IMG/VR virus record: IMGVR_UViG_3300032038_000019
Direction: 5' to 3' (one strand)
Length of the DNA stretch: 62,882 bases
Source: an uncultured virus (IMG/VR IMGVR_UViG_3300032038_000019)
Lineage: Duplodnaviria; Heunggongvirae; Uroviricota; Caudoviricetes
Shown here: one piece after another, positions 1 through 62,882 of the stretch
How positions within the stretch are numbered: the first letter of the stretch is position 1
Layout of the letters: each line of letters begins with the position of its first letter
Made by a program: the position numbers and the translations under genes
Notes under the pieces: model-generated
Databases searched by the model: none
Seen by the model: the letters and a program-made list of their open reading frames with translations, nothing else
Told to the model about the DNA's origin: nothing

Positions 1-83
1 ATGCATAATAAATATCCACCAATGAAGAATCTATGTTTGCTGGCACTGAAATGCCATATACTCCTGCTGACATTATATTACTT

Positions 84-3000
84 TTAATTTTCTATTATAT
101 TAAAAACTGAACCATTACCATATTGTAGTAAAGAGTTCATATCACTTATCTCTTGAAGCCTTAAATGCTTGTCTAAGGCTTTGTTTATACCTCTGTCTAT
201 ATAAATATCAGATTTGATATTTTGAGGTAATGCTACGCCAAAATCATATTCTTTTCTGAAAACAGGTGCAGCTATTGTGTTGTTTAATTGGTCAAAACCA
301 TTTTCATGTGTGAATTCTTCTTTAGTGACAACTACATCACCATTATTATCTAAACCTAATAATTTTATATTACTATAAAATATAGCGTCATTCACATCCT
401 TTAGTTGATTATTATAATCATTAAGTGTGATTCTTCTTGTGTTTTGAATAATATTATAATATCTTAGAGTAAAAGAAGAGCCATCCAATAAATTATATAA
501 ACAATTTTCCAATTTTAATACATCGTCTTCTACATACTTAACCCCATGATTTTTACCAGCTGCAAGTTCATACCCACTATATTCATTACATTCTTTTAGT
601 GTAATACGTTCTCTTAGAATAGCTCCTATATAATAGGTAAAAACGCAGTGTGTTTCAATAACAGCTTCATTTAAATTGGAAATGTCATCTATGTATTTTT
701 CAAGTTCTTTTTCATTACCACTATTGAGAAAAGTATTCACTATATCCATTGACAATTCTATTGTAGTTAAAACATTCTTTTTGTCATAATCGTTCATGGA
801 ATTATTTAATATTATAGAACTTTTTTCTAATTTCTTACCATTTATTGTGTGGTATATTTCCATTGATTCCATAATATTGCCATTGAAAAATTGTTTTTCT
901 GAATCACCATCTATGGTTAAATTACTATTTTTAGACAATTGTGAAACATTGCCAACCTTATAATATAAATCAAGTAAACAATCATTATATGGTTGAGTAT
1001 ATTTTGTTTTTGTCCTTTCATCATATGAAGGTTCATAGTACCCAGGCATTTCATTACCTAAATCATCATGCAAGACGTTAGTTTGTCTAAATAAGTCCAA
1101 TTTAGAATTTGTGTGACCACTTATTTCATCACATTTATATATGGTATAAGGATGGACAATTTTTAATTTGCCATCTTTTACATCATATTTTTTCCAATCT
1201 ACTTTACTTAATTCAGATTCTATTTCAAAAATTTTATTATCTTTAATGTAGAATCTTCCTTCTTTAGTGTCAACATACCCATCTATTTTAGTAAAAGTGG
1301 TATCAGTACCATTTATATCAATCGTTAAAACATTTTTATCTGCTACATATAAAGTATTAGCGAATTTTATGCAACCTATTTTATCATCCTTTTCAGGTAA
1401 TACTTCACAATCATAATCAGATGTATCAATGCATGCTTTATAAGTTTTAAAATTAAAATAATAATTGTTACCTTTTTTTATTGCGTAAAATATCCTATTA
1501 TTTATTTTAGTGTAATATTGGCCATCAGCAGTTTCATCTACTGAAAGCATAAGTCCGTTGGCCAATGAATTTTTGAAACCTTTATAATAAACATATTTTT
1601 TAAGTTCTACAGGATAAATTTTATCATTTATTAGGAAAAACCCATTATCATAATAGTTTATATCATAGTCAATAGACATATTTTCATCTGAAGGGTTATA
1701 TACTATTTTGCCATTGTCATTATAAGCGAATTCTAAAATGTCAGTTACAAATTCATTTTTATATTTGTTAACATAATAACCAGTATAATCAATCCAATCT
1801 TCTTTGTTGAACACATTTTCTTTATAATCATTTTGGATATATCCAACTGATTCATTTTTAATCATATAAACATTATTATCAACAAAAATGTCACCTGTTT
1901 CATTATTAGTTATTATAGGTCTATTAACAACAGTGCCACCGTTTTCGTCAGTGCTAATTGTAGGTTTATAATTTGTTTTTTCTTTGTATTCATTAGAAAA
2001 TATAGCCATTTCACCAATATCATCAATATTTACTGATAAAGTTATTGGTATGACTAATGATGCTGATTTTAATGATGTTGGCTTTGTAGATAGACTATCT
2101 ATCCAATCCTTTAAATCATAATAAAGCTCATTGCCACCACGTTTAAAATATTTAAAGCAGTCACAACAATCATCAGAAGACATACAAATAGTTTTTAAAT
2201 CAGAATCAGTATATGCTTTCGGTGTTACGATGATTTCAGGCCAACTAACTATATTATCCCCATCTAGCATAAAACTATTAAAATCTAAGTCATTTGTGTT
2301 CTCTTCAATAGTATATAGGTTGTAATCAGAATAATCTTTATCAACAAGTTCGCTTGTAAACAAAGCATTATCTATACCAAGTCCTTTAATGTCATTTGTT
2401 TTTTCTGACACATTAATACTAAACGTATATTTATTAGCATTATCAAGAAATTTATTATATTTCTCATAACGTTCTTTAAGCCAATAATAAAATTTAATTG
2501 CAGTGCCATAATACAAGTAAGAGAACCCATTTTTTTCTATGAATTTTTTTGGCAGCCTATACTTAGGCAAACAAGTCATATTAATCCAGTTATAAAAATA
2601 ATCGCCACCTCTTGAATTGTATAATGAATCGTATTCTTCATATTTTTTTAATTCATCATTACTTTTATCTTCTATTTCATATTCGTAATATTCAAGTGCA
2701 TTTTTATATTTAGTTTTACCTTTACCAGAATTAAGCAAATTATGGTATTCATTAAAAAATGAATACCATTTTTGCAAAGTTCTGTATGTTAAAAACTTAT
2801 GCTTTTTGGCACGTTCAAGAACGTCAGTTATTTCTAAATATTTTGTTTTGGATGTACAGTTAATAGAGTAAATATCCCTTCCGTAATAGAAATAATAAAT
2901 AGACCCTTCTTCAGCCCTATTCAATAAGTCTTTCTTACTTATTTGATTAATTGTGTAATACCCACCATTATCATCTGGTATATTAATGTATATGTCTGTA

Positions 3001-3305
3001 TAATCAGTTATATAGTCAATATATTCATAAGGTATTTCTATATCACTTGGAATCATACCATAATTTCCATTAATTTTGGCATTAGCTATATTATCAGTAT
3101 ATATGTCAGTAAATTCAACTTTTTCTTCGATTTTAGAAACATCAATGGATGCGTTTATTGCATCACGGTATGCTTCTGAATATGAATCATATTCAGAATA
3201 ATAATTACCATAATTAATAACCCATTTTTTATTTAAAGAAGGTATAATCCCAGGTAATCTTGATTTCATATCTTCCATTGATATTTTCTTAATAATCTGT
3301 TTCAT
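84..3305 (-). CDS. Large hypothetical protein, probable virion structural (baseplate/tail-associated)
   Basis: 1073-aa ORF, last of four overlapping ~1000-aa ORFs downstream of the baseplate wedge genes; N/D/Y-rich; no recognisable catalytic motif. Confidence 0.55.
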   Translation of the reverse strand: MKQIIKKISMEDMKSRLPGIIPSLNKKWVINYGNYYSEYDSYSEAYRDAINASIDVSKIEEKVEFTDIYTDNIANAKINGNYGMIPSDIEIPYEYIDYITDYTDIYINIPDDNGGYYTINQISKKDLLNRAEEGSIYYFYYGRDIYSINCTSKTKYLEITDVLERAKKHKFLTYRTLQKWYSFFNEYHNLLNSGKGKTKYKNALEYYEYEIEDKSNDELKKYEEYDSLYNSRGGDYFYNWINMTCLPKYRLPKKFIEKNGFSYLYYGTAIKFYYWLKERYEKYNKFLDNANKYTFSINVSEKTNDIKGLGIDNALFTSELVDKDYSDYNLYTIEENTNDLDFNSFMLDGDNIVSWPEIIVTPKAYTDSDLKTICMSSDDCCDCFKYFKRGGNELYYDLKDWIDSLSTKPTSLKSASLVIPITLSVNIDDIGEMAIFSNEYKEKTNYKPTISTDENGGTVVNRPIITNNETGDIFVDNNVYMIKNESVGYIQNDYKENVFNKEDWIDYTGYYVNKYKNEFVTDILEFAYNDNGKIVYNPSDENMSIDYDINYYDNGFFLINDKIYPVELKKYVYYKGFKNSLANGLMLSVDETADGQYYTKINNRIFYAIKKGNNYYFNFKTYKACIDTSDYDCEVLPEKDDKIGCIKFANTLYVADKNVLTIDINGTDTTFTKIDGYVDTKEGRFYIKDNKIFEIESELSKVDWKKYDVKDGKLKIVHPYTIYKCDEISGHTNSKLDLFRQTNVLHDDLGNEMPGYYEPSYDERTKTKYTQPYNDCLLDLYYKVGNVSQLSKNSNLTIDGDSEKQFFNGNIMESMEIYHTINGKKLEKSSIILNNSMNDYDKKNVLTTIELSMDIVNTFLNSGNEKELEKYIDDISNLNEAVIETHCVFTYYIGAILRERITLKECNEYSGYELAAGKNHGVKYVEDDVLKLENCLYNLLDGSSFTLRYYNIIQNTRRITLNDYNNQLKDVNDAIFYSNIKLLGLDNNGDVVVTKEEFTHENGFDQLNNTIAAPVFRKEYDFGVALPQNIKSDIYIDRGINKALDKHLRLQEISDMNSLLQYGNGSVFNIIEN

Positions 3306-6123
3306 AAGATTGATTTTTAATTTTTAATTCAAATAAGTTAAATAACATAGTGCTATTTTCAACACCCATTTTATCATTTTCTATAAATCGTTCAGGTAAA
3401 TAATAAAAGTATTTTTTATCTTTTTCAGAATAAATAACTTTTATTGGTATATACATTTTATCGTATAAATCTGTCATAGCCACGCCTTTTTTCATTAATT
3501 CAACATCAGAATAATTATCCATATATAAAGGTTCAGTGCCTTCTTCATTAGTTGGTATTATGAAAGGTAAAACTAAGCCTGTACCTGCGTGACAAAAATC
3601 TATTTTAAGATATATAGTGTTTTCCCTTAATTTTGTTGAATAATCTCTAAATAAATATAAATAAAAACCTTCTGAAGAAGTATTTGTTGAATATTTGTTA
3701 TTGACAATGATACTACTATCTAATCTTTTATTAGTTTTAATTTCTATCACATTGCCATTAATATAATTTTCAGATAATACATTAATATTTTTAGTTATTT
3801 CATTTGTGTTAACATTAATAAAATTCCCATTAGAACTAAAATCCATATATTTCTTATATAAAGAATTTTCATCCATAAATATTGTAGAAGTTGACAGCAA
3901 AACTTGTGTATGTGGGTTATTAGTACTGTAAAATGATAATCTTAAAAACGATTTCCCTATTTTATTTTTCCTGTACTTAACATCTTCATCCGTAAAATTC
4001 AATAACCCCATTAAATCAGATGAATTTTGCAAAAGAAGTTTATCTTCATACAAGTCATAATAATAATTGTCAATTACAAACCAATTAGAATTGGCTAAAT
4101 TTGTCCCATAATTGACTATTTCTTTTTTATCCACTGATATTTCACCATTTGAATTAAATGGCTTTATATAACCTTTAATTGGTATTCCGCCTAATTCTTC
4201 AGTGTTATCTTCATTTATTTTCCATGAATCTTTATTCCTTGTCCTAAAATGTAAGTTAAAAACTAATTTAGTAATTGGTGCAAACCCATCACCCATATAA
4301 TAACCAGGATAATATACATCTTTTTCCATATCTACTATTGAATTAATACCCTCTTCTGTTTTTTCGTTCACAAATTCATTTTGCAAAACATCATCAGCAT
4401 TAACATTAGCACCTATTTTATTACCCAAAGATATAGGTAATGTTATATAGTCACTTATTTGGTAGATAGCTAATTTATTTAAGGTTAAATTAACGTCTTT
4501 AGTTGATATAGGTCTATTTGATGTTGCAGCCAATACTGCTGCCACTTCAGGTGTAATATTATCATCACCAAAAATATTATTCTTTAGATAGAAGTGAAAA
4601 GATTCTAAATTTTTATATAACTTTCTGTTAACAGTTTCTTTTATTACATAATCGTCATTATTAACTACAGGACTTAATAGCAATGAATCACTACCTAATA
4701 TATTAATAATCTCAAATTCATATTTTTCAGGTTTATTTAATTTGCAGAATTTTGAAGTACCATCTTTTGTGTAGTATATTGGATAAACAACGTCATCTAT
4801 AACTATACCGTCAACTTCAGTAACAGTGTATGCTGAAACGTCAGTTGATTCATTTTGATATGAATAAATCACGCTATCACCACTTTTTGCGTATATTTTG
4901 TTAGTGTAATAGCATTTCTTAATAGTTTTCATTTCATTGCTAGTAGTATTTTCATTTACAATTTCTTCATTGAAAAATGTTAAAGGAATTGAATTACCAT
5001 TAACTACTATTTTACCTGAAAGTAAATCAGAATCAGTGTATTCTATTTTATAGTCTTCATTATTTATTGTAACATAGTCGCCAACATTATTTTTAATCAA
5101 ATATTTCTGATTATCAAAAAAAACAAAAGTGTCGTCTATTACGTCAAGTTCAGAATATGGGTAGTTGCTTTCTGCTATTATAATATCATATAATTTATAT
5201 GTTGATATATCAGTTTTACATTTTAAAACTGAGTAAATAGCTGATTCATTAGTTTTAAGCAAGGATTCAATGTTTACTTCTTCATCACCTATTTTTAAAG
5301 CAGCTTCATCAGTATAATTATATTCTTCTACACTATTAAAAAAATCGTTTTTATAAAAATTTCCTTCAACTAGTACTCCATATTCAGTATCATTTCCTTC
5401 GCCATAATCAAAAAAATCATAGACATCATTTTTGTATATGATAAAAGGATAATACATTGCAGGTGTTGAGCTTACTACGTCAATTTCATTATTATCTGAA
5501 GCTTTTATTAAAAATTTATAACAATTAAACCATTTATTATATTCATAGTCCTTTACTGATATTTCATTGTCATCTATGGTAGTTAACAGTTCATCGTTAC
5601 CATATTTTTTTATTACTGGTGGCTCGTAACCTGTTTTATAGCCATCATTTGGTATTAAATTAGTGTCTACCCTATATTTTTCGCCCTTTATCCATACAAC
5701 ACCATTTTCTATCCAATTTTTTACTGTGATTGTAACAGTATCATCATTTGTCCTATAAAAAAACCCTTCTATTAAAAATCCTTTTAGCCCATTGTTTGCA
5801 TATTCGTAATAAAAATTTCCGTTATATTCAATATAACGAACAGTTTTTACTTCATCATAATCAATAACGTCTACTGAATTAATAGATTTACGTTCCTTAG
5901 ATATAACATACCCTTGTCTTCTGACTAAATCTAAATTTATTTTAGTTTGGATTTTATTTTCAGCATAAGGGCTTGACAAAGAAACTTCTTCGCCATCCCT
6001 TATACCTTCGAAATAGTCAGTAACACCAGATATGTAAGACAAGTCTTTTGATAAATAAGTTTCCCTTATGTTTAACTTATTTAATTCTGGCGTCATATGT
6101 GCTTTTAAACTATATTTTAGCAT
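3289..6123 (-). CDS. Large hypothetical protein, probable virion structural
   Basis: 944-aa ORF overlapping both neighbours; context downstream of gp25/gp6-like genes. Confidence 0.55.
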   Translation of the reverse strand: MLKYSLKAHMTPELNKLNIRETYLSKDLSYISGVTDYFEGIRDGEEVSLSSPYAENKIQTKINLDLVRRQGYVISKERKSINSVDVIDYDEVKTVRYIEYNGNFYYEYANNGLKGFLIEGFFYRTNDDTVTITVKNWIENGVVWIKGEKYRVDTNLIPNDGYKTGYEPPVIKKYGNDELLTTIDDNEISVKDYEYNKWFNCYKFLIKASDNNEIDVVSSTPAMYYPFIIYKNDVYDFFDYGEGNDTEYGVLVEGNFYKNDFFNSVEEYNYTDEAALKIGDEEVNIESLLKTNESAIYSVLKCKTDISTYKLYDIIIAESNYPYSELDVIDDTFVFFDNQKYLIKNNVGDYVTINNEDYKIEYTDSDLLSGKIVVNGNSIPLTFFNEEIVNENTTSNEMKTIKKCYYTNKIYAKSGDSVIYSYQNESTDVSAYTVTEVDGIVIDDVVYPIYYTKDGTSKFCKLNKPEKYEFEIINILGSDSLLLSPVVNNDDYVIKETVNRKLYKNLESFHFYLKNNIFGDDNITPEVAAVLAATSNRPISTKDVNLTLNKLAIYQISDYITLPISLGNKIGANVNADDVLQNEFVNEKTEEGINSIVDMEKDVYYPGYYMGDGFAPITKLVFNLHFRTRNKDSWKINEDNTEELGGIPIKGYIKPFNSNGEISVDKKEIVNYGTNLANSNWFVIDNYYYDLYEDKLLLQNSSDLMGLLNFTDEDVKYRKNKIGKSFLRLSFYSTNNPHTQVLLSTSTIFMDENSLYKKYMDFSSNGNFINVNTNEITKNINVLSENYINGNVIEIKTNKRLDSSIIVNNKYSTNTSSEGFYLYLFRDYSTKLRENTIYLKIDFCHAGTGLVLPFIIPTNEEGTEPLYMDNYSDVELMKKGVAMTDLYDKMYIPIKVIYSEKDKKYFYYLPERFIENDKMGVENSTMLFNLFELKIKNQSYETDY

Positions 6124-9100
6124 TCTTTCAAATTTTCTTCAGATGTGTAGTTATCTTCAATTTCTTCTGGCATTTTTTCAGAATCAAATTCATAAGATAA
6201 TGCATAATCATTATTTTGACTAACATTATAGTTATAATTTAATCCTAAGCTACCATCAGCGTCTTGCCTTCTCAAATAAAAATTTATATTTCTATTGATA
6301 TATAACGCATTGTTTGTAAATGGGTATTCTTCAACATTTGAATTATCATCAAATCCGTTTTGTATAACATCCCTCCAATAAAATTCACAAGAGCCATCTT
6401 TAATTATTTTTGCGTATGGTGGTGTTGCATCATCACGTGTTAATAATATATATCTTGATATATCATTTATATAAGGTAATTTGGCATCAATATTATTTTC
6501 ATCTAAAATAGAGCACCAAAATTTTTTATCAGTAATTAATTTCGAAACTATACCATTATATAATACATTATCAATTTTATCGTATATAGTAAATTTATCA
6601 TTAATAGAAAAATAATTAACATCGTCAGTGTATATTATTAATTCATCATCTTGATATTCTAAAGATAAAATTGTATGTGTTATAGCTTTTTCTTTGCTTA
6701 AATCTGCTGAAATAGTCTTAACAGGTATTTTATAATGTGCTTTATAGTAATAACCTTCATCCCTTGTAAGTGGGTTATAAATCCTCTGTTCTGAATGGTT
6801 TTTATGGTATGTTGATGACGGTTCTCTTGTGTGACCTTCATCATTTATTATTTCATCATATGTAAACGAACTAAATGATTTGTAAGCAATACTATTGCTT
6901 TTTGTTAATTCACGTTGCGCTGTATTAAATCTATTGAATATAGGCTGTATACACACCTCATTAGCATCAGTAGGTGAATAATAACATAAATCTCCATAGA
7001 AATTTTTATCAGTATCAAAGATTATTTCATCAGCACCATATCTTTTAGTTGCATCTTTGTTTATTACACCCATTATAACACCTTCTTTACCTGTAGTACA
7101 TATTGAACGTACATCTTCATACCTTGTATCATCCGATGACTCATCTGATAAAATAAAACCGCAACTATTTTTACCGAAGCAGTGTGAATATTCAATTTCG
7201 CTATCTTTTGTATTACATTCTGTAGGATTGCCATAGTCATCTATTCCATACCATTTTTTATATCCTTTGTTACGCTTAAATATTGACAAATAAATGTCAC
7301 TTAATGGTCTACCTAGATTATCTTTTAAATGTGACAAATCTATATCATCAGTAAAAACAATTTCATTTATGCTATCACCATATATATTCTTTGAAAATCC
7401 TAATTTATTTATGTGACTTTCAAACATATTATCACTATTAGAATAATCAGCTATTAACGTACTATCATTGTCATACAGTGTTTTATCATTTATTTCTGTG
7501 TCAGAAAACTTAAAATTAGGTATTTTTGAAAAAATTCTTACATAATAATTGCATTCAATACCATTTACAACTTTTTTGAAAGAAATGTTAGTAGTAGTTC
7601 TGTCCAATGAAATTTTATTAGTGTCAGGAACAGCACAATATACAAAGTTCTTAGAATCATATGTTTCTACATATCTAACATTGTTTAGAGATTGGTTCTT
7701 AAAATATGTTATGCCATCAACAACTAATGTATTTCCTTTAGTATCTTTATCTTTCAGTTCATACCATTTATTCGAAATTGTCACTCCATTTCTGTATATC
7801 TGAAATATATATTTACTATATACTAATGAAACTGTAGCATTTGATATAATCAATTTATTATCTGAATAAATGTTTACATAGTCACCTTCATTTAAACCAT
7901 GCTGTGAAACAGAATAAAAAGTTATTACATCAACACCATTATCATCTTTAATATTTTCATTAAATACTTCTATTTTAAGGCTATTAATTTCACTATTAAT
8001 AAAACTAATCCCTTCAGTTGTAGACGAACTAGGATATGTCAAACAATAATCCCAATTAGGCTCTATTCTATTCCTATATTCATTATATTTCGGTGTGAAT
8101 GAAAATAAATCACGTTCTGGATACATATCAATAAATTCACCATTCAATTTGTTATTAATAACATTATATATAGGTAATTTTTTACTGCTATTTAATACAG
8201 TGCAATTTTTTATTTGAATTTTTCCTTTATTTTTAAAACCAAACCACCCGTTGACTTCTAATAAGTTATTTTTTAATGAGTTATCAAAACTATTAAAACC
8301 GTTTTTTTGATAAAGATGTGATTGCTTGTAAAATTTCTTATATGCTGATGAATCTTTTAAATAATAAGACACTGGATATTTGTTGTTATACATATTTTCA
8401 ATTCTAGAATTAATTGACAAAGCATAATCAGAATAATTGCCATCCATTCCGAAATTTAACTTATCCCATCTTCTTGTAGAGCCTACATATACATCTTGTA
8501 TTAATAAAGTTGCTTCTTTATTTTCTTTTAATTCAAAACCAGTATAATGATACTCTACTTCGTATTTTTCATTTTTTCCGTCATCACTAATAAAAAATTT
8601 GCCAAACAATGTGTTCTCAGGAGAATTTTTTATATTTTTTGATGCAAAAATATTAATATTAAACGTACAGTACATATCATGATAATCAACAACACCGTTT
8701 TTAATGTGTGGTTCTGCTTGTATATAAAGTCCTGTTATAGAATATATAATATTACCGTCTTCTTCAGCAATAAATCCTCTTTTAATAATTTCTCCTTTTT
8801 CGTTACGCATCCAATCATCTATAGTATTGAACGTTTCATCTATATTAGATTTTTTATCATCATTATATAATACAAGGTTAAAAGAATTGTTCCTGAATAA
8901 ATGATTATTAAAAATATCAGTACCACAATGATAAGTAAACCCATAATCATCCTTTGATAGTTGGGTATCACGCACTGCTTGATATGAATTCCATTCAAAT
9001 GATTTATCATCGCCATCTTTAGGCTTTATAGGGCTACTACCGTCTTTATCCTTTATATTCCCATTTTTAATAGTTTCGTAGTTAATAGACGTTGCACTGT

Positions 9101-9359
9101 CAGAACCCTCATACCTAATTATTTCAGTAACAGGATTAAATAAAACATTACTGCAAATAGCGTTAATATTAACAGTAAGTCTTACTTTGTTACTTTGTTT
9201 TCTTTCATACCTATACCTGTCATACGCATTTATTGTACCAACAATATTATTGTCAGTAAACATCTTTTTATTGGATAATAAATCTATATCCAAATAAAAA
9301 GATGAGTTATTTGATTTTTTGCTATTATTTGCAGGTAAAAATATCTTATTATTGTCCAT
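6117..9359 (-). CDS. Large hypothetical protein, probable virion structural
   Basis: 1080-aa ORF overlapping neighbours by 7 and 11 bp; baseplate context. Confidence 0.55.
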   Translation of the reverse strand: MDNNKIFLPANNSKKSNNSSFYLDIDLLSNKKMFTDNNIVGTINAYDRYRYERKQSNKVRLTVNINAICSNVLFNPVTEIIRYEGSDSATSINYETIKNGNIKDKDGSSPIKPKDGDDKSFEWNSYQAVRDTQLSKDDYGFTYHCGTDIFNNHLFRNNSFNLVLYNDDKKSNIDETFNTIDDWMRNEKGEIIKRGFIAEEDGNIIYSITGLYIQAEPHIKNGVVDYHDMYCTFNINIFASKNIKNSPENTLFGKFFISDDGKNEKYEVEYHYTGFELKENKEATLLIQDVYVGSTRRWDKLNFGMDGNYSDYALSINSRIENMYNNKYPVSYYLKDSSAYKKFYKQSHLYQKNGFNSFDNSLKNNLLEVNGWFGFKNKGKIQIKNCTVLNSSKKLPIYNVINNKLNGEFIDMYPERDLFSFTPKYNEYRNRIEPNWDYCLTYPSSSTTEGISFINSEINSLKIEVFNENIKDDNGVDVITFYSVSQHGLNEGDYVNIYSDNKLIISNATVSLVYSKYIFQIYRNGVTISNKWYELKDKDTKGNTLVVDGITYFKNQSLNNVRYVETYDSKNFVYCAVPDTNKISLDRTTTNISFKKVVNGIECNYYVRIFSKIPNFKFSDTEINDKTLYDNDSTLIADYSNSDNMFESHINKLGFSKNIYGDSINEIVFTDDIDLSHLKDNLGRPLSDIYLSIFKRNKGYKKWYGIDDYGNPTECNTKDSEIEYSHCFGKNSCGFILSDESSDDTRYEDVRSICTTGKEGVIMGVINKDATKRYGADEIIFDTDKNFYGDLCYYSPTDANEVCIQPIFNRFNTAQRELTKSNSIAYKSFSSFTYDEIINDEGHTREPSSTYHKNHSEQRIYNPLTRDEGYYYKAHYKIPVKTISADLSKEKAITHTILSLEYQDDELIIYTDDVNYFSINDKFTIYDKIDNVLYNGIVSKLITDKKFWCSILDENNIDAKLPYINDISRYILLTRDDATPPYAKIIKDGSCEFYWRDVIQNGFDDNSNVEEYPFTNNALYINRNINFYLRRQDADGSLGLNYNYNVSQNNDYALSYEFDSEKMPEEIEDNYTSEENLKEC

Positions 9360-12300
9360 CAGTATCGTTTATTTGTATACTATGTGTAAGTTTATTTTCT
9401 GTAGGATTCTCCCCACAATATTCTTGCAATGTAATACTATAAATTCCAGCAGGTATTTTTTTAGTTTCAAAAGCAAAAAATATTTTGCCTAAATTGCTAT
9501 CAAAAAATAATTTTCCGTCATAATCAGAATTTCCTGAAAAAATAACTTTAACTTTATAGGTTTCGTTTCCGACATTAGTAGAAAGTGTTGCAAAATTATT
9601 ACCATCATTAAAGTCAATGATATTTTGATTAAACCCATAAAGTTCTATGTAGTTAATTAATATAGAGCCTACTTCATCTTCACTTTCTGTTGCAATATTA
9701 GTTGAAGTTAATTCAAATTTTATAGGCGTAGGATAAACTTTTATTGTATTTGTATAACTACCAACTTTATACCCATTGGAATCATAGCCAGTTACTTCAG
9801 TGCGATATGTACCATTTGCTAAATTACTAATAGTTACTATATTACTATCATCGCTACTAACGCCAACATAATCACCAAATGTATATTCAAATTTATGGCA
9901 ATTAGTACAACTTATTGTTACTACACCATTATTGTCATTACAATAAGTTGATGCAGTATAATTTATTTGCACATTCATATTTGATGCACTATCAGAATCG
10001 GTTAAACATTCATCTATATAATCACGTTTAAATTTATCTATTGCAGTACTACCTTCATTAATCCCAAAATAAAAATAAAATGAATTATTATATAAAGGGA
10101 AAAAGTATTCATCATTAGACCTTTTTATGTAAAACTTAGGCGTTTCGCCAAACCTGAATTTAAGATAATCATTGTCAACTTCATCAAAACCATTCTCTTC
10201 TTCAGGTATAGTTGCATCTGAATTATTTGAATAATATTCTTTATAGCTTTTTAAAAGCCCGTTGAAATCATAAGGACAAAGATATTTCAATTTATAAAAA
10301 TTATACCCTGTAATGTTATTAGTAGAATCATCTGATACTATCAGTGTATTTGAATTTAATGTTGAAAAAATTTGTCTTGAATAATTATCTTGTATTTCAT
10401 CTACAGTTATCAGTCCATCACCGTTTTTATCTGCTATAGGCATATCAAGAGACACACCAAGTTCGCAAATTCTTTCAAGGTTAATAAATGTTTTTGGACT
10501 AGTGTATGCAGTAATTATACTTTTGTATTCTTTTCTACCAATAAGCAACCATATATATTCATAAAAAGTGTACCAATTCCTTCTTGTGCCAAACAATAGA
10601 CCTTTCCTCATTCTATAGCCTTCATCATCAATGTCTATATTTTCGTCATCTTTAGATGTACCCCAATGCATACCCGTAACACTATTATTTCCTTCATCAT
10701 CACTATGTGTACCCATAGGCGGTAAATTACAAGATGACATAGGATAAATGTTACTAAATTTAGGTATTCCATTAATATCAGAATCAGATAAACTACCTAA
10801 TAGTATAATATCAGTTGAATATAGTCTTCTAATTATTTTATTAGAAGTACCTTCTGAATATTGTGATGAATTGTAATAATATATGTTAATACCATCTTTA
10901 TTTAGTACATTTTTAATTAACCCATTATTCAGTTTCATATAGTTTATTATTTTATCATATCTATATACAACATCATCAAAATATGTTGTATATAAATTTC
11001 TAAAATATTTAAAAATTCTATAAAAAAAAGAATATTTACCATTAGTTCTTGGGGCGTCATTTAATGCATTCTTATTATTATCATATATTAAATGATTTTT
11101 AACATACATCGTATCGGATGCAAGTCCACCATACCCCTCAAAGCATATTGGCAAATTGCCAGTATCAGCTAAAATTAAATTATTATAACTTTTACTGCTT
11201 GAGCAAAATGTATCAATGTAGGAAACATTGCCATTTAATGAATTAGTTGCGTTATTCCTCCAATACCATAATGGAAAATATAAGCACCCGTTTATCCAAT
11301 CATTATAGAAATCTAACGATATTGCGTCATCTTCTTCAAGAACACTTTCTATATACGTGTCAAGTTCTGGATATTGTGTTCTATTTACAGCACTATCCCA
11401 AAAAACATATTGAAATTGTTTTACTTCTGCTTTTTCGCTAAAAAAGTCATCCCAAAAGTTACTTAATATTTCATTTGTAGAAAGATTAACTTTTGTTCTT
11501 ATCTTATTGTAAGGAAAAATGTTTTTACTGTTAGATGATTCTTTATTAACACCCTTTATGCCTGTATAATATTGTGATAAATAATTATTTATTTGCGTTC
11601 TTGGTATATAATTCTTGACACTATATACACAATCCCATAATAAATCCCTAAAGCAAGAATCAGGCGTATTAGTGCCAAATTCATACATATTATCGTAATC
11701 ATCGTCAACTAAGATAGGGGAACGTAGCCCACCATCATTTATTTTAGGGTTATTTGGTACTAAATATTTAGCTTTGTGCCTTGATATTGTACTATCGCTA
11801 TTTTCAGTTAACGAAAATCTAAATCTAACGCTTGCCCTTGTTGGTATTCCTTTAGTAGGGTCGTTAGTAGGTACAATATTTCCTTTTTCATCCATCCCAA
11901 CATAATCTAAATTCATAGGTATTTGATAGCACCACGTTCCATCTGAATCTATCAGTTGGTTTCCTTTTATTACCAATTCTTCTACATTTCCATAAGGTGT
12001 TTTTCTTATCATTTCTATAGTGCCTTCGTTTGGCACTAATTGTGACATTTCACCCATATTTTCACTTACGTCACAATCAAATGATATGTTGTTATTCCTA
12101 CTATCAGTAATAACTGACCCTAAAAACACGCAAGATGTAGTAAATTCATATTGTATACTTACATCCTTCCTTGAAATGGCAATCTGTTCGAAATTTTCAT
12201 CACCCCAAAAAGGGTAAACCATTACAGTTTCATTTTGGCTATAAAGCTGTGCTAAATTATCTAAAGTATTGCTTTCATTAAACTTTGTTGGACTTTGGAA

Positions 12301-12879
12301 TTGATTTATGTTATACCCTTTAGATATTAAATCTCTAGGTTTTTGTGAAATAACACCTATGTCAGAAAGGTCAATGTCCACGTGAATTTGCGTACTACCT
12401 GTAGGTATACCAAAAATCATATAATCGCCAGCTTTATTTGTGGTTGTTGTATATTTATAATATTTGTCATAAACTTCCAGCATAGAATCATTGTCCAACA
12501 CCAACCTTTTTGAAGGGAAAGTACCTACTTTGCTATAGCATTTATTTTCCGAATAATTTGGCAGTATGTTATATCTTTTACCGTTTTTATTAGTATCATT
12601 AACCTCCTTATAAGGGTAAAGATTCACTAAATCATTATTTAGTGAATCTTCGTCAGTTAATGGTATAAACACAGAAACCTTTGCATTTGGTATACCAAAT
12701 GCATCATTAGCTAATACTCGCCCAACAATAACGCCATAATTAGCAGAATGTATTTTATAAGCATCTTCTTGGGATAATTGTAAAGATAATATTTCAAATA
12801 AATCAACATTTTGTTTCATATTTAAATGCAACACTTTATCTTTACCAATATCCGCTTTTATTCTTAAAGTTTTGTCCAT
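9349..12879 (-). CDS. Putative baseplate/tail structural protein
   Basis: 1176 aa; N-terminal GVIVGRVLANDAFGIPNAKVSVF...TTNKAGDYMIFGIPTG resembles a carboxypeptidase-regulatory-like beta sandwich; follows the baseplate wedge gene. Confidence 0.6.
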   Translation of the reverse strand: MDKTLRIKADIGKDKVLHLNMKQNVDLFEILSLQLSQEDAYKIHSANYGVIVGRVLANDAFGIPNAKVSVFIPLTDEDSLNNDLVNLYPYKEVNDTNKNGKRYNILPNYSENKCYSKVGTFPSKRLVLDNDSMLEVYDKYYKYTTTTNKAGDYMIFGIPTGSTQIHVDIDLSDIGVISQKPRDLISKGYNINQFQSPTKFNESNTLDNLAQLYSQNETVMVYPFWGDENFEQIAISRKDVSIQYEFTTSCVFLGSVITDSRNNNISFDCDVSENMGEMSQLVPNEGTIEMIRKTPYGNVEELVIKGNQLIDSDGTWCYQIPMNLDYVGMDEKGNIVPTNDPTKGIPTRASVRFRFSLTENSDSTISRHKAKYLVPNNPKINDGGLRSPILVDDDYDNMYEFGTNTPDSCFRDLLWDCVYSVKNYIPRTQINNYLSQYYTGIKGVNKESSNSKNIFPYNKIRTKVNLSTNEILSNFWDDFFSEKAEVKQFQYVFWDSAVNRTQYPELDTYIESVLEEDDAISLDFYNDWINGCLYFPLWYWRNNATNSLNGNVSYIDTFCSSSKSYNNLILADTGNLPICFEGYGGLASDTMYVKNHLIYDNNKNALNDAPRTNGKYSFFYRIFKYFRNLYTTYFDDVVYRYDKIINYMKLNNGLIKNVLNKDGINIYYYNSSQYSEGTSNKIIRRLYSTDIILLGSLSDSDINGIPKFSNIYPMSSCNLPPMGTHSDDEGNNSVTGMHWGTSKDDENIDIDDEGYRMRKGLLFGTRRNWYTFYEYIWLLIGRKEYKSIITAYTSPKTFINLERICELGVSLDMPIADKNGDGLITVDEIQDNYSRQIFSTLNSNTLIVSDDSTNNITGYNFYKLKYLCPYDFNGLLKSYKEYYSNNSDATIPEEENGFDEVDNDYLKFRFGETPKFYIKRSNDEYFFPLYNNSFYFYFGINEGSTAIDKFKRDYIDECLTDSDSASNMNVQINYTASTYCNDNNGVVTISCTNCHKFEYTFGDYVGVSSDDSNIVTISNLANGTYRTEVTGYDSNGYKVGSYTNTIKVYPTPIKFELTSTNIATESEDEVGSILINYIELYGFNQNIIDFNDGNNFATLSTNVGNETYKVKVIFSGNSDYDGKLFFDSNLGKIFFAFETKKIPAGIYSITLQEYCGENPTENKLTHSIQINDTDGQ

Positions 12880-13064
12880 TGTTTCAAGTCATCATAACGA
12901 AATAAATTATAAGCAAACATAACATTTTCCTTAAATGTAAATGCTATGTGTTTTAAAAGAACCCTTACTTTCATAAAAATTGATAAATTAAGTTTTTTTT
13001 CGCCATTCTTTATGGAAGTTCTAAGCTCTTTATATGTTCTAATACGTTTACAGTTTTTACACAT
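12864..13064 (-). CDS. Small hypothetical protein
   Basis: 66-aa ORF filling the gap between two structural genes (3 bp after the upstream stop, overlapping the downstream start). Confidence 0.45.
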   Translation of the reverse strand: MCKNCKRIRTYKELRTSIKNGEKKLNLSIFMKVRVLLKHIAFTFKENVMFAYNLFRYDDLKQWTKL

Positions 13065-13067
13065 AGT

Positions 13068-15071
13068 TTATTTTAATTTACATCTTATTTGTATATCTTG
13101 CGTAGGGTTTAATATTTCAAATTGTGAATTATAATCACTATACAATACTCTGTCAATAGAATCCAAATCAATAGGCTTATATACACTTTCACCAATCATA
13201 AAGGTTGGCGAGCTATTAGAAGTGCAATCATTACTATCATCTAATAAAGGATAAGGTGCTTTATCAGTACTATAATTCCCGTTATTGTCTGAATAAATGT
13301 TATAAACCCTTAAAGAAATTAAGCTTAATACACCATCTATTAGTGTTATTTCTTTTTCTAAATCACCAATAAAAATATCTTCGCCCATGTCATGTTTTTC
13401 AACTGACATATAATCTTTTATTTTATTAATAATATTTTCTAAGACATTAGCTGAATTATATGATTTATCAATAAAAACATCTACTGAAAACCCCAAATTG
13501 TATATTTTACCGCTTTTAATTTCGATGTAATCGTTTATTGTCCTATAATGTGACATATACTCCATAATATTATTAACTAAGGCTTCTGGCAAAGATTTAT
13601 CAAGTTTACCATTTGAATCTAAACCCAATAAACTAATAACGATTTTATTGTTTTCCTCTATTGCTGATGACCTAAAAGGTGCACCATATTTAGGTGGCAT
13701 CATCATAAGCCTTGTTTTATAATCTTTAACAGTCACACAACGTTCCTGTGAAGCATTATTGTATTTAGTCAAATATTTAATCTCTTCAGTTGAAGGTGCA
13801 TCTTTACCTGCTACAGATGGAGATATGTTTGTGACTGACATACTTGTTAATACACTTCCTTTTACTTTATCACTAAGTCCATCACTATGAAATTGTGCAT
13901 TAAGTAATGAAATGGAATTTATCGCCCCTACAGCTAAATTTGTTTCAGAGCCACCACCTATTTCATATAAAACATACATAGTCCACCCTTGTCTTGGAAG
14001 TACACCTAACATATCATTATTTATAATTTTGCTTGCACGATACTCACCATATTTGCTACTCCCTTCAGGTATCTCGTCATAATTAATGCCACTGCCAAAA
14101 ATAATTTTAATATACCCATTGTCAGTATATTCAGTGATATATTTTTGCGTGACAGGTTTCCATTTACCTTTATAGTATCTTACCATTTTGTTATCGTCCC
14201 CATTTATGGCGTAATCTTCATAAAGTTCAGGATTTAAGGTATCTTTAATAATATTATTATCGAAATTAGATTCCGTGCCAAATCTCCATTGGTCAGCCAA
14301 AGAATTAGTTTCGAAATACCTATATGTCATTGCAGCATTTTTATCTACTTTGTATTGTTCTTCGTCATAATAAAATTCTTGTATATCTGGGTCATTAGAA
14401 AAATCAGAAGATTCTTTAAATATAATAGATTCTATATTCATTACATTAGTATCTGGTAAAACTATTTCCATAAATGGCTTAATGTCAGTGGATTGAAGAA
14501 TTTTTTTAAAAATTCTTGATACACCATTTACTGCTATAGTTGTTTTAGAAACAGTATAACTTGTAATTGACCCATTAGAGTTCCTATTAGGTTCATAAGA
14601 CCTGTTAGAAAAACTTTCACTGTTAAATTGTTCAGCAAAATCAACATCTTCAGTTAAATGAAATTGATAATTACCTGCTGATACTATTGTGTTTTTTCTA
14701 ACAATAGGTGCATAATTCCAATTAGGTGCTGACAGATTATTTTCTTGTGTATCATTAACAGGTAAAACGCAGCTTAACCTAATTTCGCACATACTTGCTT
14801 TAGCGCCTGGTATTTTCAACCCGTTAGAACGTGCATTGTTTAAAATAGAACTTTTTAACGTTGCAGAATTAGGATTGGTCTCTTGATACATCCTATCTAT
14901 ATGATATGACAAATTATCTGCAACTGATGATACTAAATCAACAAACCAAGCACCAACAGACGAATCGTTGAAATCGTCTGATAACTCAGGATAATATTTT
15001 TTGCTAAAATCTATTAACTCTGAACGATAATCAGAATAGTTCCTTGCTAAATAATTGATTTTTTTGTCCAT
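13068..15071 (-). CDS. Baseplate wedge subunit (T4 gp6 / baseplate J-like)
   Basis: INYLARNYSDYRSELIDF...FVDLVSSVADNLSYHID N-terminus; GKDAPSTEEIK...ASQERCVTVKDY motif; directly follows the gp25-like gene. Confidence 0.85.
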   Translation of the reverse strand: MDKKINYLARNYSDYRSELIDFSKKYYPELSDDFNDSSVGAWFVDLVSSVADNLSYHIDRMYQETNPNSATLKSSILNNARSNGLKIPGAKASMCEIRLSCVLPVNDTQENNLSAPNWNYAPIVRKNTIVSAGNYQFHLTEDVDFAEQFNSESFSNRSYEPNRNSNGSITSYTVSKTTIAVNGVSRIFKKILQSTDIKPFMEIVLPDTNVMNIESIIFKESSDFSNDPDIQEFYYDEEQYKVDKNAAMTYRYFETNSLADQWRFGTESNFDNNIIKDTLNPELYEDYAINGDDNKMVRYYKGKWKPVTQKYITEYTDNGYIKIIFGSGINYDEIPEGSSKYGEYRASKIINNDMLGVLPRQGWTMYVLYEIGGGSETNLAVGAINSISLLNAQFHSDGLSDKVKGSVLTSMSVTNISPSVAGKDAPSTEEIKYLTKYNNASQERCVTVKDYKTRLMMMPPKYGAPFRSSAIEENNKIVISLLGLDSNGKLDKSLPEALVNNIMEYMSHYRTINDYIEIKSGKIYNLGFSVDVFIDKSYNSANVLENIINKIKDYMSVEKHDMGEDIFIGDLEKEITLIDGVLSLISLRVYNIYSDNNGNYSTDKAPYPLLDDSNDCTSNSSPTFMIGESVYKPIDLDSIDRVLYSDYNSQFEILNPTQDIQIRCKLK

Positions 15072-15460
15072 TATAATTCTGTTACAATACTATCTTTTGA
15101 TAATTTATTTCCTTGTTTAACCGAATAGTCTATTCTAACATATACTGCATTAGCTTCATCATCACTTTTAGCTACTTGTATGTCATTTAGAATAACGTTA
15201 TTTACATAACGTTGTACTGAATCAGTTATTTCGTTTTTTAAACCATCCCATGTTATATTATCGTTTGGTTCAAAAATATATCTAATTAAATCAGTGCCAA
15301 AATCTGGTTCACGGAGTCTTTGCCCTTTTGGTGTAAAAATTACGTGCATTATCTGGCTTCTGACTTTATCTTTTTCATCATTATTTACATCCATAAAGAA
15401 TTTTTGGAAATCTTTGTTTGTGAATGGGTATTTTATACCAAAATATTGAATTTTAGCCAT
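15071..15460 (-). CDS. Baseplate wedge protein, GPW/gp25 family
   Basis: IFTPKGQRLREPDFGTDLIRYIFEP is the gp25-family signature; 129 aa. Confidence 0.9.
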   Translation of the reverse strand: MAKIQYFGIKYPFTNKDFQKFFMDVNNDEKDKVRSQIMHVIFTPKGQRLREPDFGTDLIRYIFEPNDNITWDGLKNEITDSVQRYVNNVILNDIQVAKSDDEANAVYVRIDYSVKQGNKLSKDSIVTEL

Positions 15461-15522
15461 AGTAATATTTTTATTAACTATAATTATCTAAATTATATAA
15501 TTTTATGATGTTTATTAAACAA

Positions 15523-15554
15523 TAATGCCTTGGATTTTGATACCCAAGGCATTA
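15523..15554. terminator. Hairpin, likely intrinsic terminator after the protease gene
   Basis: taatgccttgg...ccaaggcatta inverted repeat just downstream of the 15563 stop. Confidence 0.55.
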
Positions 15555-15562
15555 ATATTTAT

Positions 15563-16189
15563 TTAATCTATAATTGTCCACATTTCTTTAAACGTTCTTA
15601 ATTCATCCCAATTTATATGAGTGTACCCGTTATCGCCAAACGATGTGCCCCAAGAGTTCCTAATTATTAGTCCATTTTTATCATACCCTACTATTGATAT
15701 TGCATGACCACCCATAAAAGATGAATATCCTTCATCACGCCAGAAATATTTATCTGTACTATAAACAGGTAATGCGCCAACAAGTGGTCCATTTAACAAT
15801 AAAGCTTGTTTAATTTGTAAAGCACCACCTACTAAAGCATATTTATCAATTTTTAAAACGCCTGCGTCAGAACGTACACCTTTGTGCTTAATATATTTCA
15901 AGGCATCTTTAAATGTCATGCCATTATCCCCACCTGTAGTTCTACTTGCATAAATATCAAGTAACTTAACATTATTGTCCCTTTTATTATCACCATCAGT
16001 ATCAACATTTTTATTCCAATTTAAATGTGCTGATATTGAACAAGGTACACAAATAGGTCTTTCTCCTTGGTTTAGTATAGGTGGCAAAAAATTAACATAA
16101 GAATACGATTCAGGCAAATCTAACCCTTCAACAGTAACAAATTTTTTTTCAGTTCCATCCATTTTAGATGGTACAAACCCATAATTCAT
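15563..16189 (-). CDS. Papain-like cysteine peptidase (C1 family)
   Basis: NQGERPICVPCS (oxyanion Q, catalytic C), GGHAISIVGY (catalytic H), IRNSWGTSFGDNGY (catalytic N). Confidence 0.9.
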   Translation of the reverse strand: MNYGFVPSKMDGTEKKFVTVEGLDLPESYSYVNFLPPILNQGERPICVPCSISAHLNWNKNVDTDGDNKRDNNVKLLDIYASRTTGGDNGMTFKDALKYIKHKGVRSDAGVLKIDKYALVGGALQIKQALLLNGPLVGALPVYSTDKYFWRDEGYSSFMGGHAISIVGYDKNGLIIRNSWGTSFGDNGYTHINWDELRTFKEMWTIID

Positions 16190-16197
16190 AATATTTT

Positions 16198-16524
16198 TTA
16201 TTTCACCTCTCTTTTTGTAACTTTATATTTATCTAATGTTTTAGATACCCTATATATTTGCTCATTCTGACCAATACGTTTAATAAACAAATAGTCAGTT
16301 GTACCTGTACCTGTCTCAAAATCCCTATACTGTAGCTTTTGCCATTTACTTAAATCAGAAGGAATACTATCACTAACGCAAATAGAATCAAATTGTTCTA
16401 CAGTGAAGACGTTATCAACGACATTTTGCATTGAACTTCCGAATGGAATATCATTTGTCACGACTTCTTTAGGGGTGCACCCTATGAACAATCCGAACAA
16501 AGTAATAAATAATATTTTTTTCAT
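16198..16524 (-). CDS. Putative lipoprotein
   Basis: MKK + hydrophobic stretch + LFIG|C lipobox-like site; 108 aa. Confidence 0.7.
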   Translation of the reverse strand: MKKILFITLFGLFIGCTPKEVVTNDIPFGSSMQNVVDNVFTVEQFDSICVSDSIPSDLSKWQKLQYRDFETGTGTTDYLFIKRIGQNEQIYRVSKTLDKYKVTKREVK

Positions 16525-16546
16525 ATTTCACTTTTTATATAAATAC

Positions 16547-16575
16547 AAAAAAGGTGAGCATTTCTGCTCACCTTT
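16547..16575 (-). terminator. Intrinsic terminator after nrdG
   Basis: aaaggtgagca-tttc-tgctcaccttt hairpin with a U-tract on the minus strand. Confidence 0.75.
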
Positions 16576-16577
16576 GA

Positions 16578-17066
16578 CTAATTTAATTCGCTTTTAATAA
16601 AATTTCCTTCGTTATCTTTTTCCCATATTATTTGGTTTTTAGAACCCTTAAATTTTAATGTAATATCACGTTCTTTAATGTGGAATTCACCATCCACTAA
16701 ATAATTCACATAAGGTAAAATTTCTTTCTTATTACAATTTTGTATGTCTTCTAATGTATAACCTGTATATAACCAAACGTCTTTAGATGGAAACCTTTCC
16801 TTTATTTCCTTAACTAAATTTAACACATCATCAAAGGAATCAAGTGGGTCTCCCCCACTTAATGTAAGCCCTTTGATATATGGTTTAGATAATATCTCAA
16901 ATAATTTACTCTTGTCTTCTTCAGTAAATTCTCTGCCACTTTTAAAGTCCCAAGTTTTTTTATTTTGGCATCCTTCACAATGATGTGAACAGCCTGCCAA
17001 CCATAAAGTAGCTCTACATCCCAATCCATTATTAACATCTGGGTAAGTAATACTCCAAATTCTCAT
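16578..17066 (-). CDS. nrdG: Anaerobic ribonucleotide reductase activating enzyme (radical SAM)
   Basis: DVNNGLGCRATLWLAGCSHHCEGCQN (CxxxCxxC), GLTLSGGDPL, LVDGEF, FKGSKNQ; next to nrdD. Confidence 0.95.
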   Translation of the reverse strand: MRIWSITYPDVNNGLGCRATLWLAGCSHHCEGCQNKKTWDFKSGREFTEEDKSKLFEILSKPYIKGLTLSGGDPLDSFDDVLNLVKEIKERFPSKDVWLYTGYTLEDIQNCNKKEILPYVNYLVDGEFHIKERDITLKFKGSKNQIIWEKDNEGNFIKSELN

Positions 17067-17074
17067 AACTCATT

Positions 17075-17341
17075 TTATATTATTAACTTTATGCTAAAAT
17101 TTTCATCGAAAACTAATGAAGGTTTCTTGTTAAACCACTTTTCAGTACCACATTCAATGTAGCCGAAATTAGTAGTATTTCCAGTTAATCTAGGTAAGCC
17201 TTCACTATACCCTCTAATACATTTCATAAAGTTTTTTTTGTCTAAATCACTTTGGAAATTAATATTACATAGCGATTCAGTGTTGGATAAATTAATCTTT
17301 ACAACTTCATCATCGTAAATAAATAATAAATTGTCAATCAT
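17075..17341 (-). CDS. Hypothetical protein
   Basis: 88-aa ATG-initiated ORF between nrdD and nrdG. Confidence 0.55.
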   Translation of the reverse strand: MIDNLLFIYDDEVVKINLSNTESLCNINFQSDLDKKNFMKCIRGYSEGLPRLTGNTTNFGYIECGTEKWFNKKPSLVFDENFSIKLII

Positions 17342-17420
17342 AATTTTTGACTTTTATATAAATTCTATTACTATTAATAATTTTATTCATATTTAATTGC
17401 GCTAAGGTTTAAAATATTTA

Positions 17421-17451
17421 TTAAACCCAGAAAACGCATTTCTGGGTTTAA
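17421..17451. terminator. Hairpin after nrdD
   Basis: ttaaacccagaaa...tttctgggtttaa inverted repeat. Confidence 0.55.
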
Positions 17452-17458
17452 TTCTTTT

Positions 17459-19663
17459 TTAAAATTGTTTAATATGTTTTACTCTATGTTCTACTTCATC
17501 TTGTTTACCTTCGTTGAAGGCTGTTTTATAATCACCTGTTAAATAACCTGTTACACGTCTTAAGTGAGAAATGTGATGTCCACCACACATAGGGCACGTA
17601 TCATTCATTTCATCTACATAGCCACAATCATTGCAAGTATCATTTGGTACATTAATCGCAAAATAAGGTATGTCTTTATCCATTGCATAATTAACAATAG
17701 TTTCCAAAGCTTCTATATTATTCTTTGTTGAAGCAGGTAATTCAACATAAGTGATACAGCCTGCATTTGAATAATTTGTCAGCTGTGATTCAATGTCTAT
17801 CTTCTCAAAAGGAGTCATTTCCTTCCATACAGGAACATGCATTGAATTAGTGAAGAATTCCTTATCAGAAACATTTTTGATAACACCATATTTTGCTTTA
17901 AATTTATTTAGTGCAGTGTGGCAAAGATTTTCTGCTGGTGTGTAATAAACACCAAAATTAAGTTTATATTTTTCTTTAAATTCTTTGCATCGTTTATTAA
18001 ACAATGATTCAATCTTCTTAGCAAGTTTCATACCTTCATCTGTAGTATGGTCTTTACCAATTAAAAGCTGAAGTGTTTCTGCCAAAGCTATTTGTCCCAC
18101 TGCTAATGTACCGTGTTTCAATGCTGAGCGAGGGCCTTCTTTAGGGTCATAGCCAAACATCACATTATTTTCCCACATAAATTTAGCAGATGCTGGATTT
18201 TGCTTACACATAAGTTCATATCTTTCAATAAGCATATCTTTAGCTTCGCCAATTTTCTTATCCAAAAGTTTCATAAACTTATCAATGTTACAGTCTGCTT
18301 CCATCGCTAATGTAGGTAGAATGATAGTTACAGGTGCTAAGTTACCTCTACCGTCCTTCATTTGACCCATACCATTAATATCAAAACCATTATATGTTCT
18401 GCAACCCATCGTGGCAGTATATGTTCTTGGGTCATTTCTATCATACCCCTCATTAACTGACCAATCTACGTTCACATAATTAGGATAAAGTCTTTGCGAA
18501 GTAGACTTTAGTGCTAATTTAAATAAATCATAGTTAGGGTCACCTTCTTTCCTGTTAACACCTTTCATGCATTGGAAAATACTACAAGGGAAAATTGGTG
18601 TTTTATGGAACTTACCAACACCTTTAATAGAGCCTTCCAATAAAGCTTTTGTCACAATTCTACCTTCAGGCAATGTACAAGTGCCGTAGTTGATAGATGT
18701 GAATGGCAATTGGCAACCACTTCTGCTCTGCAATGTGTTGAGATTATGATAAAGACCTTCAACTGCTTGTGACAATTCTTTTTCAGTCATTGCCATTGCA
18801 TATTCCCAAGCATCTTCATGTTTTGCCTTAAAATCTTCATCATCAAAATGAATTGTTCCGTCAGGATGATTTTCTTTATCATTCTGAACCCATTTAATAA
18901 ATCTATTTGCTTTATATTCACTTAAACTTTCAACATATACTAAGCCATTTTGTAGATGCTTAGTAAATGATTTTCTAACATATGGTACAATAGACCAATC
19001 AAGATGTGTGTATGATACACCGCCAAATTGTTGCAATGATTGTAATTGAAACACTACTGCCAACAATTGGAATGCTGTGTTAATTGAATTAGCAGGCCTA
19101 ACATCAGTCTGTCTTGTATTGAAGCCTTTGGCTAATAAATCATCAATAGGAATACTTAGACAGTTATGCATACCTACTGCATATGAATCTAAATCATGAA
19201 TATAAATTTCATTGTTAAGGTGATTATTTCTTGATTTTCTTGACATACAATAATCAAGAGCATATTGCTTAGTTACTAATCTACTTGCTTCACCTATTCT
19301 ACCACCAAATGAACATTCATCAACGTTCGCATTCTGATTCTGAACATCTTCAGCCAATAATTTTTTACGTAAGCCCTTAGTAAGTTTGCTTTGACTTTCT
19401 CTAATTACTTTGTGTTCATATCTATATATAATATACGCTTTTGCTACGTCTGGATTTGAACCCATTAAGCATCGTTCTACATTGTCTTGAATTTCTTCAA
19501 CATCAACCACAATATCTTCATTTTCATTGTATATTGATTTAATACAATCCAATGCATCTAATTCAGGCGTTTTTTTTAAAGATTCAAAAGCTGCACGTAT
19601 TGCTTTTTCTACCTTATCAATCTGAAACTCTTCAACGGTTTTATCACGTTTTAAAACTTTCAT
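17459..19663 (-). CDS. nrdD: Anaerobic (class III) ribonucleoside-triphosphate reductase with ATP cone
   Basis: N-terminal ATP cone VLKRDKTVEEF; IYIHDLD; HNCL; TMGCRT; YYTPAENLC; zinc site CNDC...CPMC; glycyl-radical loop RRVTGYL. Confidence 0.97.
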   Translation of the reverse strand: MKVLKRDKTVEEFQIDKVEKAIRAAFESLKKTPELDALDCIKSIYNENEDIVVDVEEIQDNVERCLMGSNPDVAKAYIIYRYEHKVIRESQSKLTKGLRKKLLAEDVQNQNANVDECSFGGRIGEASRLVTKQYALDYCMSRKSRNNHLNNEIYIHDLDSYAVGMHNCLSIPIDDLLAKGFNTRQTDVRPANSINTAFQLLAVVFQLQSLQQFGGVSYTHLDWSIVPYVRKSFTKHLQNGLVYVESLSEYKANRFIKWVQNDKENHPDGTIHFDDEDFKAKHEDAWEYAMAMTEKELSQAVEGLYHNLNTLQSRSGCQLPFTSINYGTCTLPEGRIVTKALLEGSIKGVGKFHKTPIFPCSIFQCMKGVNRKEGDPNYDLFKLALKSTSQRLYPNYVNVDWSVNEGYDRNDPRTYTATMGCRTYNGFDINGMGQMKDGRGNLAPVTIILPTLAMEADCNIDKFMKLLDKKIGEAKDMLIERYELMCKQNPASAKFMWENNVMFGYDPKEGPRSALKHGTLAVGQIALAETLQLLIGKDHTTDEGMKLAKKIESLFNKRCKEFKEKYKLNFGVYYTPAENLCHTALNKFKAKYGVIKNVSDKEFFTNSMHVPVWKEMTPFEKIDIESQLTNYSNAGCITYVELPASTKNNIEALETIVNYAMDKDIPYFAINVPNDTCNDCGYVDEMNDTCPMCGGHHISHLRRVTGYLTGDYKTAFNEGKQDEVEHRVKHIKQF

Positions 19664-19779
19664 GCTTTTTTATTTATATATTTCTTATTTTATTATTTTT
19701 TGCTTGTATATTTCATCACGTTAACGTTGTAGAAATAAATAGAAGCACATTTCATAAAATTCAAATTAAAAAATTAAAT

Positions 19780-19822
19780 AAAAAAAGTTGGCTGCGCTAA
19801 TCCCCTTAGAACAGCCAACTTT
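19780..19822 (-). terminator. Intrinsic terminator after the helicase gene
   Basis: aaagttggctg...cagccaacttt stem with a U-tract on the minus strand. Confidence 0.65.
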
Positions 19823-19875
19823 ACGTTAAAAAATTTTTTTATTTTTTTTTATTATTAAAAAAAATAAACTTTGTA

Positions 19876-22383
19876 CTATTTAGATGCATTTCTTGCTGAA
19901 TGTTCCGTTTTAAATTTCTTAAAAATTTCAGCAGCTAAATTATCTCTGTCTTTTTGCTGCTTTTTATCAAAAGCAAACATTGAGTCGAGTCCATCATCAC
20001 AATTAGCGGTACTAATCCTACACGTACCATTGTTAAATTCTACATTATTGAACACTTTACCTGCTTTACCTGCTCTATTCTTTAAAATAGCAATAGTTGC
20101 CTTATTTTCAGCAATATCTTCATTAGAACGGGCGATTGACATTACAATATGTGCAATTTGAATCTTTTTGAAAGAGCCACCTGCTTTATCCATAGTTACA
20201 AGTTCCATATTAACGGATTCTTTAGTTCCCTGTAACGGAATCCAAAAAGCCATATTAAGAGTACCTGCCATAGCTTCAAATTTTCGCATAGTTTTTCCTT
20301 CTTGCTCCCATTCAGTAGATGATGAATCTGACCTATGTGCAAGGCATTCAAAATAGTCTACAATAACCAAATCAGGTCTAAAGCCGTTGTTGATGAATCT
20401 TTTAATAATTCTTTCGATATCCCATGCAGTTTTTTCTCCACTTGGTAATCTAAGAATTCTTAAATTATTTTCCATCATTTCTTTACCTTCATAGTGGGCA
20501 AGCTGCTCTTTTACAGTTGACAAGTTTTCTGGTTTTCCCAAATCTTTAGATTCAATACCTGTAATTCTACCAAAATGTTTTCTTTGAATTTGTTTTACTC
20601 TATCTTCGAAAACTATTTGAAGAACTTTAAAGCCTTCATAATTGTTTTGCTCACAAGGATATGTTGATGCATATCCTGCAATTGCTGTTGTCAAAGATGT
20701 GTTATGCGTTACAATAAAATCTTCTGTAACATATAAATGTTCATCAGAATCTACCATTATGCACTGTGCTTCTTTTTCTCCAACATATTCAGCGTTTGTC
20801 ATAAACAAAGCATCAGCCCCACGTGTGCGATATTTAACTCTTGTTTGCTTCATTTCCATTCTAAATAATGGAATTGAGCTATCACACATACTTATAGTAA
20901 CACTATAACGTTTCCCACAATATATTCTCTTATTATATTTTTTAGAAAAATATGAAGGGCTTGATTCTGTTAAACTTGCAAAACCTCCAAGGGAACGAAC
21001 AAGAAATTGCACATCTAATGCAAGTTGTTTACTCTTACTACAGAATTTACAAGAGCCATTATTGTTTGCGTGACCATCAGAATCCATTATTCCCTGTAAA
21101 ACAGCAATTCTTTTTTCGATGGAATTAAACAAATATTCTCTAGGTATAAATTTACTATCTGACTTGCATTCTGTAGAAAAACATTCTTTTAAATTCTTTT
21201 TTGTTTGCCCTGTAATATCAAACTGATAATTGTTTCTTTTTTCTCTATAAAAAATATGTAAATCTTCATTTAAAATTGGTTTCAAAATTGATTCAACGTA
21301 TTCTTTATTGTTTTTTTCAACTGTTATTTCAACTCTTTTAAAAGAACCATTACCAATATAATAACCTACTAAATATGGGTCAAACTTAGTTTCTTGTTCA
21401 GCAAATTCAATCGGTTTAACCACAGGAACCTTGAAGTTATATCTTGAAGAGCCTTTTTTAATTAGTCCTATTTCTAATAATTCTCTTAAAGATAAAGTTT
21501 TAAATGAATTATCAGGAACATATTTTTTACCGCATCTTTGATAGAGAGAACTTACATTCCATAAATGTTCTATATCGCATTCGCATGAAGTGCCATTTGA
21601 AAATGAAACTTTATATATTGGTCTTTTGCCTTGAGGATATATACCACTTACAACATGAGGTTTGCCATCAGAACCTATTACATAATCACCAACAGACATT
21701 TCTCCCATTAGTTTATACCCATTTGGAGTTAATATTCTGGCGTCAAGTGGTTGAGATTTACCAAAAGAGCTTGGGCCTACGATAACACCAAGTTCACCTT
21801 TGCCAACACCACCTTCAAGTGTATCATCAATGCCTTCGATTCCTGTTGGAATTGGTATACGATAATCATCAGATAATGTTTCTTCTTCATTATCAAAAAC
21901 ACCTGACCCCAAGTCACTATGAACACCTGTGTTTAATGCATTATTTAATAGTTCTACACATCTATCATAATGGGTTGTATCACCGTTTCCTGCTATTTTT
22001 AAAATTTCATTTGCAGTTTTTATTATATTTTGCTGTTTAAAAAACTTTATTGCAGTATCTCTAATATATTCAGCCCCATCAGTAGGTGTATGCTTGATTT
22101 TGTCAACCGTAGCAGCATAAAATTCTCTTTCAGTGTCATTATGTGACTTTTCAAACAATTGCGTTTGTATGATGTCGTATGAAGGAACACTATCATACTT
22201 TCCATAATGTTCCTTCATTACGCCTACATATGTTTTTAACCTTGGGTCAGTGAACATATTCTGGTCAATGACGCTACTTAAATCTTTGAAAAGTTCTTTG
22301 TCATCAGTAAGTTCTTTTACTAATTTGTACTGAAAGTCTTCACCTAAAAAACCTAAGTCTTTTTTTTCGTTACGTCCTGTCAT
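19876..22383 (-). CDS. dnaB: Replicative DnaB/T4 gp41-like helicase containing an intein
   Basis: IPTGIEGIDDTLEGGVGKGELGVIVGPSSFGK|...|TS Walker A split by the intein; DLVIVDY Walker B; ILKNRAG arginine finger. Confidence 0.92.
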   Translation of the reverse strand: MTGRNEKKDLGFLGEDFQYKLVKELTDDKELFKDLSSVIDQNMFTDPRLKTYVGVMKEHYGKYDSVPSYDIIQTQLFEKSHNDTEREFYAATVDKIKHTPTDGAEYIRDTAIKFFKQQNIIKTANEILKIAGNGDTTHYDRCVELLNNALNTGVHSDLGSGVFDNEEETLSDDYRIPIPTGIEGIDDTLEGGVGKGELGVIVGPSSFGKSQPLDARILTPNGYKLMGEMSVGDYVIGSDGKPHVVSGIYPQGKRPIYKVSFSNGTSCECDIEHLWNVSSLYQRCGKKYVPDNSFKTLSLRELLEIGLIKKGSSRYNFKVPVVKPIEFAEQETKFDPYLVGYYIGNGSFKRVEITVEKNNKEYVESILKPILNEDLHIFYREKRNNYQFDITGQTKKNLKECFSTECKSDSKFIPREYLFNSIEKRIAVLQGIMDSDGHANNNGSCKFCSKSKQLALDVQFLVRSLGGFASLTESSPSYFSKKYNKRIYCGKRYSVTISMCDSSIPLFRMEMKQTRVKYRTRGADALFMTNAEYVGEKEAQCIMVDSDEHLYVTEDFIVTHNTSLTTAIAGYASTYPCEQNNYEGFKVLQIVFEDRVKQIQRKHFGRITGIESKDLGKPENLSTVKEQLAHYEGKEMMENNLRILRLPSGEKTAWDIERIIKRFINNGFRPDLVIVDYFECLAHRSDSSSTEWEQEGKTMRKFEAMAGTLNMAFWIPLQGTKESVNMELVTMDKAGGSFKKIQIAHIVMSIARSNEDIAENKATIAILKNRAGKAGKVFNNVEFNNGTCRISTANCDDGLDSMFAFDKKQQKDRDNLAAEIFKKFKTEHSARNASK
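20701..21756 (-). mobile_element. Intein (352 aa) with LAGLIDADG-type endonuclease, inserted in the helicase P-loop
   Basis: Starts SQPLDARILTPNG after GK; block B EHLW; LAGLIDADG-like PYLVGYYIGNGS and VLQGIMDSDG; ends CIMVDSDEHLYVTEDFIVTHN followed by T. Confidence 0.93.
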
Positions 22384-22402
22384 TTATATGTTCCGTAAAA
22401 AA

Positions 22403-23161
22403 TTAATAAAGTGTACTAATATATGCTTTAGTTTTTTCAGCCACTGCCTTACCCCAAATAGAATCTACTTTTCTATTGTAAGTATCAATATTGAAATTAT
22501 ATTTTTTGGTTTTAGTCTTAGCACCGTTTTTAACGGTAATCTTATCATTACCAAACTGTTCAACAAACGTATAATCGCTTGTAGTTTTAAAGCCATTTTC
22601 ACGTGGTGAACAATTTTCGCAAATTTTCTTTGTGATGTAGATAAGTAAATCTTGTTTATCCATAATCATACCCTGTAAACAATACAATTCTGGTGACAAT
22701 CTATCCTTATTGTTTTCAAAGAATGATTCTTTATCATAGGTATAAGTCCTACCATCCTTATTTGTGATTTTTACCACTTTATTTGCAATATCTACTTTAT
22801 CTCTAATAGTCTTAGGGTAAACACCACCATCCCAAATTTTTTCAATTACAGGCACTTTGTTATCAGTAATAACAAATTTAAAAGTACATTCCCAAGGTTC
22901 AGGCTTTGGCTTTACAAATTCATCGAGAGGTTCTTGGGATGTTCCTGAAACATCACCATAGTACCAAGTGTACACACGACTCTTAGACTTCAAATCGTCA
23001 TCAATAGTAGCAACAATTTCGTCTACAGTTTCCTTAAAATCTAAAGATTCCATACTATGAGGGATGAAATTATTGATTTTAAAATTTCGCTTGCAAATCA
23101 AATTGTTGTTAACGTACAATGCAAATTCAAATCTCTCTTCTTTGTAATTTTTTTCTGTCAT
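22403..23161 (-). CDS. Hypothetical protein in the replication cluster
   Basis: 252-aa ORF with its own sigma-A-type promoter, upstream of the helicase. Confidence 0.75.
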   Translation of the reverse strand: MTEKNYKEERFEFALYVNNNLICKRNFKINNFIPHSMESLDFKETVDEIVATIDDDLKSKSRVYTWYYGDVSGTSQEPLDEFVKPKPEPWECTFKFVITDNKVPVIEKIWDGGVYPKTIRDKVDIANKVVKITNKDGRTYTYDKESFFENNKDRLSPELYCLQGMIMDKQDLLIYITKKICENCSPRENGFKTTSDYTFVEQFGNDKITVKNGAKTKTKKYNFNIDTYNRKVDSIWGKAVAEKTKAYISTLY

Positions 23162-23208
23162 AAAAATTAATAATTAAATGTTTAACAATGTTTTGTTTAA
23201 TTGTGCTG

Positions 23209-23239
23209 CAAATATATATTAAAAAACGTTAAAAACAAA
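23209..23239 (-). promoter_or_regulatory. Bacteroidota sigma-A-type promoter (TTTG-N19-TATATTTG)
   Basis: Minus strand reads TTTGtttttaacgttttttaataTATATTTGcag, matching the Bacteroidota -33 TTTG / -7 TAnnTTTG consensus. Confidence 0.75.
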
Positions 23240-23240
23240 A

Positions 23241-24410
23241 TTATTTATGATTTTCTGCAAAATATTTTTTTTCCATCTTACAAATTCGTTCAAAAGGCCC
23301 GAAAACATTACCAAATATTGTCTCATTTTGTAACCTTTTCATATCATTATCATATATAATTTTATAAACATTCTTAATATCCCTATCATCAGGGTCTATT
23401 GGTGCATACAATTCAATTTTCAATTCGTTTTCAGCTTCCTCTGTTAATAAAGGAACAGATAAATCTATAATTTTTTCATTTATTTCAAATATATCTTTAC
23501 CTTGGCATCCGTCTGTTACACGATTAAGGATGTTTTCAAGCGATTTAAGAGGTTTTTTCTTGTCTTTAGTCCTTTCACCTTGTATTTCTTCGCAACGCTC
23601 TAATATCTCATTTAAAGTGCATTTTTTGTCCTTTAAATCTGGGAATTGTTTAAGTAAACCCTTTTCAGCAACACCTTTAATGCCATATATATTATCTGAA
23701 GCATCACCACAAATAATTTTTTTCAAAACAACATTTTCATGAGTGTAGCCTAATTCTTCTACGTCATTATTGGGTGTTATAAATTTATGAATTGATGGAA
23801 TCCATATACATATTTCATCATTAATAAGCTGTGTAATATCCCTATCTTCTGAAACTATTACAATTCGTTCGTTTTGCTTTTTATTTTTACAATAATACGC
23901 AATTAAATCATCACCTTCTACATCATCATACATAAATTGTCTCACATATAGGTTGTCAAGTATTTCTTGTATTATGCTTCGTTGCCTTTCAAATGATTCA
24001 TCATCAGTTTCAGAACGTTTTACTTCTTTTTTATTTCCTTTATGATAAGCCAACACCTTTCTACAATAATCAGCTATTTTCTTATCATAATCAGTTTGGC
24101 CAACAAAATTATCATAATGCTTATCACGGTTAGCTTTATAAAGAGGGTAATACTTATACCTAAGCACGCCAGAACCATTACCATCCCAAGCAACTATGCA
24201 ATAGTTAAAGTCCTTTTTAAGCAAAAGTTCGCCTATACGTCTTAACATATTCCACACTGCACCGTATTCTTGCCCTTTTGAATTCATTTCTTTATTAACA
24301 AGTGAAGATTTCAAAAGTGAATTACCATCTATTAATAATGTATATATTAATTTTTCATCATTTATCCCATTAGCTATTTTTCTTGTTCTTTTAACTACTT
24401 GTTTTACCAT
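23241..24410 (-). CDS. 5'-3' exonuclease / T4 RNase H-like flap nuclease
   Basis: LLIDGNSL, VAWDG, RYKYYPLYKANR, VEGDDLIA, IVSEDRDITQL, GDASDNIYGIKGVAEK (PolA 5'-nuclease motifs). Confidence 0.92.
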   Translation of the reverse strand: MVKQVVKRTRKIANGINDEKLIYTLLIDGNSLLKSSLVNKEMNSKGQEYGAVWNMLRRIGELLLKKDFNYCIVAWDGNGSGVLRYKYYPLYKANRDKHYDNFVGQTDYDKKIADYCRKVLAYHKGNKKEVKRSETDDESFERQRSIIQEILDNLYVRQFMYDDVEGDDLIAYYCKNKKQNERIVIVSEDRDITQLINDEICIWIPSIHKFITPNNDVEELGYTHENVVLKKIICGDASDNIYGIKGVAEKGLLKQFPDLKDKKCTLNEILERCEEIQGERTKDKKKPLKSLENILNRVTDGCQGKDIFEINEKIIDLSVPLLTEEAENELKIELYAPIDPDDRDIKNVYKIIYDNDMKRLQNETIFGNVFGPFERICKMEKKYFAENHK

Positions 24411-24580
24411 CTTCTTTAATTAATCCATTTATAGCTTTATTAATTCGCTTCTGTGCGACTTTTATGCGTCAATAGATAATTTCTATGTCTACATATTTTC
24501 GTCCCTTCTCAACGCAAAAAAATCTTGAAGCAATTGCCTATATAATTTTTTGTAAATATATAAAAAATGTTAATAAAATA

Positions 24581-24611
24581 AAAAAATAGCAGATTATAAT
24601 TTCTGCTATTT
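24581..24611 (-). terminator. Intrinsic terminator after the endonuclease gene
   Basis: aaatagcaga...tctgctattt hairpin with U-tract. Confidence 0.65.
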
Positions 24612-26475
24612 ACATTTTTTTCCATATATGACACCTACATCCACAGTCATATATCCTATATATTTTTCTTTCTAACATTATTTCATGCTCTGATTTATTT
24701 TTATCAAAACCTTCTTTAATTAATTTATCCTTTCTAAACCCAAATCTATTTTTTCTTTCATTATTAATGACATAATAATAATTTGGTTTTGAATCATGGT
24801 CATGCATAAACCCTAATTTGTCGTATAGCCCACCTGTTGACCATCTTTTGTCAGAATAAGATACTATGTTAATTGGGTCATAATTCTTAACGAAATGCTT
24901 AAATAATTTACTTGCCCCACCTACAACTGAAGTATTTATTTTATTGCAAAACCTAACAAGTTCCCAATATCCATCTTTATCCTTTCCGCCCATATTTATT
25001 CTTGGCTTGCCAAAAGTCATTAATGACACTAACTCATCATTATAATATAACCCTAAATTAATTGAGCTATTAGCATTACCTTGTATATGATTACCATTTA
25101 AAAATATTTTTTTATCACGTTCAGGTACAAGTTTTAAAATACATTTTCTAGCGTAAATTTTATTTGTTATTTTATGAAATACATTTCTAAGCATTGACTC
25201 CCATATATCACGTTTATTTAGCCATTCATCTTCAAATATATGTATTAGTCTTATTCCTTTATTTTCGCATTCAATTGTCTTATTTAAGTGATAAGATTTA
25301 TCCCTATATAATTCACTATGCCATCGTAATCCATCAAATTCAATACCAACACGAAATATTGGGGCAAATACATCTATTTCTTTCCCTTTAAGAATTCCCC
25401 TATCACCTTCTTCACAGAAGACATTTAAATTATTTATATATTCATAAATTTCTTTTTCTGATTTAGATTGCTGATGAGCACATTTAGGACATCCTGCTTG
25501 ATTTTGAATATGATTACATGGTGTAATTAGGAATGACCCATGCTTTTTGCAAATAATCTCTACTTTAGTTTTATAATTTACATAGTTAACCTTTGAGTAA
25601 TCATACTTATCACCATGAATTTCTTTAGATTTTTTTATAAAGTCTTCTTTATTTCCCCTTAATTTATCAGCAGTTGCTTCTATACCGCAAATAGGGCATC
25701 CTTGGCCTCTTAAATGTGCATTTGGCGTCATTTCAAATTCGCCATGAACAGGACAAATTATAGTTGACTTTTCTTTACCACCATTGTAAATAAATTTATA
25801 GTATGAATACTTATTATTATGTATTTTATTAGCTGCTTCAACAAAGCTACCCTTAGTCATTTGTTGCTCTTCAGATTTTACAGATAAAGCGCATTTAGGA
25901 CACCCTTCTCCATTTAAATGATGTGCAGGTGTTTGCCAAAATTCACCATGCTCAGGACATATTATGCAAACTTTAGTGCTGGAATCTTTATATTCTACTT
26001 TTGAGTAATCATACTTATCGTCATGAACAAATTTAGCTTTTTCAACAAAAAGTTTAGTATCATATTTCCTTATGCAACGTCTTCTTTCATCAAAACATTT
26101 TGGGCATCCAGACCCATTTAGATGTGATTTAGGTGATTGATAAAATTCACCATGTTCAGGGCATATAATGCAAATTGGTGTTGAATTATTAACGTATTCA
26201 ACGTTACTATAACTATACTTATCACCATGCACTAATTTTGCTCGTTCAATAAAATCTTCTTTAGTTGAAGACCTTTTGCTACTTGATAAACTTGAAGCAC
26301 ATTTTTTGCACCCATGCCCTTTCAAATGCTGTTTTGGTGTTTGCCAAAATTCACCATGCTCAGGACATATTATGCAAACCTTAGTGTTGCAATCTTTATA
26401 ATCTACTTTTGAATAATCGTATTTATTATTATGTATTACATTTGCTCGTTGTATAAATCTTTCTTGTTTATCCAT
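24610..26475 (-). CDS. Putative homing endonuclease: five zinc-ribbon (DUF723-like) repeats + PD-(D/E)xK/Vsr-like nuclease
   Basis: 5x KY(D/S)Y...CPEHGEF...GCPKC-type repeats; EIDVF...GIEFDGLRWHS...LIHIFEDEW; C-terminal SYSDKRWS...IYDCG. Confidence 0.8.
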   Translation of the reverse strand: MDKQERFIQRANVIHNNKYDYSKVDYKDCNTKVCIICPEHGEFWQTPKQHLKGHGCKKCASSLSSSKRSSTKEDFIERAKLVHGDKYSYSNVEYVNNSTPICIICPEHGEFYQSPKSHLNGSGCPKCFDERRRCIRKYDTKLFVEKAKFVHDDKYDYSKVEYKDSSTKVCIICPEHGEFWQTPAHHLNGEGCPKCALSVKSEEQQMTKGSFVEAANKIHNNKYSYYKFIYNGGKEKSTIICPVHGEFEMTPNAHLRGQGCPICGIEATADKLRGNKEDFIKKSKEIHGDKYDYSKVNYVNYKTKVEIICKKHGSFLITPCNHIQNQAGCPKCAHQQSKSEKEIYEYINNLNVFCEEGDRGILKGKEIDVFAPIFRVGIEFDGLRWHSELYRDKSYHLNKTIECENKGIRLIHIFEDEWLNKRDIWESMLRNVFHKITNKIYARKCILKLVPERDKKIFLNGNHIQGNANSSINLGLYYNDELVSLMTFGKPRINMGGKDKDGYWELVRFCNKINTSVVGGASKLFKHFVKNYDPINIVSYSDKRWSTGGLYDKLGFMHDHDSKPNYYYVINNERKNRFGFRKDKLIKEGFDKNKSEHEIMLERKIYRIYDCGCRCHIWKKM

Positions 26476-26567
26476 ATATTTTATACCATTTTAACAAATA
26501 TATAAATAAATATTATAAAAAAGAAAAAAGGGACAACTATTTGTCAAAATAATTATCCCTTATATTA

Positions 26568-27725
26568 TTATCTCACCATAAAATTAAATGGCATTGGTTT
26601 TTGCTGTAAAACTTTCATTAAATTATCAGTTAAGTCTGCTTGATGCTGTAATTGATTCCAAGGAAGCATTTCATTTAGCCTTTCTTTCAAATTATTAAAC
26701 ACTCTTTCCTTCTCAGCTTTGCCCATTTCTAGTAACATCTGATAGTCCATCTGCATCTCTGCTTGTGGGATTTTCACTGTACCTGAGTAAGTACCCCTTA
26801 CAATGCCTAATGTTATCATACATTCAGCAACAAACAATTGCCTAATTATCTGTTGCGTAGGGTTGTTCATTAATTCATATTGCATTTCATCCAAAGGGAC
26901 TTGGTCTGGTGTTATTAGCACATCATCCTTATTGTCAATAAGGCATTGTGTAGCGCCTTCTTCATCAGTATTACTTACATCATAGTATGTGTACCAACAA
27001 TAGCAATCTTTAAATTGATTCCATCCCCAACTATCATCAGCAGAAACTCCACCCATACTATTTCTACTGCCTGGTGTAGAAAGTAAATGTACAAGATGCG
27101 TACCATTAGGACCAGCAGTAACTTCGTATGCCATATCACCCCTAATTAATGAATTCTTGTATTTTAAGTCAGCAGCTTGCAATGCAACGTCATAAACTGA
27201 CCCAACATACATACCTAACATTCCCATTGGGTGATTAATATCTCCTACTTGTCCAAAGCCACCAGCAAAACCTCCATCAAACGACCCATACGTTCCATAT
27301 AGGGCTGCTTTTGTTGTTGATGGTGTTATATATAGTACTTTATTTATTTCTCGTCCTGCAGGTATTATATACACTTGTTTACCAGCCTCAATTTTAAAGA
27401 AATCTTTCTTCAATTCATAATTGCCTCTTTGCTGTAACCCAACTTCACGTGAAAACCAATACGAATAGTCCTTTGACCAATCTAACGTCCTAATTGTAAG
27501 GGCATACGCTGCTTGTGAAGGGTCTTTAAGCATCATTTGACTACCTTGGGCATTAATCCATTGCGATTCAATTACCCAATTTTGCACAACTTCAGCATAA
27601 TCACCAATAGCAACTTTTAGCAAGTCGCACATTTGGTCATCAGTTAATTGGACACTTCTGATTGGAGCGCCTAATTTCGTTTTTGCAATTTTAAATAAGT
27701 CTTTTACTTTATCTGTAATAATCAT
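26568..27725 (-). CDS. Neck protein (T4 gp13-like)
   Basis: KTKLGAPIRSVQLTDDQMCDLL N-terminus and LGIVRGTYSGTVKIP...MDYQMLLEMGKAE C-terminus resemble gp13-like neck proteins; TATTTAT motif upstream (27745-27751). Confidence 0.7.
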   Translation of the reverse strand: MIITDKVKDLFKIAKTKLGAPIRSVQLTDDQMCDLLKVAIGDYAEVVQNWVIESQWINAQGSQMMLKDPSQAAYALTIRTLDWSKDYSYWFSREVGLQQRGNYELKKDFFKIEAGKQVYIIPAGREINKVLYITPSTTKAALYGTYGSFDGGFAGGFGQVGDINHPMGMLGMYVGSVYDVALQAADLKYKNSLIRGDMAYEVTAGPNGTHLVHLLSTPGSRNSMGGVSADDSWGWNQFKDCYCWYTYYDVSNTDEEGATQCLIDNKDDVLITPDQVPLDEMQYELMNNPTQQIIRQLFVAECMITLGIVRGTYSGTVKIPQAEMQMDYQMLLEMGKAEKERVFNNLKERLNEMLPWNQLQHQADLTDNLMKVLQQKPMPFNFMVR

Positions 27726-27763
27726 AATTTAAATCTTATTACTAATAAATATTTTTGGTAAAT

Positions 27764-27795
27764 AAAAAAATCCAACTCATTTCTGAGTTGGATTT
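27764..27795 (-). terminator. Intrinsic terminator
   Basis: aaatccaactca-tttc-tgagttggattt with U-tract on the minus strand. Confidence 0.75.
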
Positions 27796-27828
27796 GTATA
27801 CCAATGAATATTTTTCATTCAACAGATT

Positions 27829-28503
27829 TTATTTCCATCCATTCTTTTGATAGTCCATAATAGCTTTATTACCTCTATTTCTTGCCCTCATATAAGGGTA
27901 GTTATCAAATTTATCATCCACTGGGCTCATATCATATCTTCTTTCTTTAGACCATGCACCTTTTTTATTATATGCACGATGCGGTTCACTTGATGTTTCA
28001 CCATTTGATATATTAGGCAAGTCAAATTGGTCTTCCATTCTGTGAATTTTGTGTCGTTTACCACCAGGTGCATTTGTACCTGTTTCTGTAGATAGGTGGT
28101 CATAATATCCACGCATACCTATATTATCAGTTTCAAAAGGCATTTCATAATACCCTTCTTTGTCACGTATACCAAGACCATTTTTTTCAACTTCATCACT
28201 TGTAAGTGCATTATACCCATATTCATCATTAAAACTCTTTCTCATAGCATCATTAAACCCCCTCAATCTATTATCAGTGAAAATATCATGCGTACCTGTA
28301 CTATCAGTATGCCCTACAATGTCAGATTTCCTTCTTGGGTCATCTGGATGCTGCATTAAATGGTCAGCCCATTTCCTTGATGCATTTGCGTATGTCCTCC
28401 AATCAAGTTCATTCAATTGGCTTTCTTTCAAAACTCTTTTTACTGAATTTTCGATAATTCTATGTAAATCACTTTCAGTTAGTCTAATTAATTTCTTTGC
28501 CAT
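27829..28503 (-). CDS. LTESDL-leader family protein (ELDW subfamily); putative capsid-internal protein
   Basis: Start reassigned to ATG at 28503 (MAKKLIRLTESDLHRIIENSVKRVLKESQLNELDWRTY) by similarity to paralogs; TATTTAT motif ~20 bp upstream. Confidence 0.75.
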   Translation of the reverse strand: MAKKLIRLTESDLHRIIENSVKRVLKESQLNELDWRTYANASRKWADHLMQHPDDPRRKSDIVGHTDSTGTHDIFTDNRLRGFNDAMRKSFNDEYGYNALTSDEVEKNGLGIRDKEGYYEMPFETDNIGMRGYYDHLSTETGTNAPGGKRHKIHRMEDQFDLPNISNGETSSEPHRAYNKKGAWSKERRYDMSPVDDKFDNYPYMRARNRGNKAIMDYQKNGWK

Positions 28504-28564
28504 ATTAGTATTTTTTTTTATTAATAAATATCTATGACAAAAAAAAAAGAATGAAAAGTTTCTT

Positions 28565-29836
28565 TTATTCTTTTTTCCAAACATATTTAAATAATCCGCA
28601 ATCCCATATCTTATATGCCCCTAAAGCTTCAGTCATTTCCGACTCAGTCATAGTTAATGGCAGGCCATATTTCCTGTTCAAATGTTGTTTTCTAAAATTA
28701 AATTTATGCACACGTTTTAACCCGTATTCTTTCCTAAAAACATACCTATAATCTGGCCTTAAAATGTTTATAAGTTTGAAATTTAATTTTATATATAAAT
28801 TATCCTCAGGATTAGTTGTCCATCTTCTATCAGCAAAAGATTTAACTTCTATTGGGTCGTATTTTTTAGTAAAATATTTAAATAATTTACCACCAATGCC
28901 ATTGCAAATATATTCATTATTAGATGCGAATCTTGTAAGGTTCCAGTAACCTTCTTTTTCTTTTAGAAAAGACATGACGCCAACCAATAAATCATTGTAA
29001 AAACACCCAAGGTAGATTGATGAACTAGCAAAGCCTTGTATATGATTCTTTGTCAAGAATACTTCCGCTTCTTCTTTGCTAATTTCGTTAATTGTACACT
29101 TTCTACCCATTATTTTTGGCAAGTTATTATTTACACCTAATATATGCAATATTTTTTCTTTAACTAAAGATTTATTTTCAATATATTCATCTTCAAAAAT
29201 CTGTATTAATTTTATGCCTTTTTCGTTACATTTATTAAGTTTATTAAGATGATAATTTTTATCCTTTTGAAATTCTTCTGAATGCCATCTTAACCCATTA
29301 TATTCAATCCCAACATTTATTGAAGGTATAAATATATCTATTTCTAAAGGGTTTATTATCGTTTTATCATTATGTATTGCATCATCAAAATATTGCTTGA
29401 CAAATTCATATATTTCGTTTTCTGGATTAGAAATGTTACTACTACATATAGGGCAACCATGTCCATTCATTAAATCAGAATATCTAATATAAAACATACC
29501 ATGTTTTTTACAAATAGGTGTAATTTTTGTCCTTGCATTCATATAGTCTATTTTAGACAAGTCATATTTATCACCATGTATTTTTTTTATATTATTGATT
29601 ACATCTTCATTTTTTAAAACTCTATCTTTACCTACAGTTTCTGCTCTGCACTTTTTGCAACCGTGTCCATGTAATAAACTATTTGGCTCAACTTCAAATT
29701 CGCCATGTTTTTTACATATTATTTTTAATTTAGTATGTGTGTTTACATAAACAGTATTTGGGGAAATAGTATACCTATCTCCCCAAACGTTTTTTAAATC
29801 TTTAGCAAAGTCTGCTAATGTTTTTTTACTACCCAT
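28565..29836 (-). CDS. Putative homing endonuclease: two zinc-ribbon repeats + PD-(D/E)xK/Vsr-like nuclease
   Basis: 2x CKKHG...GCxxC; LEIDIF...GIEYNGLRWHS...IQIFEDE; paralog of 24610..26475. Confidence 0.8.
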   Translation of the reverse strand: MGSKKTLADFAKDLKNVWGDRYTISPNTVYVNTHTKLKIICKKHGEFEVEPNSLLHGHGCKKCRAETVGKDRVLKNEDVINNIKKIHGDKYDLSKIDYMNARTKITPICKKHGMFYIRYSDLMNGHGCPICSSNISNPENEIYEFVKQYFDDAIHNDKTIINPLEIDIFIPSINVGIEYNGLRWHSEEFQKDKNYHLNKLNKCNEKGIKLIQIFEDEYIENKSLVKEKILHILGVNNNLPKIMGRKCTINEISKEEAEVFLTKNHIQGFASSSIYLGCFYNDLLVGVMSFLKEKEGYWNLTRFASNNEYICNGIGGKLFKYFTKKYDPIEVKSFADRRWTTNPEDNLYIKLNFKLINILRPDYRYVFRKEYGLKRVHKFNFRKQHLNRKYGLPLTMTESEMTEALGAYKIWDCGLFKYVWKKE

Positions 29837-31038
29837 TAATCTTCATCAACTTCTTTTTCATCAAAAGTAATATCTTTTGAATCAACTACAACATCTTGAC
29901 CAGTTTCTGACTTTTCAAGTTCAGCCATAATCTTAGGCACATAATTCTTTTTATAAGAGTCCTGTTGGTCTTCACTAATCAACCCATTATGAACGCAAAT
30001 CATTGTTCCTTCATAAGTTAGATTATAAGGTGTGCTCAACTGATTCTTAATTACCTTAATCTTAGTCAATGTACCCCAATTGTAATTACGTCCCTTACTT
30101 GTAGCCGTAAGATGTTTAATTGAAGCTTTAACAACACCACCTAATTGTATAATCAATCCGTGCGCAGCAAAATACATAGACTTACCACCCTTCAATTCGA
30201 TTGAAGGCGCTGCCATAGGTGCTGACATAGAGTCCAACCAAATCTTATTTACGCAGAACATTGTGTTTGTATAAGGTGAACTAACTTTCTTAGAAAGTGG
30301 TATACGATTATTTGTAATCATATTAAATGCAGTTTGCATAGCACCTGCATCGAACATATTATTTCCAACCTTACTTGCAAATGACTTGTAAGACATTACC
30401 GAACCAATTGAGTCCCATAAGAAACAAATATCTTGCTGAATTTCACCTGCATCTTGCATATCAAGAATTTTATTAATCGCATATGCAATATCTTCAAGAA
30501 CTGGTACTGTTCGTTTTACCTTTGTTTCTTTACCTGTCGAATAATCATTACGGCCATAAAGTTCACAAAGTATAGCACCGTCAAAATACATAAAATCACC
30601 ATCGTAGTTTACAATTTGCGTTTCAGTATGTGTACCTGTTACTTCTCCTGTTTCTTCATCAACGTCTTCAACCTCTACATCGCCATATACAGGTGTTGCT
30701 TCCATACCGCAATCAATAGCATATTTAAAATCAAAATGTGATTCAGTATCAAATATAACAGGCAAAATACCTGACTTTTGACAAGATGCAATAACACAGT
30801 TAATTAATGTACTTTTACCTGTATTACTCCACCCATATACGATTGACAATTCACCTTTAGGAATTCCTGGTAATTTAGTTGCATTAACGAATGCTTCAGG
30901 TAGTGTAATAAATTCAATAGGTTTATTTGCACTTGAAACTGTTAAGTCATCATTCTTAATATTAAGACCCATCTTTTCCTTAATTGATGCAATTGATGGA
31001 CGTGCAAAATTCTTCTTTTTTATAGCTTGTTTAACCAC
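29836..31038 (-). CDS. recA: RecA/UvsX-like recombinase
   Basis: GIPKGELSIVYGWSNTGKST (Walker A), IFDTE, FLWDSIG (Walker B), KGGKSMYF, IKVIKNQ; GTG start overlapping the tdk TAG. Confidence 0.85.
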   Translation of the reverse strand: MVKQAIKKKNFARPSIASIKEKMGLNIKNDDLTVSSANKPIEFITLPEAFVNATKLPGIPKGELSIVYGWSNTGKSTLINCVIASCQKSGILPVIFDTESHFDFKYAIDCGMEATPVYGDVEVEDVDEETGEVTGTHTETQIVNYDGDFMYFDGAILCELYGRNDYSTGKETKVKRTVPVLEDIAYAINKILDMQDAGEIQQDICFLWDSIGSVMSYKSFASKVGNNMFDAGAMQTAFNMITNNRIPLSKKVSSPYTNTMFCVNKIWLDSMSAPMAAPSIELKGGKSMYFAAHGLIIQLGGVVKASIKHLTATSKGRNYNWGTLTKIKVIKNQLSTPYNLTYEGTMICVHNGLISEDQQDSYKKNYVPKIMAELEKSETGQDVVVDSKDITFDEKEVDED

Positions 31039-31649
31039 TATTTCATAACTTTTTTACTTTCTCTTATTTTTTCTTTCCAACATTTTCTACACAATGGCTG
31101 ATAAATATCGTTACCACCTACAAGAATTTGCGAACCTTCCGTAACAACATTATTATTATTATCAAATCTTGCATTAATAATAGATTTCTTACCACATTCG
31201 CAAGATGATTTAATTTCTTCAATATTGTCAGCTATTTCAAAAAGTCTTTTAGATGCTGGAAATAAATGTGACTTAAAATCAGTCCTCAATCCGTAACACA
31301 TCACGGTAATGTTCATGTAATCCACAATATCAGACAATTGGTCAATTTGTTCTTCTGTAAGAAATTGACATTCATCAACTAATATCCATTTTAACGTTTC
31401 ACCACCTTGTACTGCTAAAACATTATTATATTGATGAATTGCTTCATAAATATTGACATCTGGTGTCACAATTGTGCATTTTCTTTCAAGTCCTGCCCTT
31501 GACCTTATAACACCTTCATCCCTTGTATCTAGGGATGATTTGAGTGCTATAAAAGGTATGTTTTTTTCTTCAAAATTATATGCAGTTGCTAATAAATCCA
31601 AGCTCTTTCTCGAATTCATAGCACCGAACATAAATGTTAGTTTAGCCAT
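31038..31649 (-). CDS. tdk: Thymidine kinase
   Basis: GAMNSRKS P-loop, IRSRAG, ILVDECQFLT, CYGLRTDF, CECG...YQPLCRKC zinc site. Confidence 0.95.
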   Translation of the reverse strand: MAKLTFMFGAMNSRKSLDLLATAYNFEEKNIPFIALKSSLDTRDEGVIRSRAGLERKCTIVTPDVNIYEAIHQYNNVLAVQGGETLKWILVDECQFLTEEQIDQLSDIVDYMNITVMCYGLRTDFKSHLFPASKRLFEIADNIEEIKSSCECGKKSIINARFDNNNNVVTEGSQILVGGNDIYQPLCRKCWKEKIRESKKVMK

Positions 31650-31675
31650 TAACCGTCTAATGCTTAATCATTATT

Positions 31676-32674
31676 TTAGAAAGGCAAATCTTCTTCGTCT
31701 ACAAACATTTTAGAATCTGTACCTACAGTTTTAACAGGCTCTTCTGCTGTTTCGATTTTATCTTCGACAAATTGCGTAAAATCTTTCTTTTGTTCAGTAT
31801 AGTTTTCCGTAATTTCTTGCTGTTTTTCGATTTCCTTACGTTTGTCAAGTTCTTCCTTGTCAACATATTTTTGTGTTTGTTTATCGAAAACAGGATACCC
31901 TCCTTGAACTACAATAGCCATATAATCATATGGTTTAACTGTATAAACTTCATCCCATTTCTTAGGGTCTTCAATCCATGAAAGTGCTTGGTCGTAGTCA
32001 GTTGAAAGTGGTGATGGTCTACTAGCATCAGTAATTTGTATTACCGTTTTATTATTAGGGTCTTTAGATAAAGTAATGTTTAAATCCTTTCCGTCATTCA
32101 AATCAAAAATGTTGTACTGTTCACCAACTTCTTTTGCTTCTTCCCATCTTTCATTAAATAGATTGATGATTTTATCATATACACCATCTTTCTTTCGTGA
32201 AGCATTAAAAAGCCAGAATTTAACACCATCTTCTTCATGGTCACGTTCAATACATCTAACAATCCAAGCGTCTTTAGCACGATTCATAAATTCAATATCA
32301 CCGTACTTTTTCTTTTCAACTTCATTTACTGTTTTAAGGCGCAATTGTTTAGCCTGTTCAGATGTTTCGCAGAAAGGGCATTTATCACCTTTATGTGAAT
32401 GAACAGGGCATACAAAGGTTCTCCACCCTTGTCCACCTTCTTTAATTGCTTTAACTGTGTGAATTGATACTTTCTGGAAAGGACTTCCCCCTTCTTTTGA
32501 AAATGGTAATAGCCTAATCCTCAATTTCTTTGTTGTTTCACCTTTTCCAAGACGTGCGTTCAAATAATTTTTTGGATTAAATTCAGTTTTCTTTTTAGCA
32601 GGTACATATGTTTCCCGCTCGTTCTGGCTGATAACAGCTGCTGCGTCAATATTAACGCCAAAATTGTTACTCAT
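31676..32674 (-). CDS. Single-stranded DNA-binding protein (T4 gp32-like)
   Basis: IRLLP...H...FVCP...CPFCE zinc site, GVKFWLF, IFDLNDGKDL, acidic C-terminal DEEDLPF. Confidence 0.85.
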   Translation of the reverse strand: MSNNFGVNIDAAAVISQNERETYVPAKKKTEFNPKNYLNARLGKGETTKKLRIRLLPFSKEGGSPFQKVSIHTVKAIKEGGQGWRTFVCPVHSHKGDKCPFCETSEQAKQLRLKTVNEVEKKKYGDIEFMNRAKDAWIVRCIERDHEEDGVKFWLFNASRKKDGVYDKIINLFNERWEEAKEVGEQYNIFDLNDGKDLNITLSKDPNNKTVIQITDASRPSPLSTDYDQALSWIEDPKKWDEVYTVKPYDYMAIVVQGGYPVFDKQTQKYVDKEELDKRKEIEKQQEITENYTEQKKDFTQFVEDKIETAEEPVKTVGTDSKMFVDEEDLPF

Positions 32675-32730
32675 AATGTTTAAATGTTTATATTAATATG
32701 CACATCAATATGTGCTTAAATTTTACAATA

Positions 32731-32761
32731 CAAATATATATTAAATTTTGTTAAAAACAAA
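32731..32761 (-). promoter_or_regulatory. Bacteroidota sigma-A-type promoter for the SSB-tdk-recA operon
   Basis: TTTG-N19-TATATTTG on the minus strand. Confidence 0.75.
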
Positions 32762-32763
32762 AA

Positions 32764-32813
32764 AATTCCTTATTAATTATAAATATTTTAATTATCATAA
32801 TTAATAAGGAATT
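32764..32813. terminator. Long AT-rich hairpin
   Basis: aattccttattaattat...ataattaataaggaatt, 17-bp perfect stem. Confidence 0.5.
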
Positions 32814-32828
32814 GTATTCATTATTTTA

Positions 32829-33315
32829 AGTAATTTTTTACCGCATCTTCACTATAGTTTATAAAACAATATAATTGATGGGTGTTTAAAAGCCTAATTG
32901 ACCGTTTTGAGTTCTTTTGTAGTATTCATTGTATATAGCATCAACAATGTCAGGGTCATCGTATTTCATTCTATTATTCCAATACCTCATAAAACGTTTA
33001 TCATCAATATTGGATAACATTTCGATGGTGTCGTTTTTCAATCTATCTTGAGTTTCTGCATCATCAAATGTTGACTTTAAAGGGTTAGTGCTAACACCTC
33101 CATATGGTGTGTCAAATGTAGCTTCTTTTATTACTCTTTTTACCGATTTCTCCACAATCCTGTGAAGGTCTGATTCTGTTAGTCTTATAAGTCTTTTATT
33201 CATATATATATATTAATTTGTTATTTATTATTAAATATTTCAATATAAGCAAAAAAATGTAACTGTTTCTACCTATATTTCTCACTTATTTGAGTCTAAT
33301 TTCTATATAGTTACT
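32829..33315. mobile_element. Possible degenerate IS-derived cassette carrying an LTESDL gene
   Basis: Right end (reverse complement AGTAACTATATAGAAATTAGACTCAAATAAGTGA) resembles the end at 58815 (GGCAACTATATACAATTAGACCATATTAACTGA); left end AGTAATTTTTTAC; flanks ttatttta / ttttttta (7/8). Confidence 0.3.
32886..33203 (-). CDS. LTESDL-leader family protein
   Basis: MNKRLIRLTESDLHRIVEKSVKRVIKE leader, unique 78-aa remainder. Confidence 0.8.
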   Translation of the reverse strand: MNKRLIRLTESDLHRIVEKSVKRVIKEATFDTPYGGVSTNPLKSTFDDAETQDRLKNDTIEMLSNIDDKRFMRYWNNRMKYDDPDIVDAIYNEYYKRTQNGQLGF

Positions 33316-33343
33316 TTTTTTTAATACTTACGCAACAATAAGC

Positions 33344-33724
33344 TTACTTAATTTCTTCATATCCATGAGTATTATTGTATTCTTCAATGGTAGCAAATAG
33401 TTCTTGAACTTGTTCTATAGCAGCTTTATTCTCTTCCATAGAATTACATTGAAATTCAACTTTAAAAATATTGGCTGAATTAGAATCATTGTCATAATCT
33501 ATATATGCTTTCCCATCTGCATATTCACCAATACAAATAACTAAAAAGCCATCCTCATTCTCACAATCTATACCTTTTTGACGAGCATACGATGTTATAA
33601 ATTCTTCAAATTCATCTTGCCCTGCAAATTCATCAAAAGAATAATCGTCATCATATGTTACATATTCATCATTTTCTATTAAACGTTTGTATTTCTCTTC
33701 AGATAGTTTAACAACCTTACCCAT
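33344..33724 (-). CDS. Acidic hypothetical protein with a divergent leader (KVVKLSEEKYKRLIE)
   Basis: 126 aa, D/E-rich; N-terminus loosely resembles the LTESDL leader. Confidence 0.7.
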   Translation of the reverse strand: MGKVVKLSEEKYKRLIENDEYVTYDDDYSFDEFAGQDEFEEFITSYARQKGIDCENEDGFLVICIGEYADGKAYIDYDNDSNSANIFKVEFQCNSMEENKAAIEQVQELFATIEEYNNTHGYEEIK

Positions 33725-33726
33725 AA

Positions 33727-34560
33727 CTACATGTTAAATATTTTATTAAAATCCTGAATATCGTCATCTGGTATGCTAAATGTTTTAGCTATATCATCAC
33801 CAACATAGTCAACATCATCATTTGTTATTATATGCTCTTGAGTTGTTGGCTTGTTATTATCAGAATAAGCATCATAATTACTATTAGCGTTCTTTTCTGC
33901 CCAAAAATCAGTTGGTCTTATGTTAAACGGATATGAATCTAAAGAACGAAGATTCAATTTTTCAGTTTGTGTTGGATTACGTTTTTGGAACTCATTTTTC
34001 AAATCTTCTATTTGTGCGTTATTTTTATCAATAGTACTTTTCATACTTTCAAGAGCGTCTAATAGCTTTTCAATACGCTTATCAACAGTTCCTAAGTCAC
34101 GACCGACACTATTAACTTTATCATTAGTTTTCTCTTGGGCTTTTGTGAGGTCATCAACATCAATTACATCTTCATCATCACCTTCGCCACTGCCCATATC
34201 CATTGGTGAAGGCTCAGGCATACTATCCATAGGGCCAGAACCCATATCCATTGAAGAAGGGTCAGGCTCTCCACCCATAGGGTCAGTGCCATTATCAGGA
34301 CCACCACCCATAGGGGTAGCATTACCATCAGGAGTGCTACTCATAGGGTCTTGTCCTCCCATAGTATCATCTCCACCCATAGGGTCAGTGCCATTACCAG
34401 GACCGCCACCCATAGGGGCAGCACCACCATTGGCATCTTCATCATAACCATCTTCTTCGATTGGCTTATAGATACCATAGCCTTCCACCATTCTCATAAA
34501 TTGCTTATGGGCATCATATAAATTGTTTTCTTTTAAAAACTTTACATTAGTTTTAGCCAT
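33727..34560 (-). CDS. Putative prohead core/scaffold-like protein
   Basis: G/P/M/D-rich low-complexity repeats followed by a predicted coiled coil (VDKRIEKLLDALESMKSTIDKNNAQIEDLKNEF); I/L-x-E sites near the N-terminus; function inferred. Confidence 0.45.
   Translation of the reverse strand: MAKTNVKFLKENNLYDAHKQFMRMVEGYGIYKPIEEDGYDEDANGGAAPMGGGPGNGTDPMGGDDTMGGQDPMSSTPDGNATPMGGGPDNGTDPMGGEPDPSSMDMGSGPMDSMPEPSPMDMGSGEGDDEDVIDVDDLTKAQEKTNDKVNSVGRDLGTVDKRIEKLLDALESMKSTIDKNNAQIEDLKNEFQKRNPTQTEKLNLRSLDSYPFNIRPTDFWAEKNANSNYDAYSDNNKPTTQEHIITNDDVDYVGDDIAKTFSIPDDDIQDFNKIFNM
34268..34423. repeat. Two ~53-bp intragenic direct repeats (PMGGGPxNGTDPMGG)
   Basis: ctccacccatagggtcagtgccatta[t/c]caggacc[a/g]ccacccatagggg[t/c]agca at ~34269 and 34371. 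Confidence 0.85.
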
Positions 34561-34565
34561 ATCTA

Positions 34566-34919
34566 TTAGTCAATCAATAATTCTTTATTATCTTCAGTTA
34601 AAATTGTTTTTGAACTTTCAGTTCTTTCAATAAGACCTTTATCTGATTTTAAAACTTTAAAATTATTTTCTTTGTTTCCGAGAATGCTTTGCGCCATTGC
34701 TATTTTTTCTGATGTATTCATATTTGACTTATTTTCGCTTACATTATTTTTCTTTTTCTTTGCATTTTTTCTTTCGTCAGCTACAGTCTTTTTATTATCA
34801 TTAATAGTAATGGCTGCGCCTAACACTTCTTCTTCAACAGCTTCTACTGTATTTTTACCCTCTTCTATTTCAATTTTTTGAGGTGTTTTATCTTGTGAAT
34901 GTTTAGTAATAAATGCCAT
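34566..34919 (-). CDS. Hypothetical protein
   Basis: 117 aa; TATTTAT motif ~17 bp upstream. Confidence 0.7.
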   Translation of the reverse strand: MAFITKHSQDKTPQKIEIEEGKNTVEAVEEEVLGAAITINDNKKTVADERKNAKKKKNNVSENKSNMNTSEKIAMAQSILGNKENNFKVLKSDKGLIERTESSKTILTEDNKELLID

Positions 34920-34945
34920 TGTATTTTAATTTATATATAAATATC

Positions 34946-35353
34946 TTAATCAATAAAAAAAGAAGTTTTATCTTCTATTTTACTTAAATTCTTGATGTTT
35001 AGAACATTATTGCTTAAAATTATAAGATTGTTTTTATATTTGTTCCAATCAATTATAATATTTTTATTGTCTATATCTTTGTTTGAAGAATTACTTTCTA
35101 TTAATTTATTTAAAGCATTAATAGAAAATAAACAGCCATTTTTTACGTGTAATAAAATTGAATTATTTATTTTTTTTAAATATTCTCTATTAAACGTTGG
35201 AAACGTTGCTAAATATTCTATTTCGTTTCCTATTATCTCATGTATATAAATTTTTTTGTATTTAATATTAAATTCGTTTTTTAAAAATTCCATAAATGAT
35301 AGGATTTTATCTTTTTTTACAAAAACGCCTATCAAAATGTTTTTTTCTCGCAT
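34946..35353 (-). CDS. Hypothetical protein
   Basis: 135-aa ORF, 4 bp downstream of 35358..35954. Confidence 0.7.
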   Translation of the reverse strand: MREKNILIGVFVKKDKILSFMEFLKNEFNIKYKKIYIHEIIGNEIEYLATFPTFNREYLKKINNSILLHVKNGCLFSINALNKLIESNSSNKDIDNKNIIIDWNKYKNNLIILSNNVLNIKNLSKIEDKTSFFID

Positions 35354-35357
35354 ATTT

Positions 35358-35954
35358 TTATTCTATTGACATGAAATACGGTACTACGTATTCCTTATTC
35401 ACGATTTCCCTTTTTATCATTTTTACAAATTGGTTATCTTCTTCGTAAATTTTATTTGATTTATTAGATTTTATTTTGTCAATAATTTTATTTGGTTTAA
35501 TACCACAATACTGTATCACCCTTAATGAAAACCCAATAATAATATCTTTATGAAGTAAATAAATCATATCGTTACATATATAAATATATTTCTTTTCATT
35601 AGAAAAAATAATATTATATATTTTTTTTATACTAGAATATTTTAATTTAATAATATTAATATAATAATAATTAATATTATTTAATATATTTAAAATACAA
35701 ATTTTATAGAATATTTTAATATCATTTTCAAAATCATCTCTACGCTCTGTTTTTTTAAACGTCCAAGAAATATTATCTCCGATTTTTTTCTTTAATATGT
35801 TAAAATTTTTACCACAATATTCTTTAGCTTTTTTAATACCAACTATTAAAACAGGTTTTGTCGAATCTACCGATGAAATATCATCAGTAAACCCGACAAA
35901 ATCTTTAATATTGCTTAACTTTCTATCAGAAATGATATACCCTAATTTTTCCAT
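35358..35954 (-). CDS. Hypothetical protein
   Basis: 198-aa ORF preceded by a sigma-A-type promoter. Confidence 0.7.
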   Translation of the reverse strand: MEKLGYIISDRKLSNIKDFVGFTDDISSVDSTKPVLIVGIKKAKEYCGKNFNILKKKIGDNISWTFKKTERRDDFENDIKIFYKICILNILNNINYYYINIIKLKYSSIKKIYNIIFSNEKKYIYICNDMIYLLHKDIIIGFSLRVIQYCGIKPNKIIDKIKSNKSNKIYEEDNQFVKMIKREIVNKEYVVPYFMSIE

Positions 35955-35983
35955 TTTTATTCATAATAAATGTTCGTTCATAA

Positions 35984-36014
35984 CAAATATACAAAAAAAA
36001 TGTTAAAAATCAAA
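35984..36014 (-). promoter_or_regulatory. Bacteroidota sigma-A-type promoter
   Basis: TTTG-N19-TATATTTG on the minus strand. Confidence 0.75.
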
Positions 36015-36022
36015 ATTATAAA

Positions 36023-39000
36023 TTACATTCCGCTTCCAGAATAACGATAAATCCACCAATTTTTTGTTTTTGAACCATAAGGACTAAATGCAGAACCTTG
36101 ATGATAGTCAGAAACCCATTCAGTGCCTGTGTATATGCAAAAATGGAAGCCATGCTTTGCATTAGAAGGACTTCTACCATTAAATGTGTTACTTACACAA
36201 GTATCACCTTCTTGTAATTTAGGTAATACGTCCGACATACTATGACCTTGTCCTACTATCACCCATCCTTTTTGCTTCAAAATTCCATCATAATGTAAAT
36301 TATCTGCGTGGCCGTTACCACCAGCCTTCATTTTTGGTACACCACCTTCGCTAATAGCGACTTCTACTGCATAAGCACACTGTCCGCTATGATAACCGTT
36401 AGAATTGTTTCTTGCATGTGTATTAGCGTAAACACAAGATTTACCAACATCCCAATTACCAATTCTTTTATTGGCATCAAGAGCACCACCAGTACCACCA
36501 CCTGTTAACAAGTCTGAGCAAGCAGTTGGCTTTAATTTTTCCCAATCTTCAACAGGTATCTTTGATTTCACAACACGGCCATAGACGCATTTATCAGGAT
36601 TTTTTGGGTTATACCTATTATTTTTGGAATAAAATTTAACTATAGAACGTCTATATTTTTCATTAGTATTTTTATTAACACCATTAAAATGAGCATTACT
36701 TCCATTAATTTTCATACCAACTTTTATAGAATTTCCATTAGGCTTTTTAGCAAGAACAAGGTCAATTCTCATTGGTCCACCATTATCATGCTCATTTGCT
36801 GCTACCCACCATAATTCTTGAATGTTAGAATAATAAGTGCTTAGTATGATATCGAACACTACAGCTAATTTGTCCCTACCGCCTGTACCATTTTGTAAAA
36901 TAATACTACCTGAATTTGGCGTTTCTTTTTTAGTCTGAATGTTTAGTCCGCAAGATGGCGTATTTATTGCAGTCTGCTGAACAGAATATATATAATCATC
37001 CCATATACCTTTATTTTTACCGTTTTTATCAGTAGTTTTATCATTAACAGCTTTAGGAGTAGTGCTCAGTGCATTTACCAATTCAACAGGTGGGTTATAA
37101 TATTTGTCAACAATAAATTGAGCACCTTTTAAATCAGATACATTAAAGCCAGATATCGTTGTGTGCGTTATCTTCTTTTGTCCTGACGCAATTGTACCCC
37201 ATACAGCGCATAATTTAGCCCATCCGCTTCCATATCTTTCTGCATTTTTCCATTTATTAAATGGCATAGTAAACCACGCATTAGCTACTTGTTCAGATGT
37301 GGTGCAATTTGCAACAAATTTTTTCGCAGCACCCCAATGAACTGCATGGAACATGGAATCTATTGCACCTTGTGACAATTTTTTACCTTTTATAAGTCCA
37401 CTAACAACTTTGTCTTCATTTTTCAATGCATCAACATAATGTGATAAAATATCTTTACCTGTTTTTTTCTGCCCTTCTCTAAGTCCTGGCCAAACATTAG
37501 ATGTTAAGCCTGGTCCAATAGTAGGTTTATTTTCACCCTTAAGTATTTTAGCAGTACCACCATTTTTAATCCAACCTACACCTCCAGCTTCGTTGTGAAC
37601 CATAGCCGAAACGCCATTTACTGAAATATGCATACCATTTATTGATGCAGTACCACCAAGTGGGAAAAATTCATAATCACAATCATTTGATACATCTGCC
37701 AATTGATGCTCCTTATCTTCTTCACTTGTTGCACCGTCTTGCGTTGGGTTTGATAACCAATACCACCCTTTTTTAATTTTAGTTGTAGTGTTAGCCATTC
37801 TAACACCAACAACATGTGTTTTCATCTGTCCTGCTTCAATATGGTGTGTAACTTTTTCCACTAAATATGTTCCCCTAAACATAGGGACATTAAGTAATTC
37901 AAAATACATCAATGGCTGAACCCACGCATCACCCATCATATCAAGTTCACAAGTATAAGAGTTATTTGAATAGATTGTAAACAAATCTTGACCCATTGTC
38001 ACCATTGAACGGGTTGCTGTTCCTTCAGTATTTTTTGCTGATTCATTGTTTTGTGAAGCTATTTGAAACTGTGCTTTAATAGATTGCTCAGTAACCATAG
38101 GGCTATCCATAGAAACAGAAACATTTTGGAAATAACTTTGATACTGCTTTCCATAAGACACGCCAAATGCAGGTATATAATATCCACAATCTTCACCTGA
38201 ATTTAAAGGCATTGGCCACTTATCAGCTTCAGCTCCTGTGCCTGTTTTCTTTGCCTTTATACTAAATGAATCGTCAGGATAATCATAATCACCACCGCTA
38301 CCTTGAATGTCCAAATGTGAAGATTTTTCATAGGCATACATTACTATAAAATTAGGCGTAACGTCAGGCATATCCATATCAAGCATAGAAACTGGTTTGA
38401 ACATTTTTCGCATATTGTCTTCATTGGATAAATCCATAAAGTTTTGGACGCACAAAAAATTACACTTATTTGCTGAATACATACTACTTAAAAAAGAAAG
38501 TAATGTATAACCATTTTCAGCTTGATTTTGACAGTTTATTAATTCATTTACAACATCACCAATATTAACTAATATTAAATTACCGATTCTATTATAATAG
38601 GCATCTATGAAATAAAAATATCTATCATCTTGGTTTGTACTTTCAGGGTTTTCACCAAAAAATTTCTTCATTGTAAATTCATTTTCGAAATTGGAGCCAG
38701 AAACCCATTTATCATACAAAAGTTTTAAATAACGATATAATGCTAATTTAATATCAGGGTCTGTATCGCAATCTTTGGCTTGTGATACAACAGCAGCATC
38801 AGTGCCTTCTTTAGTTGTGCCATAATTTTCTTTTAATGCAGAAATAAAACCATTTAAGAAAGCTTTAGCTTCGCCATTTTCGCCTATTTTCACTAATTCA
38901 CCTACAGTGTCATAATAATGGGATGTTTTAACAAATGTATATGGTTTTAACACTAAACGTGAAATCATTAAAGCACAATGTGAATTAGGGTTTAATGATA

Positions 39001-42000
39001 GCTTAACTCCATTGGTATGATTTTCGGCTGCGCCATAATTATTAGAATTATCATTAATAAATTTTTTGTTAAATTCTTTATTGTTAATTCTTAAGTAATT
39101 ATAAAAATCACCACTAATAGACAAACATGAATCTATTTTTTGAAAATCAGTTTCAGCCCATTTTCTAAAAAATGAAATTAAATCATTTCTTACATCATTT
39201 CTTAATTTATTAATGTCAAAATTAACATTTTCAGCTAAAGGGTCTTTAAAGTTATTACATAATGCCCCTATAATTAGTAATGAACAATAAGGTACGTTGA
39301 TAAACCTATTATCCTTGTCTTGAATTTTATCAAAAACTTCATCATACTTAACATATTCACCTAGGGAAGCTAAAAACGTAAATGCTCTGCCATATATATC
39401 CCTATCATAATAAGATTTTTGCCCAAAAACAGATACGTTATCAGTATGCCTTCCATCAGAAATACCAGGTAATAATAAAACCCTATAATTATCTGCATTT
39501 ACCTCGCCACTATCAAATACATCACTTTTTGTGAATTTTTTGTAATAATCATCAACATCAGTTTCAGCAACTAATTCTTTCGGTGTTGCATTTTCACCTT
39601 CTTCTGATTTTTCTTCATTTACGCTCCCATCAGAGCTTGCTATAACATATTCATTTTCTCTATAAAAATCTTTATAATTATCTAATTTAAATAATGCTTC
39701 TTCAAGCATAATTTCTTTTAACTTAGACAATTTTTCATCAGTACATTGGTTATTAATTATAGTTGAAAACCTATTGACATTTGACTCTATACATATTAAC
39801 TTGCCACTTGTGGAATTTCCACCTCCAGTAGATACTGGCTTTGTAGTGATATAATCTTGTGCGTTATTTAATTTTGTGTAAATGCCATTAACAGGCGTCC
39901 CCAAGTCATTAGAAATCTTATCAAATGAAGTGTTTTGTATTGGCACAAATGTTTCGCTTTTACTATGGAATTCTGTCAAATACCAAGAAGAGCTAATTAA
40001 ATGATTCCTATAATCAGGACCTGTTTTTCTACTTTCCCAAGCATATTTATTGTTTTTGCCGTACTGACTTACAGGCGTTGCTGATTCATCACATTGTCCA
40101 ATTTTTTCAATTGTAGATACTATATTGGCATTGTTAATCCATGTTATAAATTCTTTTGGTGGATTTTTGAAATATTCAATAAAATTCTGAGCTTCAACAT
40201 AACCCAAATTTTCAGCACCAACTGCATCAATAAACTTTCTATCAGCAAGTCCAAGTATTTCAGCCATTCTTACTATAACATGACCAGCGAAACTACTCCT
40301 ATCACTAAAGTTTATGCTACCGTAAGGCTTTTTATCAAGAATTAAATCAAGAGGGTTTAATGGAAATTTCATAACTGCCCTTGTAGAGCCACCACCTTCA
40401 CCGTCATTGCTTTTAGCTTCAGAAATAATTTTTGCCATTTCGTTCACACCATTTAACAAGCCATTTACAATGTCCTTTTCAGTCCATTGACCACTATATT
40501 CACCTACCCAAGATTCTTCCTGTTTATCAACACCATTGTCAGAATAATTTTTAGTTACTTTAGGGAAAGGTGGCACAATTAAATCTGCTTCAGAAACGTT
40601 TCTTCCAATATCCGCCAACTGATTTCTACTTATGCCAAGACTCCCTAATGTTCTTTTTTGTGATACAATATCTCTTGCACAATTTGTTAACATATACATT
40701 AATGTTTCAAAATGTGCCATTATTATTCTTGTCATTGCCTCAATAGTTGGTGAAAATCCTAAAGCTTTAGAAATAGCTTTATTTGTGACTTCACTTATAG
40801 CTTCTTGATTTTCTTGTATACTAGTATCTACACCTTCTTTCGCATCTTTTAGAGCACCTTCCAAATTATTATCAACAAAAAGGTAAGCATAATGTAAATC
40901 TTCTCTATTAATTAATGTTACACCATTTACTGTTAATTTTTTAGATATTTCTTGATTTGATTTAACACCATTTTTTAAGCCTTCACACCCATTTAATTTG
41001 TCACCATATGCTAAAGAGTCATTCCCTTTAGCCCCAGTATAAATAGCTATAGGTTTTATTTCAGTAGGGTCTAATTTTTTAACTGAAGCTTCAAAAGATG
41101 TACCTGAAGCTGCGCTAGCTAAGCTTTCATATGCATCTTTGATAGCATCGTTTTCACTCCATCCAGTATACCAATGTGAAATTTTATCAGTAAATGTATC
41201 ACCTTCACAATTAGGGATAAAAGCTAATAAACCATTTTTATCTCTAATTGTAAATTTAAACCCACCGCTTTCTATTTTATGTTCGCCCACTGCTTTGTCA
41301 ATTGTACTATTTAAAGTTGACAAAAATGTTTGATATGCTTGTGTTATTCCTGTTATTTGATTATTTTGGCTTTCAAGATTTTTAGATTCTTGTACCTCTG
41401 GACTTGACTGAACCATTCCGCTTGCTTCTTCCATTGCAGAGCCTACATTTGCTATGATTTCCCCTAATGTCATCATTGGGACATCTTGTCCGTTAACATC
41501 TTTAACAGTAAAATCATTACTTGCAATTTTTGAATCCCAATAGTCTTTCCCTAAATAGTCTGAGAAAGGCGCTGCCATTAAAGCATTCATCATTACATCA
41601 CCTAAAAATGAAAAAGCATATCCAATAAAATTAGCAGTTGCTTCGAAATTACCAGTTTCAGAGTTAAAACTTGCCCTAAAGTCAGAACATGTTAAATCAT
41701 AGGCAACAGGTTGCCCATAAAAACCTTTAACGCATAGTGTAAATTTAGGGTAAGGAAAAGTAAAAAAACATTTAAAAAACGAGCCTTCAACTGTAGGGTC
41801 TATAGAGCCATTAACATCGTTGTTACCTGTTAAATGATGTCTTGCTTCTTCAACAGCAAATAAAGACGCACCCCTAACATCAGTAAATTTTATTGTTACT
41901 TCTGGAACCATCCAATTATTATACTGTATATCTATTGAATTGATACCAAACATTTCGGTTGACGCATTTGTTTCATTTACAACTCCATTATTATCACGTT

Positions 42001-42376
42001 TTATCAAATCATTTATATAAAGCCTATTAGTGTAATTCGTTGTTAATGAATATACATCTTTACCATTTACTGCATTACTTTTACCACTATACTTAGACCC
42101 TTGCAAAAAGCTAACAGATTCTTTTCCTTGCTCACTATAATAATTTAAAGAATAGGTTTTATTATCAGTAACATAGTCACTTCTAATCGCCCTACCTTTA
42201 ACTTCAACCTTTAAGTTAACAAAAATACAGTAGTCTTCAAGAGGATTTTCAAACTCATAGTTATGTAGCCCCCTTGGTCCTTGCATTGGTATAGAATTTG
42301 TGTAGTTTGGCTCTATATATCTAATTCTTTTACCAATGGTTGTTAATTCTTCGTTATCTTTGTATTCTTCTGCCAT
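36023..42376 (-). CDS. Baseplate hub-like protein with C-terminal lysozyme-like and CHAP/NlpC-P60-like peptidoglycan hydrolase domains
   Basis: FGINSIDIQY...PEVTIKFTDVRG and YTCELDMMGDAWVQPLMYF...GTYLVEKVTHHI (late-control D/gp27-like); ISVNGV..HNEAG..TIGPG..LSQGAIDSM (GH24-like); GQCAYAVEVAI...LQEGD...HFCIYTGTEWVSDY (amidase Cys/His). Confidence 0.7.
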   Translation of the reverse strand: MAEEYKDNEELTTIGKRIRYIEPNYTNSIPMQGPRGLHNYEFENPLEDYCIFVNLKVEVKGRAIRSDYVTDNKTYSLNYYSEQGKESVSFLQGSKYSGKSNAVNGKDVYSLTTNYTNRLYINDLIKRDNNGVVNETNASTEMFGINSIDIQYNNWMVPEVTIKFTDVRGASLFAVEEARHHLTGNNDVNGSIDPTVEGSFFKCFFTFPYPKFTLCVKGFYGQPVAYDLTCSDFRASFNSETGNFEATANFIGYAFSFLGDVMMNALMAAPFSDYLGKDYWDSKIASNDFTVKDVNGQDVPMMTLGEIIANVGSAMEEASGMVQSSPEVQESKNLESQNNQITGITQAYQTFLSTLNSTIDKAVGEHKIESGGFKFTIRDKNGLLAFIPNCEGDTFTDKISHWYTGWSENDAIKDAYESLASAASGTSFEASVKKLDPTEIKPIAIYTGAKGNDSLAYGDKLNGCEGLKNGVKSNQEISKKLTVNGVTLINREDLHYAYLFVDNNLEGALKDAKEGVDTSIQENQEAISEVTNKAISKALGFSPTIEAMTRIIMAHFETLMYMLTNCARDIVSQKRTLGSLGISRNQLADIGRNVSEADLIVPPFPKVTKNYSDNGVDKQEESWVGEYSGQWTEKDIVNGLLNGVNEMAKIISEAKSNDGEGGGSTRAVMKFPLNPLDLILDKKPYGSINFSDRSSFAGHVIVRMAEILGLADRKFIDAVGAENLGYVEAQNFIEYFKNPPKEFITWINNANIVSTIEKIGQCDESATPVSQYGKNNKYAWESRKTGPDYRNHLISSSWYLTEFHSKSETFVPIQNTSFDKISNDLGTPVNGIYTKLNNAQDYITTKPVSTGGGNSTSGKLICIESNVNRFSTIINNQCTDEKLSKLKEIMLEEALFKLDNYKDFYRENEYVIASSDGSVNEEKSEEGENATPKELVAETDVDDYYKKFTKSDVFDSGEVNADNYRVLLLPGISDGRHTDNVSVFGQKSYYDRDIYGRAFTFLASLGEYVKYDEVFDKIQDKDNRFINVPYCSLLIIGALCNNFKDPLAENVNFDINKLRNDVRNDLISFFRKWAETDFQKIDSCLSISGDFYNYLRINNKEFNKKFINDNSNNYGAAENHTNGVKLSLNPNSHCALMISRLVLKPYTFVKTSHYYDTVGELVKIGENGEAKAFLNGFISALKENYGTTKEGTDAAVVSQAKDCDTDPDIKLALYRYLKLLYDKWVSGSNFENEFTMKKFFGENPESTNQDDRYFYFIDAYYNRIGNLILVNIGDVVNELINCQNQAENGYTLLSFLSSMYSANKCNFLCVQNFMDLSNEDNMRKMFKPVSMLDMDMPDVTPNFIVMYAYEKSSHLDIQGSGGDYDYPDDSFSIKAKKTGTGAEADKWPMPLNSGEDCGYYIPAFGVSYGKQYQSYFQNVSVSMDSPMVTEQSIKAQFQIASQNNESAKNTEGTATRSMVTMGQDLFTIYSNNSYTCELDMMGDAWVQPLMYFELLNVPMFRGTYLVEKVTHHIEAGQMKTHVVGVRMANTTTKIKKGWYWLSNPTQDGATSEEDKEHQLADVSNDCDYEFFPLGGTASINGMHISVNGVSAMVHNEAGGVGWIKNGGTAKILKGENKPTIGPGLTSNVWPGLREGQKKTGKDILSHYVDALKNEDKVVSGLIKGKKLSQGAIDSMFHAVHWGAAKKFVANCTTSEQVANAWFTMPFNKWKNAERYGSGWAKLCAVWGTIASGQKKITHTTISGFNVSDLKGAQFIVDKYYNPPVELVNALSTTPKAVNDKTTDKNGKNKGIWDDYIYSVQQTAINTPSCGLNIQTKKETPNSGSIILQNGTGGRDKLAVVFDIILSTYYSNIQELWWVAANEHDNGGPMRIDLVLAKKPNGNSIKVGMKINGSNAHFNGVNKNTNEKYRRSIVKFYSKNNRYNPKNPDKCVYGRVVKSKIPVEDWEKLKPTACSDLLTGGGTGGALDANKRIGNWDVGKSCVYANTHARNNSNGYHSGQCAYAVEVAISEGGVPKMKAGGNGHADNLHYDGILKQKGWVIVGQGHSMSDVLPKLQEGDTCVSNTFNGRSPSNAKHGFHFCIYTGTEWVSDYHQGSAFSPYGSKTKNWWIYRYSGSGM

Positions 42377-42377
42377 A

Positions 42378-42695
42378 TTAATTTATTCCATAAAGTACAT
42401 TATAAGTATCGATATCCGAATTATATTGCATTAAAGTAGCATCTAATGGATAAGGTATTCTAAGTTTTGCACCATTTGGTATTTGGTATTCTAAAGAACC
42501 ATATTCTGGATTGGCTTGCATTATTAGCCAATCATAATTAGGGTCTTCATAATATTGATAAGATAGTAAATCTAATCGTGTTTCACCCTCTTTATAATAA
42601 TCATATAAATCAGTTGATTTTTCTTTAATAGGTATGAATGGTACAAATTTAATTGTACCATTCGACCTGAATTTTGAATATCTATCGTAACTCAT
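42378..42695 (-). CDS. LysM-like baseplate wedge protein (gp53 / tail X-like)
   Basis: GETRLDLLSYQYYEDPNYDWLIMQANP...IPNGAKLRIP. Confidence 0.8.
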   Translation of the reverse strand: MSYDRYSKFRSNGTIKFVPFIPIKEKSTDLYDYYKEGETRLDLLSYQYYEDPNYDWLIMQANPEYGSLEYQIPNGAKLRIPYPLDATLMQYNSDIDTYNVLYGIN

Positions 42696-42705
42696 TTTTA
42701 ATTGT

Positions 42706-45700
42706 TTAATAAGGGAAAGTTTTAAATTTATCTATTTCACCTTGGTTATTATAGTTAATTTGTTCAGCCCTATCATCATATACCTCGGTATTAGCATAAT
42801 AGTTGAATGACAATGCATTTTGAAGCCTTTCGACAGGTCCTGTAAGGTTACTGCCCCCAATGAAATGGAATGACATACTTACGTTAGCTATCATAGGCAT
42901 TACACCAATTCCTTCAGAATTTAAATCCCACAACAATGGGTCATATTCTATTGATAATGATGTTATGATGACTTTAGTGTAGTAAAAATCACCAATTCTC
43001 AAAATGCAAACAGGTGGTCTACCAAATGATAAATTATTAGCTGTAATGCCTATATTATCAGATAAATCACTACCACCTATAGTAGGCCCTTGCCTTGTGC
43101 ATTGTTGTAAGAAATTAAGCCTTGCATTAAACCCTTCAGGACTGATTGAATGGAATGCAGGGTCGAAATATTTTATCTTTTCACTAATTTTTTGTCTCAT
43201 AAATGGGTCGTTCATTTCAAGACCTTTAAAGAAATCAGCTTCATTATCATACCTTCTAATGGTATTATCCGATATTTGTTCATTATAAGCTTTTGATTCA
43301 GCACCTTTATTTGTAGTTTTTCCTGCCTTAACATCTACTTCATTTGCTGTAGAAGCCTGTGTTGTCGTCTTATTATTAATAGCGTTAGTGTTTGAATCAT
43401 TAACGCCATTTGTTCTTTTAAAAGAGTTTATGTCAGTTTTTATTGTATTAAAACTATTTAAGAAAGTTGTACCAGTTTCAAACTGTAAATTAGTTTTAGG
43501 CCATTGCGTTAGTGTACTCATAACAGGTGTTTCATTCGTAGTACCATTAACATAATTATTAGTATTGTATGCTTGTGTATTTGATGTAGCACCAAAAACA
43601 TCTGAATTAGTACTTGTTTTCTTTTCAGTTACAGTATTTTTAGTGTTAGAAACTTTTTCAGTATTAACATAAACTGTTACTTCAGCGCATCTATACAATT
43701 TAGGCTTTAAATCACTAACATTACTTGCAGTTGGTCCAGGACCAACACCACCTGTTAATGGTTTATAATCAATATTATTTGCGTTAAACGATGGCATAGA
43801 TTTAAGCCAAGACAAAACTGTGTCACGTCTATTTTTATTCAAATCATTATTTCTTGATACATTTTGTGTTATACCATGACTTGATGCCCATCCTTTTACT
43901 GTAACTTGCTTTATTCCATAATTTTTAATTATATTTTTTATATTTTTTACATTTGCTTCGTTATAGCACCCATTTAAAGTATTTAAGCCAACTGAATCAT
44001 TGGCTATAGCAGCATAAACATCAGTCAGTGAATACAAAGGCATATCATCACTGATATTAAAAGTTTTTCTAATAGAATCTTGATTACCGCCACTATTTAA
44101 CTTAAAGCTTTTTGTGTCAATATAGTCAATATTAAGTACCAATTTTTCATTTCTACGTTTATTATCTACCCTATAATACCATTCTATGCGTTTTCCTTTA
44201 TGATTGCCAATTTGCTTAGCTAAGTAATAATTACTGTTATTATGTTTCACTGCGGTGGCAAAAGACCTTGCATTGCCAGTTTTGCCATCATTACTAACAG
44301 GATTTGTCACAATACTAATGCCATTACTTCTAACCTCATATCCACCAATCGTAGTACCTTTAGTGGTTGTCCAAGGGTACATATCAGGATTAGCCCTAAC
44401 AGACCCTTGATTTGCATTATAATAATATTGTGTGCCTACACCATTTAAAAGATAAGGTATTGCTAAATTGTTAGCTCTATCATCTTGCCCACTATAATCA
44501 TTAGGGAAGAAAACAAAGAAAGTAAATGCCTTTGTTGTAGGTGCAGGTTCAGGCTCATCTACTGCAACAGATGGTGGTGTTTTAATTGGCTGCGTTTTTG
44601 ATGTTAACATTTCGCACCCAGCAAAAAACCTTAATAACTGTTGTTCTGGTGAATCTACGTCATCAACGTTTGATGAACCATCGGTTTCATTTCTACGCTT
44701 CCAATAATCAAGTATAGCAGGATGGTCTATAAGTAATTTAAAGCTTAATTGTCCATCCCTTGATGTATTTGTATAAGTATATATATCTTCACCCCTTCCT
44801 ATGAAACTTGTGTTAGCCCAATTAGCTGTTACATTTTCACTAAACTTAATGTCATAAGGAGGAAACCACATTATTCTACCACCAAATGGTCCTTTTTGTT
44901 CTGCTGACAAGCCATTTGTTTCATAAGTTTTATTACCTGGTGTAAACATTCCCTTCCAAGCTAAGTTTTCTATTGAAAACATGCAACTCTTAATATCAAC
45001 GCCCTTTTTAGGTGCTATATTAACAAGTCCAGCGTTAGTTTTATATCCCAACACCCCATATTTAGTAAGTCTTTCACCACCACTTCCTAAGCCGTATAAA
45101 TCACCTGTTCTAAAAGCGCCAAAATTATACCTATCTTGCATTTCTTTAGGTGTCATTGGCGATGAGCCATCTGGTTCATCAGTGGCAAATGGTCTAATAG
45201 CATCCTTCATTCTATGATATTGGTGATGGTAAGTCCATACACGGCAATATGGGTTATCATATCCATTACCGACATCAGTACCTGTAAATGTTTTACCATT
45301 TTTAGCGTCCCCTCGTAGAAGATTTCTACCATGTGACATACCATATGCTTTACTAACAGAAGATGACATTAAATCATCATTAGGGTAATCAGTAGAAGTA
45401 TGAAATCTTGCGACCAATGTGTCATATTTACCTTCCATAAAACCTTGATTAGTTTTATTTAGCAAATCATCAACACCAATAGGGTCAGTATCAAACGTAC
45501 TATATTTACCAAAATTTACGCCACTATTAAACGTCTTGAATTTATAGCTATGTGTAGAGCCTGCTTCTTGTTCTCCATATGCTTTCAAGCCACCAATAAG
45601 GCTACCTGTAGTGTGGCCCTCATTATTATAAACAGTATCACTTGTATGTAAAGTGTTAAAAATATACCTAATTTCAGAACCATTATAATCAGTGTTCTTC

Positions 45701-46551
45701 CCTACTGCTATTTTCATTGAATCTAAGTAATTCAAATTATTAGATTCATCAGGTAAATTAGGTTTATATTTATTTTTTCCTATATTGTCATTGATGTATG
45801 ACATTGTAGTTTCCGATGGAGTAGATTTATAAAATTCTTCATAAACACCAAGACCTTTATAATTACCCCACTTAGATGAAGTTGTGTATACAGGACTAAT
45901 ATTACTATCTAATGGTGAAAAGTCTTCATATCTCCCAGTTTTCTCATTAGGTGCAACATATTTTGTTAAAATACCATTATTGTAAGCATCTGTATTAAGA
46001 CCAAAATAATCACCCATAGATTCTGAAATGGAGAACTTTTTAGCATTATGCTTGTCATTTTCTTTTATAGACAACTTCAGTGCTTGCTTTACAAAATACC
46101 CACTTTCTTTACCTAATTTTGTATCTTTTACGTCATCATTAGGGTTTACAGATGGATATTCATCAGAAGATGATAAAACATCATTTAATTTAGAACCACT
46201 TATTTTACCAACTTTTATTGAATCCAAGTCAGTAGGGAAACTAACTTTTTCATTAATGTTGGTTATACCATCAGTAGAATTATATGTTAATGCTATATAA
46301 TCTAAATAATTAGCAACCTGTGCTTTATCTGAATCAGCAAAAAACCAAGGCGTTTTACCTATTTGTGCATTGTAATAAGGGTTTGAAAGTTGACCTATTG
46401 GAGTAGAATACCCATCACTATATTCTAATTCATGATTACCTATATTCCTATCCAAATGTTCAACCATGAAACGATAGTCTTTGTTGTAGACACCAATAGG
46501 TCTTACAACAAAGCTATCTAAAACGTCTATTATTTTATCAACTATTGCCAT
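42706..46551 (-). CDS. Tail tube initiator / baseplate protein with inserted OmpA-like domain
   Basis: FSENVTANW...IGRGEDIYTYTNTSR and PPVCILRIGDFYYTKVIITSLSIEYD (tube-initiator-like); VTVKGWASSHG...NNDLNKNR...YRCAEVTV (OmpA-like); between tape measure and LysM gene. Confidence 0.6.
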   Translation of the reverse strand: MAIVDKIIDVLDSFVVRPIGVYNKDYRFMVEHLDRNIGNHELEYSDGYSTPIGQLSNPYYNAQIGKTPWFFADSDKAQVANYLDYIALTYNSTDGITNINEKVSFPTDLDSIKVGKISGSKLNDVLSSSDEYPSVNPNDDVKDTKLGKESGYFVKQALKLSIKENDKHNAKKFSISESMGDYFGLNTDAYNNGILTKYVAPNEKTGRYEDFSPLDSNISPVYTTSSKWGNYKGLGVYEEFYKSTPSETTMSYINDNIGKNKYKPNLPDESNNLNYLDSMKIAVGKNTDYNGSEIRYIFNTLHTSDTVYNNEGHTTGSLIGGLKAYGEQEAGSTHSYKFKTFNSGVNFGKYSTFDTDPIGVDDLLNKTNQGFMEGKYDTLVARFHTSTDYPNDDLMSSSVSKAYGMSHGRNLLRGDAKNGKTFTGTDVGNGYDNPYCRVWTYHHQYHRMKDAIRPFATDEPDGSSPMTPKEMQDRYNFGAFRTGDLYGLGSGGERLTKYGVLGYKTNAGLVNIAPKKGVDIKSCMFSIENLAWKGMFTPGNKTYETNGLSAEQKGPFGGRIMWFPPYDIKFSENVTANWANTSFIGRGEDIYTYTNTSRDGQLSFKLLIDHPAILDYWKRRNETDGSSNVDDVDSPEQQLLRFFAGCEMLTSKTQPIKTPPSVAVDEPEPAPTTKAFTFFVFFPNDYSGQDDRANNLAIPYLLNGVGTQYYYNANQGSVRANPDMYPWTTTKGTTIGGYEVRSNGISIVTNPVSNDGKTGNARSFATAVKHNNSNYYLAKQIGNHKGKRIEWYYRVDNKRRNEKLVLNIDYIDTKSFKLNSGGNQDSIRKTFNISDDMPLYSLTDVYAAIANDSVGLNTLNGCYNEANVKNIKNIIKNYGIKQVTVKGWASSHGITQNVSRNNDLNKNRRDTVLSWLKSMPSFNANNIDYKPLTGGVGPGPTASNVSDLKPKLYRCAEVTVYVNTEKVSNTKNTVTEKKTSTNSDVFGATSNTQAYNTNNYVNGTTNETPVMSTLTQWPKTNLQFETGTTFLNSFNTIKTDINSFKRTNGVNDSNTNAINNKTTTQASTANEVDVKAGKTTNKGAESKAYNEQISDNTIRRYDNEADFFKGLEMNDPFMRQKISEKIKYFDPAFHSISPEGFNARLNFLQQCTRQGPTIGGSDLSDNIGITANNLSFGRPPVCILRIGDFYYTKVIITSLSIEYDPLLWDLNSEGIGVMPMIANVSMSFHFIGGSNLTGPVERLQNALSFNYYANTEVYDDRAEQINYNNQGEIDKFKTFPY

Positions 46552-46603
46552 ATTTTATATAAAATATATCATTTTTTATTACTAAGATAAAGAGAAACTA
46601 ACA

Positions 46604-49600
46604 TTAAATCTTATTATACATTTTCTGTGTGTTTCTTACACTTGTTTCTTTGTTATATTTTCCGCCATTACCCATATCATTAAGTTTCCTTGAAATAATT
46701 TCGGCTAATTGTGCTTTAAATTCAGGACTGTTAAATAGCTTATTTGTATCAAAATCAGCTTGCCTTCCACCTAAATCTAATTTTATAGTACCACTTACGT
46801 TAAGATTAATATCTTGAGGTCCTACGTTAATTGGTGTTGCGTTAATTGTAGTGTTATTCTCATTAATTGTTTGCTTTTGGCCAACAACAGGTAATGATTC
46901 TACTTTTGGCGTTTGAGGTGTACCAAATAGACCACTAATTTCTTTACCTATTCCACCTAAAATACTACTTGCCATTTGTAAAGGTGCAGTAGCCACACTT
47001 GTTATTGCTTCACCAGCTTTACCAATAACACCACCACCATTTTGTTTAAGCATTAATTCATATATCTTGATAGTTGAAGAATATGCCTTTTCTGCTAATT
47101 GTGGGTCAGCTAATTCTTCATCAGTAAATGAAGCCGTTTTTTCATCATCACTTCCAAACAAGAAATCACCGAATCCACGTGCCATTTTGCTTAAAGGTTT
47201 TGCTAAGCTTCCAATTGCGCCACCAATTTTATCACCAATGAAGCCACCTGCAGCTGCACCTAATGCTGAACCTATTGGGCCTAATGCTGTGCCTAACGCT
47301 CCGCCTATTACCATACCAGCAGTTGACCCAACGGCACTACCAACAGCTTTCCCTTGCTCTCCATGTTTTTCATCAGTAGCTTCATTGATAGCTGCTTTCT
47401 TTTCCTTCTCAGACATATTAGAATTTACGATATCAGCTTTTTTAGCGTCAAAATTGCTTGAAGCATTCATTATATCACCAACAGCCATGCCTGCGGCTAT
47501 TAAACTACCTACTATAGGAATTTTTTTACTTAGTCCACCAGCTAATTTTCCTCCACTACTACCTAAAAGTTTACCTATAGGTTTTAAAAATTTAGGCGCT
47601 TTTGCAATGCTTCCAATTTTTCCCGTAATTTTATTTACATTACCTGCTGATTTAATTCTTGTTAACCTTTGTAGTGCTTTATACCTATTTACTAATCTGC
47701 CAGTGTCATTATATAACGCTTTCCCAAATTTACTAACTCCGTTTCCAGTTTTCTTACCGAAATTAGCAGCACTAACAAAAGGCTTTGAAATTTTACCAAC
47801 TACTTTGTTTTTCAGCACAACATTAAGCTTATCTTTTGCTTTCATTCCAAGATTTTTGCCAAAATGTAATATTGCTGTGCTAATTTTTTCGCCAAATTTC
47901 CATACCTTAGAAAATGAACTATTTAATTTACTTGTTTTTTCTACTAAACCTTTAAATTTTAATGAGGTAGCGTTAATGCTTTTATTAAATTTAGCAAGTT
48001 CTTTAGATGTTTCTGGCATTAATTGCTTAAATGGTGATTTGGTAAATCTACCTTTAGAATTTCTCCATCTACCATTTTTGTCTTTTTTAGCATCAATCCC
48101 AAAATAATCCCAAAAAGATGAAATATTATTTTTATCTGTAGATTTTTCAACTTTTTCTTGAAATACTGTAGGGCCTGCTATAGAGCCAAACAAATTGCCT
48201 GAAAGGCCCATTTTTTTAAACATGGCAAGTTGCATCATTGATGAAGTCATATCATCACCACTAAGTGCTGACATAGCCATTCCTTGATACCCTAAGTTGC
48301 CTACGCCTAACTTTTGCCCTATTTTGTTACCAATAAAAGCTCTAATGCCAACCTTTCCTAACATAGACAATAAATTAAACAACCCACTTTGTTGTTGCTC
48401 ATTTATTACCATTTCATTAGAATTAAGCATCGCTGGTACTTTATCACCAATATAACTGTCGCCTGGAACAATCATTCCTTCAGCAGCGTGAACAGGTTCT
48501 ACTACACCACCTTCAGCAAAATGGTTTACACCCATATCAGGCCCATTAATATCACCACTATAAACTGGATTCATACCAAATGGGATTGATGGTTTAGCAA
48601 CAGTTTCGCCAAAAACACCGTTACCACCATTTAATAAACCTGAAATAGTAGGCATAAAAAAGTTCTCAAATTGTGCAAATAGTCCTTTTTTTGATTCCTC
48701 AAACCCACTAAGATTTTCTTTAGCCGAACGATTTTGCCTACTTCTACCCATTGAAGAGCCAACAATAGTTTCCTTAATAGCATGAACATCTTTCCACATG
48801 TTATCTTGTGTTAATGCGCTATCTTGGGCTTGTTTTAATTGTTCTTCTGTTAAATCTTCTACATTTACTTTTTCTTCATTACCAAATGCATCAAGAAGTT
48901 TTACAAAATGTTTACCTGTTTTTTCATCAAAATTAGTTCTTGCTAAATCTTGTATTGCTGTTTGCTGGTCTTTTGACCAATTACCCCTAAGTTCTTGATT
49001 TATAGCATTATTCTGTGCTTTTGCAGATGCCCCTCTCGTTAGTTCTTTTACATCTATACCTAACTGGTTAGCCATTTCTTTCATCTGCATCATTGTTACA
49101 GGGTCGAAAGTAACTTGTCCAGTTTTAGAATCATATGTGCCCTTGCCTTCAACAGTCTTAATTAGTCTTTCTTGGAAAGCAGCTGGGTCAGCCATTGATT
49201 CATACAAAGCACCCATAGGGTTACTAAATTGTTGTGCAAAGCTTCCGCCCAACATTTGTATATTTGCAGACGTTTTTATTGCACCCTCTATAGAACTAAA
49301 TTTATCAGAAGCAGTCATTACTGCTTGCATATTCATTTTTAATGACTGTGACTTTAACACCATTTTTTCAATGTCATCAATGCCATTTTTAAATGAATAT
49401 GATGATGCTAATTCAATATTATCTGCAAATGTTTTAGACGCTTTAATCGCATTAAGACCTAAATATTTAGCCCTTTCTTGCAATTGTCCAGTATATGCTA
49501 ATGCATCTTCAACACCTGTTCCTAAAGTATCAAATTGGTCTATTATACTTGATGCAGTTGCTTCATCAGTAATATTGCCAAGGGCTATTGTTTGCTCTAT

Positions 49601-49945
49601 TTGGTCTTTAGTTAATTGAATATTACGTCCTGTAGCTTGTGAATAGTCTTCTTGATATTTTGCGATTTGTTCAGCAGTAACACCATACTCACGCCCAAAT
49701 TCTTTAATTTGCTGCATGAGTTGTCGGTCCATTTTCATGGCTTCTTGCCTACTTAAGGCCATGGTACGAGCAGTCTTGAACGCCACATCTTGCAAATCCA
49801 TCCATTTGTTAGTTTGGTTAGCAATATTACTTGTAACGCCCCCTATAGCTTTACCTAATTGTGATGCCATTTTAGCACCTTTACCTGCCATTTTAAGCCC
49901 TTGAGCAAATTTACCAATCAATCCAATTATAGCTGGTGCTGCCAT
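46604..49945 (-). CDS. Tail tape measure protein
   Basis: 1113 aa, helical A/G/K/Q-rich, Gly-zipper GSAVGSTAGMVIGGALGTALGPIG; between the tail-assembly pair and baseplate genes. Confidence 0.75.
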   Translation of the reverse strand: MAAPAIIGLIGKFAQGLKMAGKGAKMASQLGKAIGGVTSNIANQTNKWMDLQDVAFKTARTMALSRQEAMKMDRQLMQQIKEFGREYGVTAEQIAKYQEDYSQATGRNIQLTKDQIEQTIALGNITDEATASSIIDQFDTLGTGVEDALAYTGQLQERAKYLGLNAIKASKTFADNIELASSYSFKNGIDDIEKMVLKSQSLKMNMQAVMTASDKFSSIEGAIKTSANIQMLGGSFAQQFSNPMGALYESMADPAAFQERLIKTVEGKGTYDSKTGQVTFDPVTMMQMKEMANQLGIDVKELTRGASAKAQNNAINQELRGNWSKDQQTAIQDLARTNFDEKTGKHFVKLLDAFGNEEKVNVEDLTEEQLKQAQDSALTQDNMWKDVHAIKETIVGSSMGRSRQNRSAKENLSGFEESKKGLFAQFENFFMPTISGLLNGGNGVFGETVAKPSIPFGMNPVYSGDINGPDMGVNHFAEGGVVEPVHAAEGMIVPGDSYIGDKVPAMLNSNEMVINEQQQSGLFNLLSMLGKVGIRAFIGNKIGQKLGVGNLGYQGMAMSALSGDDMTSSMMQLAMFKKMGLSGNLFGSIAGPTVFQEKVEKSTDKNNISSFWDYFGIDAKKDKNGRWRNSKGRFTKSPFKQLMPETSKELAKFNKSINATSLKFKGLVEKTSKLNSSFSKVWKFGEKISTAILHFGKNLGMKAKDKLNVVLKNKVVGKISKPFVSAANFGKKTGNGVSKFGKALYNDTGRLVNRYKALQRLTRIKSAGNVNKITGKIGSIAKAPKFLKPIGKLLGSSGGKLAGGLSKKIPIVGSLIAAGMAVGDIMNASSNFDAKKADIVNSNMSEKEKKAAINEATDEKHGEQGKAVGSAVGSTAGMVIGGALGTALGPIGSALGAAAGGFIGDKIGGAIGSLAKPLSKMARGFGDFLFGSDDEKTASFTDEELADPQLAEKAYSSTIKIYELMLKQNGGGVIGKAGEAITSVATAPLQMASSILGGIGKEISGLFGTPQTPKVESLPVVGQKQTINENNTTINATPINVGPQDINLNVSGTIKLDLGGRQADFDTNKLFNSPEFKAQLAEIISRKLNDMGNGGKYNKETSVRNTQKMYNKI

Positions 49946-50014
49946 ATATTCTTTTTATAATTTTTTACGTGTTATTATTATCTATAAATAGCGCATTTTA
50001 TACAAATTAAAAAC

Positions 50015-50048
50015 AAAAATGGGAACTATTTAAATAGTTCCCATTTTT
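50015..50048. terminator. Perfect 34-bp palindrome, likely terminator
   Basis: aaaaatgggaactattt|aaatagttcccattttt directly after the 50048 stop. Confidence 0.65.
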
Positions 50049-50310
50049 TATCGTTTACTTGCATTTTTTAAATTTTCCTGTTCCATATCAGTGTATTTAT
50101 CTATTACATCTGTAGATTTGCCACCACTTTCACGCTTTTTATAGCGTTCGTTTTCTTCTTCAACTTCACAATTATGCTTATGGATATAATATTTTCTATC
50201 CCTTGTAGGCATAGTCTTCAATTCATTAAATCTCATATGCATATGCTTAAAGCACCCCCAAAGTTCATCAAGAAGATTTTGCGCATAATTAGGCGATATT
50301 GAGGAAAACA
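50048..50310 (-). CDS. gp51-like / tail assembly chaperone C-terminal module; start uncertain, possibly reached by +1 frameshift
   Basis: ISPNYAQNLLDELWGCFKHMHMRFNELKTMPTRDRKYY in the +1 frame overlapping the end of 50289..51557; first Met after the overlap is at 50240. Confidence 0.55.
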
Positions 50311-51557
50311 GTATCTGTCCACTCAAGAAAGGTTTTAAATGAGCCACCTCCCATTGACTCAGGACGTTCAATTTCAACTTCAAAATCAAGACCAGGTTCA
50401 TTCTCAATAATATACCTTCTTAAATGCAAAGAATCATTTGCAGGCATTGTGTTAATTAATTGTCTAACTTTTTTTCTATCAGTTTCACCATCAATAGAGA
50501 CAACTTGCATTTCCAATCTATTTGTTATAGTTTTATTAAATTGTACTTTACGTTTTGCTTCAATTTTTTTAGCCCAATCTTCAATTTTCCTATTGTTTTC
50601 AAAAATTGCTTGTTTTTGCTTAATATCAAGCACATCATCTATTTTAAGCGCATTGCCAATCATTTCTTCAGCAGCTTTAAGGTTCATGGCAACAATGGAC
50701 TTGTTTTCAAGGTCGTTCAAAGTTTTTAAATCTTTTTCTTCCTTCCTTGTGAGATATTTGAATTTAACTACTTTTTTAGTAATTGGCAACGTATAGTCAA
50801 AATATCCATTTTCGTCTCCTTTAAGCTTAAATTCTTTTGTTTTAATTTTGCTTAAATCTACGCTTGTTTCAATTTCTTTACCTGTTTTAGGGTCAGTAAC
50901 AGAAATAGGGAAATCAACCCCATAACTTGTTGCTCGTAAAAATAAGATGATAGCATCAACATCACCGCTTACTAATGAATCAATATCAATTGATTCATCT
51001 TTCACTTTATTTTTCAAAAGCAGGTCAATTACCAATCCATCACGATATAAGTTAGGTGATGTAATTAAATTTTCATCATACGCAGTAAGATATGATACAG
51101 GTATCCTTGAATTTTTTGATTTATAGCATTCACCATTACTTGGTAGCGGTATAATATCATAAGCTTCAGCACCATCACCATAATTTATATCAGGTAAAGT
51201 TTGTTTTGCATCTTCCTTGACAACTTCCTCAATAACTGTTGCCGTAGGTTCTTCAAAGCCCCTATTACTCTCCACTTTAACACTTTTTTCTTTTTGCGCA
51301 TGTTCCTCAAGAATTGCGAATATGTCATCATTGTCATCATTACTATTAGTAGTTTCTAAATTTTCATCTACATTATTGCCATCAAGTAGCATTTTGATTT
51401 GGCTCATACCATCTTTTTGAGCTTCTTCAGTTCTTCGCATGGCTTCTTTAGTACCACGTAGTTTAATTTCTTCTTTAGTACGTTCATACATTTCATTTTG
51501 AGCTTGTAACAATTTCAAATTTTTTTCGTCTTCTTCAGACATTTTACGTCTTGGCAT
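50289..51557 (-). CDS. Baseplate hub assembly / tail assembly chaperone (T4 gp26-like)
   Basis: YDIIPLPSNGECY...SYLTAYDENLITSPNL...LVSGDVDAIILFLRATSYG...LPITKKVVKFKYLT; upstream of tape measure. Confidence 0.7.
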   Translation of the reverse strand: MPRRKMSEEDEKNLKLLQAQNEMYERTKEEIKLRGTKEAMRRTEEAQKDGMSQIKMLLDGNNVDENLETTNSNDDNDDIFAILEEHAQKEKSVKVESNRGFEEPTATVIEEVVKEDAKQTLPDINYGDGAEAYDIIPLPSNGECYKSKNSRIPVSYLTAYDENLITSPNLYRDGLVIDLLLKNKVKDESIDIDSLVSGDVDAIILFLRATSYGVDFPISVTDPKTGKEIETSVDLSKIKTKEFKLKGDENGYFDYTLPITKKVVKFKYLTRKEEKDLKTLNDLENKSIVAMNLKAAEEMIGNALKIDDVLDIKQKQAIFENNRKIEDWAKKIEAKRKVQFNKTITNRLEMQVVSIDGETDRKKVRQLINTMPANDSLHLRRYIIENEPGLDFEVEIERPESMGGGSFKTFLEWTDTVFLNIA

Positions 51558-51563
51558 AACTTA

Positions 51564-52196
51564 TTATTGTATTTTATCAATCAAATTAATTTCTTCTGCT
51601 AATATTATATAAATATTCATATTTTGTTTTTCCATTATTTTGCAATTAACAAGAATTGCAAATTTTTCTTCATTAGCATTATTAGTGAATTTTAGCTTAA
51701 TATTTCTTTTTGGTTCATTATCAAAAACCCAATCTTCACCCTTTATTTTGGTATAATTTTGAATTTTTTTATGCTCAATGTCCCACAAATTTATTTCTTG
51801 TTCGAAATCTTCATCAGATGTGTCTAAATCTAACTTTAATATATATAGCTGAACATCTTTTGATACGTAATCAGCGATGAAATCATCAACACTTCTATCA
51901 TTCCCATCTTCGCCATATAGTACTGCATCGCATTCAGCATAAGACACTTTATCTTCGCTTACAGACGTTTTATTGGCAAACCTATAAGTCTGACCGTCAG
52001 AAGATTTATAACCACCTACAGAGCCACCATTCATATAATTATTCATACCTGCTTCAACCGCTCTGCTTGTTTGTTCTACACTTTTTTGCATTGCATTGAA
52101 ATATTCAGCATCATTTTTATAGAAATTTTCGTCTGTATCAAAATCACCATCATTATAATCATAAAATGGCATGTATAATTTAACTTTCATAAACAA
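51564..52196 (-). CDS. Hypothetical protein
   Basis: ~208-210-aa ORF in the tail operon. Confidence 0.7.
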   Translation of the reverse strand: MFMKVKLYMPFYDYNDGDFDTDENFYKNDAEYFNAMQKSVEQTSRAVEAGMNNYMNGGSVGGYKSSDGQTYRFANKTSVSEDKVSYAECDAVLYGEDGNDRSVDDFIADYVSKDVQLYILKLDLDTSDEDFEQEINLWDIEHKKIQNYTKIKGEDWVFDNEPKRNIKLKFTNNANEEKFAILVNCKIMEKQNMNIYIILAEEINLIDKIQ

Positions 52197-52291
52197 TTTT
52201 TATATTACTTTCTATTAATTCATTGCCAATTTCATCACCATAAATTAATATATTTATTATATCTTGTGAAGATAACTTATTCCAATCAATA

Positions 52292-53170
52292 TTACCAGTC
52301 TTTTCTGTTTGGGTTATATTTGTCTGCGCTTGCATCAATCAAGTATGTTCCTCCCATTGGGAATTTCCTACCACCAATTAGAATATAACCACATTCAACC
52401 GTAGCGTTGCTATTCATTCTAATCTCCGTTTCATTTGCCATTTCATATGAATTAATATAAATTGTCTCAAGCCAATTAATTGAATCTGGATGAACATAGC
52501 CACATATTTTAACTGTTGTAACCCCATTATTCAATATTGAATGGTTTGAGCAATAACTGGAAGCATTATTCTTTTTCCATGACCAACATTCACCAATTGA
52601 TTTAAACCCCAATTCATTCATTTCCTGATTGGTATCAATGTCTATATTTCGTTCAACATATATAAGGCCACGTTTATTATATTTGAATCTACCAACTATA
52701 TCAATTTCGAAGTGTCTCTTAAAGAATACAAATCCGTCCCTCTGTACCCCATCAGTACTCTTGCAAGCCCAATTATATGCTTCTTCCATATAAGGGCCGT
52801 ATGCATCAATTAAACGACCTTCATAGTTAGGTAACTTACCTTTCTGGCCAAATGACTTTATATAGTTGACAATATTGACAATTTTCTGTTCATAACAAGT
52901 GTTTAAACCGCCTACAGCTTCATTAATATTAAGTGGTTTATCAAACACTAATCGCTGCCTATTATTATCTGTGAAATATATGCCATAACCAAAATCCTGA
53001 GAGTGCTGACCAGTGTTTATTTTTTCATTGGAAAATTTATCAAAAAAGTAAGGGCTACCGTGACATAACTTAACTGAATCACTGTTTTCATTCAACACAC
53101 GATGCACGACAACCTTAACAATATTATGAATATCTTCCTCTGTGAGTTTGATTATTTTCTTTTTCATCAT
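52292..53170 (-). CDS. LTESDL-leader family protein with ADP-ribosyltransferase-like motifs
   Basis: Leader KKIIKLTEEDIHNIVKVVVHRVLNE; then CHGSPYFFDKF...GYGIYFTD (ART-PolyVal-like start); C-terminal YVER / CWSW / ETEI pattern like an R-S-E ART. Confidence 0.55.
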   Translation of the reverse strand: MMKKKIIKLTEEDIHNIVKVVVHRVLNENSDSVKLCHGSPYFFDKFSNEKINTGQHSQDFGYGIYFTDNNRQRLVFDKPLNINEAVGGLNTCYEQKIVNIVNYIKSFGQKGKLPNYEGRLIDAYGPYMEEAYNWACKSTDGVQRDGFVFFKRHFEIDIVGRFKYNKRGLIYVERNIDIDTNQEMNELGFKSIGECWSWKKNNASSYCSNHSILNNGVTTVKICGYVHPDSINWLETIYINSYEMANETEIRMNSNATVECGYILIGGRKFPMGGTYLIDASADKYNPNRKDW

Positions 53171-53712
53171 TTTTTTCCTTTATGCTCACTATCATTTTTT
53201 ATTTTGTTTTTATGACGTTTGTTCTTATTTTCCTTAATAGTATTAACTTCGTTTTGAATCTTTAGAACTTCTTTAAGTTGCCGCATGACTAATTCAGGTC
53301 TTTCATTAACATCCTTTTCCCATATTCTATATAAAGGTATACCATGCAGTAATGCCCATTTATTTTTATATTCGTCAACCCTTCTATTTTTTTTCTGCAT
53401 AGGGTTCATTTTAGTTTCATCAACTATTCTTGGGTCTGAATGATAATAAGAGCCATCAAATTCTAATAAAATATTATCATTTGGTAAATAAAAGTCATAA
53501 AATCTTCCTATTTCCTTTGCTTCAAATTGCCAAACATATTTAACACCTAATTTATCAAGAAAATCAGTTGCGAATTTTTGTTCTGCTTTACTTGTCCCAA
53601 ACTTAGGATGCTCACGTATTACTTTACCTTTAGCATCCCTTTGCATTTTTTTCTTCTTCTTGACTATTGTTTTATTGGCTATTTTCCTATTTTTTTTAAT
53701 TGCTTGTTTCAT
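53167..53712 (-). CDS. DUF559/Vsr-like PD-(D/E)xK endonuclease
   Basis: SKAEQKF...FYDFYLPNDNILLEFDGSYYH...KNKWALLHGIPLYRIWE. Confidence 0.8.
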   Translation of the reverse strand: MKQAIKKNRKIANKTIVKKKKKMQRDAKGKVIREHPKFGTSKAEQKFATDFLDKLGVKYVWQFEAKEIGRFYDFYLPNDNILLEFDGSYYHSDPRIVDETKMNPMQKKNRRVDEYKNKWALLHGIPLYRIWEKDVNERPELVMRQLKEVLKIQNEVNTIKENKNKRHKNKIKNDSEHKGKK

Positions 53713-53782
53713 AAAGATAAATATCCAAAAGATATGTTTTCATAATGATTTGGCATCATATATCGACATTGTTATTATATTT

Positions 53783-54565
53783 TTACTTTGTTTTCGTTTT
53801 GCGAACTAAGTCATTATCTTCCATTTCGGTTGCAAATTTATTTATTCTATGCACATCAATTGGGCTAATTTCACCATTTCTTGTTGATGATTCTTTATGG
53901 AAACATATAGCATCATAGCAAGTCACATTTCTTCTATTCAATTTAGTCATTTGAAGGTTGTATTCAACATCTTCAAAACAGCATTTATACGATTCATTTA
54001 ACCCACCAATATTAATCCAATCATTATAAGATGTTAGCATAAACGCCCCAGTATTCCCTGCAGTTTCATGCTCACCCTTAAATATACCTTTTAAAAAATT
54101 ACACTTTAAAAAAAAGTGGGTGAACATATGATTCTTTTTCTTTAAATGCATTATCCCTCCATGCTGTATTTTAAAGTTAGGGTATAAAAGTAATGCACCT
54201 ACTGTTCCAACATTTTCAGTGCTATTAAAAGTATCAATAACTTTATGTATTGCATTGTTAATAAGTTGCACATCATTATTGACCAACAATATCAAATCAG
54301 TATCTTTTTCAACATAATTTGCTACAACATCGTTATTTATTTTAGCAAAATTATAAAAATTATATTCAATATACTTTACGTCCATTTTAGCTTTACTGAC
54401 ATATGCTTTCATTACATATTTTTCTATATCAGATGAACCAGTATCTGCGATGTATATTTTAATAAAATCTTTATTATAGTCATCGTTAGCATATATAGAG
54501 TCTATCATAGCCATAGTTAAATCACTATGGTTTTTCATCAATGTTATTATTGCTAATTTCTGCAT
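53783..54565 (-). CDS. Glycosyltransferase family 2
   Basis: IADTGSSD, YNFAKINN, LLVNNDV, VGALLLYP...IQHGG, TGAFML, GGLNE...EDVEY, HKESSTR; start taken at ATG 54565. Confidence 0.9.
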   Translation of the reverse strand: MQKLAIITLMKNHSDLTMAMIDSIYANDDYNKDFIKIYIADTGSSDIEKYVMKAYVSKAKMDVKYIEYNFYNFAKINNDVVANYVEKDTDLILLVNNDVQLINNAIHKVIDTFNSTENVGTVGALLLYPNFKIQHGGIMHLKKKNHMFTHFFLKCNFLKGIFKGEHETAGNTGAFMLTSYNDWINIGGLNESYKCCFEDVEYNLQMTKLNRRNVTCYDAICFHKESSTRNGEISPIDVHRINKFATEMEDNDLVRKTKTK

Positions 54566-54580
54566 TTTTTTATAAAAAAT

Positions 54581-54613
54581 AAAAAAATCAAGCATTATTT
54601 CAATGCTTGATTT
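54581..54613 (-). terminator. Intrinsic terminator after the tail fibre gene
   Basis: aaatcaagcatt...aatgcttgattt with U-tract. Confidence 0.7.
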
Positions 54614-54621
54614 AATTTTAT

Positions 54622-57600
54622 TTATTCTGTATAGTATATTATATCTCCAGTAAAAGTAGCTTGCTTGTCTGAATAAAGTGTATTATTATCGTCTATACGT
54701 TCATTATAATTCCCATCAACAAATTCTTGATACACTCTTGATAAGTTATGGAATTTATAATAAGTTTCTACTATTTCCGTACCATTGTTATATAAAATGT
54801 CTTTATATGTAAAACATATTATAGGGTCGTATAAATGCCCAATACTATCAGAAGCAATGTTCAATATGCTTTCTGTATTATTTTTATATTCAATAGGGAA
54901 TTTTTCAGACGTAAATGTATATTTAGCCCCAACGTTTGTTACCCCATTTTTCCCTGATATATCAAGATAGAATGTTGTCGGTGATGTATTCATTACAAAA
55001 AAGTCTTTACGGTAGAACCAATCGCCATTGTCAACACTATAATCCCCTTTATTAAATATTTTCCATAATTCATAATACGGACTATTTGCAGTATATTTTC
55101 CTTTTACACCATCTTCTGATTTTAATAAAGGTATGTAATAATCACCTTTTGTGCCTCCACCAAGTGAATTTTCAAAAACACTGTTTTCCAAATCACTAAT
55201 TGTATTCGCTATCACAAAAATATTTGACGTATTATTAATATATTCCCTCGTTTCATAATAGCTTTCTGTATTGGCAAATGACGAATCTTTATCATTTTCA
55301 ATACCCACCTTACATACATATTTACCGTTCATTAAATTAGCGTATGGGTCAGAATTAACAAATGAGTATTCACCATCAACATATTCACCTTTCACTTTTT
55401 TAGCATAATATTTTTTAGCATATTCATATTCACCTAAATTAGTACCAGTAGGTAATGATGCCAAACTTATTAAATGTTTATATTCAGCGTAAGCCAGCAT
55501 AAGTAAATTAGACCTGCTATCAAAATTACCGTTTTGGTACAATTTCCTCATAATTTTATGCTCGTCATCAGTAAAATGTTCTTCTTGATTTTCTCCACCA
55601 GGAACCCACATAATTCCACCAGGACCTAAATCATATAACAAATTACCATCATTATCATAAAATGAAAGGACCATCATATTTAAAGGATTTCCACTAACAT
55701 CCGTGTTTTTATAGCCAAATTGTATATTCGGTGTCGCAGCAGATGCTGCACGATATATACCAATTTCACCACCTTCCATCACAATTCTTGGACCATTATC
55801 ATTATATGGGTTAGTATTAACTGTGTCAGCAGTTAGTCCGCCATTTGTTATTTTTTCACCTAATTCAGTAAACTTAGCCGACATTACTTTTTGATTTTGT
55901 CCAATATTGCCGACAGTTACGTTGATACCACTTACTGTCTGTTCCATAGAAGACATATTACCACTTAAATTTTGTACGGTAGAAGATAATGCTGAACTTG
56001 TCTGTTTTACAGTAGATACGTCCCCACTTAAATTTTGAACAGTTGAAGATAAGCTTGATGCTGTCTGCTTTACAGTAGATACATCTCCGCTTAAATTTTG
56101 CACTATAGATGTCCACCCTGAAGCTGTTTGTTTAAATGTACTTAAATCACCAAATTCATTAATTAATGACTGCGTAACAGCAGATGATGTTTCAGTTCTT
56201 AAAAAATTAGAAGTATAAGAAGGATTAATAGTCTTTGTATCAAGTGCGAAATCTTGTGAAATCGTACCTTTATTTTTCAAAAAGATTGACACTATAATAC
56301 TTTTAACTTCTTCATCATCAGCTAAATTATGAACCCCTTCTTGGTATTTTTCATTTGTGTAAACAAATAAGTTATCAGAGTTTACTTTTATTTCTCTAAA
56401 GTTTGTGTTAATATTATCACAATAATACATTACAATACTTCCGTCAGTCACAGTAACAGGTACACCTTCGGCATCTACTTTAGCAGCATAACAATTAATG
56501 CTTACATGTATATTGTCGTCAGCTTTAATAATAGCTTTTAGCCCATTTGCATCTTTAGGTACAATAACATACTTATTCGAATCGTTTGGTGCATAAGGAG
56601 ACCACGTGTATTCTTTAGGGTCTGTAGATGTTGATGTTGGGTCATTCTCAGCTTTTATTTTATTGTAACCAGTACCTATATATTTTTTATATGTGCCGTC
56701 ATCATTCTTACTAGCATCACTTATATTAACACCATATCCTTCACTATCAAGTTCATTAGCATATTTAACCCATGTGTAATAAGTCGTACCAACCCCATCA
56801 GCACCCCTGAATCGTGACCATGAGTAATTTTCCCAGTTAGACCCTTCGGCAGCTGTTTCTTGATTAGGGCAAATTCCTATGTATTTAGTATCTTCTGTCG
56901 GTTGCTGGTATGCTGATGTTGGATATTTTTTACCAGAAGCATCTGTTTCGCTAAGTTCATCTGCATAAACTATCCAAGTATAAAGTGTTTTACCAGGTTC
57001 ACCAGGTACGCCATCATCACCTTTAATTAGCGACCACGTATAAGCAGACACATCATCACTTTCGTTCTCATCTGTATTATTATATGAAAAACCAATGTAA
57101 GGTAATACTTTACCATTGTAAACAGGGTCGTTGAAAGTCCTTGTACTTGTAGCACCGCTTTCTGAATAACGAATCCATGTGTAGTAAGTTGCTCCATCTT
57201 CAGGTGCAGCAGTTTCAGATATTTCAGTTTGTATCACGCTCCCATCGCCATATGTATATCTTGTGAAACTATATAGTGAATCTTCTTTACTACTTTTTAA
57301 AATATAAGTTTCACTCCATCCAAATTTTATTGGGTCATCTTTTTTATTAACTTCTGAAGGTTTACTTGAACTTAGTTTATAATAAGTTTTAACTGATTTT
57401 AAAACATTACCAATTTCTTGTTTTATTAACTCAGACGTTTGTTCTTGTGTTGAAAAATTAGTGCTATCAATAACCGATTGTGTTATTGATGAAGCAGTTT
57501 GCTTAACAACTGACATTGTATCATTAATTTTATCATCTACTGTAGATGTAATTGATGATGCTGTTTGTTCAATCATAGATGATAAGTCGCCAGATAAAGC

Positions 57601-57912
57601 ACTAACAGAACTTGTAATAGAACTTTCAGTTATTTGAATAATTGAATTCATGTCAATATCATTAGTTACATGTGATAATGTTAACTTACCATTACGTTCT
57701 GCAACTACTGCCATATAAGTAATTATTTCGTTGTTATCATCTAAATATCTTACAATAACAGGTTCGCCATCTTTTGCTCCTAAAGTGTCAAGATTATCAC
57801 TGATTTTATCAATAAGTTCAATTGCACTTTGTCTATTTGGTTGTATATTATTGTTTTGGATATTGTTTCTCAGAAATTGAACTACCTGTTGTTTTTTTAT
57901 TTCGTCAGACAT
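54622..57912 (-). CDS. Tail fibre / receptor-binding protein
   Basis: 3x YTW(I/V)xY...YIG...Y(T/S)WS modules, two joined by collagen-like G-x-y linkers; 21-aa S/T-rich coiled repeats (SSTVQNLSGDVSTVKQTAS); divergent C-terminus; TATTTAT motif upstream. Confidence 0.75.
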   Translation of the reverse strand: MSDEIKKQQVVQFLRNNIQNNNIQPNRQSAIELIDKISDNLDTLGAKDGEPVIVRYLDDNNEIITYMAVVAERNGKLTLSHVTNDIDMNSIIQITESSITSSVSALSGDLSSMIEQTASSITSTVDDKINDTMSVVKQTASSITQSVIDSTNFSTQEQTSELIKQEIGNVLKSVKTYYKLSSSKPSEVNKKDDPIKFGWSETYILKSSKEDSLYSFTRYTYGDGSVIQTEISETAAPEDGATYYTWIRYSESGATSTRTFNDPVYNGKVLPYIGFSYNNTDENESDDVSAYTWSLIKGDDGVPGEPGKTLYTWIVYADELSETDASGKKYPTSAYQQPTEDTKYIGICPNQETAAEGSNWENYSWSRFRGADGVGTTYYTWVKYANELDSEGYGVNISDASKNDDGTYKKYIGTGYNKIKAENDPTSTSTDPKEYTWSPYAPNDSNKYVIVPKDANGLKAIIKADDNIHVSINCYAAKVDAEGVPVTVTDGSIVMYYCDNINTNFREIKVNSDNLFVYTNEKYQEGVHNLADDEEVKSIIVSIFLKNKGTISQDFALDTKTINPSYTSNFLRTETSSAVTQSLINEFGDLSTFKQTASGWTSIVQNLSGDVSTVKQTASSLSSTVQNLSGDVSTVKQTSSALSSTVQNLSGNMSSMEQTVSGINVTVGNIGQNQKVMSAKFTELGEKITNGGLTADTVNTNPYNDNGPRIVMEGGEIGIYRAASAATPNIQFGYKNTDVSGNPLNMMVLSFYDNDGNLLYDLGPGGIMWVPGGENQEEHFTDDEHKIMRKLYQNGNFDSRSNLLMLAYAEYKHLISLASLPTGTNLGEYEYAKKYYAKKVKGEYVDGEYSFVNSDPYANLMNGKYVCKVGIENDKDSSFANTESYYETREYINNTSNIFVIANTISDLENSVFENSLGGGTKGDYYIPLLKSEDGVKGKYTANSPYYELWKIFNKGDYSVDNGDWFYRKDFFVMNTSPTTFYLDISGKNGVTNVGAKYTFTSEKFPIEYKNNTESILNIASDSIGHLYDPIICFTYKDILYNNGTEIVETYYKFHNLSRVYQEFVDGNYNERIDDNNTLYSDKQATFTGDIIYYTE
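55945..56150. repeat. 63-bp (21-aa) tandem repeats in the tail fibre
   Basis: Three to four copies of (S/T)S(T/I)VQNLSG(D/N)(V/M)S(T/S)(V/M)(K/E)QT; coordinates approximate. Confidence 0.8.
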
Positions 57913-57943
57913 ATTAATTTTTTAACTATAAATATTAAATAGC

Positions 57944-57975
57944 AAAAAAAGGTAAGAGAAAAACTCTTACCTTTT
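57944..57975 (-). terminator. Intrinsic terminator
   Basis: aaaaggtaagag...ctcttacctttt. Confidence 0.7.
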
Positions 57976-58039
57976 ATTACATTTGCTATTTTAAAACTAA
58001 TAACATCGAAATTGGTCTTGTTCAGTAAGCCTAATTAAT

Positions 58040-58780
58040 CTATTTATATTTTTGTTCTGTTATTACCATCTTATATGTTTTTATTTTTTTAAAATGTTTA
58101 AGTAAAAAAACGTTAGTCAATCTTTCAGCCAAATAACCCCCGATTCTGTATTGATACCAAACTTCGTTATTAGGGCTAAAATTTTTAAGATATTTTTCTT
58201 TATTATTTTCTATCCTTTTCTCTATGTCAATGCCAACATATTTGATATATTCATCCAACACATTTCTTATAAAATCAACATATTCTTCAAAATCTTCTTT
58301 TTTCATTATCACCATATTACAAGGAAACATCATTGATGAATTCATAACATTTTCAAATGCATCAAAATACATTGGAAACTTTTTTCTAATTATCTCTTCA
58401 ACAATATCCAAATCCTCTACATTGTGACATAAAGCATACTGCCATCTAACAGTTCCATTGAATGTAATTGGGTCACATGCAATAGCATCACACTGTTTAA
58501 ATACCTCGTCCATGTTAGGTATATCATCCATAAACTCAAAGTATTTCCTATACGAACATACCCCAACATATTTTTTCAACTCAATATTATCTTTTATATG
58601 AAAATAACTCATTATCTCTGAATAAAAGCTTCCCTTTAACCCGTTATCAGCAATATCACCATTAATATCATTTGAGTTAATTACTTTATATGTTTTGTTT
58701 TTAAGTATATTGTTAAAATCTTTGTGAGTGCATATAAATATGTCAACATCATTTTTTTCTTTAGTGTCTAAAAAATTCAT
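58040..58780 (-). CDS. DUF4422-domain glycosyltransferase-like protein
   Basis: IFICTHK, YSE, YVGVCSYRKYF, NMVIMKKEDFEEY, YQYRIGGYLAERL match the DUF4422 pattern; start taken at ATG 58780. Confidence 0.8.
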   Translation of the reverse strand: MNFLDTKEKNDVDIFICTHKDFNNILKNKTYKVINSNDINGDIADNGLKGSFYSEIMSYFHIKDNIELKKYVGVCSYRKYFEFMDDIPNMDEVFKQCDAIACDPITFNGTVRWQYALCHNVEDLDIVEEIIRKKFPMYFDAFENVMNSSMMFPCNMVIMKKEDFEEYVDFIRNVLDEYIKYVGIDIEKRIENNKEKYLKNFSPNNEVWYQYRIGGYLAERLTNVFLLKHFKKIKTYKMVITEQKYK

Positions 58781-58887
58781 CTTTTCTTTTGTTCTTTCAT
58801 TATATAAAAAAAATGGCAACTATATACAATTAGACCATATTAACTGAAAAAATAAAGAGCAATCACAATTGATTACTCCTTTTATTA

Positions 58888-59508
58888 TTATTGCCATCCT
58901 TGACCCTTTACGTATTTTGATTTGTTGTTGTAGTAACCATCTAAATCATTGCCAACTGAAGTTATCTTATTTTTATAATCATTGCTGACTCTATTTAACA
59001 TCTTACCATTGTCTCCATTGCCTCCTATCTTTTTCATAGCGTACCCAGTATCATTTTTAACGTAATTTTTGCCAAACCCATGATATGCTGTGCCACCAGC
59101 AAGGGTATTTCTACCAATTTTTTCCCTATAATCCCCCCAAGGCGTTTTCATAGTATCTCCATACATGGGTGATGTGTAGTCTCTTTCATCTTTCATATAA
59201 CCACCATTCATATTAACGTTTCCCCTAAGCAGTGCATTAACACCAGTGTCATTCGCTGGCGACACGTCTTCATGCGAACCATATGCCCAACTGTCACCAA
59301 AATGCTGTTTTTGAAATTGTTGGCTAGAATAGGCTTCTAAATTTGATGCTTTATCACTTTTTCCTTGTGCTTGCCTTGCTCTTGCAGCATTCATATATGT
59401 CTTCCAATCAAGTTCATTCAATTGGCTTTCTTTCAAAACTCTTTTTACTGAGTTTTCGATAATTCTATGAAGGTCTGATTCTGTTAGTCTTATGAGTTTC
59501 TTATTCAT
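58888..59508 (-). CDS. LTESDL-leader family protein (ELDW subfamily)
   Basis: MNKKLIRLTESDLHRIIENSVKRVLKESQLNELDWKTY; about 65 bp near-identical to 28398-28464; ends GQGWQ. Confidence 0.8.
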   Translation of the reverse strand: MNKKLIRLTESDLHRIIENSVKRVLKESQLNELDWKTYMNAARARQAQGKSDKASNLEAYSSQQFQKQHFGDSWAYGSHEDVSPANDTGVNALLRGNVNMNGGYMKDERDYTSPMYGDTMKTPWGDYREKIGRNTLAGGTAYHGFGKNYVKNDTGYAMKKIGGNGDNGKMLNRVSNDYKNKITSVGNDLDGYYNNKSKYVKGQGWQ

Positions 59509-59586
59509 ATTATATACGTATTTTTAATAATAAATATCGTCAAGATTTGTTTATTCGATAAATATCTGTAACTTTGCAGCAAAATT
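59500..59586. repeat. Divergent promoter block, also present at 62611-62697
   Basis: Shared ttattcatat...tatacgtatttt...aataaatatc..caagatttgttt..ttcgataaatatctgtaa.tt.gcagcaaaatt. Confidence 0.85.
59546..59576 (+). promoter_or_regulatory. Bacteroidota sigma-A promoter (TTTG-N19-TAACTTTG)
   Basis: Exact consensus followed by cagc, an A-rich leader and ATG at 59593. Confidence 0.8.
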
Positions 59587-59595
59587 AAAACAATG

Positions 59596-59628
59596 AAAAT
59601 GAGCAACCGTGATTGGCTGCTCATTTTT
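59596..59628 (+). terminator. Intrinsic terminator
   Basis: aaaatgagcaacc-gtgatt-ggctgctcattttt. Confidence 0.65.
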
Positions 59629-59853
59629 GTATATCTATACACTATTGGATTTTACTGCCAACAGGTATGTAGTTCCCTTTTTTTTGCTTTTTTAAACCCA
59701 TAAAAAAAAGATATTTACCTATATATTATTTGTGCAAAAATATAGATAAATATCCGAAAAAACAAGAAATTGCTACTATTTCTTTAACTTTTTTTATTAC
59801 TTACTTTCATAATTACTTTAGCAAAACGCTGTAACTACTTGATTATCAGGCAA

Positions 59854-60342
59854 TTAGTAACAGAGTATAGCATAATCAAACCTTAATGTTGCTTGAATTG
59901 TAGCAAGTTCACTTGAACTGTAATCCAAATCACCAAATGACACATTTGTTAACATTGTGTTTTTAAGAATCCACTTAGACACAACAACACCTGTAGGGTC
60001 AAGCATTTCCAATTCTACGTCACGTTTATAGCCAGCTGCATAACCCTGTCTACCTGTAACTGATTCTGAATGCAAACGAACCCATTCCATAATAGCCTGT
60101 GAAGCACTTGGGCCAATTGGGTCACGTAATGTTACTTGAATTGTTTCCCATGTATATCTACCAACAACATAAGTTGATGTGTTCAAGAATGGAATTGGAG
60201 TTTCATCCTGTGTGATAGATGGACGTGATGCACTTGAAAGCCACCACTCTTGAATGCCCAAATCTGCAGGGAACCTGAATAACCATCTATTTTTCCTTAA
60301 TGGCTCATAATTGAGCGGCATCTTCAAAAGTAAATCTGACAT
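59854..60342 (-). CDS. Tail tube protein (T4 gp19-like)
   Basis: EPLRKNRWLFRF...SASRPSI...GRYTWETIQVTLRDPI...YKRDVELEMLDPTGVVVSKWIL...FGDLDYSS...TLRFD; 162 aa. Confidence 0.9.
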   Translation of the reverse strand: MSDLLLKMPLNYEPLRKNRWLFRFPADLGIQEWWLSSASRPSITQDETPIPFLNTSTYVVGRYTWETIQVTLRDPIGPSASQAIMEWVRLHSESVTGRQGYAAGYKRDVELEMLDPTGVVVSKWILKNTMLTNVSFGDLDYSSSELATIQATLRFDYAILCY

Positions 60343-60459
60343 ATTTTATATATTTAATATATTTATTTTTATATAATATAAATATTATATTTTATAATTT
60401 TAATAATATATTTTGTTATTTAAATAAAATATTATATATTAGCATAAGAAAAAAGAGTT

Positions 60460-60993
60460 ATGGATAAATTAGATAAATTTATTAAAAAAGCAAAATCTGT
60501 CCACGGAAATAAATATGACTATTCAAAAGTTTGCTACGTCAATAGTCAAACTAAGGTTTGTATAGTTTGTCCAGAGCATGGTGAATTTTGGCAAACACCC
60601 GCTAATCATATTCGTGGAAATAAATGCCCTATATGTTCTAATAAAGGACGTGGTAGTAAAAAGCGTTCTTCTACTGAAGAATTTATTGAAAAGGCAAAAT
60701 CTGTTCATGGCAATGGCATTGAGGGCTTTTGGGCACATTTCAAGCGTGTTGTATTTGGCGCATATCACTGTGTTAGTAAGGACTACTTACCTCGTTATAT
60801 TGACGAGCAAGCCTATCGTTGGAATACTCGCAAGGAGAGTGCTTCATTCCGCTTTGAGGATATGTTCAAGAGGGCAGCAAAATCCTTTGATTACACTGAT
60901 GCATTGGCTCTCTCAAGTGTGGTAAGTATTGAGCATTTTAGGGAGTATAGGGTTATGTGTTACAACCTTTGGAAATCAACACATTGTGCATAA
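60460..60993 (+). pseudogene. In-frame chimera: zinc-ribbon homing-endonuclease N-terminus fused to IS1595-family transposase C-terminus
   Basis: Residues 1-85 match the KYDYSKV..CPEHGEFWQTP..CPIC repeat of 24610..26475; from NGIEGFWAHFKR...YHCVSKDYLPRYIDE..YRWN it matches the IS1595 DDE transposase C-terminus; higher GC after ~60712. Confidence 0.8.
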
Positions 60994-61096
60994 AAAAGAG
61001 CGAATCAGAACGATTCGCCCATATGTTCGACAAGTCCATTGGTTTAGTACGTAAGTGGTCTGAAATCAGCGTTGGGTTGATGGCTGCTTAATGTTA

Positions 61097-61387
61097 TTAC
61101 TGTATGCTTTGTAAATCCTTAATAGTTTTCAGACAGAGTTCATATATTTTGTAGTATTCAAAGTGTGCATTTCCATTAGGAATCATTTCGCTATCACCAC
61201 CATATACGTGTGATTCAGATTCTTTTTGCAAAGCACTTGAAACAGCAGATAATGAAAAAATGGCTTGTTGGATATTCTGCTGGAGATACGCATTATCGCC
61301 AATCCCTTCTTTTAATACTTTATTTACTGATTGCTTCACGATTCTATGCAAATCTGATTCTGTTAGTCTAATTAATTTCTTATTCAT
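61097..61387 (-). CDS. LTESDL-leader family protein
   Basis: Start reassigned to ATG 61387 (MNKKLIRLTESDLHRIVKQSVNKVLKE); the longer predicted start lies inside a TIR. Confidence 0.8.
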   Translation of the reverse strand: MNKKLIRLTESDLHRIVKQSVNKVLKEGIGDNAYLQQNIQQAIFSLSAVSSALQKESESHVYGGDSEMIPNGNAHFEYYKIYELCLKTIKDLQSIQ

Positions 61388-61395
61388 GCTATAAA

Positions 61396-62190
61396 GGTAA
61401 TAATATAGTAGTTGGCACAAATATTTATTTTTTAAAAAGTAAATTTGAATACTGCCTATAGTTTTGCTTTACCCACTCTATACACATAGAAAGTTTACGA
61501 CTTATATACAATGGTTTCACTTTTGTTTTTTTTGTGATAAAAAAATCATATTCACCATTATAGTATGGCATTACTGCAAAATATTTACAACCATTATAAT
61601 TTATTCTTCTTAAATTTATAAAATCCTTTGCTGTTTTATTATATATAATAATTTCATCTGTTGGAAACTTAAATTCAAGATTCTTTGTTTTAACGCCACT
61701 AGCCCTAAACATCACATATTTTACAGAATTATAAAATTGACTATCACATTCATCGACAACTAAATCAATCCTTTTATCGGCTGGAAAGGCAAATGTATAG
61801 CCACTATTTGTTCTCTCTTGATAATTACCAGTACACCATAAAAACTCTTTTTTATCCGCAGGAAATGCATATTTAAAACCACTATTTGCAATATTTCCTT
61901 TTTGGTTTTGAATATGTATTAGCCAATCAGTTTTGAACACGTCTGGTTTAGTAAACACATAATTATCTGATTGGTTGTTTGTTTTAATATCTTTATCACC
62001 AAATACATCATTTATATATTTATGATTTGAAGGAGAAATATTTTTTGCCGCTAAATAATCAAATAAAGGTTTACCGTACTCTTTATCTAAATATTCGTTA
62101 ATACTTTCTTTAATTATTTTGTCAACATTAATAATCATAATAATAAATATTATCAAAAATTTATTTTGTGCCAACTGCTATATTATTGCC
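61396..62190. mobile_element. Non-autonomous IS-derived insertion cassette (795 bp) with 26-bp TIRs and 8-bp TSD
   Basis: Left TIR GGTAATAATATAGTAGTTGGCACAAA (61396-61421); right TIR reverse complement GGCAATAATATAGCAGTTGGCACAAA (62165-62190), 24/26; flanks gctataaa (61388-95) / gttataaa (62191-98); no transposase inside. Confidence 0.85.
61425..62138 (-). CDS. Cassette passenger protein with short leader (DKIIKESINE); possible ART-like fold
   Basis: Start taken at ATG 62138, with TATTTAT a few bp upstream; WLIH...IANSGF...GYTFAF...VMFRASGV...DEIII pattern. Confidence 0.65.
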   Translation of the reverse strand: MIINVDKIIKESINEYLDKEYGKPLFDYLAAKNISPSNHKYINDVFGDKDIKTNNQSDNYVFTKPDVFKTDWLIHIQNQKGNIANSGFKYAFPADKKEFLWCTGNYQERTNSGYTFAFPADKRIDLVVDECDSQFYNSVKYVMFRASGVKTKNLEFKFPTDEIIIYNKTAKDFINLRRINYNGCKYFAVMPYYNGEYDFFITKKTKVKPLYISRKLSMCIEWVKQNYRQYSNLLFKK

Positions 62191-62256
62191 GTTATAAATG
62201 TATTTAATTCGTTATTTCCTATATATAAATCATTAAGAATTGGAAAAGATTATTAT

Positions 62257-62619
62257 TTACTGCCATTCCCCATTATCATATTCTGAAAAATTATCGTCAG
62301 CAAAGTATTTATTATAGTCTCTAAAGAGTTTAGTCATATTTTCAAAATCTTTTTCATTTGTTCTGATGGTGAATAAAACTTGTTCCTTTGTTAAATCATA
62401 TTGCTGCATCATATATTCTAACCTCTTTTTTAAAAACAAATCATGTTGTCTTTTTCTCTTTTCATTGTGCGAATCTGAGGGTGTGAACATATCATTAGCA
62501 GCACCAATCATTGCGGAATCCGCAGTTCTCCAATCAAGTTCTGTGAGAACTTGGTTTACAGACTCCTTCACAATCTTGCTGAGTGTGGATTCTGTTAATC
62601 TAATTCTATTCTTATTCAT
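62257..62619 (-). CDS. LTESDL-leader family protein (ELDW subfamily)
   Basis: MNKNRIRLTESTLSKIVKESVNQVLTELDWRTA; ends NGEWQ. Confidence 0.8.
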   Translation of the reverse strand: MNKNRIRLTESTLSKIVKESVNQVLTELDWRTADSAMIGAANDMFTPSDSHNEKRKRQHDLFLKKRLEYMMQQYDLTKEQVLFTIRTNEKDFENMTKLFRDYNKYFADDNFSEYDNGEWQ

Positions 62620-62655
62620 ATTCTATACGTATTTTCTAAATAAATATCATCAAGA

Positions 62656-62687
62656 TTTGTTTTATTCGATAAATATCTGTAATTTCG
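62656..62687 (+). promoter_or_regulatory. Bacteroidota sigma-A-type promoter (TTTG-N20-TAATTTCG)
   Basis: Copy of the 59546-59576 promoter with one mismatch to the -7 consensus. Confidence 0.6.
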
Positions 62688-62730
62688 CAGCAAAATTGAT
62701 ATTTATTGTTGAACTAACATAATTATAGTT

Positions 62731-62882
62731 ATGGAAAAGAATAATAAGACAGTTAAAATTGACCTTGGCAATGGATGCTTGTTTGAAAATGGGGAGATAA
62801 AAAGCGTGCTGACAGAAGAACAAGAATCTGAAATTTGGATGTCGTGGGATGAAGGATGGCAATGGGTCATTAACTCTCTTCA
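62731..62882 (+). CDS. Hypothetical protein, truncated by the window end
   Basis: ATG 62731 MEKNNKTVKIDLGNGCLFENGEIKSVLTEEQESEIWMSWDEGWQWVINSL... open to the end, downstream of a sigma-A-type promoter; absent from the ORF track. Confidence 0.55.
   Translation, partial: MEKNNKTVKIDLGNGCLFENGEIKSVLTEEQESEIWMSWDEGWQWVINSL

Follow-up and report, generated by a model that had tools for sequence, protein, structure and literature searches.

The window, a 62,882-nucleotide stretch of DNA from an uncultured virus of the Caudoviricetes, raises the question of how otherwise dissimilar proteins come to carry one N-terminal leader, and what IS1595-type elements have to do with the spread of their genes. 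The first-pass annotation had counted 6-8 such proteins and had given most of their genes a TATTTAT promoter. A leader profile was built from six clear copies in the window and run against the window ORFs. It matched exactly six of them (E 1e-20 to 2e-16), all on the minus strand, with gene starts at 28503, 33203, 53167, 59508, 61387 and 62619:

27829..28503, minus strand: leader gene 1, 224 aa from an internal ATG, leader profile E 1e-19
28524-28530, minus strand: TATTTAT box of leader gene 1, at -27
32886..33203, minus strand: leader gene 2, 105 aa, leader profile E 2e-20
52292..53167, minus strand: leader gene 3, 291 aa, leader E 2e-16
58888..59508, minus strand: leader gene 4, 206 aa, inside cassette 1 (see below), leader E 4e-20
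59530-59536, minus strand: TATTTAT box of leader gene 4, at -28
61097..61387, minus strand: leader gene 5, 96 aa, leader E 1e-20
62257..62619, minus strand: leader gene 6, 120 aa, leader E 2e-18
62640-62646, minus strand: TATTTAT box of leader gene 6, at -27

The shared 27-residue N-terminal motif (consensus KxIRLTESDLHRIVKESVxKVLxE in the cargo protein) stood, but only for these six genes. Two weaker candidates, 33344-33724 and 61425-62138, gave no match to the profile even at E<=10, and the count is therefore six and not 6-8. Beyond the leader the proteins are dissimilar, except for the pair starting at 28503 and 59508 (29% over 90 aa, E 1e-7). The TATTTAT box was present not in most but in only three of the six genes (28503, 59508 and 62619), 27-28 nt before the ATG; leader gene 2 has a variant only, ATATTTAA.

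In 61 distinct copies of the motif the first, second and third codon positions had entropies of 0.70, 0.47 and 1.35; as read from these sequences, selection on the motif acts at the protein level. E10 was invariant (61/61) and E27 was found in 60/61 copies, both in an (L/I)xE context (L8 in 59/61; at position 25 L in 52 and I in 7). Everything outside the 27-aa motif is hypervariable. The motif is located at the extreme N-terminus in all six window genes; in bacterial copies it is often internal, after an N-terminal domain of 100-240 aa. Some proteins contain it 2-4 times, and tandem motifs each still have a Met before them. The TATTTAT box was found in 36/41 bacterial cargo copies. In the phages its distribution has a maximum 21-30 nt ahead of start codons, and the genes so preceded include the head protease gene, large structural genes and a scaffold-like gene. 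The tagged proteins are taken to be late-expressed phage accessory proteins.

The ends of IS elements were then scored. The exact pattern GGNAANNATATAS occurs four times in the window, where 0.6 are expected. Sites scoring at least 16 numbered 29 in the window and 80 loci compared with 0.33 in shuffles, and four sites in the window scored at least 12, compared with 0.1. The IS ends are evidently not due to chance.

Related phage contigs contain complete elements, in which a pair of inverted repeats encloses a transposase gene and a motif gene convergent with it. The inverted repeats are 23 bp long (consensus GGCAATGATATAGCAGTTGGCAC), the transposase has a zinc-ribbon and a DDE domain, and the small cargo gene, convergent with the transposase, comes with a TATTTAT box of its own some 25 nt ahead of the ATG. 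The 8 bp that the element duplicates at its target are AT-rich. In L028 the complete element (11226-12738) encodes a 328-aa transposase (PF12762, E 2e-45, and PF12760) and a convergent 102-aa leader gene. Its ends match at 21/23 positions, AAAAATTA is found on both flanks as a perfect 8-bp duplication, and an endonuclease ORF is interrupted. The same layout was observed in L049 (2717-4695) and L016 (6055-8556), and L022 has a cassette with the leader gene only (9200-9917). Cargo without a leader is also carried on the IS, in L030, in L056 and at 61396-62190 of the window.

The lineage is also present, with the same layout, in the chromosomes of rumen Prevotella and other Bacteroidales, with transposases up to 98% identical. 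Among 78 bacterial loci, the 39 with both ends were counted as complete elements. A leader ORF was found in 30 of the 39; the 8-bp flank repeats were perfect in 31 and had a single mismatch in one more. The element was found in the isolate genomes of Prevotella sp. MA2016 and tf2-5, with ordinary host genes alongside. The complete elements in L016, L028, L049 and the Bacteroidales chromosomes confirm that an IS1595 lineage carries leader genes as cargo, as had been suspected; no published description of such a system was found in the literature.

The window itself retains pieces only, namely two 3' remnants of transposases, one of them abutting a cargo gene, and two transposase-less cassettes. 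They lie among the following features:

58016..58047, minus strand: ghost of a deleted leader gene, first 11 codons, with ATA for ATG followed by NRLIRLTEQD
58040..58814, minus strand: DUF4422 glycosyltransferase half-gene (PF14393, E 3e-27)
58815..59677, no strand: cassette 1, transposase-less IS1595-type, 863 bp, ends at 58815-58837 and 59655-59677
59678..59701, minus strand: stranded glycosyltransferase start, ATG and about 7 codons, upstream of cassette 1 (compare L002 10637-10660)
60460..60714, plus strand: N-terminal piece of a homing endonuclease (DUF4379, phrog_559)
60712..60993, plus strand: C-terminal remnant of an IS1595 transposase, L049 type (tblastn 61% identity, L049 residues 237-332)
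60993..61091, plus strand: second transposase remnant, L028 type, last 32 codons (tblastn 94%, residues 297-328)
61396..62190, no strand: cassette 2, transposase-less IS1595-type, 795 bp, 23-bp inverted repeats at 61396-61418 and 62168-62190
61425..62138, minus strand: cargo ORF of cassette 2, 237 aa, without leader, no known family

The transposase C-terminus seen earlier at 60712-60993 was verified with PF12762 (profile positions 105-153 of 153, E 1e-11), and its GC content is 0.42 versus 0.30 for the window. The second remnant is 94% identical in DNA to L028 12220-12319; the two adjoining remnants are of different transposase types. The homing endonuclease piece is fused in frame with the first remnant (ORF 60460-60993). 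In L002 this endonuclease is intact (547 aa, ORF 8240-9883), and the homology to L002 stops at 60714. The window breakpoints relative to L002 fall on the cassette ends and the start of the transposase remnant. In eight relatives, as in the window, the transposase is reduced to C-terminal pieces whose C-terminal end abuts the cargo. Leader gene 5 and the remnant are convergent, an arrangement also seen in the complete element of L028; the gene's 5' leader region is split by cassette 2.

Cassette 2 had been described as a leader-gene cassette with terminal inverted repeats and an 8-bp target duplication. The repeats are real and form the strongest inverted repeat of the region (32 nt, 91% complementary). 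Its ends scored 33.3 and 39.4 and belong to the same family as the IS ends of L028 and L016. The flanks at 61388-61395 and 62191-62198, GCTATAAA and GTTATAAA, match at 7/8 positions and are AT-rich and partly palindromic, but the enclosed ORF has no leader. When cassette 2 is taken out, the flanks resemble the 5' leader of the cargo gene in L028. The cargo ORF had no match in Pfam, PHROG or PADLOC and no relative in IMG/VR; one near-identical protein was found among 5.8 billion.

Cassette 1, also proposed earlier, is real as well: at both of its ends the homology to L002, the closest relative, breaks off exactly. On the end matrix 59655-59677 scored 29.5 and 58815-58837 scored 14.0, and these end types recur in L049, G006, L175 and L184. 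Cassette 1 has no target duplication. It has replaced 787 bp of the glycosyltransferase gene, and the DUF4422 half-gene is separated by it from its own N-terminal domain; in five of five relatives (L002, L003, L028, L031 and L042) the glycosyltransferase has two domains and continues upstream past the breakpoint. The loss would be an IS-mediated adjacent deletion. Homologues of leader gene 4 were found in metagenomes only, without names. A third cassette, suggested for 32829-33315, found no support, as an end-like site scoring at least 8 is absent nearby. No IS end lies within 30 kb of leader gene 1. Empty-site alleles of both cassettes were sought among the sequences compared and none was found.

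Taken together, it is very probable that the window from 58.0 to 62.9 kb is a plastic spot of a rumen jumbo myophage where members of an IS1595-family lineage inserted and then decayed. Because relatives and Bacteroidales hold complete elements, we read it as decayed transporter-IS elements plus mobile insertion cassettes of one host/phage lineage. The cassettes would move in trans, with transposase supplied by intact copies in the host chromosome or in co-infecting phages, and cargo genes would survive the loss of their transposase by being of use to the phage. The core of the first-pass annotation, the leader, two cassettes and the remnant, holds; the gene count, the box frequency and the third cassette do not.

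The association of leader genes with IS ends was only partly borne out in the phages. An end was located at most 200 bp away for 7/39 leader genes, compared with 36/1256 other ORFs (p 1.9e-4), but not for the other 32/39. Without the window the numbers are 4/33 and 33/1217 (p 0.014). The enrichment could in part reflect shared residence in plastic regions. In the 80 loci, 31/41 leader genes had no end or transposase remnant within 300 bp, and the closest relative, G002, has nine leader genes with none near an end. That 76-82% of phage leader genes have no IS trace would fit a family that spreads mainly by duplication and homologous recombination at a promoter-plus-leader module, much as modules are shuffled in T4-type phages; the IS link would be secondary, with the IS settling in the same dispensable regions and occasionally capturing a neighbour. 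L002 has a 152-aa leader gene at the place of the ghost (L002 12150-12790 against window 57880-58110, from BLAST breakpoints), and the ghost's breakpoint falls inside the leader. Leader genes 4 and 6 share their promoter and 5' region (95% identical over 37 nt, a direct repeat), with the leader less alike; genes 1 and 4 are 84% identical over 132 nt and divergent afterwards. The tandem motifs with their preceding Met point the same way. We nevertheless regard this explanation as unlikely. The motif gene keeps its convergent position in the 30/39 bacterial elements across transposases down to about 67% identity, which chance capture would not yield, and the link, as seen from the IS side, is by this comparison tight and old. 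Also, the GC content of the cargo (0.32-0.38) stays below that of the transposase (0.43-0.46) in phage and bacterial copies alike. Within the reading of a decayed IS1595 lineage, the leader coding sequence may additionally act as homology for recombination, which would account for 5' ends being mosaic, for proteins with several motifs and for the ghost at 58016-58047.

The fixed position and orientation beside the transposase gene in these 30/39 elements could instead mean that the motif protein is no phage effector but a transposon accessory factor that, say, regulates the transposase or acts as its partner. Accessory regulatory genes are frequent on ISs according to the excerpted text of PMC3129680. 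This is very unlikely, however, since phage genomes have 9-18 intact motif genes, yet three of the four distinct whole phage records that were searched lack a transposase altogether (G001 and G002 being one record, counted once). The hypervariability outside the motif and the box common to phage structural genes also argue against it.

For the function of the tag our leading guess, a tentative one drawn by analogy, is head loading as in T4, after which the protein would be cut at its two (L/I)xE sites. The tag would dock the proteins to the prohead core, and a T4-type protease would cut after Glu10 and/or Glu27. It is rather doubtful, though possible by the same analogy, that the leader is a capsid-targeting tag and that the IS lineage trades head-loaded, injected effectors co-expressed with head proteins from late promoters. 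The N-terminal motif in all six window genes and its two glutamates are consistent with this, and so is the box shared with the protease, the scaffold-like gene and the large structural genes. A Peptidase_S77, the T4-type prohead protease, is encoded in five of five relatives, and leader genes stand beside its gene in three of the five. In G006 the leader gene immediately follows the protease gene and shares its strand. Strand and order are the same for its orthologue in G005, but a 323-aa ORF, by our reading a homing endonuclease that inserted there, stands between the two genes. The nearby leader gene of G002 is on the strand opposite to the protease gene. Leader gene 3 consists of the leader, a remnant of about 45 aa of an ART-PolyVal/DUF3990 domain (DUF3990 at 19.9 bits, under the cut-off) and a conserved C-terminal domain (residues 90-283). 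P0261, a relative with 91% identity, passes the cut-off for DUF3990 as well as that for ART-PolyVal; in the alignment about 150 aa are absent from the window gene. The C-terminal domain was modelled with pLDDT 80-96, and R166, S190/S196 and E246-x-E248 are invariant in 21/21 or 20/21 rows. The fold matches were weak, and the model offers a weak indication of resemblance to an ADP-ribosyltransferase fold.

What weakens the capsid-packaging idea is that the motif gene is the usual cargo of IS copies in bacterial chromosomes (30/39) and that the motif is often internal or repeated. The conserved stretch is also 27 aa long, versus about 10 aa in the T4 CTS, and no cultured phage in the phage collection matched the leader proteins.

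The leader genes also recall the promoter/stem-loop cassettes that, as Arbiol and colleagues are said to have described in 2010, shuffle ORFs in T4-type phages. Small novel ORFs, plastic regions and shared regulatory bounds usable for recombination are common to both; unlike those cassettes as reported, the window has true transposon ends, a DDE transposase and coding sequence in the shared module.

In the excerpts of the T4 literature, gp21 cuts after Glu and Alt is processed at ITE-6 and LTE-619 (PMC5694885); the (L/I)xE sites would suit such a protease, which the relatives encode. The internal head proteins are all core-bound through the CTS (PMC5694885) and diverse, the CTS alone being conserved (PMC3012670). 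The likeness to IPI-III and Alt thus lies in unrelated proteins with only a common short N-terminal tag (PMC3012670, PMC5694885), a late-type promoter box and, for Alt, one tagged window protein with ADP-ribosyltransferase-like parts; unlike the T4 tag as described there, the leader is longer, can occur internally and more than once, and is a regular part of bacterial IS cargo. Polyvalent proteins with ART-PolyVal occur in phages and conjugative elements; in the excerpted text of PMC5512222 this domain class has been predicted to enter the virion and to be delivered along with the DNA, and T4 Alt is a packaged ADP-ribosyltransferase. P0261 shares the ART-PolyVal domain, but unlike the polyvalent giants of that text the proteins of the window are small and made up of one or two domains, and the ART-PolyVal part of leader gene 3 is truncated.

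Transporter ISs (tIS) are IS1595-family elements with passenger genes (Siguier, Gagnevin and Chandler 2009, cited in PMC3129680). As summarised in that excerpt, they share with the present lineage a zinc-ribbon and DDE_Tnp_IS1595 transposase, terminal inverted repeats, an 8-bp target duplication and extra genes between the repeats. They differ in that here one hallmark cargo, the 27-aa motif gene, is convergent with the transposase and has its own TATTTAT box, the lineage inhabits virulent-type jumbo phages as well as the chromosomes of Bacteroidales, and the window has only remnants and transposase-less derivatives. Mobile insertion cassettes, such as MIC231 of Bacillus cereus (De Palmenaer et al. 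2004, cited in PMC3129680), likewise have IS ends around a passenger gene without a transposase and presumably move in trans by the cognate transposase. Unlike those summarised there, the window cassettes have IS1595-derived ends and sit in a phage genome, would be mobilised in the same manner, and in the case of cassette 1 would have lost the target duplication by adjacent deletion.

In conclusion, the source is a cattle-rumen jumbo phage with remains of jumping genes that it has in common with its Prevotella hosts and whose cargo is small phage-style genes with the leader. The carriage of leader genes by the IS1595 lineage is more general than first proposed, extending over phages and bacterial chromosomes.

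Six genes of the window share one N-terminal leader.

Leader genes of the window
27829..28503, minus: leader gene 1
32886..33203, minus: leader gene 2
52292..53167, minus: leader gene 3
58888..59508, minus: leader gene 4
61097..61387, minus: leader gene 5
62257..62619, minus: leader gene 6

A profile of 32 residues was built on these six clear copies (alignment A2) and recovered them at E values of 1e-20 to 2e-16, with the motif N-terminal in 6/6. The first-pass annotation had counted six to eight such proteins; the two weaker candidates (33344-33724 and 61425-62138) gave no profile score even at E<=10 and were rejected as family members. The proteins behind the leader are dissimilar, as had been claimed: their tails in the window are unrelated, with the sole exception of genes 1 and 4 (29% over 90 aa). 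When the profile was run against 1.84 billion cluster representatives, 6012 were found at E<=0.001 and 991 at E<=1e-10, and in many of them the motif was internal or present in 2-4 copies in one protein. None of 18 sampled motif proteins matched a Pfam or PHROG family above threshold. The leader and cargo proteins gave no match above threshold in Pfam, PHROGs or PADLOC and fell into unnamed clusters of the ESM Atlas (scores <=0.84), and no mention of the LTESDLH motif was found in the literature. Among 61 distinct DNA copies of the motif, taken from phage as well as bacterial loci, E10 was invariant (61/61) and E27 nearly so (60/61). Since the entropy at codon positions 1, 2 and 3 was 0.70, 0.47 and 1.35, respectively, and Ser11 is encoded by both TCN and AGT, the motif is under selection at the protein level.

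The window has a GC content of about 30% and almost all of its genes are on the minus strand. Family matches identified T4-like tail and baseplate genes (gp19-type tube, gp25, baseplate hub, tape measure). Genes for a RecA/UvsX-like protein, a thymidine kinase, an anaerobic ribonucleotide reductase, a helicase that probably bears an intein and several homing endonucleases are also present; no head genes were found in the 62,882 nt. IMG/VR contains 552 relatives of the tail-tube protein, and the best 80 of these 552 loci lie on contigs of up to 412 kb. Because of these relatives and the T4-like tail genes, we assign the window to a jumbo myophage lineage. The nearest record, G002 (279,749 bp), which contains the closest relative's locus L002, is 95-97% identical to the window over the aligned parts. 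Parts of the stretch were present in 24 sequencing runs, mostly labelled as bovine gut metagenomes. A blastn search of 58000-62882 against cultured phages returned short endonuclease matches only, a tblastn search of leader gene 4 against 50,697 phage records returned none, and no cultured relative was found. Rfam and tRNA scans across the window detected no features.

Further features of the window
19876-22383, minus: 835-aa DnaB-like helicase ORF with a LAGLIDADG_3 match at residues 425-491 amid helicase-like parts; the insert is probably an intein
24610-26475, 28565-29836, 53167-53712 (minus) and 60460-60714 (plus): four genes or gene fragments for homing endonucleases, all of one family (phrog_559, DUF4379 zinc-finger repeats), within 36 kb
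33727-34560, minus: 277-aa protein, first half of tandem Pro/Gly/Met-rich repeats (GGxPDxGTDPMGG), second half coiled-coil-like; no family match above threshold
50015-50048: perfect 22-nt palindrome pair whose arms overlap, located in the gap that separates the tape-measure gene from the ORF after it
54622-57912: fibre gene of 1096 aa, against 1632 aa in the closest relative (L002 12751-17649), which has additional copies of a ~400-bp internal repeat module (four paralogous matches)

In the window, the IS1595 transposase is represented by C-terminal remnants, and no intact gene was found. The ORF at 60460-60993 is chimeric: residues 1-85 correspond to the N-terminus of a homing endonuclease (547 aa, intact in L002), and from 60712 on it encodes the C-terminal end of DDE_Tnp_IS1595 (PF12762 positions 105-153), in agreement with the earlier assignment of 60712-60993. 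Immediately behind it, 60993-61088 contains the final 32 codons of another, different transposase, and leader gene 5 is convergent with this tail.

Two leader genes, possibly three, had been proposed to lie in cassettes between related IS1595-type ends. Such ends were confirmed for cassette 1 (58815-59677), which carries leader gene 4, and for cassette 2 (61396-62190), where the bounding inverted repeat is the strongest of the region (32 nt, 91%); the 237-aa ORF of cassette 2 (61425..62138) is not a leader gene (no score at E<=10). The third candidate, 32829-33315, was ruled out, as it had neither an exact match to the end pattern nor an end-like site with a score of at least 8. A position matrix of the 23-bp end was scanned over the window and 80 loci of related phages and found 29 sites scoring at least 16 versus 0.33 in shuffles. 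Within the window, the matrix found only four sites, which are both ends of both cassettes.

The 8-bp target duplication reported for cassette 2 proved imperfect, with flanks matching at 7 of 8 positions. The cassette is located 8 bp ahead of the ATG of leader gene 5, and its cargo ORF had no relatives in IMG/VR and a single near-identical protein elsewhere. Because removal of the cassette and one flank copy leaves a sequence that reads as the 5' leader of the cargo gene of L028, a related phage locus, cassette 2 bears, judged from the sequence, the hallmark of a true insertion. For cassette 1, whose flanks lack a target duplication, the ends are the exact points where the homology to L002 stops. 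A two-domain glycosyltransferase gene spans position 58814 in 5/5 relatives; in the window the initial 7 codons of this gene are left isolated at 59678-59701 and the next 787 bp are replaced by the cassette. Such an arrangement would result from an insertion and a later IS-mediated deletion of adjacent sequence. Empty-site alleles, which the first-pass annotation had expected in relatives, were not found, as BLAST of the cassette flanks against all loci of the set matched the leader region only.

Complete elements and further cassettes were observed in the related phages.

IS1595-type elements in related phages
L028, 11226-12738: intact element with the end GGCAATAACATCGCACTTGGCAC, a 328-aa transposase, a convergent 102-aa leader gene and the inverted end
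L022: 718-bp cassette with a leader gene only
L030, 2444-4190: cassette with 25-nt perfect ends and a 457-aa ORF matching Big_2 and BspA-type leucine-rich-repeat families
L056, 14406-16247: cassette with 25-nt perfect ends and a 542-aa ORF
G003, 236702-237361: transposase-less cassette with IS-type ends

The L028 transposase has the IS1595 zinc ribbon and DDE domain (PF12760, E 6e-9; PF12762, E 2e-45), and the leader gene within the element has its own upstream region. The element interrupts an endonuclease ORF and is flanked on either side by AAAAATTA, the 8-bp duplication. Two further phage loci, L049 and L016, have the same plan of transposase and passenger gene within the ends, and 23-bp inverted repeats are present in L016, L028 and at 61396/62190 of the window. 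The ORFs of the L030 and L056 cassettes, which have T or A runs on their flanks, lack the leader motif. In eight further loci the transposase pieces were all C-terminal, which is the end abutting the cargo. Two inverted IS1595-type ends only ~400 bp apart were also seen in the relative G006 (152019-152420); this MITE-like arrangement has scarcely space for a gene. By eye, a terminator-like hairpin with a T run was noticed at ~59597-59628 of the window, ~12680-12710 of L028 and ~2750-2785 of L049, just inside the cargo-side element end and before the cargo promoter box, where it may shield the cargo against transcription that enters from outside.

Members of the IS1595 family generate an 8-bp direct target duplication (ISfinder). 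It is perfect in L028 and in 31/39 complete bacterial elements, 7/8 in cassette 2 and lacking in cassette 1. The elements show the family marks that were tested, namely transposase domains, inverted repeats and 8-bp duplications. As described in PMC3129680, a transporter IS (tIS) has a transposase and one or more passenger genes unrelated to transposition within the inverted repeats, and a mobile insertion cassette (MIC) has IS-type ends and a passenger gene without a transposase and is mobilised in trans by the cognate transposase. The tIS organisation was found in L016, L028, L049 and 30/39 bacterial elements and in nothing within the window, which has no intact transposase. The MIC organisation was found in both cassettes of the window, in L022, L030 and L056, and at 236702-237361 of G003. 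In conclusion, the feature is real, and the window holds it in a decayed state.

Relatives of the L028 transposase were present at 86-98% identity in rumen Prevotella assemblies and more distantly across the Bacteroidales; the isolates Prevotella sp. MA2016 and tf2-5 are among the genomes with such relatives. One IS1595 lineage is common to rumen Prevotella chromosomes and their phages of 280-410 kb, with transposase identities of up to 98%. Both ends were present in 39 of 78 bacterial loci. In 30/39 of these complete elements, the part that extends from the transposase to the far end contains a motif ORF, and 31/39 are flanked by perfect 8-bp repeats; the neighbours are ordinary chromosomal genes. 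The motif in the bacterial copies is either N-terminal or follows a 100-240-aa N-terminal domain and a linker whose last residues are ENKQY...N-M. Ahead of the motif, a conserved N-terminal domain of ~165 aa is present in many IS cargo proteins (R41, H45, Y106 and D134 invariant in alignment A3), as seen in the bacterial loci L148, L152, L162, L175, L144 and L178 and at 6623-7441 of the phage locus L016. A model of this domain (mean pLDDT 67, up to 92) gave no fold match in Foldseek (best E 0.15) or VIA (best Z 4.8). Since the GC content of the cargo (0.32-0.38) is below that of the transposase (0.43-0.46) in phage and bacterial copies, the cargo would have an AT-rich origin, possibly a phage source; the bacterial flanks have 0.36-0.58 and the phage ~0.30.

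The enrichment of leader genes near the ends, which had been predicted, was observed. In three whole relatives and the window, 7/39 leader genes lie within 200 bp of an end compared to 36/1256 other ORFs (p 1.9e-4), and most leader genes are more than 200 bp away. Without the window, the numbers are 4/33 and 33/1217 (p 0.014). Over the 80 loci, 10/41 leader ORFs are located at most 300 bp from an end or a transposase piece. The records G002, G003, G005 and G006 have 9, 18, 9 and 10 leader genes, respectively, and a transposase was present among them in G006 only. From the 30/39 on the IS side and the 7/39 and 10/41 on the phage side, we conclude that the IS delivers motif genes and that most copies today have no detectable IS ends.

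Recombination at the shared module likewise appears to reshape the leader family, since the 5' regions of genes 4 and 6 are 95% alike and genes 1 and 4 are 84% identical over 132 nt and divergent beyond. At 58016-58047, the first 11 codons are left of a 152-aa leader gene that is still whole in L002, with the deletion breakpoint within the leader.

The sequence TATTTAT, noted earlier ahead of most leader genes, was counted by position in G002, G003, G006 and the window. It peaks 21-30 nt upstream of the start codons, where it is present for 92/1254 non-leader genes; most of the remaining 10-nt bins have counts of 2-16. Among the genes with the box at the peak position are the prohead protease, an adjoining acidic scaffold-like gene and several 600-1600-aa ORFs. 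In the interval from -38 to -15 the box was found for 14/39 leader genes and 112/1256 others (p 6e-6), and without the window for 11/33 and 107/1217 (p 1e-4). In the window it is located ahead of leader genes 1, 4 and 6 and also of the 1096-aa fibre gene, a 385-aa adaptor-like gene and three others, and of the bacterial IS cargo 36/41 have it. Its presence before the genes for the head protease and for large structural proteins makes the box a candidate late promoter of this phage group.

The leader might be a tag that directs proteins into the phage head in the manner of T4. A gp21-type protease (Peptidase_S77) is encoded in 5/5 relatives, and in 3/5 leader genes are found near its gene. In G006 a leader gene is immediately downstream on the same strand. 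Its orthologue in G005 (L082) likewise follows the protease gene on that gene's strand, but a 323-aa ORF that we read as an inserted homing endonuclease separates the two. The leader gene near the protease gene of G002 is on the opposite strand. The invariant glutamates E10 and E27 are both in an (L/I)xE context, and T4 gp21 cleaves after Glu, with Alt processed at ITE-6 and LTE-619, as stated in PMC5694885. The T4 internal proteins are diverse and have only the targeting sequence in common, according to PMC3012670. The leader resembles this sequence as a short N-terminal tag in 6/6 window genes with tails otherwise dissimilar but for one pair. It differs in that elsewhere the motif is often internal or repeated and is standard in the chromosomal IS copies, which both argue against head loading.

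Leader gene 3 bears on the same question with its ADP-ribosyltransferase-like parts, and for a packaged ADP-ribosyltransferase T4 Alt is the paradigm (PMC5512222). The gene is a mosaic of the leader, ~45 aa of the ART-PolyVal/DUF3990 domain and a well-modelled C-terminal domain. The N-terminal piece scored 19.9 bits for DUF3990, under the cut-off, whereas in the 91% identical relative P0261 the domain is complete and DUF3990 and ART-PolyVal both pass. For the C-terminal domain, the best Foldseek match was the ADP-ribosyltransferase Vis (weak, E 0.14) and the best VIA match was also weak (Z 3.7, rmsd 4.3 over 102 aligned residues); among the VIA chains at Z>=2, ~26/42 were ADP-ribosyltransferases or relatives, as counted by hand. 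R166, S190/S196 and E246-x-E248 are invariant, which would correspond to the R-S-ExE catalytic pattern. Weighing these points, we regard head loading as a possible but rather unlikely function of the leader.

A fuller scheme, which we hold to be improbable, would have the motif as a tag for head loading and protease processing, TATTTAT as the late promoter, and the IS1595 lineage as a shuttle of ready-to-use virion effector genes between phages that also parks silent copies in Prevotella chromosomes. The late transcription of an infecting phage would then switch on the parked copies. Loaded into the progeny heads, their products would either travel to the next cell as hitchhikers or serve the host as a Trojan horse against the phage.

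To our knowledge, insertion sequences are seldom found in virulent phage genomes. In the literature we found no account of the hallmark motif cargo, of its phage-type box or of a lineage shared by Prevotella chromosomes and jumbo phages. Among the matches listed, judged by title and start of abstract, none on IS1595 passenger genes concerned phages or Prevotella; IS1595 with jumbo phage gave no match, and Prevotella, megaphage and insertion sequence gave none of relevance among those listed.

The IS1595 cargo described here is a self-contained, phage-style expression unit with a candidate promoter box and a tagged ORF, and provides a concrete route for gene traffic between the host and jumbo phages. 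It also explains some members of a very large, unknown protein family (the 6012 representatives). The finding raises the function of the tag as the question of interest. Should the tag turn out to direct head loading, the lineage would be the first known case of a transposon that spreads virion-delivered effectors, and the tag would offer a handle to load proteins into the capsids of Bacteroidales phages. If it does not, there is still a well-defined, active group of cargo-carrying IS, with cassettes that can be annotated in gut and rumen genomes.
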